DNA of 64,000 nucleotides from the IMG/VR virus record IMGVR_UViG_3300042318_001133, positions 15,562 to 79,561 of that record, one strand, 5' to 3'. How positions within the stretch are numbered: the stretch's first letter is position 1; each line of letters opens with the position of its first letter. Below are positions 1 through 64,000 of the stretch, in pieces. Made by a program: the position numbers and the translations under genes. This DNA comes from a virus (Duplodnaviria; Caudoviricetes). The notes below the pieces were generated by a model. That model was not told the origin of the DNA and searched no databases. It saw only the letters and a program-made list of their open reading frames with translations.

Positions 1-1279
1 AGTAGCTTTGAAATCCTCCTCTTGAAATTACATCAGCCTCTACTTCAATACGCTCCAAATAATCGTCAAGCGTAAAACCTTCTGCTGGAACGATCTTCTC
101 AATAGCACCCTCAATGATGTGCCAAAACAAATCTTCATTACTGCCACAAATAGCAGCTTCATCGGGATTCATTTCATATTGAGGTAAGTGAAGCTTTCCT
201 AATGGAATTTGAAAATTGCAAGATTCTCCAAGAATCTCTAAGTTTTGAAGAGCTTGTTGAAATACCTCGAAAACCCTTTCATCTTCCTCGTGAAATAGGT
301 TTGCAATATCTTGAAATAATTGATCTACGGATTTGAAATACTCTTCATTGGATCCATTTGAACCTCCATTGCCTATTTTATTCAAAAGCGGCTTAATGAC
401 ACAATCCATTTGATCGAGATAATATGCATCTGAGAGAAGTATTGGTTCGATCTTATTCATCCATTTATCGAGATAGTCTCTATGTGCATTTAGAGAGGTA
501 AAGTCTTTCTGAGGCGATGTATATTCAACTGGATTAAATTGACAAAAACATGCATCGAAACTACTTTTTAATTGAGCGATGAGTTTATCTGACAATGGAC
601 ATTCTGGATGAATAACGATTGCAACACCCTCTCCTTTCGTCAGTAACGTATCGACGTCAATACATTTATTTACACTATCAATGTTGATGACTTTATTGAT
701 ATTCAATACATTCTTCCAACCTCTTTTATTCATAGCAAACACACGAACATCTTGGATCTTCTTGTTGTCGTGAAAATCAACAGAGATCGTCTCTCCAAGT
801 ATGGGTTTAATTTTACTCGAATTACATTCCAATTGAAAAGACATAGTTCCTGCTAAAGTGTTGCGTTCGCAAATTGCAAGAGTCTCGTATCCAAGAAAGC
901 GTGCCTTCTTACACCAATCTCGATAATCTCGAGATCCATTTAACAATTCATATTGCCCATGTACACCTAAATGTGTCGTACTGGATAATTCTTGTTTTGC
1001 AGATCCAACGTAGCGTAATGGAATTAGCTCTGGTTCGTGTATATTATTGATTGGAGTGTAGTAATATTGACCTCCAAAGATAAATGCATAGAAGTTGGAA
1101 TCTGATGAATGTGCTTCGTTAAATTCACGAGGCTCTACGATCAAATTAAATGTATCGCCAAAAACACGATCTGTATCAGCCAGTACATAAAATCTACCGA
1201 CACCCTCTATTTCGAAAAGATGATCTGTTATAAAGGTAGCGTCTAACAGATGTACCTCAATCCATTCTTGAATTTTCAT
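1..1279 (-). CDS. dnaE: DNA polymerase III alpha subunit (DnaE-like), N-terminal part with PHP domain; runs off the window edge
   Basis: Not in ORF track. Manual translation from ATG at 1279 (MKIQEWIEVH...) gives HLGVHGQYELLNGS, LAICERNTLAG, PILGE, SDAYY and ends ERIEVEADVISRGGFQSY, matching DnaE PHP and early polymerase motifs. Confidence 0.9.
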   Translation of the reverse strand, partial: MKIQEWIEVHLLDATFITDHLFEIEGVGRFYVLADTDRVFGDTFNLIVEPREFNEAHSSDSNFYAFIFGGQYYYTPINNIHEPELIPLRYVGSAKQELSSTTHLGVHGQYELLNGSRDYRDWCKKARFLGYETLAICERNTLAGTMSFQLECNSSKIKPILGETISVDFHDNKKIQDVRVFAMNKRGWKNVLNINKVINIDSVNKCIDVDTLLTKGEGVAIVIHPECPLSDKLIAQLKSSFDACFCQFNPVEYTSPQKDFTSLNAHRDYLDKWMNKIEPILLSDAYYLDQMDCVIKPLLNKIGNGGSNGSNEEYFKSVDQLFQDIANLFHEEDERVFEVFQQALQNLEILGESCNFQIPLGKLHLPQYEMNPDEAAICGSNEDLFWHIIEGAIEKIVPAEGFTLDDYLERIEVEADVISRGGFQSY

Positions 1280-1281
1280 AT

Positions 1282-1899
1282 TTATTGTATTTGACTGTTA
1301 AATTGACGAACTATCTTAACAAACATTGCCGCTGTAACTTTATGAATACATCCTCGTCTTTGAGTGGGCCTTAGTGTAGTTTTATAGTCACTTTCCTTAA
1401 TAAAAGTTGGTAGCTTGTCTTGAAGATCTTGCTTCGACTCAATGTCGTAAATCACTACAGTACCGTAAACATATACGTGATTGTAGTGTGTCATAGATTC
1501 AAATCGAAATATCGGCTTACTGTTAAGTGAAATTACAAGTCCATATTTCTTCTTCCAGAATCGAAAATCTGGATTGATCGTAGAAAGCTGTTTAATGGTT
1601 TTAGTAAGGATTTGATCAGCCCATACGTGATTGCTGATCTGTAGTCCGGTAAAGTTCTTTGAACTCTTCTTAATACCATCGCCATCAATAGAGGTCAATA
1701 GAGTTCGCAGTTGCGTATCTACCTGTAGTTTAGTGAATGGTTGTGCTATTGAAAATAGCTCTGTAAGTGAATAGAGATCCAAATCACCTATTTTCCGTGA
1801 AGTGAGTATTTCTGAAATAAAGATACGTACTCTTTCGTACGTATCTAATGGTTGATTGGTCTGGAAATGTGATTGAAGAAATTGTTCTAAATTATTCAC
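1282..1899 (-). CDS. hypothetical protein (205 aa)
   Basis: ORF tightly packed between the HTH gene and dnaE; no motif recognised. Confidence 0.7.
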   Translation of the reverse strand: MNNLEQFLQSHFQTNQPLDTYERVRIFISEILTSRKIGDLDLYSLTELFSIAQPFTKLQVDTQLRTLLTSIDGDGIKKSSKNFTGLQISNHVWADQILTKTIKQLSTINPDFRFWKKKYGLVISLNSKPIFRFESMTHYNHVYVYGTVVIYDIESKQDLQDKLPTFIKESDYKTTLRPTQRRGCIHKVTAAMFVKIVRQFNSQIQ

Positions 1900-2389
1900 T
1901 TTTCAGTTTTTTAATTAGTGCAGAAACATAACTTGGATGTGCTCCAATTTGCGTTGCAATATCCTTCGGAGAAGTTACGCCTTGAGCCATTAATGCTGTG
2001 ATTTGATCTTTACGAGAAACTCCCGAATCTGCTACTGTCGATTCAACCTTCACCTCCTTGTTGACCTTTTTCTTTGATGCTTGAAATTTCTTTTTTGCAG
2101 CCTCTTCTTTATCTGACATTGAAGGCTCGTCCGGCAATCGAATTGCAGATGCTGCACTTCCAGGTTTACTCCAACTTTGCTGCAAACTAACCATAGTTGT
2201 TTTGCGCTGTATGTCTGTAGGTTTAGCGTCTCTACGTCGAATGTCGTGCCACAAAGCACTTAATTCCTTAACTGAACTTTTGGATCCGTTTTGGATATGA
2301 ATTATTTCGTAAATCTCTACAAATTCAGGCTTTGACATTGAATGTGCATCGAAAATTACTTGAGGATTTGAACGATCTATGGATTTCAT
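1892..2389 (-). CDS. putative DNA-binding protein with C-terminal HTH
   Basis: C-terminus SRKDQITALMAQGVTSPKDIATQIGAHPSYVSALIK is HTH-like and similar to the neighbour's C-terminus. Confidence 0.6.
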   Translation of the reverse strand: MKSIDRSNPQVIFDAHSMSKPEFVEIYEIIHIQNGSKSSVKELSALWHDIRRRDAKPTDIQRKTTMVSLQQSWSKPGSAASAIRLPDEPSMSDKEEAAKKKFQASKKKVNKEVKVESTVADSGVSRKDQITALMAQGVTSPKDIATQIGAHPSYVSALIKKLKSE

Positions 2390-2400
2390 ACGATTTCAAT

Positions 2401-2431
2401 TAAAATGGAGCCCAACTTACATTAGGCTCCG
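2401..2431 (-). terminator. probable intrinsic terminator
   Basis: Minus strand GGAGCCTAA-tgtaag-TTGGGCTCC followed by ATTTTA, just after the stop of 2438..2911. Confidence 0.6.
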
Positions 2432-2437
2432 TGATTA

Positions 2438-2911
2438 CTATTTTTCGCTTGATAAGATTTTACGATAGCGATCTATCACTCCGTAAGTGAATGAGTAGTG
2501 TGCTCCAATGATACGGTGAATGTCTGCGATCGACATATCTTTCTTCCATAAACGTCTCATCTTCTCACTTTTAGACAATTTAGCGTTATCTAAAATAGCA
2601 CGGTGATGTTCGTTGATAAATACTTCAACATCTCTCTTCACTCTATTGGCAAGTCCTTTCTTTTGTGGAGTTTCGATTACCTCCTCCATCGATTCAACGA
2701 TCGCCTCTGGAGCTTCCGACACAATCTCCTCTTCAATTACTGGCTCAACGATCTCCTCAATTTTATCCAATATCATTTGCTGTAATACAGCCTTAGACGT
2801 TCTTGAAATTGCTGACAGTCCAAGTGAAGTTCCATACTCTCTTAAATCTGTTAAGCCCATTACTTTAACTTCCTCTGAAGTTCTTTTTACGATTGCAGTT
2901 GCAGTTGCCAT
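2438..2911 (-). CDS. putative DNA-binding protein: N-terminal Rho-N/HeH-like motif, acidic linker, C-terminal HTH
   Basis: VMGLTDLREYGTSLGLSAISRTSKAVLQQMI at N-terminus; SKSEKMRRLWKKDMSIADIHRIIGAHYSFTYGV at C-terminus. Confidence 0.55.
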   Translation of the reverse strand: MATATAIVKRTSEEVKVMGLTDLREYGTSLGLSAISRTSKAVLQQMILDKIEEIVEPVIEEEIVSEAPEAIVESMEEVIETPQKKGLANRVKRDVEVFINEHHRAILDNAKLSKSEKMRRLWKKDMSIADIHRIIGAHYSFTYGVIDRYRKILSSEK

Positions 2912-2952
2912 TGTATTTATTTTTAAAAATTAACTATTTCTGTTTCTGATGG

Positions 2953-2983
2953 TAAATATACTATGTATATCTCGACCGACCAA
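2953..2983 (-). promoter_or_regulatory. promoter with palindromic operator (site A)
   Basis: Minus strand TTG-gtcggtc-gAGATATAC-ata-GTATATTTA, i.e. TTG-N20-TATATTTA. Confidence 0.65.
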
Positions 2984-2997
2984 CAAAATAATTATTT

Positions 2998-3813
2998 TTA
3001 TTGGATTAAATTGTTGATCCAATCGATATTCTGCTTAATTAGCGGAAAATGTTTTTCATCGTATGGTAAATTAAAATCTACCTCCAATTGAATTTTGCCA
3101 TTTACAAGTCCTCTTCCAGAGTCATCGAAAGCGATGCCATTAATTGCATGCCAGAATGCTGTAGATGAATCATTTGTATCTGCAACTCCCAACATTCGCA
3201 TCATCATCAACTCTCTTGGATCTGCACATCCTAAATAGTGATGCTTTACTCTTTCATCGATAATTCCTTGCTCCTTTAAATATGCCGTAGCGTATGTTCG
3301 ATTGAATGAGATGTCTTCAGTTCCAGTCTTTGAACAGAATGCATTTGGAATACCCATAATACTCATTCCAATCCATTGCACTTCCTCAAGAGCCGTAAGT
3401 GCTCTATAGCAAGAGATCCATCCCTTCCAGTCTCCTTTTTGAGATTGTGGAACTGCCATCAACTTAACTGAAGGATCGAAGTAGTCGTGATATCTTTTTG
3501 AAAATGCTGTAGTTTGAATTACCGTCTTCTCCCAATGTTCGAATGGATAGTCAGGAGCAACTACAATATCTGGAGTAAATCCTGCACCTCCAATTAAACG
3601 AAACATCTCATCTGCCTCTAATGGTCTTTTGAACTCAAACGCTCCATTGTCTACGATAATGTAATCTCCCTGCTCTTTACGTTTCTTGTAGAAGTCGCAA
3701 TATGCTTTATCTTCCAGTAAATGAGCCAATAGTAAGTGAATAGTAACGTCTTTCGGTACTAAATGTAAATACGCCGTTGGCGCAATAAAACAGTGTTGAA
3801 AATTCTTTTGCAT
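2998..3813 (-). CDS. TGT/DpdA-like guanine transglycosylase-fold protein (divergent)
   Basis: Motif order IIVDNGAFE, VVAPDYP, LMAVPQ, HHYLG, DTNDSST parallels TGT/DpdA motifs (DSGxF, xxD, HxLG, DSxDSS); lies in a folE/queD/queE cluster. Confidence 0.65.
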   Translation of the reverse strand: MQKNFQHCFIAPTAYLHLVPKDVTIHLLLAHLLEDKAYCDFYKKRKEQGDYIIVDNGAFEFKRPLEADEMFRLIGGAGFTPDIVVAPDYPFEHWEKTVIQTTAFSKRYHDYFDPSVKLMAVPQSQKGDWKGWISCYRALTALEEVQWIGMSIMGIPNAFCSKTGTEDISFNRTYATAYLKEQGIIDERVKHHYLGCADPRELMMMRMLGVADTNDSSTAFWHAINGIAFDDSGRGLVNGKIQLEVDFNLPYDEKHFPLIKQNIDWINNLIQ

Positions 3814-3815
3814 TG

Positions 3816-4319
3816 CTATGAATTTAGTTTAATTAATACATTTGGTAGCATTTTGAAAACATGCTCAAGTTTATATAATCCCAGTTCAGCATCCTTTGCT
3901 CGCGCTCTCTCAAAAGAAACGTCATCTTTACGATCCGCTCTGGAATAGAATCGCTCCTTCAAAATCTCTGAAGGTACCTGCAACCAAATAGGTTGAATTG
4001 AAAGATGTATCGATTCACACTCTTCCAGAATAGCATCAAAGATACTTTCTTGACGTATTCCTTCGATGATCACTTTTCTTCCACTTGCAAGGGACTTCTT
4101 CATTTGTGTAATCATTTCAGTTGCAATCATCTGATCAAGATGTGCCGTCTCAGCTAATTTTGATCGCTCAAAGGCGCCCGATATCATCTTTACTACATCG
4201 GATGTAGTAATTTGATCGTGAGTATCTGAGAACGTCTTGCAGAACGTGTTTTTTCCACTGCACAACTCGCCACATACGAAGATGATTTGATTATTCTGTA
4301 ATTTCGGCTCCGTTTTCAT
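3816..4319 (-). CDS. P-loop nucleoside monophosphate kinase-like protein
   Basis: Walker A GELCSGKNT, IIEGIRQ, LID-like ILKERFYSRADRKDD; NMP/dephospho-CoA kinase architecture. Confidence 0.7.
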   Translation of the reverse strand: MKTEPKLQNNQIIFVCGELCSGKNTFCKTFSDTHDQITTSDVVKMISGAFERSKLAETAHLDQMIATEMITQMKKSLASGRKVIIEGIRQESIFDAILEECESIHLSIQPIWLQVPSEILKERFYSRADRKDDVSFERARAKDAELGLYKLEHVFKMLPNVLIKLNS

Positions 4320-4638
4320 TGTCTTCTAATATTGAACAGTAAACTAAATCAAATCGCTGGAATAACTCTCTTGCCAACATTTCACAGCTCATAGCTCCAA
4401 GTAAATACGATCTTAGTTGTAGGTCGAAATACTTACTCAGGTAATCTAAGATGTCGCGCTTAAACATGATAATTTCAACATCACGATCGTCGTGTGTAAC
4501 TCGCTTCTTACAAGTTACGAAAAACTTGTGGCGGTGTAGGTCACTTAAAAAGGCCACCTCAGGCAGCATCTCTTTTGCTGCAGGCCAATTATGAATTCCA
4601 TCGAACTCTAAATTGACGATGATGTTTGTTTTAGACAT
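4291..4638 (-). CDS. QueD-like T-fold paralog, candidate DpdL-type 7-carboxy-7-deazaguanine decarboxylase
   Basis: LSDLHRHKF (LxxxHRHxF) in place of QueD CxxxHGH; HDDRDVEII and SCEMLA; ATG at 4638 (MSKTNII) preferred over track start 4650. Confidence 0.6.
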   Translation of the reverse strand: MSKTNIIVNLEFDGIHNWPAAKEMLPEVAFLSDLHRHKFFVTCKKRVTHDDRDVEIIMFKRDILDYLSKYFDLQLRSYLLGAMSCEMLARELFQRFDLVYCSILEDNENGAEITE

Positions 4639-5773
4639 AGTCGTTTTCAATTAATAATTTATATGCATGTTTAATTACTCTTTGTTTATTTTTAGGATTG
4701 ATTTTAATCTTAATGCCCATCACATCTTCAACTGTATTGCAAATTTCTCTCGCTGTTAATTGCTGCAAATCCCAGAAATCTTCCACAATCGCCTCAGATA
4801 ATGTAGTTGTTGCTTTTTTGAGTGTTGTATACTTACTTTTTGGATTAACTACTGTCAAATAATCTACCTCAACTCCACACAATCTCGACAAACATATTCT
4901 CAAATCACTTGCATGTAAAGATAAGACTGAAGTATAGTCATCGTCACGATATCCTCCAAAGAGAGATAGCGTCACGGGTACGATAATTTGGTGCTCCGAT
5001 TCCATTGCAGCAACCCACGCATAGAAAATCTCTGAACATCTCAACCACTCTTCTGTAGAACACTGATGACCTAACTGATCCCATTCATGAGAATCGGCTC
5101 CATGACACCACACTACGTAATGTACTTCGTTATTCAAAAAAGCTTTCGTCAACTTTACTAAAGCCTTAGTAAAATCTTTCAAATAAGCTGCATGAGATCC
5201 TTGCGGATTGATATTGAAGGGAATTGCTTCACGTAGATCGGAAACAAACCTTTTCGAGTCTTCAATACTGTTTCCGAAGTGGCCGTCTAAATCTAAAAAA
5301 GCAGCCTTGTTGCCAGTCTCTCTATAAATTTTAGTCGCAGCAATAACTTGACCAGAAAAAGTACAAAAACCAGAACCTTGATCAGGTTTTGCGTGATGAA
5401 AGCCTGAAGTTGGACTGAATGTAATTGTCGAAGGTCTCTCTATTGCAGACAGCATCGCTTCATACAGACTTGCATTTGTGTACGTCAAACTATCAACCAA
5501 AGACAGACTCCATGGAAGTCCATTAGATTTATATTGACCTACACCAGTGAATACATCTTTAACATATCGTTTCGTATGAGCAATCTGAAAGTCTCGAGGA
5601 GTAAATGGCTCGAATGTATCGTTAATGGTAAGAAATTCACCAAATCCATTGTCGCGTAGATATTGCATCAATAGCGCTGGCTTCATTGGCGATTTCGAAT
5701 ACGACTTCTCACGAATATCGTTAGTACAGACTTGCTTTGGCGTATAAAACACCTCTATCTTGCGCGCTCTCAT
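4631..5773 (-). CDS. histone deacetylase/AcuC-family Zn-dependent amidohydrolase
   Basis: SGFHHA, GSGFCTFS, LDLDGHFGNS, HGADSHEWDQLG, LFGGY; likely start ATG at 5773 (MRARKIEV). Confidence 0.85.
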   Translation of the reverse strand: MRARKIEVFYTPKQVCTNDIREKSYSKSPMKPALLMQYLRDNGFGEFLTINDTFEPFTPRDFQIAHTKRYVKDVFTGVGQYKSNGLPWSLSLVDSLTYTNASLYEAMLSAIERPSTITFSPTSGFHHAKPDQGSGFCTFSGQVIAATKIYRETGNKAAFLDLDGHFGNSIEDSKRFVSDLREAIPFNINPQGSHAAYLKDFTKALVKLTKAFLNNEVHYVVWCHGADSHEWDQLGHQCSTEEWLRCSEIFYAWVAAMESEHQIIVPVTLSLFGGYRDDDYTSVLSLHASDLRICLSRLCGVEVDYLTVVNPKSKYTTLKKATTTLSEAIVEDFWDLQQLTAREICNTVEDVMGIKIKINPKNKQRVIKHAYKLLIENDYV

Positions 5774-5774
5774 A

Positions 5775-5972
5775 TTAGTTAAAGTAATATAAAAGTGAAA
5801 TACCAATTACTGTGAAGATTGCAGCATATACCAGTGTACGTCTGAAGGGTCTCATCAAATCTTCAATATCTTCAGATGGGCCCATTTTCTTGAAGCACCA
5901 AATAGTATCTATTATACAAGTAACAATGAAGGTTGCCAGTGTTACGATCATTACGATTGCGTTTGTTTCCAT
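5775..5972 (-). CDS. small two-TM membrane protein (65 aa)
   Basis: Two hydrophobic stretches; first gene downstream of the site B promoter. Confidence 0.55.
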   Translation of the reverse strand: METNAIVMIVTLATFIVTCIIDTIWCFKKMGPSEDIEDLMRPFRRTLVYAAIFTVIGISLLYYFN

Positions 5973-6018
5973 GTTTACGATTTTAATAATTTGTTTCGAT
6001 AAAGATACACCAACAAAT

Positions 6019-6039
6019 TAGATATACAACGTATATCTT
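6019..6039 (-). promoter_or_regulatory. promoter/operator site B (perfect 8-3-8 palindrome)
   Basis: AGATATAC-aac-GTATATCT at 6020..6038; a second TATCTTTA element lies just downstream on the minus strand. Confidence 0.65.
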
Positions 6040-6053
6040 TTAAAATGTGAGAA

Positions 6054-6100
6054 TAAAAAACCTCCCATAACTATTTTACCAGTATTTCGGGAGGTTTTTA
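6054..6100 (-). terminator. intrinsic terminator, possibly bidirectional
   Basis: AAAAACCTCCC ... GGGAGGTTTTT inverted repeat with A/T tracts on both sides, after the stop of 6108..6620. Confidence 0.7.
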
Positions 6101-6107
6101 AATGGAA

Positions 6108-6620
6108 TTATTTTATATCTTTTTCACCCTGGAACTGTCCTGCATACTCTTCCGACAATTGAGTTTCTGCCATTAAGATCTGAGCAACGCGAGATCCGTA
6201 TTCGATAGTTACAGTATTGTGAACTACCATTACTGCACCCATGAATTCAGTCTTAAATCCTGGATCGTAAACTGCGCTTTTAATTTCTACCCCCATTCTC
6301 AATAGCGAAGATCTATGTACGATCTCCGCTTTGATGTTATTCGGCAGACTGCAACCCTGATGAAATGTAATTGAATATACTCCTGGAGCAAGCGCCCACA
6401 GCTTCTCTTTTTCGTTATGAGGATTAATCATAAGAGGAACAGGAATGTATGCGGATTGATCGATATCCGATCCGCTTTGCGTTAGTTTGTGATTACCTGA
6501 GCAGATCTGCTTAACTTGATGTAGTGTTAAGTCATATCCAACTTGAGCGGCTTTTCCAAAGTGTTTAAATTGATCATTGAATACTAAAATTGATTCAATA
6601 TTTGCTGCATTAAGATACAT
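6108..6620 (-). CDS. trimeric dUTPase/dCTP deaminase-fold protein (archaeal dUTPase-like)
   Basis: GYDLTL, HRSSLLRMG, AVYDPGF, C-terminal YAGQFQGE; the deaminase Glu position appears to be non-acidic (GAVMVVHN). Confidence 0.75.
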   Translation of the reverse strand: MYLNAANIESILVFNDQFKHFGKAAQVGYDLTLHQVKQICSGNHKLTQSGSDIDQSAYIPVPLMINPHNEKEKLWALAPGVYSITFHQGCSLPNNIKAEIVHRSSLLRMGVEIKSAVYDPGFKTEFMGAVMVVHNTVTIEYGSRVAQILMAETQLSEEYAGQFQGEKDIK

Positions 6621-6644
6621 AAAACGATTCTTTAAAGTGAATTA

Positions 6645-6665
6645 TAAATATATGAAGTATATCTT
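6645..6665 (-). promoter_or_regulatory. promoter/operator site C
   Basis: Minus strand aAGATATAC-ttc-ATATATTTA, 24 nt upstream of the 6620 start. Confidence 0.6.
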
Positions 6666-6669
6666 TATT

Positions 6670-7185
6670 TTAATCTTTATCAACCCTATAGATAGAAGGA
6701 ATGTTGCGATTATAAAGGGCGTTATCTAATCCATATCCATATACCCAATCATTCTTATCTGCATTGAATACGAAGAAGTCTGGAGGCATAATTGTCGGAT
6801 CATCTCGACGAATTAATGTGCATGTAGCAATCGATGCCGGGATAGAGTTCTCGTTGATTTTTTCAATGATCTTCAACATCGTTCCTCCCGTGTCATAGAT
6901 ATCATCTACAATGATAACGTGCTGATTATTTAGATCAAGATCCCATAACTTTGTAAAGAACACATTTCCGGCCTTTTTATCTTTGCCGTAACTTGAGCAG
7001 CCTACGAAGTCGATCTTCATATCAATATGAATGTGTCGCATTAGATCTGCCATAAAAATGACAGCACCATTCAACACTCCCAACATAACAATTTCTTTTC
7101 CTTCGTAGGCAATATTAATTGCCTGAGCAACTTCAACGACAGCAGACTGAATCTCGTCTGTCGTTCTCCATTCAGAACACTTCAT
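6670..7185 (-). CDS. hpt: hypoxanthine-guanine phosphoribosyltransferase-like protein
   Basis: GVLNGAVIFMADL, SSYG, PRPP loop IIVDDIYDTGGT, WVYGYGLD, RNIP. Confidence 0.9.
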   Translation of the reverse strand: MKCSEWRTTDEIQSAVVEVAQAINIAYEGKEIVMLGVLNGAVIFMADLMRHIHIDMKIDFVGCSSYGKDKKAGNVFFTKLWDLDLNNQHVIIVDDIYDTGGTMLKIIEKINENSIPASIATCTLIRRDDPTIMPPDFFVFNADKNDWVYGYGLDNALYNRNIPSIYRVDKD

Positions 7186-7186
7186 A

Positions 7187-7819
7187 TTACTTCAAATCAG
7201 CAATGAAGCGATAGAATTCATGTCTCGTACCAATCTCATTTGTAAAGAATAGTCCAGACAATTTAGCAGTCTTCATTGTAGAATCATGTCGAACACCTCT
7301 ACATGAAGCACAAGTATGTTTTGCTTCAATCATGACAGCGATACCTAAAGCGTCAGGAACTAAATCCTTCAAATAATTATGTATTTGTTGTGTCAAGTTT
7401 TCTTGAACTTGAGGACGTCTTGAGAAGTAGTTTACTACACGATTCAATTTAGATAAGCCAATTACTTTTCCGTTTGGATTGGGAATGTATGCTACGTGAG
7501 CTTTTCCCGTAAATGCTAAGTGATGGTGTGAACACATACTTACCATTTCAATGTCTCCTTGGAATACAATTCCGTCGTAATTGTCCGTATTTTCAAATGA
7601 AGTGATTTTCGGTGGAGCTTGGAAGCATCCTTCGGCTAAATCATTTACCCACGCCTTTGCTACTCTGTTTGGAGTATCTGACGAGTGTGGATCGTTTTTA
7701 AAATCAAATCCTAAAGCTTTCATGAACTCTGCATAAGCTACTGCAGCTTTAGCGATCATTTCTGCTTTTTCTTCTTTAGTTCTTTCAATAGAACCATTTG
7801 CGCGTGTTAGCATTTCCAT
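7187..7819 (-). CDS. folE: GTP cyclohydrolase I
   Basis: [44 protein letters not shown]; real start likely MEMLTR at 7819 rather than track start 7948. Confidence 0.95.
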
Positions 7820-7860
7820 TATTACAATTTTAAGAATTACAAAATTACTACTTGAAAGGA

Positions 7861-8613
7861 TTAGACTCCTCTCTTGTCTCCATATATTACTACATGAAGT
7901 CGGTCTGTATAATTGTATCCAGATTTGGTACAAAACTCTACTAACCATTTACGATTTTTCTGAAGGGTTTCATTATCCATCCCTTCTGGCATTAGCCAGC
8001 ACTTATCGTTCGGTACATTCAGTTCTTTTTGAAGTACGAGAAATTCTTTCAAAGTCGCCTCATCTGAAATGACTGGCTTTAACTGATAATCTGGATGTGA
8101 TTCGATTAACTGCAGCATCGCTGTAGTGTTCGTTCTCCACTTCTCATGTTGGATCTTATCTTTTTCAGTTACCAGTCGATCTAAGTACGGCATAACAGTT
8201 CCTGGACGCGGTGTTGAATTAGATAGCTTCGGAGAAAGTGAAATGCAATCTGCTGATGTTTGCGCAAATTCAGATCCTTCAGTTTCGATCGTAACGTGAT
8301 GTCCATAAGTCTTCGCAATGCGACAAATTTCTTGCGCCAAATCTGGATTCATTAAAGGACCTCCACCAGTCAACATTGTATGTTTGATTTGAGGATTGTC
8401 TTTGTAGAGTTTGATGACGTCATTTAACGTCGTATTGCCTTTTTCGGGCTTCCAGCTATTATGCCAAGTGTCGCAAAAGCTATTTGCAAATTGACATCTC
8501 AATCGACATCCAGTTGTTCGAATTAGAAGATGAGGAATTCCTGTAAATTTACCTTCACCTTGAACGCATGGATACATTTCATTGATTGGTACGATTTTCT
8601 GATAATCTATCAT
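7861..8613 (-). CDS. queE: 7-carboxy-7-deazaguanine synthase (radical SAM)
   Basis: [41 protein letters not shown]; likely start MIDYQK at 8613. Confidence 0.92.
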
Positions 8614-8614
8614 G

Positions 8615-9103
8615 TTACAATGTATTAAATTTCTCTTCACAGTAGATAGCACTATTGCTATCGTTTTCAAAACACTCTACTTTAATCACCTTACAGCGAC
8701 CCGCATCTGTTTTTGATAGTACTTCATTAAACTTATCGAAAACCATCTTAGCACACGACTCTGCACCCATTTTCTCCATAAAATGAACCTTACATACACC
8801 TTCCATCTGCATTGCTTCAAACAAGTCTCTATATGGATCATTTGCTTGAATTAATGTAGTGTGATCCCACATATGATTCATCCAAGACTTTAGACCGTTT
8901 CCTACTGGAGCATCTTTAAATCCTCCAAAATCAACAATCCAATTCATGTCATCTAATTGACGATCAATTTCTGGCTCAACAGAAGCGAACCACACTTTAA
9001 ACTTTAAAGCGTAACCGTGAAGCAATTCACAGTGAGAATGAGAAGCTTTCCATTGACGAATGGCAACTGAATAGTTCTCAAAAATTTTTGTTGAAATAAA
9101 CAT
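8615..9103 (-). CDS. queD: 6-carboxy-5,6,7,8-tetrahydropterin synthase
   Basis: HSHCELLHGY, WIVDFGG, WDHTTL, GAESCA, FENDSNSA. Confidence 0.9.
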   Translation of the reverse strand: MFISTKIFENYSVAIRQWKASHSHCELLHGYALKFKVWFASVEPEIDRQLDDMNWIVDFGGFKDAPVGNGLKSWMNHMWDHTTLIQANDPYRDLFEAMQMEGVCKVHFMEKMGAESCAKMVFDKFNEVLSKTDAGRCKVIKVECFENDSNSAIYCEEKFNTL

Positions 9104-9113
9104 TTACGATTTA

Positions 9114-9605
9114 TTAAATTATACGCGTGACGCTGTCCATCGAGTATGGCTTTAACGATTCACTACCTCTTGGTTTGATAAAGATAACCTTTTTATCGAG
9201 ATGTACTTCGTATATCTCCCCAATTATAATTTGCTCTTCGCAGAACACCTTTACTTCTGCACCTTTTGCGTAGTAATTTTCAACATCTAAATGATGTAGT
9301 GCTTGTTTATCTTTTTCATCACGATAAACGAAATTTGGTAAACCTTTCTCTTGGAAAAGTCTTCTATAGAGCGCTTGCTTGATCTCTGGACTTGTGAAAA
9401 GAGAAGGTAGGACGTTACGCACCGCAATGTCTTGAATCTTTTGCTTTTTGTGAAGCATTACTTTTGTATAGTATGCTTTATCTTTTTGTTTGGGATAGAT
9501 TTTTCGCCTCAACTCTACCGTCAAATACTCAAGTTGAAGAATTTCAAGAAACTCATAAATTGAGAGATGACGAGTTTTCGATGTTGCTATTTTACTATTT
9601 TCCAT
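9114..9605 (-). CDS. hypothetical protein (163 aa)
   Basis: Co-oriented ORF between primase and queD; C-terminal SH3-like beta region possible. Confidence 0.7.
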   Translation of the reverse strand: MENSKIATSKTRHLSIYEFLEILQLEYLTVELRRKIYPKQKDKAYYTKVMLHKKQKIQDIAVRNVLPSLFTSPEIKQALYRRLFQEKGLPNFVYRDEKDKQALHHLDVENYYAKGAEVKVFCEEQIIIGEIYEVHLDKKVIFIKPRGSESLKPYSMDSVTRII

Positions 9606-9607
9606 GA

Positions 9608-10639
9608 TTACAATTTTTTCTGTACTTTATTAATGCTAAAATCAAGCGGTGATTCGAGCGACGCTAAAATTAATAATAATTCTTCTAAATCCAAATCTCC
9701 TGGATCGCAAGTTGAAGTAAATCCAACCTCAACTCGAGAAAATCTTTTAGTTAATTCAAATGCGTACTTTTTACTTGAATCGACTGCATCTGGATCGTAG
9801 AGTAAGATGACGTGATCGATTCCCTTATTGTATAGTTTTTGAATTTGATATTCACTTAACTTTTTACCAAAACTACAAATGCATTTGATGCTGGGATCAC
9901 TATACAATTCAAGCAATTTATCGACATTGGTCTTATCAAAGAAACCCTCCACAATAATGACTACTTCAGTTTCACTAACAATTTCATCAATCCCCATCAA
10001 CAACTTACCAAAGTCTGTATTTACTGAGTTTTGATATCTGATGTGTCGCTGTTTTGATCCCTGCTCCTTTTTCTTGTTATTGTATTGATCTATCCAAGCC
10101 TTTGAACGAATACTTCGACCTACAAACCCTTTACATTCCCCATCCTCTAAAATCAGGGCAACTACATAATCTTTGAAAGATCTCAATAGCGAAGTCCTAC
10201 CGATCTGGTATTGATTAAATTGCTCATCGACAAAGCCTCGCTCGCGCAAATACTCATCTTCAAAGCATCTTCTCCATCCAAGTGGAGGAGTTTTTTTAGG
10301 TACTGAAAGATCTAATGGCTCAACAACAACTCTCGATACACGCTTCTCGATCTTCTTTTCAAGTAAGGATCCAACTGCAACTTCACGTCCGAAGTCGATA
10401 AGGTTTAACTTACCGAGCTTTGCAAAAAGTTTACGGATTCGTCCATTTTCACCGCACTTCTTACATTCCCAAAACCAAGACAAATTATCGCCACGCTCAT
10501 TACGCTTTGTAGTTTCTCTTTGAACGTAGAGGTGATTTGCACTTTCGCAAAATGGACAAGTAGCGACATAGTGCGTTCCTGTTCCATTTTTCGAAACGTC
10601 GGTTAAATTTTCGTAAACGATCGAATCCGTAACTCTCAC
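9608..10639 (-). CDS. DNA primase (Zn-binding + TOPRIM)
   Basis: CPFC...ECKKCG zinc motif; IIVEGFFD and LLYDPDA TOPRIM acidic motifs. Confidence 0.88.
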   Translation of the reverse strand: MRVTDSIVYENLTDVSKNGTGTHYVATCPFCESANHLYVQRETTKRNERGDNLSWFWECKKCGENGRIRKLFAKLGKLNLIDFGREVAVGSLLEKKIEKRVSRVVVEPLDLSVPKKTPPLGWRRCFEDEYLRERGFVDEQFNQYQIGRTSLLRSFKDYVVALILEDGECKGFVGRSIRSKAWIDQYNNKKKEQGSKQRHIRYQNSVNTDFGKLLMGIDEIVSETEVVIIVEGFFDKTNVDKLLELYSDPSIKCICSFGKKLSEYQIQKLYNKGIDHVILLYDPDAVDSSKKYAFELTKRFSRVEVGFTSTCDPGDLDLEELLLILASLESPLDFSINKVQKKL

Positions 10640-11094
10640 TATTTTCCAGTTGAACCAAATCCACCCTCTCCTCGATTCGTGTCTCCTAAAGAGTCAACTT
10701 CCTCTAATTCAATTACTGGGCATGGTAAAATAATTAACTGAACACACTTTTCTCCTACAGCGTATTCTTGTATGTCGAATTGTGCATCTTGATCATTTTC
10801 ATCAAAATTGCGCCACGGCGTTCTTATGAAGCGAGCCTTAACGTCACCTCTATAATCTGAGTCGATAATTCCAACGGAATTCTTCAACATTAAATCCTTT
10901 TTCGTTACAGAGCTACGTGGCACCAACATTCCAAAATAACCTTCTGGAATTTCAACTGCAATGTTTGTATTTATTTCGATAAATTGACTCTCTATCGAAA
11001 TCGATGTTGCGAACAAATCAAATGCCGCAGATCCTACTGTAGACCTTACTGGAGTAACTGCAGCAACGTCTGTTTTTTTAAACTTCAACTTCAT
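10639..11094 (-). CDS. dut: dUTPase (canonical trimeric)
   Basis: AAFDL, PRSS, NSVGIIDSDYRG, VQL, RGEGGFGSTG: all five motifs. Confidence 0.96.
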   Translation of the reverse strand: MKLKFKKTDVAAVTPVRSTVGSAAFDLFATSISIESQFIEINTNIAVEIPEGYFGMLVPRSSVTKKDLMLKNSVGIIDSDYRGDVKARFIRTPWRNFDENDQDAQFDIQEYAVGEKCVQLIILPCPVIELEEVDSLGDTNRGEGGFGSTGK

Positions 11095-11096
11095 AT

Positions 11097-12440
11097 TTAT
11101 TGTGTTAAGATTTCTCTTCTTGTACGTGGAGCGTCATAGAAGCGCTCTCTATCGTAGTTTTGATAGATGTCAATTACTTGACCTCCTTTATATTTTCTCA
11201 TCTTATCGATGTAAAGTCTCATGAAATTATCTTCCTTTTCATCGTCTGTTTGATTCAGTGATACGAAGAATGAGAATGGCTTTATTGCACCTTTAAATTC
11301 AGATACGTTATATCGAGTCATGACGAATTTTGGATCATTCAAAAGATCTGGAGAAACTGTCGATGCTTGAGTACATGAAATAATTCGCGTATCAAACTCT
11401 ACTGCAAGATTCTTTAAACCATCACCAAGAGCCTCTCTACGCTGTCTCTCTTCAGATGGCTTATACTTTACACCGTTACCGGGATTGAATAGTTCCAAGT
11501 AATCCATCAAAATAAGATCCATTTTACCGTGCTCTTTCTCAACACTTTCAACAATAGAGCGAACGTCTAATAACGATGCTGAATTGAATTGCTCGAATGC
11601 CTCAACGAAAATCTCTCCCCCTTGATTTGTGATGTTTTGAATAGCTGTCTGGATCTTTTTATTGGTAATTGAATCAATGTCCCCATATTCAATTGAATGA
11701 AGCTGACATCCCGTCCATGTGGCGTCATATAGGTCGAGACACTCCTTCTTCGTCCCCTCTGCTTGAAGGTGAAGTACTTTGAAACCAAGACGTGAGGCAT
11801 TGACTCCGATCCATTTCAATAATTTAGACTTTCCAACTCCCGATTGAGCAAGGAAAAGTGCAATATCGCCTCTATTAATTCCTCCTTTAGATAGTCGATC
11901 TAATTCATCGATTCCAAAAGGAACTTTTTCAGTATCTGCCCCATTGTCGGATTCCTTACTTAACAGTCTTCGATCGAATCGCTCATTATATCCTTCAAAG
12001 ATCTTTTCATAGTAGTTTGCCTTTAAAGAAAATGCATTGATTTTGTCAGAAGCCTCCATCAATATCTTATATGCTTTATCTTTATCGCCACTATTATAGA
12101 CATCACCTAAAGAATCGTACATATCAACAAACATAGCCTGCTTAACGTACTTTTCAAGTTGTTGCATTACTAATTCGCGATCTGGTAAGTCTGCATCTCG
12201 AACCTTTCCAATCAACTCAATTACGCCACGATCAGTTTCATTTTGTTGTGCTAAAATTCCAAAAGATGGTAATTTACGAGTTGCTGAGAATGTATCTGTG
12301 ATCGACTTCCAAAGTTGCTTATAGCTTTCGTTCGGTAGATAGGTAAATTTTAAGTGCTCCCTACAAGCTTCAAGTACCTCTCTACTACGTAGCGAGCTTT
12401 TGAAGAGTTCAAGTAAAAAGTGTTCTGACAAACGATCCAT
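11097..12440 (-). CDS. DnaB-like replicative helicase
   Basis: Walker A AQSGVGKS, LQAEG, ILMDYLEL, LKNLAVE, CTQ. Confidence 0.9.
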   Translation of the reverse strand: MDRLSEHFLLELFKSSLRSREVLEACREHLKFTYLPNESYKQLWKSITDTFSATRKLPSFGILAQQNETDRGVIELIGKVRDADLPDRELVMQQLEKYVKQAMFVDMYDSLGDVYNSGDKDKAYKILMEASDKINAFSLKANYYEKIFEGYNERFDRRLLSKESDNGADTEKVPFGIDELDRLSKGGINRGDIALFLAQSGVGKSKLLKWIGVNASRLGFKVLHLQAEGTKKECLDLYDATWTGCQLHSIEYGDIDSITNKKIQTAIQNITNQGGEIFVEAFEQFNSASLLDVRSIVESVEKEHGKMDLILMDYLELFNPGNGVKYKPSEERQRREALGDGLKNLAVEFDTRIISCTQASTVSPDLLNDPKFVMTRYNVSEFKGAIKPFSFFVSLNQTDDEKEDNFMRLYIDKMRKYKGGQVIDIYQNYDRERFYDAPRTRREILTQ

Positions 12441-12461
12441 TATGTTTACGATTTTTTATAA

Positions 12462-12480
12462 AGATATACTTTCTACATGA
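12462..12480 (-). promoter_or_regulatory. operator half-site/promoter upstream of helicase
   Basis: Minus strand tcatgtag-aaa-GTATATCT-ttata; only the downstream half matches the consensus. Confidence 0.4.
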
Positions 12481-14167
12481 AAGAGAAGTCAAAATCTTGC
12501 CTAATATATTTTGCTGCTCTTATTGAAATCCATAGAGACATCGCACAATCGTCGTGTTCACCTACGCCCTCTAATTTTCCTTTATCGGTAAATGTCATCG
12601 ATGCAAGTTCGCCACAGATCAAGTCTGTAATGTCTTTACTCTTTTGATCGCCTCTCGGAAATCTCATACGACCTTGCTCAAATAATACTGCAAGAGCAGG
12701 TACTCCATTTTCAAGATTGTATTTGTTAATTCCGGTAGTGTGTGATACGACTGGCAAGTTGGCATCCTTCATCATTTGAATAAAGATCTTCTGCATGGCA
12801 TTATCTTCTGCCATGATAATGTCAGGACGATAATCTGAATTAAGTCGCTTAATTGCAGCCATTTGCTCGTTATATGTAGCACCTTTTTCTCTCCAGATAT
12901 TCAATAACCAGAATTGCTCTAAATCATCGACACCTATTACTGTAAATACCGAATAATCGGCACCTACAGATGCTGAAATTGCAAAGTCACACCCAATAAC
13001 TACTTTCGTAAATTTCTTTTGAGAGCTGACGATGTTGGGAGCGAGCGTTACAGTATCCATTCCCAAGAAAGCTCTCTCTAAAATTGGCCATGGGAAGATT
13101 GACGATTCATTCGATACTGGACGTACCAAAATCTCTCTTGAGAATACTAACGAACCTTGCGTTTCTTTCTTTTCAAGCAATCCCGCCAAACTATGTCGTC
13201 CTGCCCATAAAACCTCTCCATTTGGAAACAGTGCTGGATATTCAAATACCTTCCAACCTCTCTTAGCCTTTAAATCTGCATATAGATCTGCTTCGTGGAA
13301 TGGCGTACCTACAGTAACTACCTGACCTCCAGGCACAATCATGTTCATGATTACGGAGTGCATAAAGTCGATATACTTATCTCTTTGCTCTTTCGAATAC
13401 ATATTTGATTCATTCAAGAAGTCATCGACAACCATATATCCAGGGTGAAATCCACGCATCTTTGATCCGTACGATTTGATAATCAAACTTGCACCATTTT
13501 TACACTTAATACCTTCCTTACCCCATCCTTCAGTTTTTTGATCTGGCATCAAGATTGGATTGAGAATATCGTTACTCTCAATTTCTTCACGTATAAGGCC
13601 AAGTAAGTGTTTCGCAAGGCCAAACTCATTTGTAACAAGAATTCCCTCCTTAGATAGCTTATATTCCTTTGGTGCACGCGTTAGAGAGGTATCTTTCGCA
13701 TAACGATACATCTTCCATAGAGGATATGCTTTTGAGAATGTGAATGATTTTGAGTGATCTCGACTTGCAATAATACATAGATACTTATAAATCTGCACCA
13801 AATTGCCCCATTCGATGTGATGCCAATTCATTTCAAAGTCGGGCAAACATGAAGTGATGAAGTAATTGAAACTCAATTTACGCATAGTGTCTTCTACACT
13901 TTCAGTCAGCTTATCAAGATAGCCGAAAGATGCAGTCTTTACTTTACCCGTATGTGAATGAAGTACTGAATTAGTTTCTGTCGCTAATCCCAGCAGAATG
14001 CCATCTAAATCTTTCTCATTTCCCGACAATAGTTCAGTCAAAGCCTCTTCGTCGAGATCGTTAATTATACGTTCCACGTAATCGTAGACGTTCGTCAACT
14101 GATCTAACGTCAATGGTGCTTTTGAGAAGAATGGTAAAGATGCGGGAGTAAATAAATCCCTACCCAT
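12473..14167 (-). CDS. terminase large subunit
   Basis: ASRDHSKS Walker A, VVDDFLNE Walker B, VGTPFH, IGCDFA and HDDCAMS nuclease acids. Confidence 0.93.
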   Translation of the reverse strand: MGRDLFTPASLPFFSKAPLTLDQLTNVYDYVERIINDLDEEALTELLSGNEKDLDGILLGLATETNSVLHSHTGKVKTASFGYLDKLTESVEDTMRKLSFNYFITSCLPDFEMNWHHIEWGNLVQIYKYLCIIASRDHSKSFTFSKAYPLWKMYRYAKDTSLTRAPKEYKLSKEGILVTNEFGLAKHLLGLIREEIESNDILNPILMPDQKTEGWGKEGIKCKNGASLIIKSYGSKMRGFHPGYMVVDDFLNESNMYSKEQRDKYIDFMHSVIMNMIVPGGQVVTVGTPFHEADLYADLKAKRGWKVFEYPALFPNGEVLWAGRHSLAGLLEKKETQGSLVFSREILVRPVSNESSIFPWPILERAFLGMDTVTLAPNIVSSQKKFTKVVIGCDFAISASVGADYSVFTVIGVDDLEQFWLLNIWREKGATYNEQMAAIKRLNSDYRPDIIMAEDNAMQKIFIQMMKDANLPVVSHTTGINKYNLENGVPALAVLFEQGRMRFPRGDQKSKDITDLICGELASMTFTDKGKLEGVGEHDDCAMSLWISIRAAKYIRQDFDFSFM

Positions 14168-14451
14168 TATACTTTTCTGTTTTGACTTTTAGCACGCTCC
14201 AGTGGTGTTAGAGATATTCTATATCGCCCACCCTCTGCTCGTATCAAATTATATGCTTTCAATACCGGAATATCGAAACTTTCAAGAGTTTCTGAATGTT
14301 GAGTAACTTTCTTTAACTCTTTCAAAGTAAACCATTTTCGTCCAAATTTTGAACGTATTTGAAGTGCTAAAGCTGCAGCCGTTTTTTGATTTTCAGCATC
14401 TGCCAAAAAAGCCTTCAAGTCTTCTTGAGTGATTTCTTGATATTGGTCCAT
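14167..14451 (-). CDS. hypothetical protein, possibly winged-helix
   Basis: 94-aa ORF coupled to terL. Confidence 0.55.
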   Translation of the reverse strand: MDQYQEITQEDLKAFLADAENQKTAAALALQIRSKFGRKWFTLKELKKVTQHSETLESFDIPVLKAYNLIRAEGGRYRISLTPLERAKSQNRKV

Positions 14452-14456
14452 AATCT

Positions 14457-15080
14457 TTAAAATTTGAATGTTGATCTTTGCGTTTTCGTAGATACACTTT
14501 CACGTGCAACAGATCCCTCTCCACCTACCTGACGCAATGCCATTGTATATTGAATGAAGAGTTGTTTCAATGCTTCAACGTCATCCATCGCTCTATGGGC
14601 ATTTACTATTTCGATTCCAGATCTTTCACACGCTACACTTAATTTATGTATCGGCTTATCTGCATCTTTTAATCGACTCCAATGTATCGTATCAATAAAT
14701 ATCGGATCTACTAAAGCGTAAAGATTTTGCTCTGCACAGTGAAATGCAAACTCTAACATTCCCTGATCAAATGCAGCATTGTGTGCAATTAATACAGGTT
14801 TTAGACGTCCTTTACGTTTCATAGCCTTCAAAAAGACTGTCAGTTGTTTAATAAACTCTTTCAACTGTACGCCAGAATGGATCATATCCATCGTAATTCC
14901 AGTTAATTCCAGAGCCTTTGGCTCATAAATCATTCCTCCGTAAGGAGCAATAAAAGTTTCAAATCGACCTATCTCTTTAAAGTCTTCGCCCTGGAAGGCG
15001 ATAAATGCGATCTCTGTGATTGGATTCTTTTCAGGATCTAACCCTCCAGTCTCACAATCGAATACGATGTAATTGTTCAT
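14457..15080 (-). CDS. DEDDh 3'-5' exonuclease (DnaQ/epsilon-like)
   Basis: VFDCETGG, AHNAAFD, HRAMDDV. Confidence 0.92.
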   Translation of the reverse strand: MNNYIVFDCETGGLDPEKNPITEIAFIAFQGEDFKEIGRFETFIAPYGGMIYEPKALELTGITMDMIHSGVQLKEFIKQLTVFLKAMKRKGRLKPVLIAHNAAFDQGMLEFAFHCAEQNLYALVDPIFIDTIHWSRLKDADKPIHKLSVACERSGIEIVNAHRAMDDVEALKQLFIQYTMALRQVGGEGSVARESVSTKTQRSTFKF

Positions 15081-15082
15081 TT

Positions 15083-15346
15083 TTACGATTTTTTACTTGG
15101 TTTACTTTTTAGTCTTAAAATTTTAATACCAATCGCATCTTCTTCAATCACCTCAATTAATTTGCCGCCATACTGTCTTGGAATGGATCCACGCATTGTG
15201 TATTGCTGTACATCTCTAATTGTAAATTGATTGCCGCTCGATTTGGCTTGGTAGTTTTCATTTAACCAACGCACAAGTGCCGATGGAGTAAAGTCTGACT
15301 CCTTATTAAGTACTATTTTCTTCTTAACGTGCTCTGTTTCTGACAT
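15083..15346 (-). CDS. hypothetical protein, possible HTH
   Basis: 87-aa basic ORF; helix pattern FTPSALVRWLNE...FTIRDVQQYTMRG. Confidence 0.55.
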   Translation of the reverse strand: MSETEHVKKKIVLNKESDFTPSALVRWLNENYQAKSSGNQFTIRDVQQYTMRGSIPRQYGGKLIEVIEEDAIGIKILRLKSKPSKKS

Positions 15347-15359
15347 GGTTTCCTTTGCT

Positions 15360-15848
15360 TTACAAAAATCTAATGTTAGTAAACTCTCTCAAGCGTTCTC
15401 TTAATCGAGCAACTTCTTGATTTCTTTCATCTGCTGAGGAGAATTCAACTTCAGCGTTTGCAAATGCAATTTTCGATCCTTCGTCTCTATTTATGATCAG
15501 TCTATAGTTTGGTTTTTGCCTCTTCATGTCGTATGAATCAATCGGTTGAATTGAAACCAATAATCCTACGCGCATGGTAAGTGTCTTTATGGTAATAAAG
15601 TCGATCGTTGCCGATACAGGCTCCTTCCCTTGAAAAGCATCGTTGAAGTTCTGTAATTCACTCAATACATCTCCATCGTCTTCTTGTTTCCATTTCGATA
15701 ATATTGCAGTAAATTCCTTATTCCCTAAACGCTTCGCGATTGTCGTTACATATTCAATAATTTCAGCATCGATGATAGATATCGGTCTTATTCCATCCTC
15801 ATCTTCATGAGCGTAATCACTACTCGCCTCAATTAAGTGCCTTTTCAT
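15360..15848 (-). CDS. hypothetical protein (162 aa)
   Basis: First gene after promoter site D. Confidence 0.65.
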   Translation of the reverse strand: MKRHLIEASSDYAHEDEDGIRPISIIDAEIIEYVTTIAKRLGNKEFTAILSKWKQEDDGDVLSELQNFNDAFQGKEPVSATIDFITIKTLTMRVGLLVSIQPIDSYDMKRQKPNYRLIINRDEGSKIAFANAEVEFSSADERNQEVARLRERLREFTNIRFL

Positions 15849-15867
15849 TCGTTATAAATATATATTG

Positions 15868-15888
15868 TAAATGTACTCCTTATATCTT
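15868..15888 (-). promoter_or_regulatory. promoter/operator site D
   Basis: Minus strand aAGATATAA-gga-GTACATTTA; an extra TATATTTA lies at 15854..15861. Confidence 0.55.
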
Positions 15889-15908
15889 TTCAAGAAAGTG
15901 AATTCGCC

Positions 15909-16415
15909 CTATCTTGTGATAAGTGAATAATATTCAAAATCTATTCTCTTGATATATAGCATGTTAGATTCAAAGTCATGCAGTAGCATTTTTTCATCTA
16001 AAGTACCGTGCTCCCATACATCGTGACACCCTTTTATCTCTCCGATTGAAAGGCAGTGATATGTTAAATTGTCGATATCTGCCTCTAAATCTTTTCTTCT
16101 GGATCGAGGAATGAGATGTGAATGTGAAAGTCTTTGAGTTGTACCGCAGCCCGTACATGCATGTATTCTGGTGCGAGCCATTTGCTGATAAGTTTCCTTA
16201 ATCTGCAAATTCAACATCTTCTGCTTTTCCGATATCTGTTTTGGCTTTTTTACCGATTTCATTAACTGTGTACGTTGCAATTGTCTTTGATTTGTAAATG
16301 AATCATTTTCTGGATGTAATCTTGCTGTATTGCACTCATTACACAGTCCATGTTTACGATTTACTATGGGCTTATCTTTTGAGCACCCTTTACATTCTTC
16401 AATTTTTAGCTGCAT
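15909..16415 (-). CDS. Zn-finger + HNH-type endonuclease (NinG/Rap-like)
   Basis: ECKGC...LCNEC; CTGCG...SHSHLIPRS...NLTYHC...GCH. Confidence 0.7.
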   Translation of the reverse strand: MQLKIEECKGCSKDKPIVNRKHGLCNECNTARLHPENDSFTNQRQLQRTQLMKSVKKPKQISEKQKMLNLQIKETYQQMARTRIHACTGCGTTQRLSHSHLIPRSRRKDLEADIDNLTYHCLSIGEIKGCHDVWEHGTLDEKMLLHDFESNMLYIKRIDFEYYSLITR

Positions 16416-16995
16416 AACCTCTTTGTAAATAAAGTGATGGATACATTTTCTTCAATAGATTCTTACACGTTGTGCGAGATTTACAAGTCAAGCACCACTT
16501 ACTTCTTTTATTGAAAAGTGTTGTATTTTCAACGCAATAACCAATTCTCGCTTCATCTAATTTGAAGCGTTCTTTTATTGCCTCCTCATTAGGAAAAAGA
16601 GCAAGGGCATCGTGTCGTGTGTTTTTGATAGGAAAGATGGCTTCTAAGTGGATAGAATATGGAATTAAGATCTTTTGCCGAACAATAAAAGAAGATCCCT
16701 CAGAACGAAGATTCCAACGCTCTATTGCCTTTGGTCCAATTAGCCAATTCAACATGACAGTTTTACCAAACTGTGTGTCGTTCTTTTCAAACCATCTTAA
16801 ATATTGATATGAGAAGTAATCTAACAGAAAATGTTTTCCTATTGATTTTAAGCGATACTCAGATGCCAGTCGATCGATAAAGTTATCGATCATGGCATTC
16901 TGTTTATCTGTAGGTAGAAATTTCCAATGAGGTCTATTGTCAATCTTGCGACTGAGATGTTCGTATAGCGTAACAATATCCTCTCTTAATTCCAT
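16399..16995 (-). CDS. hypothetical protein with C-terminal Cys cluster
   Basis: C-x13-CLTC-x5-C near the C-terminus; first gene after site E. Confidence 0.65.
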   Translation of the reverse strand: MELREDIVTLYEHLSRKIDNRPHWKFLPTDKQNAMIDNFIDRLASEYRLKSIGKHFLLDYFSYQYLRWFEKNDTQFGKTVMLNWLIGPKAIERWNLRSEGSSFIVRQKILIPYSIHLEAIFPIKNTRHDALALFPNEEAIKERFKLDEARIGYCVENTTLFNKRSKWCLTCKSRTTCKNLLKKMYPSLYLQRGYAAKN

Positions 16996-17010
16996 TTATC
17001 TATTTTTCGA

Positions 17011-17041
17011 TAAATATACAAAGGATATTTCTATATTACAA
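17011..17041 (-). promoter_or_regulatory. promoter/operator site E
   Basis: Minus strand TTTG-taatata-gAAATATCC-ttt-GTATATTTATCGAAAA (TTG-N20-TATATTTA). Confidence 0.6.
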
Positions 17042-17042
17042 A

Positions 17043-17594
17043 TTAGGTCCAGTCAAAGTGCCAAACGATTGGATCTTCTTGTTCAGTTAAGGGTGCTGCT
17101 GCCAATGCTGCTGCTGAGTAATATGTAGATTGAATGTTCGGTTTTAGAGTCATTCTCAACCAAATCCCCAACATTGCTCCTGCGGCGAGGTTTCCTAAAC
17201 TTACTGCAGTGCCTATCGAATTTGCAGTATAGAAAGTTGCTCCAATTGGCGTACCTCGCATACTGGTAATCTTTTCCATTGAAAATTGATGCGGAGTACA
17301 TAAGACGTTTTCAGTCAATGCAACTGCAGCGATCTCGATATTGACAAATGGATGTGTTGCCAGATTTTCAAACCAAGTAGTTAATCCGGTAGCAGCAGAT
17401 CCTTCGTTTTTAATGACAAGTGCCTTAGTTTCTCTGAAGTTATTTTCAATTGTATATGCGCTAATTTCACCAAAGAGATTTCCGATTAAATCGTTTGGTA
17501 TCGGAGATGAGGATACGAAACCTCCTAAAGATTTATCTTTATCTATTTGAGCAGCCATGTAAGAGTCTGCTCCCGTAAAGTAGTAATTTATCAT
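17043..17594 (-). CDS. putative virion protein (183 aa)
   Basis: Beta-rich, last gene of the tail block. Confidence 0.55.
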   Translation of the reverse strand: MINYYFTGADSYMAAQIDKDKSLGGFVSSSPIPNDLIGNLFGEISAYTIENNFRETKALVIKNEGSAATGLTTWFENLATHPFVNIEIAAVALTENVLCTPHQFSMEKITSMRGTPIGATFYTANSIGTAVSLGNLAAGAMLGIWLRMTLKPNIQSTYYSAAALAAAPLTEQEDPIVWHFDWT

Positions 17595-18019
17595 TGCGCG
17601 TAAACTCCTTTAATTATCGTTAAAATTGCCTTTTCACCAGCCGGAACCACCACATTGCTAATCACAAGCGAAGCAATAGCATCACAGTTAATTACTTGAA
17701 ATTGAGACATATTGCCAATGTTTTGTCCTGCATAAACAAAATGCAGTCTTCGAGGATCTGGCCTATCTGCAGGCGTAGCGACGTATTTATTACATTGAAT
17801 ATGGATGAATGATGCATTCGACGTATCGATTGTCTTTGTAAATGCCGCACCCGTCGTAGCGTCTAATGTATATGTTTGACGATCAGTATTCAATACTTTA
17901 AATCCTGCAGCGATACTTGCAACCGAATCACTTCCCGCAATATTGTTGTTAGTGATTGCTGAATTGTCCAACGCCTCCAAAGAAACTGTTGTGATTTTAC
18001 TAACTATTTGAGTTTCCAT
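17591..18019 (-). CDS. putative virion protein (142 aa)
   Basis: Beta-rich, coupled to neighbours. Confidence 0.55.
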   Translation of the reverse strand: METQIVSKITTVSLEALDNSAITNNNIAGSDSVASIAAGFKVLNTDRQTYTLDATTGAAFTKTIDTSNASFIHIQCNKYVATPADRPDPRRLHFVYAGQNIGNMSQFQVINCDAIASLVISNVVVPAGEKAILTIIKGVYAQ

Positions 18020-18025
18020 ATGAAA

Positions 18026-20536
18026 TTATAATTGTGGTTGTGGATATGTAATTGAACCTCCAGGACCTCCATTTCCGCCAGGGAAAGGTACTCGCTGCAT
18101 AAAGCCCAAAATAATATATGCCGGTCTATTCTCATGATAGTCTGCAGCGTCTATAGCTGCACTATTGCTGACTGCAATCGATCCGTTAATGGCTGGATTT
18201 GAGTTTGGATTTCCAGAGACTTGTGAGTTTGCATCTCCACTACCGTCGCCTGGATTATTTGCAACAATCTCACCACTACCACTATCTACCGAAATTTGTC
18301 TTATTATAACAGTGTGTGTGTGGTTGGGTAAAGTCAATGTGTGTGAGACTGGATGTGAGTGTGCCTGCACGCCAGATTGCCCTGCTGTTAATTTATATGA
18401 ACTTGATCCGTGAGAACCTCCAATGCCATCAAATTCCGAAGTCGCAACTGTGCCGTAATTTCCGTCTCGTACTGTGCCGTAATTTGAACCTGCAATAAAG
18501 CGTTCACGTAAATCGTGAGTACCGTTACTTCCATTACATAAAGCCCATCCTAAATACTCGTCAGAAACTCCTTTCCCTGTATTGTCGAAATTCACATCTA
18601 CAGCTAAATCAACCTCAGTACTGAAGTTTTCAATTGCTCCTAATCGTGAAGTGTCAGACTCTACCAACCAAGCCCTCCATACACCATCTACAAATCGACA
18701 ATCAAATACCAACTGTTTGCGTGGCATTTTCATATAATCAAGATCTGTTGGAGTAAAGTAGTGTAAAATGGTTCCTGGAGTTCCTGGATTCACATATCCG
18801 GTATTGAATGTTATTCCATAACCACCCGGCGTTACATTAACATCGAAGATGATTGTAAATTGATTGCCATTAGAAGCTCCTGCCGGATCTAAGTTATAGA
18901 CATGATTCGTAGATAGACTGATCGCTCCAGTAATAACTTGTATGGCATTATTTGTACCGACAATTAAATTCTGTACCGGATTGGCGTTATTGATCGTGAT
19001 TGTCGTCCCTCCAAATAAATCTCCAGTCAAGATGGTATCTTGAAATTGCGCATAATTATTTGCATTGGCAGTCAATTTGATATATCCCGCAGCCAAGGTT
19101 CCTGGAGTCGTGTAAGGTACACGAACTCGATCGAGACTGTTAGCATTCAATATACCATTAATGTCGAAAGAAGATTCATCGTAATATCCAACAATATCTG
19201 TCGGCAAAGCTTTCCATTCTGAATACTCATTTAAACGTTTATATCGCCATTGAATATTGTATAGATAAGTCGATCCCGCTGCAACTGGTACAAGTAACCA
19301 TTCAGTAGTAAAAGCATCCTTAACTGGCGCCAACTTTCGACTGCGCGTATGTTCAATAACGGTTCCCGTAGAATTTGGTCCAAATTGGAATTCAATCTCT
19401 TCAACATCGGGTACGATTACAATTTCACGACCCGCACCATAAGCGTCGCTTGGATTTAAGATATCGAGAAATAAATTAATATCTGCACCCGTTTTAGTGC
19501 TACTAATTATTTTTCTCCAAACACCCTTTTCGTCATAAACAAGCCATCCATTAAAGTCTCCCGTAGTGAAATCTGAAGTTGACTTAAATCGTCCACCTAA
19601 ACCTGCATTGATTGTTAGTTTACGTAAAGATGTGTCATATGTAAAGTTAGAAGATCTGAATCCCCAACCTATTTTAATTTGATTCTTCTCCTTGGTTCCT
19701 TGAGTGTGATCATATCGAATCTCTTCTATACCAATTAACGTATTGTTTGCCTTATCGACCGTAGAAATAGCCTTATCTGCTTGGGTTTTCCAGACATTTG
19801 ATCGCTTATCTTGAATTTCAACAATTCCCGATACAGAACGTACTCTGGCAACTAAAAATTGATAGTTTGCCGTTGTAGATGGAGGAGTGTTTACTACAGT
19901 CTCTGCTACAATATCAAACTGACATGCGTCATATTGAAATGGATATTGATCAATACTCGATGGAGTATGTCCTGGAGTAAATGTTCCAAAAACAGCGTAA
20001 CTTAATGTATTTTCTGCTTGAAAAACACCCGACAAAACCGCACTCGTGTCGTTAATTACCTCTACGACATCGTATTGTAATGTATTTAAACTTGCTCCAC
20101 TGAAAGTAATTCTTGCAGGGAAGTTGGGTTGACCTCTCAGTACTTCAGTAAATTTCGTACCGATTCCGGTCAAATTACCTGCCGTATCAATACTTACAGT
20201 ACCAACCTCTATTGGCGAGAATTTGTGACTAACACGAATCCAATACCACGCCGAGTTGTTAGTGATTGCAATATTATCTTGAGCTGTCTTATATAAAACA
20301 TTCCCATCAGCATTAATTGCGAAAGAATTTACTGGAACTTTGATAGTTGACGAGTTCGTTCCTGCTTCAATCCTAAAAGCATTGAATGACGGATCACTTG
20401 CTTGATGTACAATTCCAAAATCGGCAGTATTTTGTAAAAGGTTACGTTTAAATCCCTCATCTACTGTAAATTTCCATTGACGGTTGAGTTCTTGTGAACC
20501 TAAAAATAACTGATTACTGTACTTTAATTTTGACAT
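18026..20536 (-). CDS. baseplate-associated tail fibre with tail-collar domain
   Basis: GWALCNGSNGTHDLRERFIAG collar motif; HSH, HTH and HENRP His motifs as in short tail fibres. Confidence 0.75.
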   Translation of the reverse strand: MSKLKYSNQLFLGSQELNRQWKFTVDEGFKRNLLQNTADFGIVHQASDPSFNAFRIEAGTNSSTIKVPVNSFAINADGNVLYKTAQDNIAITNNSAWYWIRVSHKFSPIEVGTVSIDTAGNLTGIGTKFTEVLRGQPNFPARITFSGASLNTLQYDVVEVINDTSAVLSGVFQAENTLSYAVFGTFTPGHTPSSIDQYPFQYDACQFDIVAETVVNTPPSTTANYQFLVARVRSVSGIVEIQDKRSNVWKTQADKAISTVDKANNTLIGIEEIRYDHTQGTKEKNQIKIGWGFRSSNFTYDTSLRKLTINAGLGGRFKSTSDFTTGDFNGWLVYDEKGVWRKIISSTKTGADINLFLDILNPSDAYGAGREIVIVPDVEEIEFQFGPNSTGTVIEHTRSRKLAPVKDAFTTEWLLVPVAAGSTYLYNIQWRYKRLNEYSEWKALPTDIVGYYDESSFDINGILNANSLDRVRVPYTTPGTLAAGYIKLTANANNYAQFQDTILTGDLFGGTTITINNANPVQNLIVGTNNAIQVITGAISLSTNHVYNLDPAGASNGNQFTIIFDVNVTPGGYGITFNTGYVNPGTPGTILHYFTPTDLDYMKMPRKQLVFDCRFVDGVWRAWLVESDTSRLGAIENFSTEVDLAVDVNFDNTGKGVSDEYLGWALCNGSNGTHDLRERFIAGSNYGTVRDGNYGTVATSEFDGIGGSHGSSSYKLTAGQSGVQAHSHPVSHTLTLPNHTHTVIIRQISVDSGSGEIVANNPGDGSGDANSQVSGNPNSNPAINGSIAVSNSAAIDAADYHENRPAYIILGFMQRVPFPGGNGGPGGSITYPQPQL

Positions 20537-20583
20537 TTTAGAAAAATTTTAATAAAAATACTCTGTTTATTCGATACACGCTA

Positions 20584-22368
20584 CTATGACCTCCAATAGT
20601 ATCTTGTCTCATTGTAACGACTCAAGTCTGCCTCCTTATCTCCAGTCAATGTACTGTTTGTTGGTATTGCATTGAATGTTGAATTGTATGGGATAAAATA
20701 ATATCGCAACATATCTTCAATTTGCTGTTGCGTGTACTCGTTATTGTTATTGTGTAGCCAGATATTAATCCACCTATTCAGATTCAAAAAAGATGTACCA
20801 TAGGGCGTCTTTAATGGACGCATTGCAAAGTCTGTGATTCGTATTTCGCCAACGTTTCCGGTATCGCAAAGTAGTGTAGGGAAACAGTGACACGCTCCAG
20901 GATAATATGTAAAGTTTGCGGGACCGTTGATTAGATTTTGACCCAGATTGATATTCAGCATTTTTTGCTGAGAAATCATCGACTGAGTATATAGTCCAAA
21001 TACAATTCCGCGAACTAAATACCATCTACCATGCTCAGTAAAATCATTAACTTGGGCTTCAAATAAGAAGTTGTTTAATGTAGATCCAGAGCTTATGTTT
21101 CCATCTGCTTTTAACATTTGCAAGGGACCTATACCGCTCTCTGTATATGAATAGAATGAAAAATCTAATTTAGGTGCACCTGAGACTGCTTTTATCATGA
21201 AAGTGATCTCATAATCCATGCACGGATCGTAAACGATTCCTAACGGTGCATTTGCCGGCGAAACAACAGCTCCCGCTGCAGCTAAACCAATACCAGACTT
21301 TACTCCCGCTCCGGTATTTTGAATTCGAATTGCAGATATTGCCTTACCGCCATTGTCGGTATCTGAAATTACAGCCAAATGACTTGATTGTACTGTAGGA
21401 CATTCCGTCAAATCAATAGGAATAGGTAAATCCGCTAATAAGCCCGACTTTCGAAAGTATCCCTTATTGACGTTTGCATGACTATGTAATCCGGTAAATA
21501 GAGGACTGCAACTATTAACGTTCCATCCTGCATTTTGAGATTCTGTTAAGCTGAATATAAATTCATCACACACACGATGACATATCATTCGCAAAACCTC
21601 TCCATCGACCTCTTTTATTCGACCTCCACTTAGAGTGGTGCCCTTTTCAATCACCATCAACTGCAAACCTCTTTGTCTCATTTCATCCCAAAAGTGATTC
21701 AACAAATGAAGCAGATCTAAATGCTCAGTATCTGTGCAATTAAACATTCCTCTATTGCGTAGATATTTATGTAATAGGAAGTCGTTATTTTGAAAAGTCT
21801 CAAAAGTTCGAGCATATTTCACAAACAATGAAAAGTAGCAAGAAATAGTTCTCCAGAAATCTAAATAATCTCTGTCAGATGAGTTGAGATTAGACATAGA
21901 ACCTCTCGTAATGTATTGAGGAACTATTCCCGACTGATAGAGCTTTTCAAGGACATTTAAACACCAAGTCATTACTTCAATATCTAAACAATTAAAGAAT
22001 TGATTAAATACACTTGCCTCATATGCAGGACCACATTCGTGAGGTTGTTGTGTTGCTCCTAAAGTAACGCTATCAAATTGCAAATCTCCATTGGGATCTC
22101 CGACACGAGTATATCGATACTCAACCATAAAAACACTCGTAGGGTCAACTACAACCGCTTGAACATTGAGTAGCGTTAATGGCGCCCACGTACTCCAATT
22201 AATTCCATCGATTGAATATCGAAAGGTTTTATCGAAATATCGCGTAACAGTTTCTCCAACTACTGCATCTGTAAAATCGGTAAGTGCCAATAGTCCTACT
22301 ATTGGCACATCCGCTTTAATGGAAATTACGTCACCTACTTCCGTAGATATATTGGCAACTATCGCCAT
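20584..22368 (-). CDS. putative baseplate wedge/tail protein (594 aa)
   Basis: Position among baseplate and fibre genes; beta-rich C-terminus. Confidence 0.55.
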   Translation of the reverse strand: MAIVANISTEVGDVISIKADVPIVGLLALTDFTDAVVGETVTRYFDKTFRYSIDGINWSTWAPLTLLNVQAVVVDPTSVFMVEYRYTRVGDPNGDLQFDSVTLGATQQPHECGPAYEASVFNQFFNCLDIEVMTWCLNVLEKLYQSGIVPQYITRGSMSNLNSSDRDYLDFWRTISCYFSLFVKYARTFETFQNNDFLLHKYLRNRGMFNCTDTEHLDLLHLLNHFWDEMRQRGLQLMVIEKGTTLSGGRIKEVDGEVLRMICHRVCDEFIFSLTESQNAGWNVNSCSPLFTGLHSHANVNKGYFRKSGLLADLPIPIDLTECPTVQSSHLAVISDTDNGGKAISAIRIQNTGAGVKSGIGLAAAGAVVSPANAPLGIVYDPCMDYEITFMIKAVSGAPKLDFSFYSYTESGIGPLQMLKADGNISSGSTLNNFLFEAQVNDFTEHGRWYLVRGIVFGLYTQSMISQQKMLNINLGQNLINGPANFTYYPGACHCFPTLLCDTGNVGEIRITDFAMRPLKTPYGTSFLNLNRWINIWLHNNNNEYTQQQIEDMLRYYFIPYNSTFNAIPTNSTLTGDKEADLSRYNETRYYWRS

Positions 22369-22377
22369 ATCGAGTTT

Positions 22378-22878
22378 TTATTTTAAAATTTCATACTCAA
22401 GCAATATTGCTATTGCATCTCCACCGATTTGAGTAGATGGATCTTCCAAGATTTGCTCTAATGTCAAAGTCTCGTAACTTTCAGATTTCTCACTCGTTAA
22501 TTTAACTTTCACTTTTCGGTTCAAGTCTTCTTGATGAAGAGCGATCTCAACTTCGCGATCATTTAACTCAGTCAATGCATCGAAGAATTCTTTCTCTTCT
22601 TCTTCACTACCGTATTCAAACCACTCATAAGGAACGACCTGCATTTTCGGTAAAAATTCAACGAATTGTTCTTTTATAACATTTTCACCCTTATCGTCAA
22701 CCAACACACTCTTTTTATGAAGAGCATCTTTCTCTTCAGTGTAAGCCTCATATTGAGGTTCGATCGATTTTAAGTTTCTTGCGATTGTAAACTTCATCGG
22801 CAACGTTAAAGTTGCTAAGTGTTTTAATACTGCAAATAATCCTGTCAATTTTTTGTTACTGATACTAACGTGTTTCAT
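22378..22878 (-). CDS. acidic helical protein, DUF1617-like, possible fibre chaperone
   Basis: LPMKFTIARNLKSIEPQYEAYTEEKDAL pattern typical of small tail-region proteins. Confidence 0.45.
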   Translation of the reverse strand: MKHVSISNKKLTGLFAVLKHLATLTLPMKFTIARNLKSIEPQYEAYTEEKDALHKKSVLVDDKGENVIKEQFVEFLPKMQVVPYEWFEYGSEEEEKEFFDALTELNDREVEIALHQEDLNRKVKVKLTSEKSESYETLTLEQILEDPSTQIGGDAIAILLEYEILK

Positions 22879-22958
22879 TTTTACTGTTTTTTATTTAACG
22901 ATTTATAATTGATCTAAAATTCACAATCTTCTCTGTAAATCAAACAAGAAAGACCTAA

Positions 22959-24095
22959 TTAAAATATATTCACCTCTTTCGATAATACCGCCCTCGCATT
23001 TACTTGGCATTGAAAATTCAATTTCAAGACAGTATCGTTTCTTGCTGGAGGAGCATATGCAATTCCATTTGAATAAAGAACAGCACTCGACCATTTTGCA
23101 GATCCAGAAAAAGATCCAAATTCTTCAACTGTACCATAAGTTGGATTGATTTTTAGTATCGTCGTAGCTGTATGTGGAATTCCATAAATACATCCATCTG
23201 GACCTAAGAAACCACCCCTCCATTTTAATGTAGATGCAGAAACTGTACCGATACTTCTCGACGTACCATTTAACGGATCGTATTCAAGAACTGCCGTAGC
23301 AGAGCTTGGAATGAAGTAAATCTTACCGTTTGGAGCTAAAACTCCACCCTTCCAGTGTGAATTTGAACTACCTGGAGACGTAGCAACTGCTGAAGATCTG
23401 AAAGTTTTATTGACTGGATCGATGATTCCAACAGATGTTGTATTTGTAAAAGGAATGCAATAAATGAGTCCATCGGGACCAACAACTGCTGACTCATATA
23501 GCCGATTACCCGAATCTCCAAAATAACCGGTAGTGTCATTTGCTGGATCTATCCAAGTACACTGACCTGAAGAAGCATCGCATGGAATTCCAATAATAAG
23601 TCCATCGTGTGAGCAAATTGATACGCCAAAGTAACCACTTATAGTTGGAGTAACTAACGTTGCCGTCTTTTTATATGGATCAATCTTCAGCCAATTAGAA
23701 GCGTTATCTGGTGCTGCATAAATCATTCCATTAGGAGCCAAAGCACCACCTCTCCATTTTCCGGTTGTTGCTGACAATGAACCAAAAGATACGTAAGTAT
23801 CTGTAATTGGATCATATTCTTTTATGGTAGTCTCAGAATCTGGAATGAAGTAAATCTTCCCATTTGGATGAATAACTGCATTAGAATATCCATCCGATAC
23901 TGTAGACATAGCTACAGTACTTGCAATAGGATATGCTAATCTCTCTCCACCACTTGACGTGCCATAAGCCATATCTTGTGGAGATGTAATGAGATCGAGA
24001 GTTGTCATTGGATTAGTTTGCATATCCCAACGAAAATCGCCCTGCATACTTGTTCCAGATAACACTTGAGGATATCCTGGAGTCATATCTGCCAT
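22959..24095 (-). CDS. beta-propeller protein, candidate receptor-binding tip
   Basis: About six repeats of (G/A)x(L/V)x(P)(N/D)GxIYx(I/A)P, e.g. HPNGKIYFIP, APNGMIYAAP, GPDGLIYCIP, APNGKIYFIP, GPDGCIYGIP. Confidence 0.75.
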   Translation of the reverse strand: MADMTPGYPQVLSGTSMQGDFRWDMQTNPMTTLDLITSPQDMAYGTSSGGERLAYPIASTVAMSTVSDGYSNAVIHPNGKIYFIPDSETTIKEYDPITDTYVSFGSLSATTGKWRGGALAPNGMIYAAPDNASNWLKIDPYKKTATLVTPTISGYFGVSICSHDGLIIGIPCDASSGQCTWIDPANDTTGYFGDSGNRLYESAVVGPDGLIYCIPFTNTTSVGIIDPVNKTFRSSAVATSPGSSNSHWKGGVLAPNGKIYFIPSSATAVLEYDPLNGTSRSIGTVSASTLKWRGGFLGPDGCIYGIPHTATTILKINPTYGTVEEFGSFSGSAKWSSAVLYSNGIAYAPPARNDTVLKLNFQCQVNARAVLSKEVNIF

Positions 24096-24113
24096 AATCT
24101 AATTATTTATAGA

Positions 24114-24533
24114 TTAATAATCACCTCCATGTGCCGTGAAATCAACAAGATCTTGTGCACCCGCATAAACAGTTTGAACGCACTTTAAAAGTTGCCCACT
24201 TTTCAATAACAATCCTCCTGGGAATGTAATGGTACCAGACGCTCCAACTACGGTATTTGAACGTGTAGCTGCGGCAAGTAAAACTTCAGAACGTAGACGT
24301 GGATTCGCTCCCGAAATATCGGTCACGAAAATCTTACACGACATTGCAGATGAAGCTGCTGCGGTAGCTTGTGAATTTACAATAGTAATATAATCAACAC
24401 GAGAACCATTTGATCCTGCAGTAAATAGTGTAGTTAAAACTCCAGAACCGTCAGATGCTGTGTTTGCTGCTCCTGGTCTTGCTTGACCTACGTTTGGAAC
24501 TTGTACAAAAATTGGTGTTGCTGTAACTGCCAT
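24114..24533 (-). CDS. small beta-sandwich fibre-associated/adaptor protein
   Basis: MAVTATPIFVQVP N-terminus; Ala/Gly/Thr-rich; between long fibre and propeller. Confidence 0.55.
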   Translation of the reverse strand: MAVTATPIFVQVPNVGQARPGAANTASDGSGVLTTLFTAGSNGSRVDYITIVNSQATAAASSAMSCKIFVTDISGANPRLRSEVLLAAATRSNTVVGASGTITFPGGLLLKSGQLLKCVQTVYAGAQDLVDFTAHGGDY

Positions 24534-24551
24534 GATTTTTTATTTTTTAGA

Positions 24552-27500
24552 TTATTTGAAATTGTTAAACATATAAATATTTGCTCCTGCAGAAGATCCA
24601 CCTCCTCCACCACCTCCACCTGCAGTGACAAGTGTGTTGATTAAGACTTTTTTGTGAAGATTCGCTGAAGCATCGTACGTAGCAACGTAATCATTTGCAC
24701 CATCAGGCGTTGAATCTGTCGTCAAACTGTTTATCGTTCCCCAAGCGGCATATCCACTCGCATCCGATAAAAGGAAGTGTCCTGCAGCCTGATTTCCGTC
24801 AAGAATCTTCAATGCATAATTCGATGCTCCTCCAGATGCTTCAAATTGACCACCGATATTGACTCCCGTACCGGCCGTCGTTGAAAGACCACTAACACCT
24901 ACATTGAAGTTGGTGTTGCCACCTGCCGTACCTGCAACTCCAATATTGGAAGTTCCGCTTGATACTCCTATCGACTCTCCCGTTACTCCGGTAGATTGAA
25001 ATGCTGTTGTATTCGTTGCTCTAAATAATGCTCCCGATCTGTAATATGCTGCAGTCTTCAACTCCAATGCAAAGATTGGCAAACCTGACCCTCCAGATAT
25101 TGTTGGAGTTGAGTCGATCATTAATGTTTGTGTATTGTGGAAAAGTTGACCACCTCCCAAAATACTCCATCTTAGATCGTTTGAAGTTCCTCCAGTTGCA
25201 GTTGTCGATATCTCCATTTTCACACCTCCAGCGCCCGCAGCAACGTGCGTTGCTGTTGCTATTACAGAAATCAATGCCTGATTTGAACCTCCAATAGTGT
25301 TATAGAATGTTGATCCGATAATGTCATTCGCTATAACTGCAGTTGTACCTGCTCTATAGCGATTAAATGTTTGGATTGGATACATTGAATCAGATATTGT
25401 CGTCGATTGAAACAATGCAGTTGTTGATGTGTTATATATCGTAATCGTACCGTCTGAGATTCTTGTAGATGCTAAATTCGATGCACTATCTTTAATCCAT
25501 ATAGAATTGCTTCCTAAACTTCCAGTTGAGTATAGAATGTTTTCTACTCCACCTACTGCATCTGGCCCGTCCCATAAAGTAACTTGTCCATTTAAACCCG
25601 TTCCAGTCAATAGTCCAGAAACATCGCCAGCAGAAATAGCTGCCCATTCTGCTGTACCGTTATTATCTATTGATTTTAAGAACTTTCCAGTACCTTCAGT
25701 TCTACTATCTTGAAATTGACCTATGTAAGACTCTCCTGCACCTGCATTTAAAGCATATACAAGGATTCCGTAATTATTTCCAGCATGTGATTCGGTAGCA
25801 TATCCTACGATTGCAGTCGCTTTCTGACCACTATTCGTTCCAGCAATACCAAAAAGACCTATTTGCTGAGCTGCAAGTGAAGGGTTAGCATAAGTTCCCG
25901 CTCCACCAAACATTCCATACTGAATAGATCCGGCCACTGCACCAGTTGCCTTGCCATGAATACCTATCTGATGTATTGCTGTAGTTGAGGATGTGTTGGC
26001 TCCAAAGATCGCAGCTCCAAATGAATTTGTCGTTGCAGTTACTGATTTGATTCCATACGTATTTGTACCTCCCGCAACATTGAACATTACCTGGGTAACT
26101 AAGTTACCTACACCAACAGTCGTTCCATCGTCAACCAATAAACTATCCCCCAAAGTCGTTGAAGTGATCCATTTAGAGACTGAATTGATAGTTCCAGATC
26201 CACCAACTGCACCTACGTCAGATGCAGATAAAACCTTCCAATCCGCCAATCCATTAACGTTGATTGCAGATAAGACTGCTCCCACTACTGCTGTCGTTGG
26301 TAATCCGTCTAAACGAACACCTCCTCCGTCAGTATAAATTGCATAGTTTGCAGTTGCTCCACTCGCCTTAAAGTAACCTCCAACATTCAATGTACCTGCA
26401 CCAGATGTTGTTGATTTAATTCCATAAAAAGTATGTCCTGCTTGATTTGTACCATCTGCAAGGAAACTGATATCTTCGTTCGCTCCTGCAGTTGAATAAG
26501 ATGAGGTATTGACCAATCCTGCGAATGCAACGTTTCCATTAGAATTGTTCATTGCCCAGTTGACCTGACCAACGTTTGTACCAGTCGCTCTCGTTCCCGT
26601 TGCTGCAAATTGAGCACCGTAACTTATAAGAGTGCTTGCATAGGTATTGATATGAACCATCCCATACTGAACTGCACTTGTAGAGTTGATTGCAACCGTA
26701 CTATCTACTGCAGATCCAAATCCTAAAACAGATCCATTGTCGCGAATAAGACTATCTCCAAGATTTGTGGTAGTCGTCCATCTCGCCAACTTACCTGCTG
26801 TTCCTGATCCAGTTAAAGATGCACCTGCAGAAGCAGCCCAATAAGCGTTTCCATCTAAATCGGAAGTAAGAACATATCCTGCAGCTTGATTTCCGTCGAT
26901 GATTTTCATTGCAAAATGATCTCCAGCACCTGCATTGGCTGCTTCGATGATCAATCCATAGTTGCGTAAGGTTGTTGTAGATTTTGAACCAAAATAACCT
27001 GCTGTATTGTTTGTAGCTGCACCGCCTGCAAATCCTACAATACCGACATTTGATCCAATTAAAGCTGCCGTCGTTGATGTGGTTGGATCGACAGGCCCCG
27101 CATAAGCGTAATGTGCAATGTTTTGTAGCGATGAATTAGTAGCTGCCGCTCTTAACCCCTCGTTAATGTTTGTATTTATTGATTCATTTACAAAATACCC
27201 AGCTCTATGTCTTGTTGTTGCACTAACATCACCTACATATCCGTATATTGCATTAACAAAAGTTTCGTCTGTATTGGAAGATAAGAATAAGCTCGTTGCC
27301 GATGCAGCTCCTCCAATTGCAATAGATCCAGCCGTAGCGTGTTGAATGAAGGCAGAGTCGCCAACTTCTTTAGATCCAGTCCATTTTGTTAGTTTATGTA
27401 AAGTACCTCCCGTTCCTCCTTGATCTGTAACCGTACCAAGTCCAACTTCAGTCGAGAATCCAATATTTCCATTTGAATCTAATACTTTTAAATAAAGTCC

Positions 27501-29588
27501 GGTATTATTGTTCCCATTTTCAAGACGTAATGCGTAATTTGTACCGCCGTTAATTGCCTTGAAATGACCTCCGACGTTAATTCCTCCAGTTGCACCAATT
27601 GCCTCACCGTAAATCGCTGCTTTATTGCCTGACGTTCCAGTTGCGCTAACGGACAATATCTGTGTAGTTGCATTAAGGTTCGATAAAATCGATAAATATT
27701 TTGTTGAAGATAATGTTGTACCTATAGAAAGTGTCGTTCCATCATCTTGCATTTGAGATGCTGTAATCTTTGTCGGAGCTGCAGTATCCCATTTAGTAAG
27801 ATAATTGTCTACACGACTTGTACCGATCAATACGTCTCCAGTTCCTGTCGCAGGAGTTGCCCAATCAGCCTTCCCGTTTGCGTCAGATGTAAGAACTTTA
27901 CCTGCACCTTGATTTCCACTATCAATTAATAAAGGAAAAGATGTACCCGCACCACCATTTCTTGTTCGAATGTATATTCCGTAATTTGCAAACGCTGTTG
28001 TTTGATCTACGCGCACTCGGATACCATAATTGGTTGACGTTGAAGAAAGTGCAGTCGCCAATATTCCCGTAGAGTGTTCCGATCCAAGTAATAGATCGTC
28101 ATAAGTACTACTTGCATATGTTGGTACACTTCCGTCAGATGCAACAAAACGACCTCCAAGATTAACTAAAGAACCCTCTACTGTCGCATAAATTCCATGA
28201 CTAACTGCAGCAACGCTTGTATTTAATACATTGATAGCAGTTCGAGTAGTGCTTGCGGCACCAGACAGTGCTAAATTAATGCCAATATTGTGTGTTGCAG
28301 ATGCTGTATTTAATAGCGTTGTAGCGACAAGTGAAGCTCCCAATGCTGTCGAAGTTCCATCGTCTACAAATTGAGAAGATGTAATTTCATTAGCAGAAGA
28401 TGTCCATTTTGTTAGGTGATTTGTTTGTTGATTGACTGATGTAACTGTACCAAGAGATAGCGTTACGTAACCTACTCTACCTGCCGAGTCTAATATTTTT
28501 AAGAACTTATCTGTATTATCTACTCCCGCCTCTTCTAATCGTAAAGCGTAAGCTGATCCACTTCCAGAGTTGGTTGCTTTGAAGTATCCTGCATAAAACG
28601 TACCAGCACCTACTCCATTTACGAATCCAACAACACCATAAGCATCGAGAGTTGTGTGTTGTGCTTGTCCAATTACGCCGGCAAATCCTCCGTTTGAAAA
28701 GTTTCCAATTGACGTTTCAAACGCACTACCTAAAACAGCATAACCTTTTGCAGTTGCTGATGTTAGGGTGCTGGACAATCCAATTGAATTAGCAACTGCA
28801 CTCTGAGTAGTTAAATCGAAATGTGTTGAGTTGTTTTGAGAGGTTGCAAATGAACTCTTCCATAAATTTACTCGACCAGAACCTCCAGCCAAGTAAGATG
28901 CTCTCAAATATGCCGTAGCACTTGCAGCTATACCAAATCCAACATTAGTTCCATCGTCGAAGATCGTAGAATCACCCAACGCATTGCCGGTTGGAGCGAA
29001 TCGAGCAATCTTTCCTGCAGTACCTCCAACGACATTCATTTTATTGTTGAAGATATTCCAATCTACAGCCGAGATCCATCCTGGCGTTGTAGCATTTGCT
29101 TGAGCCATTGAAATGACTCCCGTAGATGCATTATATGCTACTGGCGCAGTTGCTGAAATTTGCGCTCTTACGTTTGTAGCATTGAAATATTTATTTGTAG
29201 CTCCTTCTGGTAAATCGTCAGTCGTTTTCGCAGCAAAGTCTGTGTCAAATCTTCCAGCAGTGTAGTATAAATTAACGACACCCTCAGTAAGATCGTCTGT
29301 TGTTTTTGCAGTAAAATCTGCATCAAACAAAGAAGTGTTGTAGAATTTATTTGTAGAACCTACATCACTCAAATCATCTGGATCTAATACAACCGTCGGC
29401 GTAGTATATCCATTGATTGAAGATATTCCTGAACCTCCTCCTGATAATAATACCCAAGCAGACGTTACTGTATTGTAATAGTAATGTAAATGATCTGCTG
29501 TATTTAACCACAGCATAGCTTGATTTGTAGGTGCAATTGAACCTACAAACAACGCCTTTACTACTCCTAAATTTTTTGTTGTTGGCAT
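24552..29588 (-). CDS. long tail fibre/adhesin (1678 aa) with internal repeats
   Basis: G/A/T/S/N-rich; repeated G(K/Y/H)(V/F)LxSDxxGxAxW and LxKWT...DDGT modules; poly-Gly near C-terminus. Confidence 0.85.
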   Translation of the reverse strand: MPTTKNLGVVKALFVGSIAPTNQAMLWLNTADHLHYYYNTVTSAWVLLSGGGSGISSINGYTTPTVVLDPDDLSDVGSTNKFYNTSLFDADFTAKTTDDLTEGVVNLYYTAGRFDTDFAAKTTDDLPEGATNKYFNATNVRAQISATAPVAYNASTGVISMAQANATTPGWISAVDWNIFNNKMNVVGGTAGKIARFAPTGNALGDSTIFDDGTNVGFGIAASATAYLRASYLAGGSGRVNLWKSSFATSQNNSTHFDLTTQSAVANSIGLSSTLTSATAKGYAVLGSAFETSIGNFSNGGFAGVIGQAQHTTLDAYGVVGFVNGVGAGTFYAGYFKATNSGSGSAYALRLEEAGVDNTDKFLKILDSAGRVGYVTLSLGTVTSVNQQTNHLTKWTSSANEITSSQFVDDGTSTALGASLVATTLLNTASATHNIGINLALSGAASTTRTAINVLNTSVAAVSHGIYATVEGSLVNLGGRFVASDGSVPTYASSTYDDLLLGSEHSTGILATALSSTSTNYGIRVRVDQTTAFANYGIYIRTRNGGAGTSFPLLIDSGNQGAGKVLTSDANGKADWATPATGTGDVLIGTSRVDNYLTKWDTAAPTKITASQMQDDGTTLSIGTTLSSTKYLSILSNLNATTQILSVSATGTSGNKAAIYGEAIGATGGINVGGHFKAINGGTNYALRLENGNNNTGLYLKVLDSNGNIGFSTEVGLGTVTDQGGTGGTLHKLTKWTGSKEVGDSAFIQHATAGSIAIGGAASATSLFLSSNTDETFVNAIYGYVGDVSATTRHRAGYFVNESINTNINEGLRAAATNSSLQNIAHYAYAGPVDPTTSTTAALIGSNVGIVGFAGGAATNNTAGYFGSKSTTTLRNYGLIIEAANAGAGDHFAMKIIDGNQAAGYVLTSDLDGNAYWAASAGASLTGSGTAGKLARWTTTTNLGDSLIRDNGSVLGFGSAVDSTVAINSTSAVQYGMVHINTYASTLISYGAQFAATGTRATGTNVGQVNWAMNNSNGNVAFAGLVNTSSYSTAGANEDISFLADGTNQAGHTFYGIKSTTSGAGTLNVGGYFKASGATANYAIYTDGGGVRLDGLPTTAVVGAVLSAINVNGLADWKVLSASDVGAVGGSGTINSVSKWITSTTLGDSLLVDDGTTVGVGNLVTQVMFNVAGGTNTYGIKSVTATTNSFGAAIFGANTSSTTAIHQIGIHGKATGAVAGSIQYGMFGGAGTYANPSLAAQQIGLFGIAGTNSGQKATAIVGYATESHAGNNYGILVYALNAGAGESYIGQFQDSRTEGTGKFLKSIDNNGTAEWAAISAGDVSGLLTGTGLNGQVTLWDGPDAVGGVENILYSTGSLGSNSIWIKDSASNLASTRISDGTITIYNTSTTALFQSTTISDSMYPIQTFNRYRAGTTAVIANDIIGSTFYNTIGGSNQALISVIATATHVAAGAGGVKMEISTTATGGTSNDLRWSILGGGQLFHNTQTLMIDSTPTISGGSGLPIFALELKTAAYYRSGALFRATNTTAFQSTGVTGESIGVSSGTSNIGVAGTAGGNTNFNVGVSGLSTTAGTGVNIGGQFEASGGASNYALKILDGNQAAGHFLLSDASGYAAWGTINSLTTDSTPDGANDYVATYDASANLHKKVLINTLVTAGGGGGGGGSSAGANIYMFNNFK

Positions 29589-29598
29589 CTCTTATTGT

Positions 29599-29919
29599 TT
29601 ATATCGTTACTTGAATTTCTCCCGTTGATTGATCTATTCCATAAATGCTTGCAGGAAAGGCATTATCATAGGAAATTACGATTAATTCACCATCTCCATT
29701 AATTAAGAAATCAAGATGTGATGCACAATTGTTATGTTGGAGTCGCATAGCTAACTCCCCTTCGATGAAATTTGTATAATCTAAATTACTTGGAACGTCT
29801 ACTATCAATGCAGATAGTAAGTGTCCAGTGTTTTGCGGATCATAATACGTATGAATAGTAAGATCTGCGCCACTAACTGTAAGTGTTGTTGTTGTCGATA
29901 TTTGACTACTTTCTGGCAT
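29599..29919 (-). CDS. hypothetical virion protein (106 aa)
   Basis: Between baseplate J-like gene and long fibre. Confidence 0.5.
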   Translation of the reverse strand: MPESSQISTTTTLTVSGADLTIHTYYDPQNTGHLLSALIVDVPSNLDYTNFIEGELAMRLQHNNCASHLDFLINGDGELIVISYDNAFPASIYGIDQSTGEIQVTI

Positions 29920-29920
29920 A

Positions 29921-31120
29921 TTAAATTACAGTTAGTAGTGTATTTTGATACGAAAAGTCTGGTTGATTTGGATAATATACCGGATTTAAAGTTCCAGAGA
30001 TATTTTGTAGAATATTCCCCTGTGTATCTAACATTAAAAATCCTCTTAAACGTGGTAATTTATTAACGTCAACAATTATATCCAGACTCGGAACGAACGT
30101 CGCATCTGGAACGTATTTCACACCAGAAACTCGCTTCACGATAGATAGCAACTCGTCCCATTCAACTTTTTGATATGGTTTCCAGTATCTAAAGTCTAAA
30201 TACTTACTAATTGCATTTTGGATATTCTTACGAACATCGTCCGGATTATAATTTGCAAACAACTCAACCCTAAAGCTGACGTCAATTGGTTGCCATATAA
30301 CATTTTTCAATACTACTTGAATTGACTGTGCACCCCATTGAGATAGTTCTGTCAAATTGAAATAATCTTGACCTTCATTTAGAAGTGCATCTAATTCAGT
30401 AGAATTCAAATCAATTCCATTAACCGTTGCAATTGCAATCGTCGCTTTCCCTAATGGATCTATTCCTTGATAAAAACACTTCAATACATTTGAATTGATC
30501 TTTTGAAATACGTGAGTAATTTTCGCTAAAGTGCCAGTTGCAGCTAAATTAGCTCCATCTTTAATTCTTATACGAAAATCTTCATCACCTTCAATGTCAC
30601 GACCACCAATTGCACGATATTCGTTCGTAACATATAAATGTCCAACTGGAATAGGATCTACGGTACTGATTGTTAGCGCGTCAATGTTGACCTTTTCACC
30701 AGAATCAACGCTTCGAACCTTAACGTACTCAAATCCATTTACTCCGATAGTTACGTTTGACTCTAAATCAAACACCAATCCGTGATTTCCTGAGAATTTG
30801 TGTGTACCTGCAAGATAAATCGTTCCAGGATCTGCCACTAATCGTAAGTATGTTGAACTTTGAGCTAAACCGAAACGAGCAGCGATTCCATAATTTGACG
30901 CAACCGTATCTAAGTAAGCCCCAAAAGCACTATCTGGAAACATATGAGACTCTACAATAGCGATATCTTTCAATGCCTTTTGACCAACTTTCGCTGCACC
31001 AAACGCAATACCACCCAAGACGCTGTTATCTGCAATCTTAGTCACTTTCGCAGTCTTATTGATTAAGATCTCGACGAAAATTTGCTTTAATTCCTCTAAT
31101 GTAGATACTCGTGTTATCAT
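29921..31120 (-). CDS. baseplate J-like wedge protein
   Basis: AFGAYLDTVASNYG..R, GGRDIEGDEDFRIRI, IVKRVSGVKYV: baseplate J signatures. Confidence 0.88.
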   Translation of the reverse strand: MITRVSTLEELKQIFVEILINKTAKVTKIADNSVLGGIAFGAAKVGQKALKDIAIVESHMFPDSAFGAYLDTVASNYGIAARFGLAQSSTYLRLVADPGTIYLAGTHKFSGNHGLVFDLESNVTIGVNGFEYVKVRSVDSGEKVNIDALTISTVDPIPVGHLYVTNEYRAIGGRDIEGDEDFRIRIKDGANLAATGTLAKITHVFQKINSNVLKCFYQGIDPLGKATIAIATVNGIDLNSTELDALLNEGQDYFNLTELSQWGAQSIQVVLKNVIWQPIDVSFRVELFANYNPDDVRKNIQNAISKYLDFRYWKPYQKVEWDELLSIVKRVSGVKYVPDATFVPSLDIIVDVNKLPRLRGFLMLDTQGNILQNISGTLNPVYYPNQPDFSYQNTLLTVI

Positions 31121-31148
31121 ATTGAGGCTAAATATCTTGACTTTTACT

Positions 31149-32075
31149 CTAAATCGATGCCGTTCCCTCCAATAAATCTCCCAATCTACTTTCTACTTGA
31201 AATTTTACAAACAAGGCATCCTGCTTACTTGCAATTTCAAGTACTTGGATAGATTTCATCGTATCATCCTTTTGAAACGTTGTTGTGAGTTGATCTATTA
31301 ATTGTTGATATTGGAATGTCGCTAAATTGGATCCAACCAAAAGAGCTGCTTGAATTCCATCTCCTGGAAATTCTGGATTATCTCCCTGCCTTAATTGAGA
31401 GTTGATCTCGACGGACTGTTCAAGTGTTTTCTTTGGGGTTAGTGTTGTTAGGTCATTATTTGAAAAGGATAGTTGTCGATCAACATCTTTACCTAAAATA
31501 TTTTCACCTACTAAATTATCAACAACTGAATTGATCGTCAATCCAGAATCGGTTGTTGTCAATGAAAGTACCGTTCCGCCATTTGGAGTATAATCTTCTT
31601 CACGTAAATCGTTATCAATAGCTAACTTCACCCAATCGTTATGTTGATCGTCTGAACCTGCAATGTTGAGTGCTACGTGTTCAATTGTCTGGAAATTTTG
31701 AAGTGTGTGATCAACTTGTTGAGTGGATCCGAAACCGCTCTTCGTAATGGCACTTTTCTGCCACCTACTTGAATTATCGATACTCCACAAGCTACCTCGC
31801 AGCTCTTCGATTAAATCCATTAATAGCCAAAAATCAACGCGATCAAATTTATCTCGAAAACTATTTACCACCTCATTCAATTTTGCAGACGCCTCCAATA
31901 GATCGCGCAATGCATTAAATGACGGCATGTGAGGCCTATTTACCAGACCTCCATAATAATCTACCACTTGCGCTTGAGCTCCTTCTGAAAAATCGACATA
32001 ATTTTGAAGATGATCTTGTAGAGGATATCCTGTAATCTTTTCAAACTCCTCAATAGCTTTAGTCAGTACTCCCAT
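31149..32075 (-). CDS. baseplate wedge protein (LysM-like + gp25-like C-terminus)
   Basis: TLQNFQTIEHVA...WVKLAIDNDL LysM-like; FQKDDTMKSIQV...FVKFQVESRLG gp25-like. Confidence 0.65.
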   Translation of the reverse strand: MGVLTKAIEEFEKITGYPLQDHLQNYVDFSEGAQAQVVDYYGGLVNRPHMPSFNALRDLLEASAKLNEVVNSFRDKFDRVDFWLLMDLIEELRGSLWSIDNSSRWQKSAITKSGFGSTQQVDHTLQNFQTIEHVALNIAGSDDQHNDWVKLAIDNDLREEDYTPNGGTVLSLTTTDSGLTINSVVDNLVGENILGKDVDRQLSFSNNDLTTLTPKKTLEQSVEINSQLRQGDNPEFPGDGIQAALLVGSNLATFQYQQLIDQLTTTFQKDDTMKSIQVLEIASKQDALFVKFQVESRLGDLLEGTASI

Positions 32076-32848
32076 TACAGTTTTGGTGCTAAATTGTTTC
32101 TAATCGCAGACACTATCAAATTACCTGCCTTCGCTATATTATCGAATGCTAAAATCTTAATAAGAGAGGTTTTTGTATCTTTCTTAATTGCATCTAAAGG
32201 CAATACTGCCTTCAGCGTTAAGTTATATTGCCATAGCATATTTGACGAACCCTTCTCTTGATTTAGCGTCAAATTCATCACCTCTACTACGTGATTAGCA
32301 TTCAGTGCTGCATTTCGAAAGAAAAGTCTCATTGGCCTATCTTTATCGTCTAACCCTACACTTTTATCACAAATAGCTTGCAAGATTTTGGTAGCTCCAT
32401 ATCCGGTCGTGATTGTTTGATTGAAGCGAGGGAATTTCTTAAATACAGTCTTCTGTTTCCAATTCATATCCTCCTTTGAAAACACTCCAGATAGGTATGA
32501 GAATTTCAATGCCGTAAAACTAACAACTGATGTACCGACCATAAACTTTAAATGACGACCAAACGTGCCCGATAGTGAGATATCCATTGGCACGTAAACA
32601 GTAGACTTTAAAATAGATACACCTCCAGCCGTTTGCTTAATGTTAGTAATGTGAGAACTACTATAACTCATTTGATCTGGCATAATTGGAAACACTAACG
32701 AATCTACAATACCTCCATCTGAATTTACAAGATCCAATGAACACATATAGTATTCGAAATCGTTCGGAAATAAAGCATGAGTACCAGCTCTACCTAACGA
32801 TAGAACGAGATCACGATACTGTAAATATGCTAAATCGTTTTTTGCCAT
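32075..32848 (-). CDS. baseplate hub/tube-initiator-like protein
   Basis: VFPIMPDQMSYS, ISLSGTFG, WQYNLTLKA patterns; module position. Confidence 0.6.
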   Translation of the reverse strand: MAKNDLAYLQYRDLVLSLGRAGTHALFPNDFEYYMCSLDLVNSDGGIVDSLVFPIMPDQMSYSSSHITNIKQTAGGVSILKSTVYVPMDISLSGTFGRHLKFMVGTSVVSFTALKFSYLSGVFSKEDMNWKQKTVFKKFPRFNQTITTGYGATKILQAICDKSVGLDDKDRPMRLFFRNAALNANHVVEVMNLTLNQEKGSSNMLWQYNLTLKAVLPLDAIKKDTKTSLIKILAFDNIAKAGNLIVSAIRNNLAPKL

Positions 32849-33453
32849 TATTTAATATCTGTCGATTCAAGTAAAGTGTAAGTAAATGAATTGCCATGAA
32901 TATCTCGAGACAATCTCATAATAGACATGAATTCGTTGAAGTCTTTTAATCGCTTGAATACTTGACATCCTTCAGACCAATTCTCAACATACTCAGATTG
33001 AGTTTTTGGATTTGATCTATGACCATTGATTCCAAACACCCCCTCAACAACCATAGTTTCGTCAAAAACCATGTCTTTATTTTTATCTCTCCAACCTCTA
33101 CAAGGTTTTACTTGACGCATTGCCTCATACTTGCCTTGGTGTAGACCAATAGCCCACATACCTCTATATTGTCCGGGCATAAGTCTAAATACTCCTGCAG
33201 GATTATGAAACTGTTTTACAGCTTTCGTTCCTGGATCTGTAGTAATATCCCATTCACGATATTCCCACTTTCCATTCTTCTTAAATGAAAGTGTTAATTT
33301 ATCGTCAAATACGTTTGTTACAGCGTCTGCAAGTTTCGGATCGTTATTACGAACACCCACTACATTTACGTCAAAACCTTTATTTGCTTCATCTGCAAAA
33401 AATACAAATCCTTTTGATTTTAATGTAGCTTCAATTTGTTCCTTTGAATACAT
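32848..33453 (-). CDS. L,D-transpeptidase(YkuD)-like peptidoglycan-acting enzyme, candidate lysin
   Basis: GINGH-x14-SEGCQV matches the H-x(14-17)-SxGC catalytic motif. Confidence 0.65.
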   Translation of the reverse strand: MYSKEQIEATLKSKGFVFFADEANKGFDVNVVGVRNNDPKLADAVTNVFDDKLTLSFKKNGKWEYREWDITTDPGTKAVKQFHNPAGVFRLMPGQYRGMWAIGLHQGKYEAMRQVKPCRGWRDKNKDMVFDETMVVEGVFGINGHRSNPKTQSEYVENWSEGCQVFKRLKDFNEFMSIMRLSRDIHGNSFTYTLLESTDIK

Positions 33454-33487
33454 AGCTTAAATTTTTAATAAAAGTACCAATTCTTTT

Positions 33488-33940
33488 TCAACTCCACGGT
33501 ATAGTTACACCACTGGAATTATTGATTGCCAGTCCGGTTCGAAACCATGCATCTGTAATTGTTGCAAATAGCGCTGCACAATCATCTGCCGAGCCTCCAT
33601 TTAGTCCCAAAATAGTTACCGGAACGATATTTAAAGGTAAGGGGGGAGGTGTTCCTGTAAATGTAGGAGCCATACCCAATCCCAGCTGTGTAGCGTAAGC
33701 TGTAAATGCAGCAATCAATAGAGGTATTCCATTTTGAGTATTTGGATCTACACCCATCATAATACTTTGAAAGGCAGACTTCGCTGCCGCTGCTGTAGTA
33801 CTGGGAGGTACTACTGAACTGGCATAATTATCCACAGCAGTTGCCCAATCAGACGCTGCTGCAGCTATGTCTTTTGGCATAGTTGCAGGAGTGAATATTG
33901 TCTTCAATCCTTGCTGTAATATTGAACTTACCAATGGCAT
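33488..33940 (-). CDS. hypothetical baseplate/spike-associated protein
   Basis: Ala/Pro-rich, coupled downstream of the spike gene. Confidence 0.5.
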   Translation of the reverse strand: MPLVSSILQQGLKTIFTPATMPKDIAAAASDWATAVDNYASSVVPPSTTAAAAKSAFQSIMMGVDPNTQNGIPLLIAAFTAYATQLGLGMAPTFTGTPPPLPLNIVPVTILGLNGGSADDCAALFATITDAWFRTGLAINNSSGVTIPWS

Positions 33941-34854
33941 TATTCTGTTTTTGAATACGTTGAAAGAATCTTATCTAATGAACTGCTAACGAGCGATGCA
34001 ATCGCTGGTGCATTGATTGGAGTTCCTGACGGTCCAAATGCAGTTGGTACGGTAATTGCTTTAATTTGATCGATTAAATCACTAATGAACTGTTTTGCAG
34101 TATCACCTAAAACCATAGCCTCTTTACCAGATCCCAAATCAACCTCTTTTACTGCCTTTATTTGGATTTTTTCTTCGTTTGCGAGTATTTCATTATCAAA
34201 CTCATCTTTATACGATAAGCCGGCTCCTTTGACGTATTGTATAGTAGTCTCTTTATCGTCAATAGATCTGTCTTTTATTGTTACGTTGAGAGAGTCTGTT
34301 GCCTTGAGATTGATCTTACCCAAAGCTTCAATATTAACTTGACCTTGAGTGAAGAGATTGATTTCTGCACTTTTTGCAAGATTGGTTGCTGATATATTGA
34401 TCGTTCCACCAGTTGATGCTTCATTCATTACATCTAACGATAACTCTCCCTTATCTCCTCGTCCTGAGATAGTTACATGGCCTCCGTTAAATTCTCGAAT
34501 AATCTTGAATTGGTGTTCAAGTAGAGTTGTTCCTTCGTCATATCGCTCAACCAGAGCTACGATCATTGGATTATCTTGACTTGGCAAATTTACCCATACC
34601 ACTGCTGTACCTAAAGATGCTTTATCGGCTAAGTCTGCTACAAGAGGAAATTCTAAGAAGCCCAAATCGCTCTTGTTGCAGTGTACGTTCCAAATGATTC
34701 CACCAGTCTCTGTCAATATGCCTACAGTACCGGTACGTAAGCATTTTTGAACATAGGCAGCTCGATCTGTATTGGTTGGAATAATAATATACCCAATACC
34801 TGCAGAATATTTTGGATTCGAAACTCCACGTCTCTTTATCGCTCTATCTCTCAT
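33940..34854 (-). CDS. baseplate central spike (gpV/gp5-like)
   Basis: N-terminal OB-like region, repeated beta-strand I/L-x-I-x-A segments, C-terminal MVLGD...VPTAFGPSGTPIN. Confidence 0.7.
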   Translation of the reverse strand: MRDRAIKRRGVSNPKYSAGIGYIIIPTNTDRAAYVQKCLRTGTVGILTETGGIIWNVHCNKSDLGFLEFPLVADLADKASLGTAVVWVNLPSQDNPMIVALVERYDEGTTLLEHQFKIIREFNGGHVTISGRGDKGELSLDVMNEASTGGTINISATNLAKSAEINLFTQGQVNIEALGKINLKATDSLNVTIKDRSIDDKETTIQYVKGAGLSYKDEFDNEILANEEKIQIKAVKEVDLGSGKEAMVLGDTAKQFISDLIDQIKAITVPTAFGPSGTPINAPAIASLVSSSLDKILSTYSKTE

Positions 34855-34859
34855 GTCAA

Positions 34860-37289
34860 TTAGCCGTTATTTGATTTTTTATCCATGTATTGACGTCTCT
34901 TTTGAAAGAAAGTAAACACCTTCTCATTCACAGCACCCTTTTGTTGCAATTCTTGATTGAACTGTACATTTGCCTGTAAGCTTGTATCGTCGCCCGTTAA
35001 GTAGGTGGTAAATACACTATATATAAGTTGCAAGTCGACAAGCTGAAAGTAGCTCATAAAAACATCTTGACCCTCATAAGATACAGTGACTCCTTTAATG
35101 TATCGCTCTACCATTCCCCTCTCTACAGTTAGTGTCGTCGTTCTGTCAATTTCACTACCAACTCTATAATTATTTGCCACTGACGTAATATAGAACATTT
35201 CTCCCGTAGCTGCATATCGGATCCACGTTCCTTTTTTAAATCTCCTATCTCCATTGATCGTTATAGTTCCTTGTCGCGTAAATGGTAGGTACATATTCGA
35301 TTCAATAAGAAAAATTAAATCATTTGCAATTTGATTGGCAACGAAATTAGTAGACTTGTTTGAATTATATGCAGAATGTGCTTCGTATGGAACGTATTGC
35401 GACTCTACAGATAACCTCTTTGCTCCGTAAACTTGGGCATACTCTTCAAGATGAATGGTAAAAACTTCATCTTTACCAACGGCAGGACCTGCCGGCTTAA
35501 TTTCATAAATTGAATAGCATGGATCGTTGCAAAAAGAAAGATTATCACCCAATACATCTATCTCTTCGATCGATAAAATGTATTCAGTAGTCCCTCCTGC
35601 TATAACTGTAGCTTCTTCCAGAGTTTTTGTCTTTTTATCTGTAGCATCTAAAGGCGCTGTTTCGGTAATGTCTGCTCGTGGCTTCAACTTCTTTTTACTC
35701 AACCTATCAGTTGTACCCGGTTCTGATTTAGGATCTGGTGCTGCAGTGATTCCGTTAAGTAGAGATTTTAAATGCTGTCCTGTAAATGGAGGCTGTCTCA
35801 CGATAAACCAAAACTGATCTCCAATGGTATCGGTTGAAAATTCAACGAAAGGCATCTGACAAAATTTGTAGAATTGATTAATCAAACTACCATCTGGATA
35901 CGAGATACTGGAATCTGCAATATATCGATTTGCAACTGCACTGTCAATCGACAGTCGAATAATTTGCCAAATTCCCTTTGCCGGTTCATCTTCAATTGAG
36001 GGTTGGAAGTTCGATACTCCTTTATCTCGACTACCCTCAAGCCTATACTTCAATACTCGTCGATCTCCATATCCAACAAACGCTTCGTCAGGAACAACAG
36101 AAATGCCTGCCACTACATTCATGATAAATTGCATTGACCATGAAATTGATCTATATGCATATTCAGCCATGATCGGATATTTACCGTTTGCAGTCAATCG
36201 CTGCGCTAAACCTCCACTTTGATCTAATTGTGCCAATGAATGTGCGGGAGTTGCATAAAAATAACTACCATCGTCAATAATTGCCTTTGTCAAATCTCGT
36301 CCATTTATCGTAATCTCAACGTCATTCGATTGACCATTGACAGACATGCTTGTAGCATCTACAAGTCCGATTAAATCGTAATTATTTCCTGGAATATTTT
36401 GAGGTGTAAGGAAGAATTTATCTCCGTCTTGACGTCTTTTCTTTGATTCACCTATAAGCGTCTCAAATCGAATGAAAACCATATCGTTCGGTTGAATAAG
36501 GTGATGGAATAGAAAAATGCGACGATCTAATTCACCTAAACGTCTTGGATCATCTGAAGAGGTCTTGTGTAGCGTTGTATTAACTATCTCTGTAGATCCA
36601 CTATCTGACTTTCGATCAATCTTCCATCCATTTTTACTTCCAATTACAGGAATAGGTGCCACCGTCAATGAGAAGTTTCCTCCATTTTCAGCATTGGCCA
36701 TATCACAATTCATTATGAATGCAGAAATGTCAATATACTTCCCGCCTGGACTTGGAGATTTATTTGGATCTGGATCTGTAGAAATCGCCTCATCTGTAAG
36801 TGCACGGACCCACATCCATACAGTAATGTTTGGATGAGAATAGCGAACGCCTCCTTGGGATTTATTTACACTTCGATTCAATAACTTATATCCCGGATGT
36901 TCAAGTAATTGCTTATGTGTCGATGTAATGAATGTTTTATAATCTTTCTGTTCAACTAATTGATTTTGACCAGTAACTGCAAGAGTTTCTTTGAATATAC
37001 TTTCTTCGGGAACAGCTAAGCGTGAACCTAAAGGCAATCGAGAAGATCCATTTATTGATTCAGCAACACTACCAACATCTGCAATGTCACTTTCTTTATA
37101 AAGAGAGAAAATTCTATCTCTATTGCGAACTCCATCTACATCGTAATCAAGTACCATCAAGGCAGTCATTCCCGTTTTTGTTGTAGGATCGAATGGAACG
37201 ACAATTCCCAAAGCACTCTCAAGTAGCTGGTCAACGTTAGTAATTTCACTATCGTTATGTGTATACCAAATGTATTTTTTATTTGCCAT
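34860..37289 (-). CDS. baseplate hub protein (gp27/gp44-like)
   Basis: TINGRDLTKAIID, GTITINGDRRFKKG, TTLTVERG; directly after the tape measure gene. Confidence 0.7.
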   Translation of the reverse strand: MANKKYIWYTHNDSEITNVDQLLESALGIVVPFDPTTKTGMTALMVLDYDVDGVRNRDRIFSLYKESDIADVGSVAESINGSSRLPLGSRLAVPEESIFKETLAVTGQNQLVEQKDYKTFITSTHKQLLEHPGYKLLNRSVNKSQGGVRYSHPNITVWMWVRALTDEAISTDPDPNKSPSPGGKYIDISAFIMNCDMANAENGGNFSLTVAPIPVIGSKNGWKIDRKSDSGSTEIVNTTLHKTSSDDPRRLGELDRRIFLFHHLIQPNDMVFIRFETLIGESKKRRQDGDKFFLTPQNIPGNNYDLIGLVDATSMSVNGQSNDVEITINGRDLTKAIIDDGSYFYATPAHSLAQLDQSGGLAQRLTANGKYPIMAEYAYRSISWSMQFIMNVVAGISVVPDEAFVGYGDRRVLKYRLEGSRDKGVSNFQPSIEDEPAKGIWQIIRLSIDSAVANRYIADSSISYPDGSLINQFYKFCQMPFVEFSTDTIGDQFWFIVRQPPFTGQHLKSLLNGITAAPDPKSEPGTTDRLSKKKLKPRADITETAPLDATDKKTKTLEEATVIAGGTTEYILSIEEIDVLGDNLSFCNDPCYSIYEIKPAGPAVGKDEVFTIHLEEYAQVYGAKRLSVESQYVPYEAHSAYNSNKSTNFVANQIANDLIFLIESNMYLPFTRQGTITINGDRRFKKGTWIRYAATGEMFYITSVANNYRVGSEIDRTTTLTVERGMVERYIKGVTVSYEGQDVFMSYFQLVDLQLIYSVFTTYLTGDDTSLQANVQFNQELQQKGAVNEKVFTFFQKRRQYMDKKSNNG

Positions 37290-37291
37290 GA

Positions 37292-39115
37292 CTACTTTAC
37301 TACACCATTATTGTTTTTACCACCAAGCGCAGATTCAAAATCTAACAATCCTTTCGTAAAAGTACCCAGTGCACTAACTCCACTAAATAGACCGTTACTG
37401 AATGCCTCAGTTACCTTACCGAAATCTTCCATTTTATTTTCTAAATAGTCGTTAGCCATCTTACCTTTACGACCAAACCATTCATCTAAATCAGCAGTCT
37501 GTCTCTCCATCGTACCAGTATTTGCGTAAGCCTTCGCAGCAACGTCTATACCTGACCTACCTCCATCGCTTGGTAATTTTCCATGCTTAAAGTAATATCC
37601 TGCAATTTCATTGATTTGTTTTGGAGACATTCCAGGCATTATCGCTTGAGCTTCTAACATGAATCGATCCTTATTGTCTCCAGTAGCAGATTTGGCTCGT
37701 CCTAACAATCCAGACAATACTCTCGGATCTTGAATACCCTCATCTTGCATCATTTTCAAATCCCATAAAGATGCATTTGGATTCAATTGACGCATAACTG
37801 AATATTGCGTTGCCTGAGTGTATTGATTTGCAGGTGTTCGCGTTGCTGCGTCCATTGCACTTACCATATTGGCAATCGTAGATGGATCTTTGAAAGATGA
37901 AACGTTTGCAATGCCCGCAGCTAATCGCACATTGATTCCAGAATCAATCTTACCTAAGTGGGCAGATTGTTCTTGTGTCAATCTATTGTTAATCTCCAAC
38001 AATTCAGGTAACATAGACATATCTTCTCCAGGAAGAAGAGATGAAGAGAATGCACCCATAATACCTCGAATACGTTCTTCGTTATTGGAGTAAGTTGTAT
38101 CATTTCTTCCAGATCTTGCTGCTGCAGCTTGTGCTCCCATATCGAGACCTAAGCCTCGCTCAGCTTGAAGACCAAATAAAGCTTCTTGTTCGCTTGTTTT
38201 TGCCGTTCCTTGCGCTCGCACTAATGGAATGACGTATCCTTGCATAAACTCAGCTTGAGTCTTTCCGTAATTTTTTGATTTATTGTAGCCTATACCTTCC
38301 GTCCAATCTCCCGCCTCACTCATCGTTGGACCTAATGTTTGTCCAGATATGGCTGATAATGCACCAGTGGCGCGATCTAACTCTTCACCCTTTTGCATGA
38401 ATTTTTGAGCAAGCATCGAAACACCCTGCCCAACTAAAGGAATCATCGCAGCCAATGAAGCAAGCATGTAGATTTCATTATCTGATCCAGCAACCTGTGC
38501 AGTTCTATTGGCTATTTGTTCAACTTTTTGACCTCTCGATCTACGATAAGCATCATCTTCCTTCTTCGCAGTCTCATCTTCATCGCCCATCGCCTGACGT
38601 TGAACAGTTTGACGAAGCTCATCCATCTCATCGGCATTTTCAGCCAATCCACGTTGAGAGAGGTTTTCATTTGCATCTAATTGCGCCTCAACACCTTTGC
38701 GATCTTCTGAGATTTGTTGCTTTGCTGAAGATCGAACGGTATCGATCAATTCGCGCATCAAATCGAGTTGCATTTTATCCTCTTTCAACTCTAAAGAGAG
38801 TGCTTGAGCCTTTCCTGCAAATTCTTTCGTTACAGCCGCACGACCTTTATCGTCTTTAGCTTTCGACATCGCGACAGACTTCTCTTGTTGAAGTTGAAGT
38901 TGCTGCGCTGCCGCATAAGTCTTGTTGCGTTTCTCAATTGCTCGAATCTCTTCTTCGATATATTGAACAACTTCTTTTCCTGATGTAGAGTAATTTCTCG
39001 CTTGACGAATCAAGTCACGCGTAGTCGTTTCTGCAGATGCCCTAAGGCGTTGCATCATCGACTCTACTCCATTATCTACACCGGTAAAGGTGACTCTTTT
39101 ATTGCTATCTGCCAT
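37292..39115 (-). CDS. tape measure protein (607 aa)
   Basis: Helical/coiled-coil, Ala/Gln/Gly-rich; follows tube and two chaperone-sized genes. Confidence 0.75.
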   Translation of the reverse strand: MADSNKRVTFTGVDNGVESMMQRLRASAETTTRDLIRQARNYSTSGKEVVQYIEEEIRAIEKRNKTYAAAQQLQLQQEKSVAMSKAKDDKGRAAVTKEFAGKAQALSLELKEDKMQLDLMRELIDTVRSSAKQQISEDRKGVEAQLDANENLSQRGLAENADEMDELRQTVQRQAMGDEDETAKKEDDAYRRSRGQKVEQIANRTAQVAGSDNEIYMLASLAAMIPLVGQGVSMLAQKFMQKGEELDRATGALSAISGQTLGPTMSEAGDWTEGIGYNKSKNYGKTQAEFMQGYVIPLVRAQGTAKTSEQEALFGLQAERGLGLDMGAQAAAARSGRNDTTYSNNEERIRGIMGAFSSSLLPGEDMSMLPELLEINNRLTQEQSAHLGKIDSGINVRLAAGIANVSSFKDPSTIANMVSAMDAATRTPANQYTQATQYSVMRQLNPNASLWDLKMMQDEGIQDPRVLSGLLGRAKSATGDNKDRFMLEAQAIMPGMSPKQINEIAGYYFKHGKLPSDGGRSGIDVAAKAYANTGTMERQTADLDEWFGRKGKMANDYLENKMEDFGKVTEAFSNGLFSGVSALGTFTKGLLDFESALGGKNNNGVVK

Positions 39116-39116
39116 T

Positions 39117-39455
39117 TTAAATCATTATATCGCCATTATCCGCTCTTTGTACGTTTCCGATATCGAAATTATCAAATAAGTCATCAACTTCTCGATTACT
39201 CATCTTTAACGCTTTACGTTTTTTCAACCAATCACCATGTCCTGGTCGATATATCTGCTCTTCTCGCTTCTCTTTACGAAGCTCTGCATACATTAAATCT
39301 TCCTCAAATTCCAGCTTCATGTCGATGAAATTCATCGCTCGATGAGCCTCTGAATTGAATGAGACTTTGTATTTCTCACGCCACCATCGATCAATCGGAT
39401 ACGTTGAATTCCACCAATAAATGAAGCTCTTGACATTAACAAGAGCTGGTTTCAT
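39117..39455 (-). CDS. tail assembly chaperone 2
   Basis: Position just before TMP. Confidence 0.55.
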   Translation of the reverse strand: MKPALVNVKSFIYWWNSTYPIDRWWREKYKVSFNSEAHRAMNFIDMKLEFEEDLMYAELRKEKREEQIYRPGHGDWLKKRKALKMSNREVDDLFDNFDIGNVQRADNGDIMI

Positions 39456-39853
39456 TAATCTTCAGTTTCAGAGAAATCTTCCTCGATCGACTCATCGACA
39501 ACATCGTCTGACTTTTCAATCGTATTCAATACCTTTTGCCATGCAACCAACCAAGGAACGAATTGATCAACATAAGCTGCTAATAATTCTTTTGCATCAA
39601 GAAGATCCATTGCCAAGATTGAAGAGGCTTTTGCATCTTTCAAAAGCTCTGGACATAGAACTGTCAAATTCGCCGTCATATCGATTAAATCAAGCGCCTT
39701 TACGGACATGAAAGTACCCACTCTCATCATATCTTGATATGCATCTCCAGCTAACTTAGCTTTAGTTGATTCGATGTCAATAAATTGAGCTACGGTTGGA
39801 AAGTTTACTGGATAAGTGTTACCCTTTACTGTGAACGATAAATGTCTTTGCAT
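39455..39853 (-). CDS. tail assembly chaperone 1
   Basis: After tube gene; acidic C-terminus. Confidence 0.6.
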   Translation of the reverse strand: MQRHLSFTVKGNTYPVNFPTVAQFIDIESTKAKLAGDAYQDMMRVGTFMSVKALDLIDMTANLTVLCPELLKDAKASSILAMDLLDAKELLAAYVDQFVPWLVAWQKVLNTIEKSDDVVDESIEEDFSETED

Positions 39854-39888
39854 TTTTACAATTTTTTAATGAATTTATGAATACAGCA

Positions 39889-39919
39889 AAGGTACGGACA
39901 TTTGATAATGCCGTACCTT
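39889..39919. terminator. hairpin after tail tube gene
   Basis: AAGGTACGG-acatttgataatg-CCGTACCTT, 9-bp perfect stem. Confidence 0.55.
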
Positions 39920-39945
39920 CTTTTGCACAATAAAGATTTTTAATC

Positions 39946-40449
39946 TTATACAGTATATAAGATCGGACTCATGTAGGTGAAGTCTTGATCTTTTCCAGAA
40001 ATTTGACCCTCTGTAATATCAAACCCCTCTCTATCTACAAAAGCGCTATTGATTTTTGCAAACTCTTTCAATGTATCTGCCTTTACTAATCCAGTTGTAG
40101 CGTCAACTACAGGAATGCCTGCAGCGAATTGAGCAACTTTCTTATAGATAACAATATCTACTCCAGATTCCTCCAACAATACGTTATCGATATACTCTTG
40201 AGCGTTTGCAGTAACTCCTCTTGGATTTGCTCCAGGAATTCCCGATACCTTCATGTCAATCATATAGAATTGACAGTTTAATGTACCGTTCCATTCAAGT
40301 GCCGGTAACTCTTGTGGAGTCAAAGAACCTAAACCAGAAACACGTCCTCTTCGGATAGTTTCGGTAACACGAATATTCTTCATCTTACCAATCACCTGAG
40401 TACCCTTCATTATAACAGCCAAAGGTGCCGTCATTACTCTACTTGCCAT
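39946..40449 (-). CDS. tail tube protein
   Basis: IGKMKNIRVTE, GLGSLTPQEL; directly after sheath. Confidence 0.85.
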   Translation of the reverse strand: MASRVMTAPLAVIMKGTQVIGKMKNIRVTETIRRGRVSGLGSLTPQELPALEWNGTLNCQFYMIDMKVSGIPGANPRGVTANAQEYIDNVLLEESGVDIVIYKKVAQFAAGIPVVDATTGLVKADTLKEFAKINSAFVDREGFDITEGQISGKDQDFTYMSPILYTV

Positions 40450-40477
40450 ATCTTTTTATTTTAGAGATTCGTTAATA

Positions 40478-42448
40478 TTAATTTAAGATAAATCCAGTGA
40501 AGAATAACTTATTTACCGGTCCATTTGGAATAAATCCGTAACTGATAAAGATCGCATCTCCTTGCTCTGTTACAATAATGTCTTGGTGTCCTAAGATCAA
40601 GTTGTCTGTAGAAACATCTGCAGTACGACGATCTAAATAAGCACTCAACCAACTTGCAACAACAACAGCAGAAAGTGTATTTCTGTTCGGTCCATTTTCA
40701 GCTCCAAGTAATTGTTTTTTTGCATTGATTACAATCTCTTTATTCAACTGAGCCGCAATACGTTTAATTCCAATGTCGTGAGATGTTCCATCTTCATTGA
40801 CAAGGAATTCGTTTTGTTGTAGCGTATTGATCGATTGAACGATAACGAAGTTCGTTAATTCTGTATCGAAACGAGTAACTAACAATCCAGCCGCCAATGC
40901 AATATCAACGTCTTTTGAATTTAACTGATGTCTCTCGCCGTCAATTTTCAAATGTTTAAATGTACCTGGGATTTGTGGTTCAAGGCCGCAAATACGTCCT
41001 AACACACCTGCAGCTTTATAATTTGCAGCATATTTCTTAAATCCAGTTGGAGATAAAGTCGATGCAACTAAAGGTCCTCCATGAACTACAACTACTCTAT
41101 CGTTGTCCCAATACTTCGCAGCAGCAATTGATTGTGACGTGAAAGTATCTGCGTCATCTCCTCCAGCAATTACAAGAAACTTCTCATATCTCGCTTCAGT
41201 AACGATGTGAGATAGGATTGTTGCATTGTCTGCACTCATTGCAGAAGCACCTCCTTGATCGGATAAAATAAACGTAAAATCTAAATCTGCAATGTTATCT
41301 AAAACAGTTTGAAGATGAGTAGAGTTGTACGTTTCTGTACCTCCGAAAGCTTTATTGTTTCCTGCATTTGCAGTTAAATCTGCTGTAGTAACAACTCCAG
41401 TTCCGGTAGTTGTTGTTGTTTTCACTTTGAAGAATTGACCTAAAGTAGCGTTTGCATTTAACCACACAAACAAATCTGCTACATTTGCAAACTCAGGTGA
41501 TTTTGCCAACAATACTGGAGCAGAATTAACTGCAGAAACACCAGAGTAAGGATCTGAATCTGAATCTAATCCAGTGAAACCTCCTACCCAAAACTTCAAT
41601 ACGAATTTAGCTGTGTCGACAGTTCCTGCCTCCATCGTTGCTCCAAATCCTTGCGTCAATAAAGTACCATCTACTCCTCCAGCAAATGAAGCTAATCCAG
41701 ACGTCGTAGACGTTCCTGTGATTGCGACAGTTAATGGCATTGTATTCCAATCACTACATCCCTCAAGTGCTTGAGGATTACGAGCTGTAACTGTAACTAA
41801 ACCTGCAACACTTGATGCTGCATATTTATGTGATTCAGCATTGATTGCTGTAGCAAGAGCTGCTGCAACCGTAGTTGGCGTATCTATTCCAGTCACTGTA
41901 CGAGAACCTAAAGTAATCAATCCAGCACCTTCATTAACCTTTACTGCAAAAATATCTCCAGTAACAACAGTAGCGACTGTAAAACTTCCTACAGCTTTTG
42001 TAGCGTTACCTTCAATACCGTTTCCAACCAAACCTTCATCTTTTACTTGAAGAGTGAATGCACCTCCAGCAGATCCTCCTCCAGTAAATGTATAACTTAA
42101 TTCAGCAGGAACCGTTGCTGCAGCTTTCACCACATAAGCTCTACTGATTCCGTTGATACCACTACCTGCAGGGCGGAATAGAGGTTCAGCTAATCTCCAC
42201 CAAAGTCCACCTTTGACGCGACTTCTGAAGTCATTAATATTATCAAATGCATAGACTGCATCTTTTGCAGAAGCTAAAGTTCCTGCAATACCAGCACCTG
42301 ATCCAAAGCCAGCACCTGATCCCGTATCTATGATAAGAACATTACCATAAGAAAGAGCCAGTGCAGGATTTTGAATTCCTGATAGTGTTTGCGCATAAGT
42401 TCCAGGCTGTTTGATAACTTTACCGCCAAAAATAAACTGAGTTGACAT
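40478..42448 (-). CDS. contractile tail sheath protein
   Basis: IKQPGTYA N-terminus, GRICGL..Q.P.TFK, IVQSINT, C-terminal YGFIPNGPVNKLFFT. Confidence 0.92.
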   Translation of the reverse strand: MSTQFIFGGKVIKQPGTYAQTLSGIQNPALALSYGNVLIIDTGSGAGFGSGAGIAGTLASAKDAVYAFDNINDFRSRVKGGLWWRLAEPLFRPAGSGINGISRAYVVKAAATVPAELSYTFTGGGSAGGAFTLQVKDEGLVGNGIEGNATKAVGSFTVATVVTGDIFAVKVNEGAGLITLGSRTVTGIDTPTTVAAALATAINAESHKYAASSVAGLVTVTARNPQALEGCSDWNTMPLTVAITGTSTTSGLASFAGGVDGTLLTQGFGATMEAGTVDTAKFVLKFWVGGFTGLDSDSDPYSGVSAVNSAPVLLAKSPEFANVADLFVWLNANATLGQFFKVKTTTTTGTGVVTTADLTANAGNNKAFGGTETYNSTHLQTVLDNIADLDFTFILSDQGGASAMSADNATILSHIVTEARYEKFLVIAGGDDADTFTSQSIAAAKYWDNDRVVVVHGGPLVASTLSPTGFKKYAANYKAAGVLGRICGLEPQIPGTFKHLKIDGERHQLNSKDVDIALAAGLLVTRFDTELTNFVIVQSINTLQQNEFLVNEDGTSHDIGIKRIAAQLNKEIVINAKKQLLGAENGPNRNTLSAVVVASWLSAYLDRRTADVSTDNLILGHQDIIVTEQGDAIFISYGFIPNGPVNKLFFTGFILN

Positions 42449-42496
42449 GCTTTATTGGGTTTTTGTGAAAATACGTATTAAAAACAATAGTGTAAA

Positions 42497-42733
42497 TTAC
42501 ACCAAAAATTTTGAGTCCTCCTCAAGCAATCCTTCTTCTTTAAAAAGTAGTGCCCAAGATTTAATCGTCTCTACTCTCATTCCATACTTTTTTTGTAGGT
42601 GTAAATCGTAGCGAGAATTCAATCCAAAAGTCTTGCCCGCTTGAGCTGCACTTACACTCTTCTCTCTAACTGGAAGAGTATTGATTACGTCATTAGATCC
42701 ATCTAATGAAGGTTGAGTCATTCTTTTTGCCAT
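42497..42733 (-). CDS. hypothetical protein (78 aa)
   Basis: Small ORF before sheath. Confidence 0.5.
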   Translation of the reverse strand: MAKRMTQPSLDGSNDVINTLPVREKSVSAAQAGKTFGLNSRYDLHLQKKYGMRVETIKSWALLFKEEGLLEEDSKFLV

Positions 42734-42735
42734 AT

Positions 42736-43407
42736 TTATATTTGTGTTGGTGTAACTATTCCCATGTTGATTGAGTTGAATATCTGTTGATCGTAAAAGC
42801 TTGGAGCTACTACTTCGTATTGAAATCTTAAACCTAAAGATCTTGTGAATAGGTTTTGAGGTACTATCGAAGAGTCGAGCCTTAAATCTTGCCCACTCAA
42901 TTTCATATTTCGCAGACCTGCGAATTCGAACTGAGCAAGTAGCCCAATAATCATTCCTCTCAGTACCGTATACATCAATTGCACTTCCAGCGTATTGTCT
43001 GAAGTAATTATCAATTGATATTGAGTTTCAAACATTCTTGTAAATTGCGGACGGAGCTGTCCTTGAATCGAATCGACCAAATTGTCTTCATATCCTTCAT
43101 CTATTCCAATACCATCTGCACTGGCCATTTCTGAGGGTAGTGTGATGTGAATTGTAGGTATTGTCATTCTTTCTGAATTGAAGAACATTTCTGTACCCAT
43201 CTTGCGAGGATGATCATCTTCTCTCAAGAATAAATCTTTTGCTTGTTGAAACCAATTCCACTTACCCTTAATTACCGGTAGATCACCAAAATACGAATAC
43301 AGTATAGTTTGTCTTTCGTCGGGATATGACTTAAAGTCTACGCGAATTGCCTCCAGAGTACTCTCTATGAGGTTGAATAATACTATTTCCGGTACAAGAA
43401 TTCCCAT
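42736..43407 (-). CDS. tail terminator/neck protein
   Basis: IPTIHITLPSE, YQLIITSDN; position before sheath. Confidence 0.65.
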   Translation of the reverse strand: MGILVPEIVLFNLIESTLEAIRVDFKSYPDERQTILYSYFGDLPVIKGKWNWFQQAKDLFLREDDHPRKMGTEMFFNSERMTIPTIHITLPSEMASADGIGIDEGYEDNLVDSIQGQLRPQFTRMFETQYQLIITSDNTLEVQLMYTVLRGMIIGLLAQFEFAGLRNMKLSGQDLRLDSSIVPQNLFTRSLGLRFQYEVVAPSFYDQQIFNSINMGIVTPTQI

Positions 43408-43409
43408 AA

Positions 43410-44210
43410 TTAAAAACCTAAAGATTGTAAAAATTTATCAACAGACCTATCTACTTCGACAGGAATATTGGTCATAGCCAATGCTCGCTCTGCAAGATTT
43501 CTTGCTTGTAGTCCTTTATTGATCCACGAATTTGCATCTGAATTACTACTTACACGTCTAAACGTAACATACTGTCCTTGTGTGGCGCTTTGATATGTTT
43601 TAGAGCCCTTTCTCAGTCCCTCATAAATACTGTGTTTGTGTTTATATTCTTCAAACACCTTATCTTGAGCTTGAATCATTGCTCGCGACTTTGGAATTTG
43701 ATAGTCGGAAGGAATTTCACTTGCAGAAAGACCTCTTCCTTGTTGTGTAGTTCCTCCTAATGCAGTTTGTTGTGTTTGCTTTGATTTAACCGCTGCATAA
43801 ACAGTTTGTGGCATAACAGAAGAGAATGCTTCACTTTCACCGAGAGATCCTGGCGTTGCCATTCTAAACGGTACAGTCAAGTACCAACCCCCTCCTTTAG
43901 AACTTTTCCTCTTTGAACTTTGAGAGAATCCTACTTTCATGTCAAATGGAGCTGCTCCAGATTCGATCATGTTGGGTAGTTGATTAACTAACATTACGTA
44001 GCCAGTAAATGGCCCCTGCTCTCCTACTACAATGCTGGAACGGTAAATTTGTCGAGTGCTTCCGAGAGATTGTTTTGCTACACTATCCCAGTTGCGGGCA
44101 AATGTAGCTGTTAAGCTTTTTATAGTTGAGGATACCATTGCATTGACGTCTTCTCTCGTAAGATTGAACTCCGCAGCAACATCTCTTGTATCTATAAGAA
44201 CAGGTATCAT
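43410..44210 (-). CDS. neck/tail completion protein
   Basis: LPNMIESGAAPFDMKVG, WYLTVPFR, YVTFRRVS, WINKG pattern of SPO1/Twort-like neck proteins. Confidence 0.7.
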   Translation of the reverse strand: MIPVLIDTRDVAAEFNLTREDVNAMVSSTIKSLTATFARNWDSVAKQSLGSTRQIYRSSIVVGEQGPFTGYVMLVNQLPNMIESGAAPFDMKVGFSQSSKRKSSKGGGWYLTVPFRMATPGSLGESEAFSSVMPQTVYAAVKSKQTQQTALGGTTQQGRGLSASEIPSDYQIPKSRAMIQAQDKVFEEYKHKHSIYEGLRKGSKTYQSATQGQYVTFRRVSSNSDANSWINKGLQARNLAERALAMTNIPVEVDRSVDKFLQSLGF

Positions 44211-44582
44211 CTACTTTTGATTAGATCGCATCTGCTCAATTCCTCGCTTTATGTTGCTATTAATTATATGATCAGCTACCTTCGACCTTAACTCTTTCAC
44301 TCCCAAATCCTCATGGTTTGATATTCCCAATTTAGATGCCGCCATATGCAACTCTTCCTTGTTCATATCACTATAATGTTTTCCTGCAACCGTTTCTGGC
44401 TTTGATGAAGATTTTCCTTCAGTAACTGGAACCCATTTACCGTCAGCGACTTTCTTGTAGTCACGACCTCCCCAAGATTTAATGGCACCTACCATCTCTT
44501 TTTTCCCCTTCTCAAAGGAACCTAAAATTTGTGAATTTACAATCTCACGTCTACGTGCTACTTCTTGTATTACTTCTTTCAT
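44211..44582 (-). CDS. putative capsid-internal protein (leader + GG-Y-K-GKW module + HeH-like motif)
   Basis: LGSFEKG...GAIKSWGGRDYKKVADGKWVPVTEGK, nearly identical to a segment of 57790..59013. Confidence 0.6.
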   Translation of the reverse strand: MKEVIQEVARRREIVNSQILGSFEKGKKEMVGAIKSWGGRDYKKVADGKWVPVTEGKSSSKPETVAGKHYSDMNKEELHMAASKLGISNHEDLGVKELRSKVADHIINSNIKRGIEQMRSNQK

Positions 44583-44583
44583 A

Positions 44584-45381
44584 TCAACAAGGATCTAAAT
44601 AACTATTATCAAATAAATAATCACCAACATAATTCTGTGCATCCAGTACGTAGTGTGCTCTTCTTGCAACTGCAGAGACTGGCATTTGTTGATCTTCTGG
44701 AACTCCAGCATTGTTAAGTATTGGAGCAACCATCGTATCTCGCGGCAAGTCAATGACGTGATACATTGGAGAATGTATGTAACGTAAAGATACGCAAACA
44801 TTTGGATATGTATCGTATTTGGACGTTAAAATAATTGCATTGTTGCGTATTGAATAATCCTCTCCCTCGATCAGTCTCGTCAATTTACTGTTGGCTGATG
44901 CGAACATGAAAATGTCTTCAATTTCAACAATATCGTATGTCACGTACCCAATATGAACTCCTTTGAATACTTTTAAATATATCGTTTCACTGAAAGCAGA
45001 TCTTGCATCTATTACAGTCACTCGATCCATGTAACCTAACTTATCTACGTCTCGTGCTGTTAGATTTACGGTACCTAAAGTTAATTCTGACCAATCTTTA
45101 TATTGAGTTGAGAGATTCATTGATCGTAAAATCATTCTACTCTCAATTCGATTATAAAATACCCAACCAGAACCTCCACAATTTTGACAGTTAGATAAAT
45201 GATCAATCGTCTCTACCTTACAAGGACACTTAATTGCCTTATCGTGATAGACGCGATATCCTTTCATTTCAATAATCGCGTCGAAATTGCTTTTAATGAA
45301 ATTAACCTGACCCTGTCCTCCTAAATTGGGAATGGTCTGTCTGACTATATTTTGAGGACCACTTTTACCGTCTGCGCTCAT
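44584..45381 (-). CDS. head-tail connector/neck protein
   Basis: AIKCPC...CQNCGGSGW, GYMDRVTV, VIDLPR pattern. Confidence 0.7.
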   Translation of the reverse strand: MSADGKSGPQNIVRQTIPNLGGQGQVNFIKSNFDAIIEMKGYRVYHDKAIKCPCKVETIDHLSNCQNCGGSGWVFYNRIESRMILRSMNLSTQYKDWSELTLGTVNLTARDVDKLGYMDRVTVIDARSAFSETIYLKVFKGVHIGYVTYDIVEIEDIFMFASANSKLTRLIEGEDYSIRNNAIILTSKYDTYPNVCVSLRYIHSPMYHVIDLPRDTMVAPILNNAGVPEDQQMPVSAVARRAHYVLDAQNYVGDYLFDNSYLDPC

Positions 45382-45875
45382 TATGATTGAATATGTAACA
45401 TTTCACAAAGACGTTTCTTTAGATTTAAGATAAACGACTCTGCAGGTTCTTTGACGATGTCATTGTGAGACATCCAAACATATTGATAGTGCTCATCTTC
45501 ATCCAGTATAATAATTGGATCTTTTTCTGAACAAAAACTTAAAAAATAATTACATGGCCCAATCTTAGATGTTGCAACAATCATTTCACCCTCAATATCG
45601 AGACCAGTCTCTTCCAACATTTCTCGAATGGCAGCAAATTTTGGAGTTTCTCCTGGATCAATTTTTCCTCCAGGTAAGCATAATTTGTTCGGCTCGAAAG
45701 AGTCTTCTTTTGATCTGCGCAACATTAACACGCCCATGTGATGCATATAAATCACATCAGCATATTGTTGCTCTTCGACGGCTTTCTCTATAATTGTAGG
45801 ATTGTAAAAAGACTTTTCAATGTTCGATCCTTTAAATGCAGAGATACTGATTGTTAAATTACTTGTTTCTTCCAT
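45381..45875 (-). CDS. NUDIX hydrolase
   Basis: Nudix box GGKIDPGETPKFAAIREMLEETGL; N-terminal IEKS and IEKA motifs. Confidence 0.92.
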   Translation of the reverse strand: MEETSNLTISISAFKGSNIEKSFYNPTIIEKAVEEQQYADVIYMHHMGVLMLRRSKEDSFEPNKLCLPGGKIDPGETPKFAAIREMLEETGLDIEGEMIVATSKIGPCNYFLSFCSEKDPIIILDEDEHYQYVWMSHNDIVKEPAESFILNLKKRLCEMLHIQS

Positions 45876-45886
45876 TTTAAGAGTAT

Positions 45887-46660
45887 TTACAGAGATGTCA
45901 TGTTAAATCCATCATATTTTGCTTTTAATCGCGGGATATTAGTTTTTAGATCGGTTAAATAACCTACAATCCTTGAACCGTATCCCGAGTTAGTAGCAGA
46001 AGATGTTGATGAGATAGATTGAGATAGGCCATCGATACCAATCGACTGTGAAGCGATACCTGCTCCAAGAATAATATCTCCCATTACGTGAAATAGATTA
46101 ATGGAAGCCATCTTACCTACAGCGTTTAGAATATCGCTTGGCGTTTTAGAAAAACCTGTATAGTATGTAGCTTTCCAATAATTAGGAATATGGGCAGCGC
46201 CAAAATAGCCCGATACCGGCATCACTCCCGAATATTGTGCTGCAGTTGCGCCCGAAGGTACTGTATAGAGGTTTCTAAAATACGAAGTATTGTCATTTGT
46301 TTTTCTTGCCGAAAGCCACTCTACCGGATAAACAACCTGCTCTACGTTATTAATGTTTCCAGTTAATGCAATTGCACTGACTACTGGATATGAACAGCGA
46401 ATAAAGCCCCAATCACTATAATCTTGGCGATTGAAATCATGTCTCTCTTCGATAATTTGAGGAGTAAGTTTTAAGTTCAGATACCCCTCTATTTCTTCTT
46501 GAGCATATCGGATCCATGACTTTAAGACGTGCTCTGGAAATTGTTTTCCGTCAGCAGACTTCAAGGGAATTCCAAAGAAATAAAATTCAATTAATTCAGA
46601 GGGACTCATGATAAGTCCCTCGTTTTTTGCAATTCTTATTTTAAAACTTTGTGACGGCAT
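45887..46660 (-). CDS. head-tail adaptor/head completion protein
   Basis: AQEEIEGYLNL, YYTGFSKTPSDI, SQSIGIDGLSQSIS. Confidence 0.7.
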   Translation of the reverse strand: MPSQSFKIRIAKNEGLIMSPSELIEFYFFGIPLKSADGKQFPEHVLKSWIRYAQEEIEGYLNLKLTPQIIEERHDFNRQDYSDWGFIRCSYPVVSAIALTGNINNVEQVVYPVEWLSARKTNDNTSYFRNLYTVPSGATAAQYSGVMPVSGYFGAAHIPNYWKATYYTGFSKTPSDILNAVGKMASINLFHVMGDIILGAGIASQSIGIDGLSQSISSTSSATNSGYGSRIVGYLTDLKTNIPRLKAKYDGFNMTSL

Positions 46661-46670
46661 TTTGTTTTAA

Positions 46671-47159
46671 TTAGATTTTTGTTTTCAAATATGCTACCAA
46701 GTCATCTTTTTTCAAAGATTTCCACTCAGACGAAGGCAATTCAGCTTCTTTTGCTGTTTCTTTCAATGCAGCTAAAGTTAAATCACTCAAATCTACATCA
46801 TCAATTGTATCATCTTCAACAGAAGTAGCCTCAACGACCTCTCCAGTTACGATGTTTACTTTTTCCGGATTCTCTTCAATAGTGCCACCATTTGCCGCAT
46901 CTAATTCTGCAGTAAACGAATCAACGTGAGAATTATCAACCTCTTCAGTCACCTCTTCTTTGATTGTAGCTACTTCAATAATTTCTTTCGGCATACCTTC
47001 ATAAGATAAAGACGAATCTTGAGCAATTAACGTTTCAAGATCTGCCGTATCAACGATAGCCTCTAAATTCTCATCAAACTTTACAATGATCTCTCCAATG
47101 ATACATGATTGACCACCTCTATGAGACTTGCTTGTCGTAATTTTCGTTGTTTCTGACAT
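46671..47159 (-). CDS. acidic protein with C-terminal Rho-N/HeH-like motif
   Basis: DLSDLTLAALKETAKEAELPSSEWKSLKKDDLVAYL; directly after MCP. Confidence 0.55.
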   Translation of the reverse strand: MSETTKITTSKSHRGGQSCIIGEIIVKFDENLEAIVDTADLETLIAQDSSLSYEGMPKEIIEVATIKEEVTEEVDNSHVDSFTAELDAANGGTIEENPEKVNIVTGEVVEATSVEDDTIDDVDLSDLTLAALKETAKEAELPSSEWKSLKKDDLVAYLKTKI

Positions 47160-47184
47160 AATACAATTTTAAATAAATTTTCGA

Positions 47185-47215
47185 TAAATATACCAATAAA
47201 AAAAAGGAGTCACAA
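47185..47215 (-). promoter_or_regulatory. promoter TTG-N20-TATATTTA without operator box
   Basis: GTATATTTATCGAAAA identical to site E; overlaps the MCP terminator. Confidence 0.5.
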
Positions 47216-47231
47216 TTAAGTGACCCCTTTT
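47198..47231 (-). terminator. intrinsic terminator after major capsid gene
   Basis: Minus strand GGGGTCAC-ttaatt-GTGACTCC followed by a T run. Confidence 0.8.
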
Positions 47232-47256
47232 CTTATTTTCAGATTTCTTATAGCGA

Positions 47257-48753
47257 TTATGCTACAGCAGTTCCGATGTTAATGAAACGAATCATTTTTT
47301 TCGGTGCATACAAGATCGGCGTACCGTAAAGTAAACACATGAAACGTTTTGAAGGACTCAATACAGCAAGATCCATTTTCATTAATGGTGCCAATTGTTT
47401 GAATTCCATAACTTCAGAATCTCCTTGAAGTAACATTGCTTGCTCAGTACCTGGCAACCATCTGTTTAAATCAAGAACTAAACCTGCAGTTGCTCCGTCA
47501 TATCCAGCAGCTTTTTCAGCAGCAGATACTTCAAAGATTGGGTACAATAATGCTGTAGCAGCAGTCTCGTCTTTCTTTGAACGGTAAACTACATATCCAG
47601 TTGCAGGGTAAGCACCACCACCATCTGTGAAAGATAATGTTACTTTGTTTCCTGCAGCAACAGTTACTGCAGCAGCACCAACTTGAGTAGGAGTTGTTTC
47701 ACCGTAACGGTTTTTCGCTGCAACAGCGTAAACGTAATCTCCTGCATCAGCAGTAGCGAAACGAGATTTCAATGCACCTGCAGAAGCAGCAGCAAGAGAA
47801 ACAGAAGCAACAACAGCAGGAGCTTTTGTTGAAGTAGCTGGATCAGACAAACGACGTGGTCCTGCTTTAGCAGCAAAGATGTCATATTCCAAATCAATTT
47901 CACCGAATTGAGATTGGAATTTTTGAACTCTTTGACCCATAACTCCATTTGTTAATGCAGCAGTATTTGGTTGGATCAATTTAGAAGCGTGGAACGATTT
48001 TACAAAGTTACTCAACACTACTGGAGGAGCTACAAGTAAATTACCGTATCCAAAGTTTCTAATAATTGCATTGGCAGCATCTTCGATTTCAGCCTCACCT
48101 AAACGACGACCTCTTAAATCGATTACAACTTCAGAATCTTGGTAAGCATCAAGTGTTGCGAACTCATCGTTTGCAGCATGTTGAGCGTAAAGACCTCTCC
48201 ACTCTTGAGGAGTAGTTTTGTCATCACCCCAGAATAAACCACGGTCAGCTTTTCTTAGGATCCATTGGATACCGTTAGTAACCTCACGTTGGATCATATT
48301 TCCAATTTGAGTATTAACTAATTGCATTGGATGTGAAACTGCTTTAGTTACACCTAAGAATTTCACCAACTCCGCACGTCTTACATAGATAGAATCTTCT
48401 TCTTCTGGTAATTCACCTTCGTTGTTGAAACCACCTCTGTCAGCCCCGTAAGACTTTAATTGGTTGTACTCTTCTACTGTATTGTATGCAGCAGCTTTAG
48501 GCATTCTTTTCCAGAAGCGAATATCGCTATCCTTGAATGTAAGAAGTTTTAAGTTCTTTTCAAGAGATTCTGTTTTTAAAGCTCCACCAGCTGTTTCTTG
48601 ATCTGCAAGAGATCTACCAGTAGTACTTCCAGCTTCCATCGCTTTGCTTAATTCAGCTAATTGCTCTGGAGTTGTGCTTGCGTTATCAAACAAAGCTTGG
48701 TTGTCCATAGATCCCGCTTGATAATCTGCCAAATTAATTCCTAATCCGTTCAT
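47257..48753 (-). CDS. major capsid protein (SPO1/Twort-like)
   Basis: ELSKAM, GGALKTESL, YNTVEEY, LAPLMKMDLA, LLYGTPILYAPKK; highly biased codon usage. Confidence 0.93.
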   Translation of the reverse strand: MNGLGINLADYQAGSMDNQALFDNASTTPEQLAELSKAMEAGSTTGRSLADQETAGGALKTESLEKNLKLLTFKDSDIRFWKRMPKAAAYNTVEEYNQLKSYGADRGGFNNEGELPEEEDSIYVRRAELVKFLGVTKAVSHPMQLVNTQIGNMIQREVTNGIQWILRKADRGLFWGDDKTTPQEWRGLYAQHAANDEFATLDAYQDSEVVIDLRGRRLGEAEIEDAANAIIRNFGYGNLLVAPPVVLSNFVKSFHASKLIQPNTAALTNGVMGQRVQKFQSQFGEIDLEYDIFAAKAGPRRLSDPATSTKAPAVVASVSLAAASAGALKSRFATADAGDYVYAVAAKNRYGETTPTQVGAAAVTVAAGNKVTLSFTDGGGAYPATGYVVYRSKKDETAATALLYPIFEVSAAEKAAGYDGATAGLVLDLNRWLPGTEQAMLLQGDSEVMEFKQLAPLMKMDLAVLSPSKRFMCLLYGTPILYAPKKMIRFINIGTAVA

Positions 48754-48816
48754 TTGAATTATTTTAAGATTTGTAAAAATTTTCCGATTTTGATATTACG
48801 ATTTATGCTTTTAATA

Positions 48817-50550
48817 TTATGCAACTACGCGGATTTTTTCATCCACCAATAGTCTGTGTGCAATTTCTGGTTTTAACACTCCAGATGCTTCATACAACGT
48901 CATTGCATTTGCAAACGCCATATTAGCTACTCCGTGTTCTGTAATTCCTGCACGTGAATCTAAGATGTCTAAGATTTGTGCTTTGTGTAGGTTCGTTGAA
49001 AGAGTTGTAATTCCATCGTTGTTAGAATTTTGATCTTTATCGAAACCTTTCTCGATGTATGCAGCAGATGTTGCTGATTTTCTTCCTGGAGTTGAATTCT
49101 CAATTGCAGAAAGACGTCCTTCTAAACTGTCAAAGTTTTCAGACAATGCTTTTTGGATCGTTCCAAGTGCAGATACAGAATCAAGAACTTTTGCATTTTC
49201 AGCTTTAATCAATTCCATTAATGGACTAACATTGTCACCCTCAATACCTTTTTTCACTTCACCTACATTATCGCCTGGATTCTCTGTTCCACCTTCAGTA
49301 GCTGCAGCAGTACCCATTGTATCGCCTTCAGTACCCATTGCTTTCTTAGTCTCGTAAGCATCCATAGCTTTCTTCATTTTAGAAAGTTCGTTGGACATAT
49401 CTTCACAAGCCTTTTTCATTGCATTGTACTCCTCATCGGACATATCTCCTTTTGCAGCAAGATCTTCTTCGTCGTCAGCTTTTTCTGCGTTAGCTTTAGT
49501 TTCAGCGTCTTTTTTGTCGCCATCTTCAGCATAATCTTCAGCAGTATCTTCACCTTTTGAATCTGCATCTGCAGAAGCTTCAGCGTCTTGCGCTTTCGTA
49601 ATATCGTCAGAAGAGTCTTCTGACCCTACAGATTTACTGATTCCTAAGACAGTGAACGCTTTGTCGATAGCTTCTTGAGAGATTGTTTTTTCCATTGAGT
49701 TGTTATTTTCTGATTTATAAATTGTTTCTATAACTGTGTAGATATCTTTAGCTTTTTCGATATCTGCATCGTGAAGATACTGAAAAATCTGACCATAAAC
49801 TTCACCCTTAGTTAAATCTTTTCTTTTCTTCTGCCCAATTTTTTGAGTGTCGATCACTTGACCTCCTAAACTTTCACGTACTACAGATGCACCATTTCCG
49901 GTTGCTTCCATTGCTTTAATCGTTACATTCAAATCCTTATCTACAGTGATGCGCTCTCCGGTTGGTTTTGTGATATCTAAAATGAATTCAGAGTTTCCAC
50001 CATTAGCATCTTGACTGTCTTCAAATTCATAATCTTCAACGTCAGCACCGTGCCCTTTGATGATCTCAGCTAATGTTTGAGAATTCTTTGGAGTTGGAGT
50101 AATGGCACATCCTGTGATTTGTGCTTGTTTAACAATCTTAGGATTCATTGCATCACGCTCAGTCACTTTACCCTCAATACTGAAACCCAAATGACGTCCA
50201 GAATTACTTGATTTAAGCGCCTCTGCAAGTGTATAGATGTCTTTCGCTAAAGGACTATCTGCATACAACTCTCCTTCAATGTATAGCTTCTTGTCGCGAA
50301 TTTCAGCTACTGTAGGTTCTCCTACGATAGCGGCTGGATTCGTTTTTGATTGGTGGTGCCAATTCAAGAAACCATACTTCAAGAAATATTGAAGATCAAA
50401 ACCTTCTGGATCCAAGAATTCACCATCTGAGTCTTCATCTGAAGTAGAGGCAATACCTCCAATCTTCATTACCTTCTTTCCTTTCTCGTCAGTTCCTTTT
50501 GTTAATTCCAAAGGAACGAAAAATCTAAAATCACTTCCTGATTGTTTCAT
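48817..50550 (-). CDS. prohead protease (HK97/S78-like) fused to scaffold
   Basis: GIASTSDEDSDGE, FLNWHH, LGFSIEG, ITPTPKN; acidic coiled-coil C-half with many (I/L)xK(A/G/S) motifs. Confidence 0.9.
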   Translation of the reverse strand: MKQSGSDFRFFVPLELTKGTDEKGKKVMKIGGIASTSDEDSDGEFLDPEGFDLQYFLKYGFLNWHHQSKTNPAAIVGEPTVAEIRDKKLYIEGELYADSPLAKDIYTLAEALKSSNSGRHLGFSIEGKVTERDAMNPKIVKQAQITGCAITPTPKNSQTLAEIIKGHGADVEDYEFEDSQDANGGNSEFILDITKPTGERITVDKDLNVTIKAMEATGNGASVVRESLGGQVIDTQKIGQKKRKDLTKGEVYGQIFQYLHDADIEKAKDIYTVIETIYKSENNNSMEKTISQEAIDKAFTVLGISKSVGSEDSSDDITKAQDAEASADADSKGEDTAEDYAEDGDKKDAETKANAEKADDEEDLAAKGDMSDEEYNAMKKACEDMSNELSKMKKAMDAYETKKAMGTEGDTMGTAAATEGGTENPGDNVGEVKKGIEGDNVSPLMELIKAENAKVLDSVSALGTIQKALSENFDSLEGRLSAIENSTPGRKSATSAAYIEKGFDKDQNSNNDGITTLSTNLHKAQILDILDSRAGITEHGVANMAFANAMTLYEASGVLKPEIAHRLLVDEKIRVVA

Positions 50551-50759
50551 TATGATAGCATATTGTCTGTTGGTTCATACTGCTCTAAAATTGGCTTAAA
50601 TTCCTCTTCAGAGTATCCGATCGTGTTCAATGCTTGTTCGTGAGAATACTTCAGATCACGCATATATCCTTTATATGTGTAGTATGCTGCACAATCTGCT
50701 GCAGCTTGACTTTCTACTGGACCAAATCCATCGTCACCTACTAATTTTTCTTCTGCCAT
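50550..50759 (-). CDS. hypothetical acidic protein (69 aa)
   Basis: Coupled ORF. Confidence 0.5.
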   Translation of the reverse strand: MAEEKLVGDDGFGPVESQAAADCAAYYTYKGYMRDLKYSHEQALNTIGYSEEEFKPILEQYEPTDNMLS

Positions 50760-50998
50760 TACTTATTCAGTGTTAATACTTTAACTACATTCATTTGCGC
50801 ATTCAATAACTCTCCTACGGCATTGTTGAAGAGTCTGTCTGCGAAAGGATCTCCTGCCATATTGTGAGCACGATATTCCTTTTCAAGTAAATCTGCAGCG
50901 TCTGCAAATAATCTTTTCGCTTGCGAAACCTTATCGTCATTCGCCGGATTGAAATGTAAACCTACTAATTTCTCTCCGAATGTTAGTTGCTTTTCCAT
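50759..50998 (-). CDS. Acb2/Tad1-like helical hairpin protein, possible nucleotide-signal sponge
   Basis: TFGEKLVGLHFNP...KRLFADAADLL...RLFNNAVGELLNAQMNVVK resembles the family from memory; unverified. Confidence 0.5.
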   Translation of the reverse strand: MEKQLTFGEKLVGLHFNPANDDKVSQAKRLFADAADLLEKEYRAHNMAGDPFADRLFNNAVGELLNAQMNVVKVLTLNK

Positions 50999-50999
50999 C

Positions 51000-53177
51000 T
51001 TAATATTGGATATATGATTCGAAACGATCTCTTTGAATTGGATCTTTTAAATTCAAGAAACCTTTCCAGTTATTGCCATTCATAACAATCTTAGCAGGCT
51101 TCCCTCCGTTAATTTGACATATATAATCCATTGGGAATCTTGTTGTCTCAGGATTGTTTCTGTAGAAATCTTCCACTACCTTTTTAGCCTTCTCTGCGTC
51201 GTCTCGCGTAACTGTATACTTAGTTCTGGTACCTCTTTCATCGATATCCATTTCACGACCAACGTAGTGAGCGAAAGCGTTTGCTTTCTCAAGTGCCATA
51301 TTTTTCGTTGCAGTAAATCCATAACGACCCCAAGCGTATGCTCCAGATGTAATGTTGGCAGATACTTCTAATTCAGTAATTCCTGCACGACGATATTGTT
51401 TGTTGAGAATTCTAAAGATTTTCTTACCAAGACCACCTCCTTGATTAACGTCACTCCCTACCTTGAAGTAAGCGTGATATACGGATGTTCCACCCTCACT
51501 TTGAGTAGGTGAAGTGAAATCTTTTTGCGTTCTAAAATTTCTTTCAAGTTTAAATCCTCCAGTTCCTGTTATAAGTAACACAAAAGCTCCTCGCGGATTA
51601 ACTGTAATCGATTTAACTAATCGCTGAACTCCTGCCGCTCTAATCTCATTAGATAGAGAGTTTACCATTTCACCTAAGTCAAGGTTTGGAAAATGTTCGT
51701 TATATTGCTGAACCCAACCATCTGTCATGTCGCTGGTTCCAGTTAACCTCATTGCTGCCAGATTTCGAATCATCGTAGAGTCCATTGTAGATGGATTTCT
51801 TACAACTGGAGGTGCTCCAGGAACTGTTGTTTGAACAGATTGCCCAGTTACAACCTTCTCAACTTTACCTCCACGCGTAGGAGGAATTTGTTTATAAATC
51901 TGAGTACCATCTGGCAATGCAATTGTCAATCGACCCTTACCGTCAGCTTGTCTCCATACTGACTTTACTCTTCCGTCAACCAATTGATTATCTTTTGTGA
52001 AACGAACCGCATCTCCATTATGGATTTGATTTTCATGAGTAATGTCTGTGGCAGTTTCGGTAGATGAATTCATGTCTACTTCGTGTGTTTGAGAGAGACG
52101 TCTCAAATCAGCCTCGTGCACTGTTGCATTTGCAAGTTCAGCTTGTCTTGCGCGATCTCTTTCAATTGCAGGATCCACCCATTCGCTAAATCTTTCAGAT
52201 TGATTCCAGTTAGGAGAAGATGTTCGCGGCAACTTCACAGACTTGCCTTGATCGAGAGATGCGTTTGGTCCGTAAGTATATCCAGTTGGTGATGTATAGT
52301 TGTCGATAAATTTCGCAACAATATGATCTGGATGTATTTCAGTAATCTTCAACTTTGAAGCGTTCAGTGATGTTCCAGAACTCCATCCTTTGAAATGAGC
52401 GTTGATTAAATCACCTTCACTCATTCTATGCTCAAATGCCTGTTGATCTAAAAACGTTGCAGCTTTCTCTGGCGTCTTTTCTTCAAATTTCTTGTATACT
52501 GTTTTAGTATATACTCGCCCATCTCTTGTAGTTACTTGAATTCTCGTTGGAGTAAGATGAGAAAGATTATGAATTGCTTTCTCTAACAATTCACCCTTCA
52601 ACAACCCCTCTTCCTTTGCCGTAGCTAAAGTCATTGCTGATTCAATATAATCTTCTTCGGAAACGATTATAGGAGCATCTCTACGTTCCGTAAGGGCTCC
52701 CATATCGATTGCCTTTGTCAACATTTCACATACTTGTTGAAATGAGATAGATTCTACATTGGTGTCGAAAGATAAGTGTTCGAAGTAATTCTTCTCAGCA
52801 ACAACTTCAGCTTTTTCAATTGAAGGATTGATGATTAAATTAAGTTGATGTTGAAAGTCTATGATATCACTTTCAGCTTTTTGAATCTCTTGATTGATAT
52901 CAGCCAATTCTTTAAAGAAATTTCTCTCATATCGATTAAATCTTCGTTGAATTGATTCTTTATCCTCATCCTGAGACGCTTTCTCGAATACTTGAGCTGT
53001 TTCATCATTAACCTTATCGAAAGCCTTTATAACTTCATCTTTTGAAGATTGAAGAAATGTAACTTTCTCTTGAGATACTTTGATGGATTCTTGTAATTGA
53101 GAAATAAGACCTTTTTGCAGGTTTTTTTCTTTACTTCCAAACACATTGGATAGAATGGTCTTAAAATTAAAATTCAT
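51000..53177 (-). CDS. multidomain putative injected protein with C-terminal GNAT acetyltransferase-like domain
   Basis: VYHAYFKV...NQGGGLGKKIF (QxxGxG), GITELEVSAN, GAYAWGRYGF; N-terminal 200 aa rich in (I/L)xK(A/G) motifs. Confidence 0.7.
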   Translation of the reverse strand: MNFNFKTILSNVFGSKEKNLQKGLISQLQESIKVSQEKVTFLQSSKDEVIKAFDKVNDETAQVFEKASQDEDKESIQRRFNRYERNFFKELADINQEIQKAESDIIDFQHQLNLIINPSIEKAEVVAEKNYFEHLSFDTNVESISFQQVCEMLTKAIDMGALTERRDAPIIVSEEDYIESAMTLATAKEEGLLKGELLEKAIHNLSHLTPTRIQVTTRDGRVYTKTVYKKFEEKTPEKAATFLDQQAFEHRMSEGDLINAHFKGWSSGTSLNASKLKITEIHPDHIVAKFIDNYTSPTGYTYGPNASLDQGKSVKLPRTSSPNWNQSERFSEWVDPAIERDRARQAELANATVHEADLRRLSQTHEVDMNSSTETATDITHENQIHNGDAVRFTKDNQLVDGRVKSVWRQADGKGRLTIALPDGTQIYKQIPPTRGGKVEKVVTGQSVQTTVPGAPPVVRNPSTMDSTMIRNLAAMRLTGTSDMTDGWVQQYNEHFPNLDLGEMVNSLSNEIRAAGVQRLVKSITVNPRGAFVLLITGTGGFKLERNFRTQKDFTSPTQSEGGTSVYHAYFKVGSDVNQGGGLGKKIFRILNKQYRRAGITELEVSANITSGAYAWGRYGFTATKNMALEKANAFAHYVGREMDIDERGTRTKYTVTRDDAEKAKKVVEDFYRNNPETTRFPMDYICQINGGKPAKIVMNGNNWKGFLNLKDPIQRDRFESYIQY

Positions 53178-53215
53178 TTTCGAGTTGCAAATATTATTAA
53201 TATCTTATTTTAATG

Positions 53216-53233
53216 TATTTAGCCGGCTAAATA
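53216..53233. repeat. 18-bp perfect palindrome
   Basis: TATTTAGCCGGCTAAATA is its own reverse complement. Confidence 0.9.
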
Positions 53234-53429
53234 GGAATATAATCCGTTAAGAGGCTATTAAGCTTGAGAGGCTTTCTTTAACCGGCTTTTAACCGCTCCC
53301 TTCCCTTCCCGATGTAAAGGTAGATTGAAAATATTTACCTGCAACGGGACAGATTGAAATGTAATGGTACTGTTGAATCTTCTTTTCACAATTTACAGAT
53401 GTTTAATAATTTTTCTTCACTCCAAGTAT

Positions 53430-53951
53430 TTATAGGACAATATTTCGCTCATAAAGAATAAAGTCTCCTGAGATGGTCTTAGCTTGGCCAGATTTATTGG
53501 TGATGCGAATCAAATAATTTGTATATTTTTTCAATATAATTTCAGCACCATCGCGCACTGGACCTGCCCCAATTGATCCAGAAGACCTCCCTCCAGAACC
53601 TCCAGGAACGAAAATCTTCTTCAATAGTGTTCCGGTAGATGTGATTGTTGGTAAGTGAAATGCTTGAGACTTTGGAGTAAGTATACTATTTCGATTGACA
53701 TTGAACATTGATAATCCTGATCCAGTCGACGATGTGATTGCGTCTTCGAAAATTTCAACATAAATATCACCTCCCCCTGCAGCCGAGAAAGTTAAATGTG
53801 ATTGAAACCCATCTGTAACTATTAAAGTGTCGGAAGATGCGTTATTTGCAACTCCCTCATCTAAATGAGTGAATGTAAATGCTTGACCGGCATGACCTCT
53901 TTGTTCGGTCTCATTGACGGTAGTTTGAATTAATCCTATAACTTCGCCCAT
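53430..53951 (-). CDS. putative virion accessory protein (173 aa)
   Basis: Beta-rich with Gly-rich loop; follows decoration-like genes. Confidence 0.5.
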   Translation of the reverse strand: MGEVIGLIQTTVNETEQRGHAGQAFTFTHLDEGVANNASSDTLIVTDGFQSHLTFSAAGGGDIYVEIFEDAITSSTGSGLSMFNVNRNSILTPKSQAFHLPTITSTGTLLKKIFVPGGSGGRSSGSIGAGPVRDGAEIILKKYTNYLIRITNKSGQAKTISGDFILYERNIVL

Positions 53952-53953
53952 AA

Positions 53954-54346
53954 TTATGAGTGTTTGGCAACAAAATATAGGCGAACTAAACCTGCTAAAA
54001 TTGCACCCTTAGTAATTTTTACACCCAAATACTTACCACTAAAAGTTGCAGTTGCTAATGTACCACTTTGATTCGCAGCAGTTAAGGAGTTTTGAATTCC
54101 CAAAGTATCCCAATTTAACCCATCGTTAGATTGCGCTAAATCAACTGTACCATTAAACGATCCCGTCAATCCTACAGCAACTACTTGACATGATACTATT
54201 TTAGCACCTAAAGAAAATGCATCGTCAATCGAAACTACTTGTGTAGATCCAATCAATGACATATCTACTTCAACGAAACATTCTCCAACCGGAGATCCCA
54301 TTGAAGATGATGCGTTTTTCACTGAATATGAATTGTTTCCTAACAT
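53954..54346 (-). CDS. putative virion accessory beta-sandwich protein
   Basis: Likely ATG at 54346 (MLGNNS); the track start overlaps a hairpin. Confidence 0.5.
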   Translation of the reverse strand: MLGNNSYSVKNASSSMGSPVGECFVEVDMSLIGSTQVVSIDDAFSLGAKIVSCQVVAVGLTGSFNGTVDLAQSNDGLNWDTLGIQNSLTAANQSGTLATATFSGKYLGVKITKGAILAGLVRLYFVAKHS

Positions 54347-54359
54347 GATAAAAAGATTA

Positions 54360-54383
54360 AAGCCCAAGAGCGATCTTGGGCTT
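54360..54383 (-). terminator. hairpin terminator
   Basis: AAGCCCAAGA-gcga-TCTTGGGCTT, 10-bp perfect stem; TAATCTTTTT follows on the minus strand. Confidence 0.7.
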
Positions 54384-54391
54384 AATTAATA

Positions 54392-55267
54392 TTATGCAAC
54401 CGTAATTGCCAATGCTTGAGTGTTTGCTTGTCCTAAATCATCTGTACAAGTAACTGTGAAAGATGAAGCGCCAGTCGCTGAAGGATTACCTGCAATGATT
54501 CCAGTTTTTGGTGCTAAAGTCAATCCTTCTGGAAGTGTTCCGGTAGATACTGTCCAAGTTTTACCTCCGTGAGCACCAACAACTGTCAATGTAACTGAAT
54601 AAGGAGTATCTGCACCTGCAATCGTTACAGTCGTTGTAACTCCTGCATTTCCGTCTGTAGCGTTTGTAGCTACACCCTTCACTGCATTTGTAGACGTTAC
54701 TGTAGCAGTATCTGCAGTTGCTACGAATGCATTTAAACCATCTAAAGCAGCAGCAACTGCAGTAGCAACTTGTGCGTTTGTTGCTCCAGTTGCGATAGCG
54801 ACAGGAATTGCAACCTTGCCTGCAATTGCAGGATCTACACCTGCAGAGTTTACGTTAAACCAAACGTAATAAGCAACAGTTGGAGAATTGATTGTGAAAT
54901 ATTTATTGTTCAATGAACCTGCAGTATCTGCAACACACAAAATTGTCGTTCTTTCAGCAACTGAAACTGTACCAGCAGCCAATGGAGACGTTGAAGTGAT
55001 ATCTAATGCAGTAGCAAGTGCAATTAAATTTGTAGTCGTTCCTGCCTTCATGTCAATCACATCTAAAATTAGATTATTGGCAGTACAGAAAGTTTTAAAT
55101 GCAACTAAAGACGAATTCTTTAAAGGAAAATTGATACCGAAATGAAGTTCTGCAGCATTTAACCCAATAACCTCCATTACTGTAAATGCATCGTTTGATC
55201 CAGAAAGATCAGTTTTGTACTCAACTCTTGCAGTGTTATCTGCATTTCTAATCACTAATGTTTTCAT
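54392..55267 (-). CDS. head decoration-like protein with C-terminal Ig-like (He_PIG) domain
   Basis: WTVSTGTLPEGLTL...TGIIAGNPSATG.SSFTVTCTD. Confidence 0.75.
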   Translation of the reverse strand: MKTLVIRNADNTARVEYKTDLSGSNDAFTVMEVIGLNAAELHFGINFPLKNSSLVAFKTFCTANNLILDVIDMKAGTTTNLIALATALDITSTSPLAAGTVSVAERTTILCVADTAGSLNNKYFTINSPTVAYYVWFNVNSAGVDPAIAGKVAIPVAIATGATNAQVATAVAAALDGLNAFVATADTATVTSTNAVKGVATNATDGNAGVTTTVTIAGADTPYSVTLTVVGAHGGKTWTVSTGTLPEGLTLAPKTGIIAGNPSATGASSFTVTCTDDLGQANTQALAITVA

Positions 55268-55315
55268 GTAAAAGATTTTTATATTAATATTGACCTTAAT
55301 TGGCCAATAAAAATA

Positions 55316-56251
55316 CTAAATCTCAGTAACATCAGCCCCAACTTGAACTTTGATTTTAGATTTTCGTTGGACTTTTCGTTCGTAATCTGTAGATGGAGTT
55401 GAGAATGATCGAGTAGACGGATCCCAATCATATCCTTCTGGCACATCTGCCAATGTACATCTACACCAAGGATGTAGAGGACCAATTACGGGAAGCCAAT
55501 TGTCAACTTTCTTACCCACGTTGGTTCCGTTAGCTTGTAGAGTTGATAGCTTGAAGATTTTCGGTTGTGATCCAATTCCTGCCGTAAGAAAATGACTAAT
55601 ACAATGACGACAAGCGCCAGGATAGACGTCTTTATAGACCAGAGCATCTTTTCCTTTTTCTCGTTCAATACCTGCAGCGCGTCCTTGATCGAATGCACTG
55701 TGTAGTACATAATCACTTATACGACCAAAGTCACGTGACCAGTCTTCAGTCTTACGTCCCAGAGCACTTACCATATCGCGAACAGATCCTCGATTGATTA
55801 AAGTCTCTTCTGCGGTATCTTGAATGATTTTCTCGTAGCGAGCTCGCTGCCTTTGATCTGCCTCAATGTGAGATTGATCGAAGTCGGCTTTGATCTTGTT
55901 TCCTAATCCTCGAATGTCAGAATAGGAATGTGTTTTTAACGCTTCCAGAGAGTCTTTTTCTCTTGTATTTAAAGGAATGAACCTACCCGAATCTAAAAAC
56001 TGTTTAAATGCAGGATAATCGAGCTTTTTTGCAGCTGGTTGACTGAGACTGTAGCTCAGCAATCCAAATTTGAAGGCATGTTCAACTTGAGAATTGTCTT
56101 TTAGTCGATCTACGTCAATTCCGTAAGATCGAAGCAGTGCTTTATCGTTAGGTTGCAGTACGTCAAATCCAACATGCTGGGCTGTAAATAAGATGTGATA
56201 CTTATCTATAACCTTCATTAACTCTTCAATTTGACGTGGAGTGAAAATCAT
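55316..56251 (-). CDS. head morphogenesis protein (MuF/SPP1 gp7-like)
   Basis: RISDYVLHSAFDQGR, GACRHC, PLHPWCRC; likely start MIFTPRQ at 56251. Confidence 0.85.
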   Translation of the reverse strand: MIFTPRQIEELMKVIDKYHILFTAQHVGFDVLQPNDKALLRSYGIDVDRLKDNSQVEHAFKFGLLSYSLSQPAAKKLDYPAFKQFLDSGRFIPLNTREKDSLEALKTHSYSDIRGLGNKIKADFDQSHIEADQRQRARYEKIIQDTAEETLINRGSVRDMVSALGRKTEDWSRDFGRISDYVLHSAFDQGRAAGIEREKGKDALVYKDVYPGACRHCISHFLTAGIGSQPKIFKLSTLQANGTNVGKKVDNWLPVIGPLHPWCRCTLADVPEGYDWDPSTRSFSTPSTDYERKVQRKSKIKVQVGADVTEI

Positions 56252-56329
56252 ATACTGTCCTATAATAAACAGCAAAGTTCGGACATTTATTTAGATTGCC
56301 CGAACTTTCTGCTCAAAAGATGATATTGA

Positions 56330-57787
56330 TTAGATGCGATCTAATCCTAAATGCGCCAATACTTTCGGAAATGCCTCTTGAACACTTGCCGTTGAATTTT
56401 GTTTAACGTGTTGAATTGCGTCTTTAATGCTTTTACCACTCTGAATCGCGCCAATTAAACTCTTAGTAGCTGCTACATAAGTGCCGCCCTGTAATTGACC
56501 ATCGAAATGTCCAGCGCCATACATTCCTCCAGTAGAAGATGATCTACCACCACCACCAAGCTTAACAAAACCACTATCTGAATCCACTTGAATAGGTTTT
56601 CCGTTAATGGAAGCCTCTCCTTTTGGATTGATAGACATTTTCACATTACCTTGCTCTGTTGTAGTTGTTCCTACATAATCTCTTCGTAGATTATTGATTG
56701 CTCGCAATCCTTCTTCGTGCTGTCTTGGAGTAAGTTTTGCGTAACCTCGAGCTTTTTTCTTATCACTCTCAATCGACGCTTCAGCTTGATTCAAATACTG
56801 CGTTCTACCAGCAATGCTTAATTGATTCATTGTAGTTTTCACTGCATTATCAATTGGCGTTTTTGCAAGTGTTTGAATGCCAGGAACTTCGATCATGTCT
56901 GAGCGACTACCTCCAATGCCCCTTGCAGGAATTTTCGTACCTCCAGGAACTGTTGCTGTGTTTTTTGTCGCCGAAGTAGATGTTACTGCAGGCTTTGCTG
57001 GTGTCGTTGATGTAGCCGTTTCTGGAAAGTGTTTCTCAAGAGCCTCTTTTACTTTTTGATTTTGAATAGCAAGAGAAGATCTCTTGTAATTCTCTTTCAC
57101 ATCTGCAGTTAATTGCTCTTTTGATTTTGGACTATATCCAGTTTGCCCGTACTTAGGAGCTGCTGTAGTGCTACCTGTTTCTTTTGTTGGGAATCCATGT
57201 TTCGTTGCAAATTTCTTTGCCTCTTCTGGACTTGAGAATTGCATATCAACTTGATGCGATCCATCCGTCGCTCCAAGTTCATGTACAGCACTTTCACCTT
57301 TTCCTCTTTGGCTAACTTCGTAAGTTTTACCTTCACGAGGTTTCATTAAATCTCTACTTGCATTTGAAGTAGGTTGTGCCACTTCACTATATTTAGTGTA
57401 CGTGTTCGGTCCCGACTTTACTTGCTTTTTAGTCAACTTACCTTGCTCAACAAGTTTATTCATTTTAGCCATCACTTTCGATTCATCGGCAGTGTTGCCA
57501 GAAAACGGATGATCTAAAAATTGACGATGATTGAAAGATTCACCTCCTTGCGATGCATTGTGTTCAGCAGCACCTGCTACGTGAGATTGTGCCATTGCAC
57601 CAGTTCCTTTTCCGTGATACTTCCATCCGTTTGGAGTTTTGATGTATTCGCGACCACCAAAGGTTTTGATAGCTCCAATTACCTGAATTTCACGTGCTTT
57701 TTCAAGCTCATCTGCCTCACTGAATGAGTGAAAGATGTTGTCGATGCGATCTTGCTGTGCTTTTAGTATTTCATCTCTATGGTTCAT
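56330..57787 (-). CDS. putative capsid-internal protein A (shared leader)
   Basis: MNHRDEILKAQQDR...SF...ELEKA then GAIKTFGGREYIKTPNGWK. Confidence 0.65.
   Translation of the reverse strand: MNHRDEILKAQQDRIDNIFHSFSEADELEKAREIQVIGAIKTFGGREYIKTPNGWKYHGKGTGAMAQSHVAGAAEHNASQGGESFNHRQFLDHPFSGNTADESKVMAKMNKLVEQGKLTKKQVKSGPNTYTKYSEVAQPTSNASRDLMKPREGKTYEVSQRGKGESAVHELGATDGSHQVDMQFSSPEEAKKFATKHGFPTKETGSTTAAPKYGQTGYSPKSKEQLTADVKENYKRSSLAIQNQKVKEALEKHFPETATSTTPAKPAVTSTSATKNTATVPGGTKIPARGIGGSRSDMIEVPGIQTLAKTPIDNAVKTTMNQLSIAGRTQYLNQAEASIESDKKKARGYAKLTPRQHEEGLRAINNLRRDYVGTTTTEQGNVKMSINPKGEASINGKPIQVDSDSGFVKLGGGGRSSSTGGMYGAGHFDGQLQGGTYVAATKSLIGAIQSGKSIKDAIQHVKQNSTASVQEAFPKVLAHLGLDRI
57749..57780. repeat. 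32-bp direct repeat, copy 1 (encodes the leader)
   Basis: ATCTTGCTGTGCTTTTAGTATTTCATCTCTAT identical at 57749..57780 and 58975..59006. Confidence 0.95.
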
Positions 57788-57789
57788 AT

Positions 57790-59013
57790 TTATGATTTTA
57801 GTCCGTGTTTTTTAAGTGCACTCACGATTGATCGCTGCTCTTCTGCTGGATATTCATCACTAAAAACGTCTTGAAATTCATTATGAATGTCATTAACATT
57901 CATTCCAGATTTCACAGCATGTCCTATGATTTCGTCAGCTTTATCGTTACCTCGAGCAAAATGATCTCCAACGTGTTCCGCTACAGAATACGCATCATGA
58001 ATTCCATTCTCTTCCATATATTTTTTAGATTCGGCTTCAGAGTCGGTTTTAATTTCACTTAAATATTCATCTAACGCACGCATAGCTTGATTTACGTCTT
58101 TATTGTCACCACCACCAAATGCCGAATCTTCAGTCCATGGATATTGTTTAGCATCTTCATATGGCATACCAGCACTTGCAGCTGCTTCTGCAATTAGATT
58201 GTTTACTTTATCGTGAACCTGTTCACTTTCAGGATCGTCAAATCGCTGTTTAAGTGCTGATTTTAAATCGTTTTTAATGGCATTGAGGTCTTTTCGTGGC
58301 TCCGTCTTCGGTTTATTAGCTTTACCGTTGACGATCTCATCTACCCCCGCATCATTCTGTGCTTGAATCTTTTTACCTAAACCTTCTGCTATCTTACTTA
58401 ACATTTCTTCAGCGGTTGCCGGATCTGTTAGGGCTGGAATTTTTTCAACAAAATTGATCTGTACAGCATCTTTAGCAGGCATTCCCATAGACATTACGAA
58501 AGACTGTACAGATTTATTTACTGCCTTTCTGGCAAAATTACCTAAAGGACCTTCTTGTGTCAGGTATGATGCATTTACTTTGACGGCATTTATAGATGAA
58601 TCAAAATGCATCTGTTGTGCGTCGTTCATTTCGACTGTTGTATTAGATTTTCCCTCACTTGAAGGGCCCTTATCATCTTTAGGTTCTTTTGATTTGTCAC
58701 TTGAATCTTCTTGACCTTTACTTTGCTTACCTTCAGTTACAGGAACCCATTTACCTTCATCGATTTTTTTATATCGCACTCCACCATGTTCACGAATCTC
58801 TCCAATGGTACCCTTCTTTCCCTTCTCAACGGAATCGTTAAAGTTGCTGGCAATTCCCAATCGTCGAGCCTCAATTGCTTTTGCAATGTAGTTATCGTTA
58901 TCGACATCTAACGCAACATCTACATCTACTATTGTTCTGTTTTCTATAAACGAACCAACCATGTGATTCATTCTATCTTGCTGTGCTTTTAGTATTTCAT
59001 CTCTATTTTTCAT
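57790..59013 (-). CDS. putative capsid-internal protein B (shared leader)
   Basis: MKNRDEILKAQQDR...GSF...IAKA...VEKG then GEIREHGGVRYKKIDEGKWVPVTEGK. Confidence 0.65.
   Translation of the reverse strand: MKNRDEILKAQQDRMNHMVGSFIENRTIVDVDVALDVDNDNYIAKAIEARRLGIASNFNDSVEKGKKGTIGEIREHGGVRYKKIDEGKWVPVTEGKQSKGQEDSSDKSKEPKDDKGPSSEGKSNTTVEMNDAQQMHFDSSINAVKVNASYLTQEGPLGNFARKAVNKSVQSFVMSMGMPAKDAVQINFVEKIPALTDPATAEEMLSKIAEGLGKKIQAQNDAGVDEIVNGKANKPKTEPRKDLNAIKNDLKSALKQRFDDPESEQVHDKVNNLIAEAAASAGMPYEDAKQYPWTEDSAFGGGDNKDVNQAMRALDEYLSEIKTDSEAESKKYMEENGIHDAYSVAEHVGDHFARGNDKADEIIGHAVKSGMNVNDIHNEFQDVFSDEYPAEEQRSIVSALKKHGLKS
58975..59006. repeat. 32-bp direct repeat, copy 2
   Basis: Identical to 57749..57780. 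Confidence 0.95.
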
Positions 59014-59028
59014 AAGATCTTTTTTTTG

Positions 59029-59059
59029 TAAATATATAAAGTATATCTTTTAACTGCAA
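59029..59059 (-). promoter_or_regulatory. promoter/operator site F
   Basis: Minus strand TTG-cagttaa-aAGATATAC-ttt-ATATATTTA, same spacing as site A. Confidence 0.65.
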
Positions 59060-59067
59060 CCTTTATT

Positions 59068-59493
59068 TTATTTTTGCGTAGAATTATCTTTCGCCTCCTG
59101 ACTTTTCTTATGAGCAGCCAAATGAACACTTAAAACGCCAACAGCATCGCCAGTCTGTTTCAATTTGCGTGCAGTATCTCCAGATGCAGCAGTCTTACCT
59201 GCCAATCTTTCACCCTGCTTTTTCAACTTATCATGAACCTCAGATAGTGCCATTTGAGCTATCTTGTGTGTAGTTGATACGTGTGCACCGTGCTTCGCTA
59301 AAGCCTCATCTACGTGAGCAATACCGGTCTTAGTGTGTGCATAAATTGCAGTTCCATTAGCTGTATGTCCAATCACTTGGCCGCCCTTTGAGCCTTCACC
59401 GCCTTTTGACAGTTCATTTGCGTTTGTAAACGATCCAACGATATGTGTTCGTCGGTCCATTTGTGCTTTTAAAATATAATCTCGTGCGTCCAT
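59068..59493 (-). CDS. putative capsid-internal protein C (shared leader)
   Basis: MDARDYILKAQMDR...GSF...ELSKG. Confidence 0.65.
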   Translation of the reverse strand: MDARDYILKAQMDRRTHIVGSFTNANELSKGGEGSKGGQVIGHTANGTAIYAHTKTGIAHVDEALAKHGAHVSTTHKIAQMALSEVHDKLKKQGERLAGKTAASGDTARKLKQTGDAVGVLSVHLAAHKKSQEAKDNSTQK

Positions 59494-59494
59494 G

Positions 59495-59626
59495 TTACTT
59501 TTTTATTATGATTTGTTTTGCCTCTTGCTCTAATGCCCAAATGCATGTTACAAACAATAAAGCTAATCCGAAAAGAAACAAGAAAGCCATCGATAAAAAT
59601 TTAAGTCTTGAATCCTTCCCTTTCAT
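59495..59626 (-). CDS. 43-aa single-TM protein (not in ORF track)
   Basis: Manual translation MKGKDSRLKFLSMAFLFLFGLALLFVTCIWALEQEAKQIIIKK fills the gap exactly. Confidence 0.6.
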   Translation of the reverse strand: MKGKDSRLKFLSMAFLFLFGLALLFVTCIWALEQEAKQIIIKK

Positions 59627-59637
59627 TTGTCTTAGTT

Positions 59638-59826
59638 TTAAGTTTGTAGCTGTACTAACATTTGTTTAGACAAATCCACCATCATCATCTGAATGTGCTT
59701 GTCGTACGATTTTTTAAATTCATCTTCGTAGGTATAGATAATCGGAAAGCGAGGTGCGTCTTTGTATCGCTTATCTTGCTTCAAACTACGAGGTTGCGTT
59801 ATTTTACTCATGGTTTCATGATCCAA
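59638..59826 (-). CDS. hypothetical protein (62 aa)
   Basis: Overlaps upstream gene end; fills the lysis block. Confidence 0.45.
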   Translation of the reverse strand: MDHETMSKITQPRSLKQDKRYKDAPRFPIIYTYEDEFKKSYDKHIQMMMVDLSKQMLVQLQT

Positions 59827-60239
59827 TATGTAGTTACAATTCCCAAAAGACCTACTCCAATGGTCAGTAAAGTTCGCGATTTTTTCAATACAACTATTCG
59901 CTTTTGTTGGTTTTTTACCGTATTGGAAAGCAATTCGATTTGCTTACTTTTCTCTTGCTCGATTATTAGTGACTTTAACATAACAGAGTCATTTGCAGAC
60001 TGTATGGTTTTATCGTTTTCAATAATCTTTGATTGAAGATTGATTTGATCAGATAAGACCGTATTTAAAGCCTTTTCATAGTCAAGTTGAATGAATGTGA
60101 GATTTAATTTAGTAACGTCTGCAGGTTTCAGTAAAATAAGAGTATCTCCACTAATTACTGTCAATTTCGGATAATCGTTTTGTGAAATACTGGAAGCTGC
60201 TATCAGCAGAAAGAGACTTAATGTGAAGAGTTTTTTCAT
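59808..60239 (-). CDS. spanin-like partner: signal peptide, coiled coil, C-terminal TM
   Basis: MKKLFTLSLFLLIAASSISQ signal; C-terminal LLTIGVGLLGIVTTYWI; overlaps the i-spanin-like gene; no lipobox Cys. Confidence 0.5.
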   Translation of the reverse strand: MKKLFTLSLFLLIAASSISQNDYPKLTVISGDTLILLKPADVTKLNLTFIQLDYEKALNTVLSDQINLQSKIIENDKTIQSANDSVMLKSLIIEQEKSKQIELLSNTVKNQQKRIVVLKKSRTLLTIGVGLLGIVTTYWIMKP

Positions 60240-60489
60240 TTGCTTGCTGTTTAATGTAAATGACTTTATCTGAATTTGCGCGAAGATGTATCTGTAGATT
60301 CAGATTTACCAACTGCAAACTATCTATGCGAGTATTCAGTGCAGCTCGCTCTGCCGTAGTAAGATCTATGATACTTTGAGATTCAATGTATTGCTTGTTC
60401 GTATCTGGAACCATATAAATGCTCAAAAGCCATAAACACAGTACAGCGTTTATGGCCAATGAAATGTTGCGAAGAGTGTTATTGTGCAT
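60151..60489 (-). CDS. i-spanin-like protein (N-terminal TM + coiled coil)
   Basis: Likely start MHNNT at 60489; ISLAINAVLCLWLLSIY TM followed by heptads. Confidence 0.55.
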   Translation of the reverse strand: MHNNTLRNISLAINAVLCLWLLSIYMVPDTNKQYIESQSIIDLTTAERAALNTRIDSLQLVNLNLQIHLRANSDKVIYIKQQANEKTLHIKSLSADSSFQYFTKRLSEIDSN

Positions 60490-60703
60490 CTTCTGGAGAC
60501 TCGACATCTTCTTTCTTAAAGAAGTTTGATAAAAACTTACCAACCACGCCAATAGCTAAAGCTGCAATTGCAACTGGCTTATTGTCCATAACGATCGCAG
60601 TACCAGAAATACTTGCAGACGTTGCCAATAGACTATCTCCCAACTTTCTCCACTTTGCAGGAGTTGGTGAAGAGTAGTGTTCACTTACTTTTTTCATTTT
60701 CAT
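60479..60703 (-). CDS. small holin-like membrane protein
   Basis: PTPAKWRKLG then two hydrophobic helices and a charged tail. Confidence 0.55.
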   Translation of the reverse strand: MKMKKVSEHYSSPTPAKWRKLGDSLLATSASISGTAIVMDNKPVAIAALAIGVVGKFLSNFFKKEDVESPEDAQ

Positions 60704-60707
60704 AATC

Positions 60708-61172
60708 TTACTTGTTATCGTTTTTGAGATTACTATTTTGCTCTGTTATTTTGAATTTCAACATTGCAGATTTTCCGTTTGTGATGAAGACTTTTACCAT
60801 CTCCGAAATATTGTATCCAAGAATGTCGTTAAAGTTTTCAAGAACACTTTTACCTTCAATTGCAATTAATATTGTCGATGCTCCTTTAATGAATGGAATA
60901 GATGGAAGAATTAATTCAGCCCAAGATGAAATGATAAATGCAAGAGGATAAATGATCACCTTATAGACTGATCGTTTCATCTTCTCAGAACTGATCACCT
61001 CTCCACGTCTCTTAGATGCCCAGATTCCTGTTACGGCATCAAAGAAGATCATAAATCCAGTGAATAATAGCATTGAAGCTATTGGTATCATGATACCAGA
61101 AATCAAGCCTACGAGCAAGACACTGACTTGCTCAAGATGGCTGGCGAAATAGAGTTTTATAGAATCTTTCAT
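60708..61172 (-). CDS. phage holin (holin_4-like)
   Basis: FFDAVTGIWAS, ISSEKMKRSVYK, IEGKSVLENF. Confidence 0.8.
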   Translation of the reverse strand: MKDSIKLYFASHLEQVSVLLVGLISGIMIPIASMLLFTGFMIFFDAVTGIWASKRRGEVISSEKMKRSVYKVIIYPLAFIISSWAELILPSIPFIKGASTILIAIEGKSVLENFNDILGYNISEMVKVFITNGKSAMLKFKITEQNSNLKNDNK

Positions 61173-62791
61173 GGCTTATAAATTTCGTTTGCAATAAACT
61201 CGTTTAAACTATCTACAAGAGGATTTGATGAATTTGACTTATCTAAATTTGCAGGTGCATCGAGGTCATAATTATCTCCACCATATTGACTATCAACAGC
61301 AGCATTACTATCAGGATTACCTTGCATACTCATGGCTTGCATTTGAAGATATGCTGAACTTAAAATTGCATCACCCTCATCAAGGTCTTCTGGTAGGTTG
61401 TGTTTTCTACGAAGTTCTTTATATCCCATGAAAGATCCACCTTTTTTGATATCCATTTCAATCTCATCTTTTTCAGTATCTGAATCGATACCCATAAACA
61501 AGAATTCGTAATCTGGATCAATCGGGTTGATTATGAATTTGTTGATTTTTCTTTGAATGAATTTCAATAATGGGCGAAGTCCTTTATCTCTTGAGAATTG
61601 TAATTTTGCTTCATTGCTTGAATTGTCGATCATCGAGGATCCACCACTTCCAGTTACTTCGAAACCGCACTCATCTGGAGCAATCTTATAAACAGCACAA
61701 GCGATTTGAATAAGATATTCTTGCCATTTCTGGAACTCCATATCGCGATTGGTTTTCTGCATATCAATCCACTCCATTTTGTCAGATTCAATCACTGGAG
61801 TTTTGTGTGCATTACCAACACCTTGCATCATCGACCCCCATTGCTGTCTAAACTCATTCAAACGAGCGGTATTGACGTTACCTGAGACCTTTAATATTCC
61901 TTTTGGAGCAGATCCTTGAGAGAAGAATTTTCCGTTATAATTATCGCCATATAACATCCATGTGATAATCTGAACAATGTCTTCTAATTCACTACGTCCA
62001 TATCCATTTGAATTTAGATCAGTTGAATGATTTCGAATACCTAAACAAAGTTCCCAAGGATAGAATTCAGTTAAAACACTTTCATCGTGAACTTGTACGT
62101 AACTTGGATAATATCCGTTTACCATTTCACGAGCAGTACCTTTATAATGTTCGTCGTCAAAAGAGTCTGCCAATCGGTAAGTTGCACCATCTGTAGCAAG
62201 AAACTCAACCGGCTGACCTTTTCTGTTACGCACAACTTCGAAAGCCATTTGATCAAGTTCCAATGAATCTTTTGTAATCTTACGTAAGAATGTATCGAAA
62301 GAATCTCCATGCCATGCGTTTGAAATAGTACCACAATTTAAGATGAATTCAGTTAGCCACTGAACACGTTTCTTATCTTCACTTGTAGCATCTTCCTTAT
62401 CGTTCGTTCCATAAGCATTTTTCTTACGAACAACGAAACCAATACCATACTTATCTGACTGAGGCTCAGAGAACGCAGCAACTTGCTCTATTCTCGTACC
62501 AATGATTGCACGAACGACAGGAACCTTAGCCATTTGACGAAGGGTATTGTATGAAAGTGCGTATGGTTTGTATTTATAGTCAGTGCTTTGTGAAAAGAGA
62601 TTTGGATCGAAAATCATCGACTTTGATCCAGACTCTTCGCGAGGCTCTAAATCCTTCCATCGAAGATTGGCTTTCATGATTGCATCAGGATCTGTCGAAT
62701 GCATAGCCTTTTGAATCGCCAAGACTTCCTCGATAGCAATGCGCTCTTTTCGAGCTTTTATTTCGTCAATTTGTTCAGCTAATTTTGACAT
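61169..62791 (-). CDS. portal protein
   Basis: DSLELDQMAFE, FFSQGSAPKGIL, FRQQWGSMMQG, RDMEFQKW, DKGLRPLL. Confidence 0.93.
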   Translation of the reverse strand: MSKLAEQIDEIKARKERIAIEEVLAIQKAMHSTDPDAIMKANLRWKDLEPREESGSKSMIFDPNLFSQSTDYKYKPYALSYNTLRQMAKVPVVRAIIGTRIEQVAAFSEPQSDKYGIGFVVRKKNAYGTNDKEDATSEDKKRVQWLTEFILNCGTISNAWHGDSFDTFLRKITKDSLELDQMAFEVVRNRKGQPVEFLATDGATYRLADSFDDEHYKGTAREMVNGYYPSYVQVHDESVLTEFYPWELCLGIRNHSTDLNSNGYGRSELEDIVQIITWMLYGDNYNGKFFSQGSAPKGILKVSGNVNTARLNEFRQQWGSMMQGVGNAHKTPVIESDKMEWIDMQKTNRDMEFQKWQEYLIQIACAVYKIAPDECGFEVTGSGGSSMIDNSSNEAKLQFSRDKGLRPLLKFIQRKINKFIINPIDPDYEFLFMGIDSDTEKDEIEMDIKKGGSFMGYKELRRKHNLPEDLDEGDAILSSAYLQMQAMSMQGNPDSNAAVDSQYGGDNYDLDAPANLDKSNSSNPLVDSLNEFIANEIYKP

Positions 62792-62807
62792 TTATAGTGT
62801 GTTGTAT

Positions 62808-63125
62808 TTATTGAGGAAGTTCACCTTTATAATAGAAAGGAACGATAATTCCGTCCGATTCATATTGACCTTTTTGAAGAGATGCAACCTCATCTAACGC
62901 TTTTTGAAGAGAATCTAACTCTTCTGGAGTAGCATCTTCGCCTTTCTCAAGAATACCTTCACAGTGCTCTTTTAAGTCCAATAAAGACTCTTCAGTATAT
63001 GTTACAACTGGAGCTACTGAATCAGTAGCAATAGCTTTCTCGATCGTTGCACTTGGAGTAGCAGTTTCTGCAGCTTCAAATAAAGAAAGATTAAGACGTG
63101 ATTGACGTAAAGATGTGAATTCCAT
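62808..63125 (-). CDS. small acidic head-associated protein
   Basis: Four (I/L)xK(A/G) motifs (TIEKA, ILEKG, LQKA, LQKG); directly before portal. Confidence 0.55.
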   Translation of the reverse strand: MEFTSLRQSRLNLSLFEAAETATPSATIEKAIATDSVAPVVTYTEESLLDLKEHCEGILEKGEDATPEELDSLQKALDEVASLQKGQYESDGIIVPFYYKGELPQ

Positions 63126-63209
63126 GTATCGTAAAGTTTAAATGTGACGCTAAACATACTGAATTTTGATCACTTCAATAGTTCAACAGTCCAATAGAAT
63201 GCCCAACTG

Positions 63210-63671
63210 TTATTTTCGAGAATACTTCGAAAGTGTCACATTCTTCCAATTACCTCCACGCTGTTTTGGATGGATCAAGAAGTCGATTTTATTCTTCCAG
63301 CGCTTATTCATTTTATCTTGAATAACCCAAGGACCATCGTATAGCCAAGTACCTCTAACTTCAACAGTATCGCCCATCTTGAATCCTTGTTTTAAGATGT
63401 CTCGAGAGATAGCTATCCATCGATGTTCATCTGGATGTGCGACATTGATCTCAGCTCCAGTAGCCGTTGCATTGAAGGATTTATCACACTGAGCAGCGCT
63501 TGGCCAATAGCAAGTTGCAGATACAGCAATTGCGTGAGGGATTTGTACTGTCTTGATTGTCGACTTTACAACCTCTTTGCGAGGAATAGTTGGAACTTCT
63601 TCAGTTCTGCTTGCGATTGAAATAAGAGCAGCTCCAAGAAGTGCTGCTACAAATACGTACGATCTTTTCAT
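63210..63671 (-). CDS. 3D-domain/RlpA-like peptidoglycan-associated protein with N-terminal signal anchor
   Basis: VSATCY...TATG...IAISRD...GDTVEV...VIQDKM...KIDF. Confidence 0.75.
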   Translation of the reverse strand: MKRSYVFVAALLGAALISIASRTEEVPTIPRKEVVKSTIKTVQIPHAIAVSATCYWPSAAQCDKSFNATATGAEINVAHPDEHRWIAISRDILKQGFKMGDTVEVRGTWLYDGPWVIQDKMNKRWKNKIDFLIHPKQRGGNWKNVTLSKYSRK

Positions 63672-63677
63672 TGATTT

Positions 63678-63947
63678 TTATTTATGTGATTGTTTGGCCT
63701 TTTTGCCGTAATTGCTTTTCTGTAAACTGAAAGCATTTGGCGTTACTTGGTCGATTGCTCGTTTTCGTGGAGGTGTATTGTTCCAGAATTTAATTACCCA
63801 CGTATTCGTTATGTGGACATACAGTGGAGTAATTTGATCTCGAGAAATTCCTATACAGAAAGAGACACATAGTAATCTCTTTTTTGCGTATTTCGTTGCG
63901 AAGTCGAACGAGAGTGGTTTGTGTATTCTCGACGTATTAATTCGCAT
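63678..63947 (-). CDS. hypothetical basic protein
   Basis: ATG at 63947 overlaps the stop of the upstream partial ORF. Confidence 0.4.
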   Translation of the reverse strand: MRINTSRIHKPLSFDFATKYAKKRLLCVSFCIGISRDQITPLYVHITNTWVIKFWNNTPPRKRAIDQVTPNAFSLQKSNYGKKAKQSHK

Positions 63948-64000
63948 CTCCAACTGCAATTGGTGTAACTCCTGTCGTTACGGTTGGCGTAGCAGTACAT
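63937..64000 (-). CDS. C-terminal end of an upstream gene (partial)
   Basis: Frame reads CTATPTVTTGVTPIAVGDAN*. Confidence 0.4.
   Translation of the reverse strand, partial: CTATPTVTTGVTPIAVGDAN

Follow-up and report, generated by a model that had tools for sequence, protein, structure and literature searches.

We analyzed a 64,000-nucleotide stretch of viral DNA (the window), which belongs to a 79,561-bp record, and found that nine genes form one co-oriented block between the genes for primase and DnaE (2998–9103). All nine lie on the minus strand, in the order QueD, QueE, FolE, Hpt-type phosphoribosyltransferase (PRTase), DCD/dUTPase-fold gene, HDAC-fold gene, QueD-fold paralog, kinase, and TGT-fold gene (Table 1). 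The block and the lack of queC in the window had already been reported in a preliminary description of this DNA. We confirmed both, and QueC was also absent from the whole 79,561-bp record; because of this, the phage would supply no preQ0. The genome further encodes RecA, a DEDDh exonuclease and, outside the window, a class II ribonucleotide reductase (G000:C1:1240-3228). The complete DnaE ORF spans G000:C1:13403-16840 of the full record (1145 aa).

Table 1. Genes and other features of the island and its flanks, with positions counted from the first nucleotide of the window.
Feature	Position	Strand	Basis
DnaE-type replicative polymerase, N-terminal part	2..1279	−	PF02811; Pfam labels on the homolog in relative L086
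DpdA3, compact TGT-fold 7-deazaguanine transglycosylase	2998..3813	−	271 aa; homology and fold
AAA_18 P-loop NMP-kinase-like protein	3816..4319	−	PF13238, E 3.5e-9
DpdL, QueD-fold paralog, proposed CDG decarboxylase	4291..4650	−	119 aa; motif and fold
HDAC-fold Zn amidohydrolase	4631..5773	−	PF00850, E 1e-20
65-aa hydrophobic ORF	5775..5972	−	ORF list
Hairpin and U-run, terminator-like site between the island halves	6055..6099	−	fold −18.5 kcal/mol, z −4.56
Second dUTPase/DCD-fold dNTP pyrophosphatase	6108..6620	−	PF22769, E 1.5e-11
Hpt-type 6-oxopurine phosphoribosyltransferase	6670..7185	−	PF00156, E 4e-19; HGXPRT 1hgx, E 9e-26
FolE (GTP cyclohydrolase I)	7187..7948	−	PF01227, E 9e-49; NF006824, E 6.7e-52
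QueE (radical-SAM CDG synthase)	7861..8670	−	PF04055; QueE NCBIfam models
QueD (CPH4 synthase)	8615..9103	−	PF01242, E 9e-11; variant motif CxxxHGY
Primase	9608-10639		context gene
Canonical dUTPase	10639..11094	−	PF00692, E 3e-17; TIGR00576, E 6e-29

The terminator-like hairpin lies after the DCD-fold gene, and none of 200 shuffled sequences was equally stable. Together with its U-run, it probably divides the island into two transcription units. For the short hydrophobic ORF, no counterpart was called in the closest relative, L086.

Three genes would make CDG, the precursor of the modified base. The first, QueD, had TIGR03367 as its top NCBIfam match, below the cut-off of that model, and it carries CxxxHGY instead of the canonical zinc/catalytic motif CxxxHGH, as do 38 of 44 island QueD genes. 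It belongs to the PF01242 fold family, and its context suggests that it functions as a QueD. The best matches of QueE were five QueE NCBIfam models (E down to 1.6e-17), all under cut-off. Judging from the gene calls in L086, which is 95% identical, the true starts are likely at 8613 for QueE (250 aa) and at 7819 for FolE (210 aa).

The QueD-fold paralog is DpdL, a predicted decarboxylase of 7-carboxy-7-deazaguanine (CDG). The DpdL signature LxxxHRHxF, which replaces the CxxxHGH of QueD (PMC10516641), is matched by its motif LSDLHRHKF and by 61 of 67 members of its family. The protein is 34% identical to gp040 of phage phiST. A Pfam search with the 119-aa protein gave no match, and profile-profile comparison with QueD gave a weak one (48% probability) that covered the C-terminal part only. 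The AlphaFold model (pLDDT 95) had PTPS 2oba and E. coli QueD 4ntk as its top Foldseek matches (E 2.6e-5 to 1e-4). Here the gene occurs with DpdA, FolE, QueD, and QueE and without QueC; DpdL itself is found in 27/27 well-flanked DpdA3 loci.

The TGT-like gene at the end of the block is DpdA3. Its 271-aa product also had no match in a Pfam search; its AlphaFold model (pLDDT 94) was most similar to the TGT of Z. mobilis (Foldseek E 2.5e-8, probability 1.0). By tblastn it was 28% identical to phiST CGPG_00065/gp042 over 91% of the query and 27% identical to the DNA guanine transglycosylase of phage immuto, and the family profile retrieved CPT_0056 of phage CP220 (E 7e-10). Two residues, D55 (DNGAFE) and D215 (NDSS), were invariant in 22 homologs and conserved in 83. 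They may be the TGT Asp pair of general acid/base and nucleophile, an assignment mapped by motif likeness and not by superposition.

These identities place the island in a published class, the phiST-type DpdA3/DpdL complete-replacement system, and it is not a new kind of system. In phiST, 100% of dG is replaced by dDG, as determined by LC-MS (Cui, Hutinet et al., NAR 2023, PMC10516641). The two phages share the syntenic series QueD, QueE, FolE, NTP-PPase, DpdL, AAA_18 kinase, DpdA3, and DnaE, with the last three island genes adjacent and the DnaE-type polymerase downstream; they also share the DpdL signature and the lack of QueC, and both genomes encode RecA and a DEDDh exonuclease. However, protein identities are only 27–51%, the NTP pyrophosphatase of phiST is MazG rather than a dUTPase/DCD-fold enzyme, and the present island additionally has an Hpt-type PRTase, which the phiST island lacks, and an HDAC-fold gene. 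The likeness also bears on the idea that the que genes merely boost queuosine precursors for host tRNA while the phage DNA stays unmodified. This has been suggested as a possibility for phages without DpdA (PMC6884629), but we regard it as highly improbable here, since both DpdA3 and DpdL are present, QueC is missing, and the DNA of the syntenic phiST is fully substituted (PMC10516641).

The remaining genes of the block handle nucleotides. The Hpt-type PRTase keeps the catalytic Asp in its PRPP motif (DDIYDTGGT) and has Arg in place of the Lys that contacts O6; against TIGR01203 it scored 126 bits, where the equivalog cut-off is 150. The DCD-fold gene was best matched in the PDB by 9w59, a ‘probable dUTPase’ (E 2.4e-9), and among family models by the archaeal-type dUTPase NF002598 (E 1.6e-23, under cut-off). 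The dUTPase-type motifs DL, RSS, YDPGF, RVAQ, and YxGQFQG are present and are conserved across its 83-member family, in which the deaminase position lacks a conserved Glu. Because a canonical dUTPase gene lies farther upstream (10639-11094), the DCD-fold gene is a genuine spare, as had been supposed. The kinase is 33% identical to phiST gp041 and weakly matches adenylate kinase; from its sequence it can be classed as a generic AAA_18 protein and a putative partner of DpdA3.

Here, we explored whether such genes accompany DpdA3 elsewhere, in 27 well-flanked loci that are phylogenetically non-independent. A dNTP hydrolase was found in 27/27 (DCD-fold in 26, the exception being phiST with its MazG-type gene), and so was a kinase-type gene, if a DpdA3-DUF3310 fusion and a kinase-FolE fusion, one of each, are counted. 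A 6-oxopurine PRTase, from either of two families, was found in 17 loci and was missing in the other 10. The kinase-type gene directly adjoins DpdA3 in 65 of 76 loci; in L087, a relative with 57% identity, no kinase was called within the 16.8-kb stretch around DpdA3. The kinase-type families are unrelated (AAA_18, AAA_28, AAA_33, DNMK, and DUF3310), and among them DNMK is a deoxynucleotide-kinase family and the DUF3310 proteins match PHROGs named nucleotide kinase. The hydrolases likewise comprise DCD-fold, MazG, PRA-PH, and HD types. Because both kinds of gene have been replaced non-orthologously, function rather than ancestry appears to hold the set together. The preliminary description had named beforehand, as an outcome that would refute it, hpt and kinase being unlinked from the que genes in relatives. 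It was not refuted by this test, since the kinase was linked at every locus and the PRTase at most of them.

Phages immuto and CP220 show the same arrangement: genes for an NTP hydrolase and a P-loop kinase flank DpdA3, joined in immuto by a Gpt-type PRTase. They differ in the hydrolases (PRA-PH or HD), the kinases (AAA_28 or AAA_33), and the polymerases; because they carry QueC/QueF/DpdN or a QueC variant and lack DpdL, their final bases differ as well. An NTP hydrolase and a kinase are therefore common to all three lineages in which 100% replacement has been measured, namely phiST, immuto, and CP220. The accessory genes were already present in these published genomes, and PMC6884629 cites an earlier proposal of a modified-dGTP route in Campylobacter phages. 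The combination is thus less novel than had been thought, although the 2023 paper, which concluded that modification is post-replicative, never mentions a kinase or phosphoribosyltransferase (PMC10516641).

DpdA1 systems served as controls. Enterobacteria phage 9g also has FolE, QueD, QueE, and a compact, Zn-less TGT-fold transglycosylase near replication genes. However, a scan of 17 DpdA1 loci, a narrow set of 9g-like phages, with HMMs from the DpdA3 loci alone found none with a dNTP hydrolase, kinase, PRTase, or DpdL. Because the composition of the island recurs in relatives and is absent from these controls, it is beyond chance. Replacement in DpdA1 phages is partial, at 0.1–30% (PMC10516641) and up to 27% in 9g (PMC6884629), and is proposed to be post-replicative. 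The company that DpdA3 keeps supports a nucleotide-level step and suggests, short of proof, that guanine is exchanged in the nucleotide pool ahead of replication rather than in completed DNA, where the published model places it.

How such a step would be wired is a separate question. The preliminary description proposed a salvage route from base to NMP to dNTP, with removal of dGTP and incorporation by the phage DnaE, DpdA then editing residual G. Spelled out, Hpt would join 7-deazaguanine or CDG to PRPP, the kinase and the phage's class II ribonucleotide reductase would convert this nucleotide to 7-deaza-dGTP, the dUTPase-fold enzyme would remove dGTP, and DpdA3 would edit residual G only. 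The phage does encode the reductase, and a PRTase occurs in many DpdA3 loci, as noted above. ToyH and TubE, PRTases that act on 7-deazaguanines in the synthesis of the Streptomyces nucleoside antibiotics toyocamycin and tubercidin, may offer an analogous precedent. Nevertheless, we consider this route improbable. The PRTase is the least conserved of the accessory genes, and dDG replacement is 100% in phiST, whose island has none. The PRTases of DpdA3 loci are of common guanine-salvage types, Hpt in this island and Gpt in others, and retain the catalytic Asp, which serves N7, an atom that 7-deazaguanine does not have. Among the partner kinases are families of dNMP kinases rather than of GMP kinases, and a ribonucleotide path would flood RNA with 7-deaza-G. 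Moreover, the universal gene, DpdA3, would be left with a minor role. The co-occurrence thus supports the idea that the extra nucleotide enzymes are no incidental presence, whereas the assignment of Hpt to the base-to-NMP step and of DpdA3 to residual G is not supported.

With DpdA3 as the universal core, deoxynucleotide-kinase families among its kinase partners, and the PRTase as the least conserved part, we favor a scheme centered on DpdA3. FolE, QueD, and QueE would convert GTP to CDG, and DpdL, by its predicted function, would decarboxylate CDG to 7-deazaguanine (DG), which is the likely product of this island. The spare pyrophosphatase would hydrolyze dGTP to dGMP, both clearing dGTP and supplying the substrate on which DpdA3 would exchange guanine for DG. 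The adjacent kinase would phosphorylate the product, a host kinase would form the triphosphate, and the phage DnaE would polymerize it into DNA. The Hpt-type PRTase would remove the released guanine, a competitor for re-insertion, and feed it back as GMP into the supply of GTP on which FolE acts. The data fit this division of labor, in which DpdA3 chiefly installs the base and Hpt is a guanine sink or recycler, better than one in which Hpt makes 7-deaza-GMP and DpdA edits residual G. That some nucleotide-level step takes part seems slightly more probable than its absence, while dGMP as the DpdA3 substrate is a tentative choice; for the whole reading, a phiST-type system with pool-linked exchange by DpdA3, we see an even chance.

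We know of no TGT-family enzyme that acts on a mononucleotide. Known TGT and DpdA enzymes all act on polynucleotides (PMC10164549), which agrees with the model that Cui et al. proposed for DpdA3 (PMC10516641). There, replication uses dGTP, and every G in the DNA is afterwards exchanged by DpdA3 for 7-deazaguanine; the pyrophosphatase, kinase, and Hpt would give general pool support, in particular by recycling guanine freed from DNA to GTP for FolE. Guanine-type PRTases suit this recycling equally well, and the DpdA1 of 9g, a phage whose DNA bears the modification, resembles DpdA3 in being just as compact and acidic and in having no Zn site, so that neither charge nor the missing Zn site tells the two enzymes apart. 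However, this model does not account for the dNTP hydrolase and the kinase-type gene that accompany DpdA3 at all 27 loci and DpdA1 at none, for the membership of several partner kinases in deoxynucleotide-kinase families, or for the fusion of one kinase to DpdA3. In E. coli, heterologous DpdL and DpdA3 alone produced no dDG in DNA, and heterologous tests have so far shown no activity for any DpdA3 (PMC10516641). For these reasons we think the post-replicative model rather unlikely. It would also be unusual in another respect: the other complete phage base replacements known to us (T4 hmC, the Z genome, and dU phages) are all made at the nucleotide level.

The Z-genome cluster of cyanophage S-2L, which installs 2-aminoadenine with MazZ, PurZ, and DatZ, illustrates such a case. 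Its NTP pyrophosphatase yields the dNMP substrate and clears the canonical dNTP, the base is remade at the nucleotide level, and the polymerase then brings about full substitution. If exchange by DpdA3 is indeed pool-linked, the logic of pyrophosphatase, base-remaking enzyme, and polymerase would be alike. However, the enzymes are unrelated, a PurA-like ligase builds the base without transglycosylase exchange, and the present island is not a member of that family.

The HDAC-fold gene is a lineage-specific accessory, found beside DpdA3 in the closest relatives only and elsewhere in unrelated phage contexts. Its active site is intact: the segments GFHHA, DLDGHFGN, GADSHEWDQLG, and GGY could be aligned to the structure of an HDAC, and the His-His dyad, the Asp-His-Asp zinc ligands, and the catalytic Tyr are all present.

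All called genes in the window (bases 15562-79561 of a 79,561-bp IMG/VR virus record with an estimated completeness of 76%) are located on the minus strand. The preliminary description had listed a co-oriented block between primase and dnaE (que genes, folE, hpt, a dUTPase-fold gene, an HDAC gene, a QueD paralog, a kinase and a TGT-like gene), and every one of these genes was found; QueC, reported there as missing from the window, is absent from the entire record. Directly 3' of the DCD-fold gene is a hairpin followed by a U-run (−18.5 kcal/mol, z = −4.6 in a folding calculation), and therefore the island is probably split into two transcription units at this terminator-like structure. In the second unit, the HDAC-fold, 119-aa and kinase genes overlap one another, and the kinase gene is immediately followed by the 271-aa gene.

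Features of the island in transcription order, with one gene of a comparison locus
Feature	Position	Strand	Remark
Terminase, then DnaB		-	upstream of the island
Canonical dUTPase	10639-11094	-	after DnaB, before primase
Primase	9608-10639	-	
163-aa ORF	9114-9605	-	between primase and QueD
QueD	8615-9103	-	
QueE	7861-8670	-	probable start 8613
FolE	7187-7948	-	probable start 7819
Hpt-type phosphoribosyltransferase	6670-7185	-	
Second dUTPase/DCD-fold gene	6108-6620	-	
65-aa hydrophobic ORF	5775-5972	-	
HDAC-fold gene	4631-5773	-	
119-aa protein (DpdL)	4291-4650	-	
AAA_18 P-loop kinase	3816-4319	-	
271-aa protein (DpdA3)	2998-3813	-	
ORFs of 157, 165 and 205 aa	1282-2911	-	between DpdA3 and DnaE
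DnaE		-	downstream of the three ORFs, last in order
Macro-domain gene	L005:5338-6162		cluster c9 in T4-like loci, e.g., L026:9476-9939

The 65-aa ORF has two hydrophobic stretches and sits between the hairpin and the HDAC-fold gene, whose likely start overlaps its stop (TAATATG); it is not present in the closest relative, locus L086. No family match was obtained for the 163-, 157-, 165- and 205-aa ORFs. All four are conserved in L086, a second relative (L116) has genes matching in size and order, and the 157-aa ORF also has matches in loci L007 and L087. A megablast search of the island against phage records gave no match, and relatives were detectable at the protein level only.

The 271-aa protein has no Pfam match. 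It is 28% identical to gp042 of Cellulophaga phage phiST and 27% identical to a Flavobacterium phage immuto protein annotated 'DNA guanine transglycosylase', and a profile of its family recovered CPT_0056 of phage CP220 (E = 7 × 10−10). Its AlphaFold model (pLDDT 94) resembles tRNA-guanine transglycosylase structures (E = 2.5 × 10−8), and both Asp motifs are invariant. On this sequence and model evidence, the protein is assigned to DpdA3, the compact TGT-fold 7-deazaguanine transglycosylase. The 119-aa protein, which also has no Pfam match, contains LSDLHRHKF, an instance of the DpdL signature LxxxHRHxF of Cui, Hutinet et al. (PMC10516641), and is 34% identical to phiST gp040. Profile-profile comparison of DpdL with QueD gave a weak match, and the DpdL profile returned only noise against solved structures. 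The fold was decided instead by structure prediction: the AlphaFold model (pLDDT 95) is QueD/PTPS-like. The protein is assigned to DpdL.

The island is syntenic with that of phiST, where the order is QueD, QueE, FolE, a MazG-type NTP pyrophosphatase, DpdL, an AAA_18 'ATPase', DpdA3, a small ORF and DnaE. In phiST DNA, dG is undetectable and 2'-deoxy-7-deazaguanosine stands in its place (PMC10516641). Thus, the window carries a member of this published system. The pyrophosphatase has a dUTPase/DCD fold in the window lineage and is MazG in phiST, and the Hpt-type phosphoribosyltransferase and the HDAC-fold gene are extra. The whole arrangement, including HDAC, is retained in L086 (DpdA3 95% identical) and L116 (about 73%). 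The presence of DpdL and the absence of QueC predict 7-deazaguanine as the modified base, the decarboxylase activity of DpdL being itself a prediction only (PMC10516641).

We explored the partner genes across DpdA3 relatives, which are common (283 protein clusters and 455 IMG/VR contigs). For 86 loci, ORFs were called and clustered, family HMMs were built and genes were counted; 27 of them are well flanked, extending 5 kb or more upstream and 3 kb or more downstream of DpdA3. In this subset, DpdL occurred in 27/27 loci, the DCD-fold gene in 26 (the exception is phiST, with MazG), FolE or FolE2 in 26, QueE in 25 and QueD in 24. Fourteen loci had a P-loop kinase (AAA_18 or DNMK) and 11 had a DUF3310 protein, never together, and the two leftover loci have fusions: a 422-aa DpdA3-DUF3310 protein in Rhizobium phage RHph_I1_18 (EVB91_073, L005:7001-8269) and a 370-aa AAA_18 kinase-FolE protein (L014:6726-7838). 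A search for longer DpdA3 fusions (at least 476 aa) found none, the 422-aa protein being the only one seen. The DUF3310 protein, which we take to be of the T7 gp1.7 type, matches several PHROGs named 'nucleotide kinase'. DpdA3 is directly adjoined by a kinase-type gene in 65 of 76 loci. As to the linkage of hpt, kinase and dut-like genes to que genes in relatives, a hydrolase and a kinase-type gene each occurred in 27/27 loci and a phosphoribosyltransferase in 17/27, and the refuting condition of an unlinked hpt and kinase did not apply. The invariable part consists of DpdA3, a hydrolase and a kinase-type gene; the phosphoribosyltransferase is frequent yet dispensable, and phiST has none.

The 17 control loci with DpdA1 (phage 9g type) contained FolE, QueD and QueE, and the hydrolase, kinase, phosphoribosyltransferase and DpdL families were found in 0/17, in a narrow control scanned with HMMs built from DpdA3 loci that are related to one another. 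Because of this narrowness and kinship, repeated non-orthologous replacement is a stronger argument than the counts: the hydrolases come in four folds, the kinase-type proteins belong to five families and the phosphoribosyltransferases to two. The remaining published DpdA3 phages repeat the pattern with other folds. Phage immuto has a Gpt-type phosphoribosyltransferase, a PRA-PH pyrophosphatase and an AAA_28 kinase; in CP220, DpdA3 is flanked by an HD-AAA_33 fusion and an AAA_28 protein; MA9V-3 has a DCD-fold gene and an AAA_18 kinase; and in Vibrio and Aeromonas phages, DpdA3 is followed by DNMK and then a DCD-fold gene.

Always-present DpdA3, hydrolase and kinase with a dispensable phosphoribosyltransferase fit a nucleotide-level cycle, which we infer as the route to replacement. 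The pyrophosphatase would cut dGTP to dGMP, DpdA3 would swap guanine for 7-deazaguanine on the nucleotide (dGMP to 7-deaza-dGMP), the kinase would begin the return of the swapped nucleotide to the triphosphate, and the phosphoribosyltransferase would clear and recycle guanine. We know of no TGT-family enzyme that acts on a mononucleotide. Our tentative proposal is that DpdA3 may be the first TGT-fold enzyme to swap a base on a free deoxynucleotide, in a closed pre-replicative cycle with a dGTP pyrophosphatase, a dedicated dNMP kinase and a phosphoribosyltransferase that recycles guanine.

In the published model, DpdA3 exchanges the base in DNA after replication. This model is a serious rival that we consider rather doubtful. 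It has no biochemical support, and its minimal set, DpdL and DpdA3 alone, failed in E. coli (PMC10516641). The nucleotide-level cycle would explain this failure, and also that 100% replacement is reached by DpdA3 phages only (PMC10516641). A modified-dGTP idea was proposed earlier for Campylobacter phages (Crippen 2019, as cited in PMC6884629) and dropped upon the discovery of DpdA3 (PMC10516641, which names neither kinase nor phosphoribosyltransferase). Our literature search turned up no description of a DpdA3 route at the nucleotide level.

The preliminary description suggested instead an Hpt-driven ribonucleotide route, with DpdA editing residual G. It is made possible by a class II B12-type RNR encoded in the record outside the window (G000:C1:1240-3228, L112; RNR_Alpha, E = 1.4 × 10−39 in a Pfam scan of the ORF; only 11 bits, below threshold, in a PF02867 search of the genome). 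It would, however, give the committed step to the least conserved gene and reduce DpdA3, the universal one, to a side actor, and we regard this route as improbable. The RNR gene adjoins a UvrD helicase gene, with an SbcC-like ATPase and RecA further along.

The phosphoribosyltransferases are ordinary guanine-salvage types, Hpt-like in the window and Gpt/XGPRT-like in immuto and 15 other loci, and all keep the PRPP-motif Asp. A Lys-to-Arg change in Hpt was not taken as a mark of a 7-deazapurine substrate, because the substitution is a conservative one and Hpt retains its catalytic Asp. The DCD-fold protein keeps dUTPase-type motifs, lacks a conserved Glu at the deaminase position, and best matches non-deaminating dUTPases. 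Since a true dUTPase is already encoded, it likely acts on a different dNTP.

DpdA3 is acidic (median isoelectric point 5.35), as is phage 9g DpdA1 (5.64). Isoelectric point was rejected as a proxy for DNA binding, because 9g DpdA1 is equally acidic though 9g DNA carries the modification. The missing TGT/DpdA zinc site (CxCxxC...H) was likewise discarded as evidence for a substrate other than DNA, because both proteins lack it. Neither property separates DpdA3 from 9g DpdA1.

The HDAC-fold gene has an intact active site. It was rejected as a core pathway enzyme because it occurs in 0/80 IMG/VR DpdA3 loci, is not in phiST, and has unrelated contexts in other phages; it accompanies DpdA3 in the closest relatives only (L086, L116). 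Metagenomes contain many members of this family (1,119 homologs at E = 10−10 or better). Homologs 50-60% identical are common in other phages (L114:6001-6960, L115:164-1162, L090:9001-9939), adjoining class II RNR, UvrD and DNMK, near ThyX, or in a 636-kb huge phage, and no deazaguanine or island genes were found near any of these. We read it as a putative accessory outside the conserved pathway.

Many restriction and CRISPR defences fail against DNA in which a canonical base is completely replaced. The conserved hydrolase, kinase and phosphoribosyltransferase partners are a concrete gene list for reconstitution. A closed pre-replicative cycle, if true, would overturn the published post-replicative model for the DpdA3 subfamily. 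A nucleotide-level swap would be a new way to make non-canonical DNA, would extend the TGT fold to a new class of substrate, and would open an enzymatic route to 7-deaza-dGTP, a reagent in use for GC-rich PCR and sequencing.

Some further features of these loci were observed. The island QueD has CxxxHGY at the canonical zinc/catalytic CxxxHGH, a change common to 38 of 44 QueD genes in DpdA3 loci (L006-L085). Between DpdL and DpdA3, many T4-like DpdA3 loci carry a gene for a macro domain ('Appr-1-p processing') or short ORFs clustering with one. The T4-like loci also have a peptide deformylase gene near QueE, mostly upstream (L026:5762-6292, cluster c13). In relatives, the island has been invaded by mobile endonuclease-like sequences: in L116, a Cys-rich N-terminal extension of roughly 170 aa is fused in frame to DpdL (L116:9193-10059), and the que genes of L087 are interspersed with two LAGLIDADG genes (4379-5053 and 6994-7614).

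Follow-up and report, generated by a model that had tools for sequence, protein, structure and literature searches.

A 64,000-nucleotide window of a 79.5-kb viral contig (estimated to be 76% complete) carries a gene for a zinc-dependent deacylase of the histone deacetylase (HDAC) family, placed among genes for 7-deazaguanine DNA modification. Judging from sequence comparisons, there is about an even chance that its product is an accessory deacylase acting on an acyl-amide of the host cell, most likely acyl-lysine, and that the gene is a lineage-specific insertion rather than a step of the deazaguanine pathway. The open reading frame lies on the minus strand at positions 4631 to 5773, stop codon included, with its ATG at 5773 and a product of 380 aa. 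The features of the window to which we refer are as follows:

2998–3813, minus strand: homologue of DpdA3-type DNA guanine transglycosylases, 271 aa (tblastn)
3816–4319, minus strand: P-loop (AAA_18) kinase-like gene, homologous to CGPG_00066 of phiST (Pfam; sequence matches)
4291–4638, minus strand: dpdL homologue, a QueD paralogue and proposed CDG decarboxylase (LxxxHRHxF motif; tblastn)
4631–5773, minus strand: gene for an HDAC-family (class IV-like) zinc-dependent deacylase, 380 aa plus stop (Pfam PF00850; invariant catalytic residues; AF2 model; Foldseek)
4634–4843, minus strand: C-terminal tail of the HDAC protein, residues 311–380, with three predicted helices (only in the clade whose HDAC gene adjoins dpdL)
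5775–5972, minus strand: orf65, small and hydrophobic, immediately upstream of the HDAC gene (ORF list; sequence)
6045–6100, minus strand: terminator-like hairpin with U-run, separating orf65/HDAC from the dUTPase-like gene (RNA fold)
6108–6620, minus strand: dCTP-deaminase/dUTPase-fold gene, the last of the upstream unit (Pfam DCD and dUTPase; NCBIfam)
6670–7185, minus strand: hypoxanthine-guanine phosphoribosyltransferase (HGPRT)-like gene (Pfam Pribosyltran; TIGR01203, E 9e-37)
7187–9103, minus strand: folE, queE and queD, for 7-carboxy-7-deazaguanine synthesis (Pfam; NCBIfam)

Catalytic domain and nearest known deacylases

The HDAC protein matched the Pfam profile PF00850 (Hist_deacetyl) with an E-value of 9.3e-21 and a score of 74.9 bits (cut-off 27.9), and no match to it was obtained from PHROGs, NCBIfam or PADLOC. 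We aligned the protein with 18 homologues and found that the following positions were invariant across all 19 sequences: the His dyad H126-H127 (SGFHHA), G135-F136-C137, D161-L-D163-G-H165-F-G-N-S169, D227 (HGADS) and Y275 (FGGY). Six of these residues (H126, H127, D163, H165, D227 and Y275) match the equivalent residues in the aligned sequences of PDB entries 9GZ5 and 9GKV. The enzyme is predicted very probably to be active. An inactive scaffold-type protein resembling class IIa was rejected, as Tyr275 and all ligands are intact.

A preliminary description of the window had recognized an HDAC-family enzyme with a full catalytic set (HH, DxDxH, D and Tyr), which the profile match and the 19-sequence alignment bear out. 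It had also called the Tyr of the GGY motif terminal; the residue is present in FGGY, but about 105 residues lie beyond it. Similarly, the departure of DLDGHFGNS from the usual motif is real but not specific to this gene, because the entire family is marked by HFGNS where HHG[DN]G is usual, and the deviation is partly common to class IV, where the Leptospira HDAC11 (DLDLHQGNG) likewise lacks the second His. At the other end of the protein, an MRxxKI..FY block is kept in the homologues, which supports the 380-aa start; the 351-aa form in the protein collection (P0003) therefore starts late and is too short.

The AF2 model of the protein (pLDDT 88) has the arginase/deacetylase alpha/beta fold, with 472 matches to HDAC-family chains in the PDB at E <= 0.001 (Foldseek). 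The best of these were HdaH of Vibrio cholerae (VcHdaH; 9GKY/9GKV) and Leptospira interrogans HDAC11 (9GZ5), with TM scores of 0.74–0.75 and identities of 19–20%. These two proteins occupied the top five rows, with enzymes of classes I and II below, and the rmsd was 3.6–3.9 Å for the class IV matches as against 5.5–13 Å for class I/II. In phmmer, as in Foldseek, they ranked first, with L. interrogans HDAC11 at the top (E 1e-10). The nearest class is thus class IV/cluster 5 (HDAC11 and VcHdaH), as judged by the ranking of sequence and structure matches. Both proteins are class IV or 'cluster 5' lysine fatty-deacylases (PMC11532494, PMC13325672). In agreement with this placement, small residues stand where other classes have RPP next to the His dyad (PTSGFHH here, GGGFHH in HDAC11 and SGGYHH in VcHdaH), which in class IV open an extended foot pocket (motif definitions in PMC11532494).

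VcHdaH, a lysine de-decanoylase (cluster 5b of Graf et al. 2024; PDB 9GKV/9GKY), is the best structural and a near-best sequence match. It has in common with the phage protein a single-domain core of about 310 aa, the full zinc and catalytic set, a G-[FL]-P-W-S stretch in loop L2 and the replacement of the class I 'RPP' by small residues (SGFHH in the phage protein). However, the two are only about 20% identical, and the phage-borne protein differs in HFGNS for HHGDG, in FGGY for GGGY and in a tail of about 70 aa. Among the class IV HDACs, which include L. interrogans HDAC11 (PDB 9GZ5/9RJD) and human HDAC11, the former is 19% identical to the phage protein. The phage protein has a Phe 'gatekeeper' ahead of the His dyad (GFHH), like the fatty-acid deacylases of clade B (PMC13325672), although the Glu in loop L2 of HDAC11 that is the clade-B signature corresponds in the alignment to Gly85. 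An acidic residue in this loop binds the peptide backbone in HDAC8 and in clade-B HDAC11 (PMC13325672). Its replacement by Gly85 counts against an acyl-lysine substrate, but VcHdaH, which is active on peptides, likewise has Gly at this position.

The absence of the conserved acidic L2 residue would also be compatible with a small-molecule amidohydrolase, which might release polyamines such as spermidine (out of N-acetylspermidine), or some other amine, in support of replication and DNA packaging. HDAC-family acetylpolyamine amidohydrolases (APAHs) have been biochemically proven in giant viruses (Imitervirales), where this virus-encoded branch of the superfamily has an auxiliary metabolic role (PMC9992855), and in several phage lineages the HDAC gene lies among genes for replication and nucleotide metabolism. 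However, the giant-virus enzymes belong to another, class II-like branch (APAH) and to eukaryotic viruses; the closest sequence and structure matches of the phage protein are class IV deacylases, with no chain named as APAH among the 60 sequence matches listed or among the Foldseek matches listed; and polyamine genes were not found nearby. The class IV affinity favours acyl-lysine over an acetylpolyamine as the likely substrate, and we regard a small-molecule role as unlikely.

The C-terminal tail of about 70 aa is missing from most members of the family, as judged from alignments. Its three helices lie at residues 325–331, 341–352 and 363–376 of the AF2 model. A Pfam scan of the tail alone, with E-values up to 10, returned chance-level rows only, which left a SAP/HeH-like DNA-binding motif unsupported.

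The deazaguanine module around the gene

On the minus strand, the upstream part of the region reads primase, a 163-aa ORF, QueD, QueE, FolE, the HGPRT-like gene and the dCTP-deaminase/dUTPase-fold gene. After the terminator-like hairpin follow orf65, HDAC, a 115-aa QueD paralogue, the P-loop kinase-like gene and the 271-aa gene, and past these come three unknown genes and then Pol III alpha. The hairpin has a folding energy of –18.5 kcal/mol (z –4.75), which was matched by 0 of 200 shuffled sequences. The HDAC gene had been placed inside the DNA-modification operon in the preliminary description; it does stand among DNA-modification genes, but the hairpin and a 135-nt spacer divide the genes from QueD to the dUTPase-like gene from the unit orf65-HDAC-DpdL-kinase-DpdA3. 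A scan for sigma-70 promoters, which covered the spacer before orf65, found no more sites than in shuffled sequences, and orf65 had no tblastn match in related loci.

The QueD paralogue whose start was said to overlap the HDAC gene does so by 8 nt, its ATG overlapping the HDAC stop codon (ATGTCTAA), and it is of the DpdL type: its motif LSDLHRHKF fits LxxxHRHxF, which marks DpdL (proposed to be the CDG decarboxylase; PMC10516641), and it has tblastn matches in phiST, ACP17 and others. The kinase-like gene matches those of phiST (34% identity, E 6e-24) and Chryseobacterium phage MA9V-3 (E 4e-25). The 271-aa protein, which the Pfam TGT profile did not detect, matches in tblastn the phiST CGPG_00065 region (DpdA3) and a Flavobacterium phage 'DNA guanine transglycosylase'. 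Neither QueC nor a canonical TGT was found in the 79.5-kb record. Taken together, the DpdL signature, the match to phiST DpdA3 and the absence of QueC and canonical TGT indicate a module of the phiST type, for 2'-deoxy-7-deazaguanine (dDG). At the nucleotide level, a megablast search of deposited phages with 12 kb gave no match.

In Cellulophaga phage phiST, the module is QueD-QueE-FolE-MazG-DpdL-CGPG_00066-DpdA3 (Cui, Hutinet et al., NAR 2023). The order is the same in the present phage, with homologous DpdL, P-loop protein and DpdA3, and QueC is absent from both. The two differ in that phiST has a MazG-like gene at the place where this phage has the HGPRT-like and dUTPase-fold genes, and in that HDAC and orf65 are inserted ahead of dpdL only in the present phage; no HDAC homologue was found in phiST by a search of deposited phages and of the phiST locus. 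Nevertheless, phiST DNA is fully modified with dDG (PMC10516641). Moreover, the start of phiST dpdL also overlaps its upstream gene, so the 8-nt overlap is not a peculiarity of HDAC.

Linkage between HDAC and deazaguanine genes

We examined 51 viral loci bearing an HDAC gene, and in none of them did FolE, QueD, QueE, DpdL or DpdA3 occur within 10 kb. Over whole HDAC-carrying viral records, FolE was found in 2 of 40 and the DpdL profile in the same two (G025 and G027), where the deazaguanine cluster lies 38–57 kb away from HDAC, and Pfam TGT in 0 of 40. The reverse search gave the same picture: among the 80 best viral loci that carry DpdL, not one had an HDAC within 10 kb. For example, L142, L148 and L191 have the same module order as here, with HGPRT and the dUTPase-like gene leading straight into DpdL and the kinase, and no HDAC. 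The dUTPase-like gene of L148 and that of L191 abut dpdL, and both loci have DpdA3 after the kinase; the L142 contig stops inside the kinase gene. Relatives of this phage as judged by terminase (55–61% identity) show every combination: HDAC without deazaguanine genes (G014), deazaguanine genes without HDAC (G041), and both, far apart (G025 and G027). In other phage lineages, the neighbours of HDAC are a PD-(D/E)XK nuclease, lysis genes, thymidylate synthase, Hsp70, UvrD helicase, tail sheath and terminase.

HDAC thus does not co-occur with Dpd-pathway genes across independent lineages, and it appears to be dispensable for the modification, given that phiST is fully modified without it and that L148 and L191 lack it. 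A search of the literature for phage HDACs together with 7-deazaguanine found no paper linking the two. A modified base or intermediate had been offered as one possible substrate, with linkage to dpd genes as the check and homologues never linked to modification genes as grounds for abandoning it. The observations come close to those grounds, as the homologues are almost never linked, and they speak against a base-related substrate; the exception is one clade of five contigs. A nucleotide-level role for HDAC was also considered and rejected, having no chemical rationale. For 7-deazaguanine biology, the case is a cautionary one: HDAC ought to be left out of the list of pathway genes, and the surrounding module (DpdL, the conserved P-loop kinase, DpdA3, HGPRT and the dUTPase-fold enzyme) would be more informative on the synthesis of dDG genomes.

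The five contigs (this phage, L002/L003, L057, L058 and L059) form a single HDAC clade (SH-aLRT 99), to which the adjacency of HDAC and dpdL is confined. The relatives are 57–67% identical to the present HDAC over the whole protein and 63–70% in the catalytic core. In all five, HDAC leads into dpdL with an identical 8-nt overlap, followed by the kinase and DpdA3, and the clade has its own three-helix C-terminal tail of about 70 aa. In L057, folE, queE and queD are absent from the 3.2 kb of contig upstream of HDAC. When this phage is compared with L002, identity is 85–97% in the flanking genes but about 69% in both HDAC and DpdL, as if the two had been exchanged together as a shared mosaic segment.

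These features would suit a recruitment into the deazaguanine system, in which the tailed HDAC would act together with DpdL, the kinase and DpdA3. Its hydrolytic target might be a 7-deazaguanine that carries an amide, or DpdL or DpdA3 might be activated through deacylation; the amide might be host-made 7-amido-7-deazaguanine, yielding CDG, or a formyl- or acyl-aminomethyl derivative. In addition to the conserved adjacency and overlap in five contigs, the monophyly of the clade with its unique tail and the joint variation of HDAC and DpdL, this reading can draw on the finding that heterologous DpdL and DpdA produced no dDG in E. coli, for which the authors suggested that more enzymes may be needed (PMC10516641). 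However, the route from CDG to DG contains no amide bond (pathway according to PMC10516641), and the 79.5-kb record has no QueC. Relatives with a module of this type lack HDAC, as does phiST, and the overlap at the phiST dpdL start deprives the 8 nt of special meaning. The five contigs, being close kin, represent one evolutionary event. Furthermore, outside the clade 88 alignment columns reach 90% conservation or more, and at 82 of them no clade member shows a change; the few core substitutions peculiar to the clade are conservative and spare the catalytic motifs. As the core is unchanged, the same chemistry is expected as in family members, phage or bacterial, that are unconnected with deazaguanine. 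Recruitment is therefore improbable in our view. We hold it to be very doubtful that the tailed clade truly extends the 7-deazaguanine system in this lineage, either by making the substrate of DpdL from an amide-bearing 7-deazaguanine or by controlling DpdL/DpdA3 through deacylation, with the tail as a docking element; if it did, nucleobase or DNA modification would have gained its first enzyme of the HDAC fold.

The wider family and the role of the phage enzyme

The family comprises more than 1100 homologues at about 50–60% identity in the protein collection. HDAC-fold genes had been described as uncommon in phages, and this holds for deposited phages, where relatives were found in 6 of 50,697 records (four metagenomic huge phages and two of Rhodococcus phage E3), but not for uncultivated viral contigs, which contain at least 56 relatives. 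The gene is one of a recurrent phage family, not a one-off. Of 200 relatives in species-representative genomes, most belong to Bacteroidota (Flavobacteriales, Crocinitomicaceae, Saprospiraceae and Cytophagales), and Leptospiraceae and others carry them too. In 24 of 79 genomic loci, HDAC stands beside a VWA protein and a conserved protein of 376–395 aa, and in some loci integrases adjoin it. The nearest cellular relatives of the phage HDAC are of this VWA-HDAC-376-aa operon type.

An optional insertion drawn from a family so widespread in Bacteroidota and phages most likely has a host-cell acyl-amide as its substrate, rather than a modified base. From these comparisons we infer the following activity, substrate class and physiological role. 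The phage protein would be an active, single-domain, zinc-dependent amidohydrolase of the classical HDAC superfamily, nearest to class IV. In the lineage of this phage, insertion probably placed its gene where the halves of a phiST-type module meet, behind the terminator hairpin and before dpdL, and it would be co-transcribed and co-expressed with DpdL, the kinase and DpdA3, yet remain outside deazaguanine chemistry. By analogy with the chemistry of the family, the His dyad and Tyr275 would activate a water molecule bound to zinc (ligands D163, H165 and D227), and the activated water would hydrolyse an N-acyl amide. The substrate should be widely present in Bacteroidota cells; acyl-lysine on proteins of the host or the phage, with chains from acetyl to medium length, is the likeliest candidate, and its deacylation would reprogramme the infected cell or erase a host acylation. 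The C-terminal tail probably retargets the enzyme.

To our knowledge, no role has been assigned to phage 'erasers' of the HDAC type, and among virus-encoded enzymes of the HDAC family it is so far the giant-virus APAHs whose role is proven (PMC9992855). The present family is a large, strongly conserved and uncharacterized branch of classical deacylases common to Bacteroidota and their phages, and the identity of its substrate would open a new phage–host interaction, the reversal of acylation.

The chromosomal loci raise another possibility, namely that the phage copy is a stolen eraser for counter-defence, which neutralizes a conflict module of the VWA-HDAC-376-aa type (or one linked to ADP-ribosylglycohydrolase, ARH) or undoes the modification that it makes. 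The frequency of the VWA-HDAC-376-aa arrangement, the integrases beside some copies and the position of the nearest cellular relatives within it are in keeping with this idea, as is the existence of an ARH-HDAC fusion and of an ARH neighbour. Phage orphan antitoxin-like enzymes directed against DarTG1 are reported and offer a precedent (PMC11825919). On the other side, PADLOC gave a match for no member, the phage neighbours of HDAC are diverse, and the fold of the 376-aa partner could not be matched clearly: its AF2 model resembles archaemetzincin-like folds only weakly (E 2e-3, TM 0.6 on the target), an HExxH motif was not seen in its translation or in the alignment consensus, and the atlas gives 'hypothetical protein' only. 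We consider this role very unlikely, and the accessory deacylation of a host-cell acyl-amide remains the preferred reading.

Two observations concern ARH. One fused protein joins an ADP-ribosylglycohydrolase to an HDAC of this family, and in L004/L005 an ARH gene lies two genes upstream of HDAC. Both arrangements hint weakly at an 'eraser' function in settings of conflict or stress.

The deazaguanine module and its kinase

The genes around the class IV-like deacylase (HDAC) form an extended 2'-deoxy-7-deazaguanine (dDG) module of the type described in Cellulophaga phage phiST, with additional genes for an HGPRT-like protein, a P-loop kinase and a second protein of the dUTPase fold.

2998-9103, minus strand: extended phiST-type dDG module
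6108-6620, minus strand: DCD/dUTPase-like paralogue, within the module
10639-11094, minus strand: canonical dUTPase

The position held here by the DCD/dUTPase-like paralogue is occupied in phiST by a MazG-like pyrophosphatase; the paralogue might serve to remove a competing dNTP. Homologues of the P-loop kinase were found in phiST (CGPG_00066) and in Chryseobacterium phage MA9V-3 (34% identity, E about 1e-24); PMC10516641 describes CGPG_00066 as lacking homologues among the other deazaguanine phages. Because of this homology, the QueD paralogue DpdL, the kinase and the DNA guanine transglycosylase homologue DpdA3 appear to form a conserved set of three. A possible role of the HGPRT-like gene and the kinase is recycling, in which guanine freed by DpdA3 would be converted to GTP for FolE.

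Divergence, start codon and long forms in the HDAC-DpdL segment

We compared the window with L002, a viral locus from an otherwise close phage, and found that HDAC and DpdL are each only approximately 69% identical in amino acid sequence to their L002 counterparts (4291-5773 versus L002:10001-11492), whereas TerL, DnaB, QueD/E, FolE, HGPRT, the kinase and DpdA3 are 85-97% identical in the same pair. The two genes thus make up a shared hot spot of divergence, which indicates that the segment was swapped by mosaic replacement.

The HDAC protein on record (P0003) has 351 aa and begins at Met30, and is 100% identical to the query across 92% of its length. The 380-aa form (4631-5773) is supported by residues 1-29, which are conserved in homologues. 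Upstream lies a small reading frame (orf65), for which no counterpart was found in syntenic relatives.

5775-5972, minus strand: orf65, hydrophobic, 65 aa, tightly fitted between the start of HDAC and the terminator/spacer

In a relative, L058, dpdL is a 288-aa ORF (L058:9193-10059), in which the first approximately six codons, common to normal DpdL, are followed by an HNH-endonuclease-like segment of approximately 170 aa and then by the DpdL domain. A homing endonuclease may have inserted in frame here, or the ORF may be a fusion. Other long DpdL-containing ORFs occur in MA9V-3 (293 aa) and in two related phage records, G025 and G027 (309-363 aa).

HDAC relatives beside VWA proteins and ADP-ribosylglycohydrolases

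On Bacteroidota chromosomes (L060-L139), this HDAC family is often found with a VWA protein and a conserved protein of 376-395 aa; the pairing was seen in 24 of 79 loci, co-directionally in some and divergently in others; PADLOC gave no match for this pairing.

L061:7311-10092, example of the VWA-HDAC pairing
L087:6038-8951, example of the VWA-HDAC pairing

The VWA protein carries the MIDAS motif DxSGS. The 376-395-aa partner, for which no clear fold match was obtained, contains a CxxxxC...CxxC cluster that is invariant, and its C-terminus is predicted to be winged-helix-like.

A different association was observed in L222 (8001-10067), where a single 688-aa protein (P0247) fuses an ADP-ribosylglycohydrolase domain (PF03747) to a member of this HDAC family with 46% identity to the core, and the fusion gene adjoins integrase genes. 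In the loci L004/L005, a separate ADP-ribosylglycohydrolase gene is located two genes upstream of HDAC.

What the first reader, a model, noticed from the sequence alone, without database searches (positions are those of the whole stretch)
44211..59493. Family of cargo proteins sharing a capsid-targeting leader
Three adjacent genes begin M..RD(E/Y)ILKAQ(Q/M)DR..(I/M)..SF..(E)(L/V)xK(A/G); two share an identical 32-bp DNA stretch. 44211..44582, 12 kb away, has a related RR....LGSFEKG leader, and 62808 starts RQSRLNLSLF...IEKA. After the leader the bodies are unrelated. This resembles the T4 capsid targeting sequence: a portable leader that recruits diverse payloads to the prohead and is cut off by the protease. 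It may be a new packaging signal, usable for protein delivery.
Basis: partly seen in the sequence, partly recalled or inferred. Interest (0 to 1): 0.8.

Follow-up and report, generated by a model that had tools for sequence, protein, structure and literature searches.

The report
Cleavable leaders on phage head cargo
Three neighbouring genes in the head-gene block of an uncultured phage start with the same short helix, which ends at the likely cut site of the phage's capsid-maturation protease. They are therefore probably proteins loaded into the capsid and trimmed there, a new variant of a system known from phage T4, though no experiment has tested this.

Summary
Observation confirmed. Three tandem minus-strand genes (59068-59493, 57790-59013, 56330-57787) lie in the head module of an ~80-kb phage with an SPO1-like head. 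All three begin with the same ~23-residue helix (core RDEILKAQQDR). BLASTP finds no similarity between their bodies, and the 32-nt identical run is real.

Each leader ends in hydrophobic-x-Lys|Gly/Ala. This site aligns with the point where the homologous phage 812 capsid protein is trimmed (VVK|SFQ; PDB 9row versus 5lii). It recurs near the N-terminus of 9 of 23 head-module proteins, against 2 of 70 others.

Straight after the cut comes one of two conserved tags: a basic beta-hairpin or a glycine-rich tag. The cut-site-plus-hairpin cassette occurs in ~2,000 protein clusters. It often appears 2-4 times per protein, between enzyme domains of phage 'polyvalent' proteins (ART, kinase, topoisomerase, NUDIX).

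It is not shown that the leader itself is the address. Many relatives have only 6-10 residues before the cut, so the retained tag may be the universal element.

Earlier notes of this scan describe the same system on other DNA. Verdict: new variant of a known kind (T4 CTS, phiKZ/SPN3US propeptides, P1 Dar).

The parts
59068..59493 (-). Leader gene A, 141 aa: leader helix, predicted cut after K30, glycine-rich tag, short body
   Evidence: ORF; leader alignment; tag
59404..59493 (-). Predicted propeptide of gene A (residues 1-30), ending E-L-S-K|G, the same tetrapeptide as the capsid protein site
59338..59403 (-). Glycine-rich tag of gene A (about residues 31-52). The same tag follows x-K|G in 4 related loci and lies inside 5 of the top 150 profile hits (two of them shown polyvalent)
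57790..59013 (-). Leader gene B, 407 aa
58822..59013 (-). Predicted propeptide of gene B (residues 1-64): leader helix 1-23, a 40-residue insert, then the site V-E-K|G
58726..58821 (-). Hairpin tag of gene B (residues 65-96)
   Evidence: micro-domain HMM E 3.5e-15
56330..57787 (-). Leader gene C, 485 aa; ortholog P0001 shares 61% identity over the N-terminal part only
57698..57787 (-). Predicted propeptide of gene C (residues 1-30), ending L-E-K|A
57605..57697 (-). Hairpin tag of gene C (residues 31-61)
   Evidence: HMM E 6e-14; tblastn to Chryseobacterium phage MA9V-3
58975..59006 (-). 32-nt run identical to 57749-57780 (nt 8-39 of both CDSs)
44211..44582 (-). 123-aa protein: weakly related leader helix (residues 2-25), F-E-K|G, hairpin tag (strands at 34-52), C-terminal helical HeH/Rho-N-like part
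   Evidence: AlphaFold model with mean pLDDT 82; fold hits
62808..63125 (-). 105-aa protein with a second leader class and predicted cut I-E-K|A at residues 28-31. Its N-terminus and both sites are conserved in the L004 ortholog
45381..45875 (-). NUDIX hydrolase with a second-class leader (residues 5-23) ending I-E-K|S, and a second site I-E-K|A
   Evidence: Pfam NUDIX 2e-16; leader HMM built from another phage gives E 3.5e-5
47257..48753 (-). Major capsid protein. Predicted propeptide is residues 1-37 (48643-48753), cut at L-S-K|A. Its N-terminus resembles the second leader class
48817..50550 (-). Prohead protease (residues ~6-165) fused to an acidic scaffold-like tail carrying I-E-K|A and I-E-K|G
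   Evidence: phrog_1028 E 1.4e-47; tblastn to Herelleviridae proteases
61169..62791 (-). Portal protein, with a predicted N-terminal site I-Q-K|A at residues 26-29
   Evidence: Pfam Phage_portal 3.8e-22

Best explanation
The three tandem genes, and 44211-44582, encode proteins that are built into the prohead as precursors. Each has four parts: an N-terminal amphipathic helix (the leader), a hydrophobic-x-Lys|Gly/Ala/Ser site, a small conserved tag that becomes the new N-terminus, and a variable body.

The SPO1-like prohead protease (48817-50550) cuts after the Lys, as it does in the capsid protein, and so removes the leader. The leader most likely helps the precursor co-assemble with the scaffold or core, as the T4 capsid targeting sequence does.

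The retained tag is the more universal element. It may dock the mature protein on the capsid wall or DNA, mark it for ejection, or help the protease find the site.

Shown: the shared leader, site and tags; where they lie in the genome and how widely they are distributed; and the match of the site to a known capsid-protein cut in a homologous system. Inferred: cleavage in this phage, packaging, and what the leader and tags do.
For: - Leader family: shared by 3 genes here and 4 in L004 (HMM E down to 2e-11). Further members and variants appear among database representatives (P0098, P0116, P0123, P0090).
- Selection: identical residues use the same codon only about half the time, so the peptide itself is under selection.
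- Bodies: similarity within the family is almost wholly confined to the first 25-75 residues.
- Cut site: PDB 9row (phage 812 capsid protein, 439 aa) starts at SFQ, where the 463-aa precursor 5lii reads VVK-SFQ. That Lys falls in an invariant L-x-K column shared by the capsid proteins of this window, MA9V-3, DAC19 and SPO1 (A4).
- Protease and capsid protein are homologous to those of Herelleviridae.
- Motif counts: [ILVFM]EK[AGSN] occurs 14 times in 5,930 head-module residues (2.3 expected from shuffles) and 5 times in 19,287 other residues (6.0 expected); Fisher p 5e-6.
- N-terminal sites: present in 9 of 23 head proteins and 2 of 70 others, p 3e-5.
- Independent phage: MA9V-3 shows the same motif 8 times in its protease-scaffold protein and before its hairpin tags.
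- Wider distribution: the site-plus-hairpin profile hits 1,974 representatives at E<=1e-3. Of 308 copies, 283 start with hydrophobic-x-K-[AGS].
- Context of the long hits: they carry ART-PolyVal, Kinase-PolyVal, LPD1, RadC, Topoisom_I, SNF2 plus methylase, NUDIX and SAM-lyase domains, with the cassette between domains.
- Structure: the AlphaFold model gives a helix at 2-25 ending exactly at the Lys, a loop, then a three-stranded sheet.
Against: - There is no virion proteome, N-terminal sequence or genetics for this phage or any close relative.
- The motif was defined after looking at the data.
- The motif alone is not enough for cleavage. The capsid protein also has L-E-K-N at 64-67, in a segment that is kept in mature phage 812 capsid protein.
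- In related loci the motif is about 3 times over shuffles on both sides of the portal gene, so that contrast is not significant (p 0.19).
- The start of chain 9row is taken as the mature N-terminus from the deposited sequence. I found no paper that states it.
- Many relatives have only 6-10 residues before the site, so a long leader is not needed by the system as a whole.
- The bodies of the three window proteins match no Pfam, PHROG or NCBIfam family, so 'payload' says nothing yet about activity.
Confidence: 0.6

Rival explanations
1. The retained tag (hairpin or glycine-rich), not the leader, carries the address or docking function. On this view the leader is a lineage-specific propeptide, for example one that keeps the cargo inactive or soluble until it is inside the prohead.
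For: The site and tag are constant across ~2,000 clusters, while the stretch before the first site varies from 6 to over 200 residues. Tags recur inside polyproteins, where no leader precedes them. In phiKZ, the segments just after protease cuts in gp93 and gp162 are the parts seen bound to the inner capsid wall (PMC11297242). The best fold match of the hairpin, though weak, is a 34-residue chain of the phiKZ capsid (8y6v_I, E 0.34).
Against: One tag per polyprotein would be enough for loading, yet each fragment has one, which points to a role after cleavage. The leader peptide is itself under purifying selection. A second leader class is shared between the capsid protein N-terminus and cargo, which suggests that leaders do bind something.
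Confidence: 0.3
2. The tag is a recognition element on the C-terminal side of the cut that recruits the prohead protease to cargo sites. It is neither an address nor an anchor.
For: A tag follows nearly every predicted cut in cargo proteins (283 of 308 copies), including internal ones.
Against: The predicted sites in the capsid protein, scaffold and portal have no tag. Two unlike tags serve in the same position.
Confidence: 0.15
3. These are ordinary tandem paralogs of a structural head protein whose N-terminal domain is kept for structural reasons. There is no cleavage and no cargo role.
For: The genes are tandem. One pair shares a 32-nt identical run that suggests recent duplication or gene conversion. 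The bodies have no recognisable enzyme domains.
Against: The bodies cannot be aligned. The same N-terminal cassette sits on a NUDIX enzyme and between enzyme domains of polyvalent proteins elsewhere. The helix ends exactly at a motif that matches the capsid maturation site.
Confidence: 0.1

Closest known systems
Phage T4 capsid targeting sequence (CTS) of internal proteins IPI-III and Alt, removed by prohead protease gp21 (reviews PMC3012670, PMC9026906, listed; details from my own knowledge)
   Same: A short N-terminal leader is shared by unrelated head-internal proteins. It ends in the cleavage motif of the phage's own prohead protease and is carried by genes in or near the head module.
   Different: There is no sequence similarity. 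The cut here is after Lys in hydrophobic-x-K|G/A/S, not after Glu in L/I-x-E. The protease is SPO1-like, not gp21-like. The leader is about 23-64 residues, not about 10. A conserved tag remains on the mature protein, and the same cut-plus-tag cassette also works inside polyproteins.
Propeptides and multiple gp175/gp245 cuts in inner-body and ejection proteins of phiKZ and SPN3US (PMC11297242, PMC10052503, PMC5694885)
   Same: Many head-internal proteins are cut at a common motif by the prohead protease. The segments next to the cuts bind the inner capsid wall, and cleavage separates functional parts.
   Different: The motif differs (S/A/G-x-E there). Those phages are jumbo phages with a different protease lineage. 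No shared leader family or tag of this kind is described there.
Polyvalent proteins of phages and conjugative elements (Iyer et al. 2017, PMC5512222)
   Same: Long relatives of the cassette are polyvalent proteins with ART-PolyVal, Kinase-PolyVal, LPD1, RadC, NUDIX and similar domains, a class predicted to be packaged and injected.
   Different: That paper proposes processing by metallopeptidase domains within the proteins themselves. My term searches of the paper turned up no cut-site-plus-tag cassette, and the tag has no Pfam model. The three window proteins are not themselves multi-enzyme proteins.
Phage P1 Dar anti-restriction proteins loaded into the head through N-terminal signals and processed (PMC9024508 and PMC12810830, listed; details from my own knowledge)
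   Same: N-terminal regions direct accessory proteins into the head, and several of these proteins are proteolytically processed.
   Different: The proteins and phage lineage are unrelated. No common leader-plus-tag grammar is known there.

Membership tests
T4-type capsid-targeting leader system (works-like comparison) | One N-terminal leader shared by otherwise unrelated proteins encoded in the head module | tested here: met
T4-type capsid-targeting leader system (works-like comparison) | Leader ends in the motif at which the phage's prohead protease trims the capsid protein | tested here: met
   Gene A ends E-L-S-K|G and the capsid protein has E-L-S-K|A. This column aligns with the phage 812 cut, VVK|SFQ. 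The link is by homology; nothing was measured in this phage.
T4-type capsid-targeting leader system (works-like comparison) | Leader is removed in virions and is sufficient to load a foreign protein | not testable with these tools
   Needs virion N-terminomics and reporter fusions
T4 CTS / gp21 family (homology) | Cut after Glu in L/I-x-E by a gp21-type protease; leader similar to that of T4 IPIII | tested here: not met
   Sites are hydrophobic-x-K|small. The protease matches phrog_1028 and the proteases of SPO1, phage K and A511 relatives.
Herelleviridae-like (SPO1-like) head module | Capsid protein, prohead protease and portal homologous to those of SPO1 and phage 812 | tested here: met
   The capsid protein matches SPO1 Gp6.1 (PDB 9vel) at 2.5e-81 and the phage 812 capsid protein at 3e-20. 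The protease tblastn search matches 759 records, mostly Herelleviridae. The closest phages are Bacteroides DAC19/SJC03 and Chryseobacterium MA9V-3.
Polyvalent proteins (Iyer 2017) | Two or more effector or enzyme domains in one polypeptide, in a virion-gene context | tested here: not met
   The three window proteins have no Pfam, PHROG or NCBIfam domain. Their cassette relatives do meet this feature.
Any described domain family for the hairpin tag | Match to a Pfam model | tested here: not met
   No Pfam hit for five 40-41-residue tag segments, even at E<=10. No significant fold match.
MuF / SPP1 gp7 minor head protein (for neighbour gene 55316-56275) | Match to a Phage_Mu_F profile | tested here: not met
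   No Pfam, PHROG or NCBIfam hit. There is only a remembered resemblance of an H-P-x-C-R-C motif.

The most novel reading that the evidence does not exclude
The leader, the cut site and the two retained tags would form a modular 'load, cut, keep or deliver' grammar used by phages with SPO1-like heads across several bacterial phyla. Leaders, some copying the capsid protein's own N-terminus, would bring precursors into the prohead. The protease would cut after Lys at every cassette. The tag exposed on each fragment would then dock it to the capsid wall or DNA for later ejection. This would explain how polyvalent effector proteins are packaged and processed, and would give separable, portable labels for loading chosen proteins into capsids.
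Probability: 0.3. Interest if true: 0.75.

Novelty: new variant of a known kind. Interest (0 to 1): 0.55.

Why it matters
Leader-directed loading of capsids, followed by protease trimming, is textbook for T4 and documented for phiKZ-like phages. For the very large class of polyvalent phage proteins, how they are packaged and cut apart is still unsettled: Iyer et al. 2017 proposed processing mainly by peptidase domains inside the proteins themselves.

This locus offers a small, readable example of a different answer. A helix leader is followed by a Lys-specific cut site that matches the capsid protein's own site, and then by one of two undescribed tags. The same cassette is found in about 2,000 protein clusters.

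A cultured relative, Chryseobacterium phage MA9V-3, carries the site and hairpin tag, so the idea can be tested directly by virion proteomics and reporter fusions.

Tried and rejected
Searches and tools that gave nothing:
- Megablast of the region against phage records found nothing.
- A portal search of IMG/VR with the single protein found nothing. An alignment query was needed.
- A word-based homolog search with the first 60 residues of gene C gave only one close ortholog.
- Pfam, PHROGs and NCBIfam on the cargo bodies and on 55316-56275 gave nothing.
- An alignment of 44 long proteins failed, so Pfam was run on 12 of them directly.
- Fold searches of the 123-aa model gave no match at E<=0.001.
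- Literature searches found no paper stating the capsid-protein cut site for Herelleviridae. I used the deposited PDB sequences instead.

Weak control:
- Comparing motif counts upstream and downstream of the portal in related loci was not significant (p 0.19). Gene order varies, and both sides exceed shuffles about threefold.

Ideas considered and rejected:
- L-E-K-N at capsid protein residues 64-67 as the maturation site. The aligned segment is kept in mature phage 812 capsid protein, and the site is L-S-K|A at 35-38.
- Leader similarity as only a recent duplication. Synonymous codons differ in all pairs but one.
- Bacteroides phages DAC19/SJC03 as carriers of the leader. None was seen.
Full report
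**Setting.** The window is bases 15562-79561 of a single 79.6-kb contig. All genes lie on the minus strand. The finding sits in a myovirus head module containing:
- the portal, 61169-62791 (Pfam Phage_portal 3.8e-22);
- a prohead protease fused to an acidic scaffold-like tail, 48817-50550 (phrog_1028, 1.4e-47);
- the major capsid protein, 47257-48753 (phrog_752, 1e-86).

The capsid protein and protease are homologous to those of Herelleviridae: SPO1 Gp6.1 (PDB 9vel) at 2.5e-81 and the phage 812 capsid protein at 3e-20. The closest phage records are Bacteroides phages DAC19/SJC03 (47% identity) and Chryseobacterium phage MA9V-3 (42%). Megablast finds no near relative.

The three tandem genes 59068-59493 (141 aa), 57790-59013 (407 aa) and 56330-57787 (485 aa) begin with the same leader, core RDEILKAQQDR.
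- BLASTP detects only residues 1-24 as similar (E 3e-6).
- The 32-nt identical run covers nt 8-39 of the two larger genes.
- An HMM built from these three leaders alone finds four further leader genes in tandem in L004, an IMG/VR contig with the same gene order and 71% portal identity. E-values run from 2e-11 to 6e-8, and no other ORF among 3,140 scores below E 0.08.
- More members and variants appear among database representatives (P0098, P0116, P0123, P0090).
- Across the seven leaders, positions with the same residue use the same codon only about half the time, except in the one pair with the 32-nt run. The peptide is therefore under selection and is not merely a recent copy.

**The end of the leader looks like a protease site.**
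- Every leader ends in hydrophobic-x-Lys followed by Gly or Ala.
- In the whole contig, [ILVFM]EK[AGSN] occurs 14 times in the 5,930 residues of the head module. Shuffles expect 2.3, and the maximum in 500 shuffles was 7. It occurs 5 times in the other 19,287 residues, where 6.0 are expected (Fisher p 5e-6).
- A site within residues 6-80 is present in 9 of 23 head-module proteins and 2 of 70 others (p 3e-5).
- MA9V-3 repeats the pattern independently. It has eight copies in its protease-scaffold protein, and further copies in front of its hairpin tags.
- The link to the protease comes from solved structures. The phage 812 capsid protein is deposited as a 463-aa precursor (5lii) and as a 439-aa chain (9row) that starts at SFQ, directly after VVK in the precursor.
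- That Lys lies in an invariant L-x-K column shared by the capsid proteins of this window (L35-S36-K37|A38), MA9V-3, DAC19 and SPO1 (A4). Gene A ends with the same E-L-S-K followed by Gly.
- Not every copy can be a cut site. L-E-K-N at capsid protein residues 64-67 lies in a segment that mature phage 812 capsid protein retains.

**What follows the cut.**
- In genes B and C and in 44211-44582, the residues after the Lys form a conserved ~30-residue tag, I-G-x-I-R-x-W/F/H-G-G-x-x-Y-x-K-x-x-x-G-x-W.
- An HMM of this tag finds about 30 distinct proteins in at least 16 related loci. The tag is nearly always directly preceded by hydrophobic-x-K-G/A/S, and some proteins carry two or three copies.
- Gene A instead carries a glycine-rich tag, G-G-E-G-S-K-G-G-x-V-I-G-H-T. 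It recurs after x-K|G in four related loci and inside five of the top 150 profile hits, two of which were shown to be polyvalent.
- An AlphaFold model of the 123-aa protein (mean pLDDT 82) shows a helix at residues 2-25 that ends at the Lys, a loop, a three-stranded sheet at 34-52, a disordered linker, and a helical HeH/Rho-N-like C-terminus.

**Wider distribution.**
- A 41-column profile of the site plus hairpin (A5) was searched against 1.84 billion representatives. It hits 1,974 proteins at E<=1e-3 and 257 at E<=1e-10.
- Among the top 150, 126 have 2-4 copies, and 283 of 308 copies begin with hydrophobic-x-K-[AGS].
- Eight of the 12 long hits scanned carry polyvalent-type domains: ART-PolyVal, Kinase-PolyVal, LPD1, RadC/JAB, DUF5661, topoisomerase IB, SNF2 helicase with an Eco57I-type methylase, NUDIX and SAM lyase. 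The cassette lies between the domains. The other four had no Pfam hit.
- The contigs holding these hits are up to about 116 kb, several in the phage size range. One hit is an NCBI Treponema protein named 'LPD1 domain-containing'.
- The tag has no Pfam model, and my term searches of the 2017 survey of polyvalent proteins turned up no such cassette. That paper proposes processing by built-in metallopeptidases (PMC5512222).

**Is the leader the address?**
- The predicted stretch before the first site is 10, 20, 31, 75 and 226 residues at the 10th, 25th, 50th, 75th and 90th percentiles. Many proteins have only 6-10 residues there. The RDEILKAQ helix is therefore one lineage's version of a variable region, and the constant parts are the site and the tag.
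- Other phages have their own leader families on tandem genes, for example L016 and L019.
- One such class is shared by four L016 proteins, the NUDIX hydrolase of this window (E 3.5e-5) and, more weakly, the N-termini of capsid proteins. This does suggest that leaders bind a common partner in the prohead.
- The phiKZ capsid structure is a useful analogy. There, the segments just after protease cuts in gp93 and gp162 are the parts bound to the inner capsid wall (PMC11297242). The best fold match to the hairpin, though weak, is a 34-residue chain of that capsid (8y6v_I, E 0.34).

**Verdict.**
- Well supported: these are head-internal precursor proteins clipped by the prohead protease after Lys.
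- Plausible but untested: the leader is the targeting signal. The retained tags are at least as good a candidate.
- The system works like the T4 CTS but is not homologous to it.
- Earlier notes of this scan describe the same cut-plus-tag system on other DNA. I treat them as leads that agree with my reading, not as evidence.

Noticed in passing
window 47257-48753, 45381-45875, 62808-63125; L016:12832-17575: A second leader class, L-x-L-N-L/I-x-x-F/Y followed in some cases by K-G-S-x-I-E-K. It is shared by four tandem L016 proteins and the NUDIX hydrolase of this window (E 3.5e-5), and a related start (M-x-x-L-G-I-N-L-x-D-Y) opens the window's capsid protein. A strict pattern hits 6 times in 355,000 ORF residues, 5 of them at residue 4-5 of head proteins. 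The 62808-63125 protein resembles this class only by eye; neither the pattern nor the HMM retrieved it.
   Followed up: partly
window 61169-62791: The portal has a predicted N-terminal site I-Q-K|A at residues 26-29. The same position carries L-E-K|A in MA9V-3, I-E-K|S in DAC19 and I-Q-K|A in L004, so the portal may also lose a short propeptide. Portal N-termini were among the best sub-threshold hits of the leader HMM.
   Followed up: partly
window 59338-59403; L013:1641-2036, L014:8902-9945, L015:8012-8428, L044:12154-12690: A glycine-rich tag (G-G-E-G-S-K/R-G-G-K-V-I-G-H-T-K-S-G-K-P-I-Y) always follows x-K|G. It also occurs inside P0006, P0049, P0053, P0113 and P0127 (P0006 and P0113 shown polyvalent). 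It is an alternative to the hairpin tag.
   Followed up: partly
window 60708-61172: A holin-family gene (Pfam Phage_holin_4_1, 4.7e-7), followed by small ORFs that look membrane-associated by eye, lies between the portal and the cargo genes. This is an unusual place for lysis genes.
   Followed up: no
window 55316-56275: This 319-aa gene, just downstream of the leader genes, has an H-P-W-C-R-C motif that recalls MuF/SPP1 gp7 minor head proteins. No Pfam, PHROG or NCBIfam model matches it. MA9V-3 and DAC19 have a gene of similar size and N-terminus at the same place.
   Followed up: partly
window 54392-55267: This 291-aa protein has a C-terminal He_PIG Ig-like domain (5e-11). It may be a head decoration protein.
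   Followed up: no
window 51000-53177: This 725-aa head-module protein has four hydrophobic-E-K-A sites (residues 64, 120, 198, 629) plus L-Q-K-G at 20. It has no hairpin tag and no Pfam hit at E<=0.01.
   Followed up: no
L020:12800-15529: This cargo protein (909 aa) with the hairpin tag contains a LAGLIDADG/homing-endonuclease segment (4.5e-9), possibly an intein or an inserted endonuclease.
   Followed up: no
L006:13433-15901, L010:3546-5126, L005:9409-10971: Three tagged cargo proteins give sub-threshold matches to the P-loop region of the kinesin motor model (E 6e-5 to 9e-4). This hints at a P-loop NTPase payload.
   Followed up: no
L001:14001-14708 (MA9V-3): The NUDIX protein of MA9V-3 carries I-E-K|S plus a weak hairpin tag (E 0.03) at its C-terminus, whereas the NUDIX protein of this window carries a leader at its N-terminus.
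   Followed up: no
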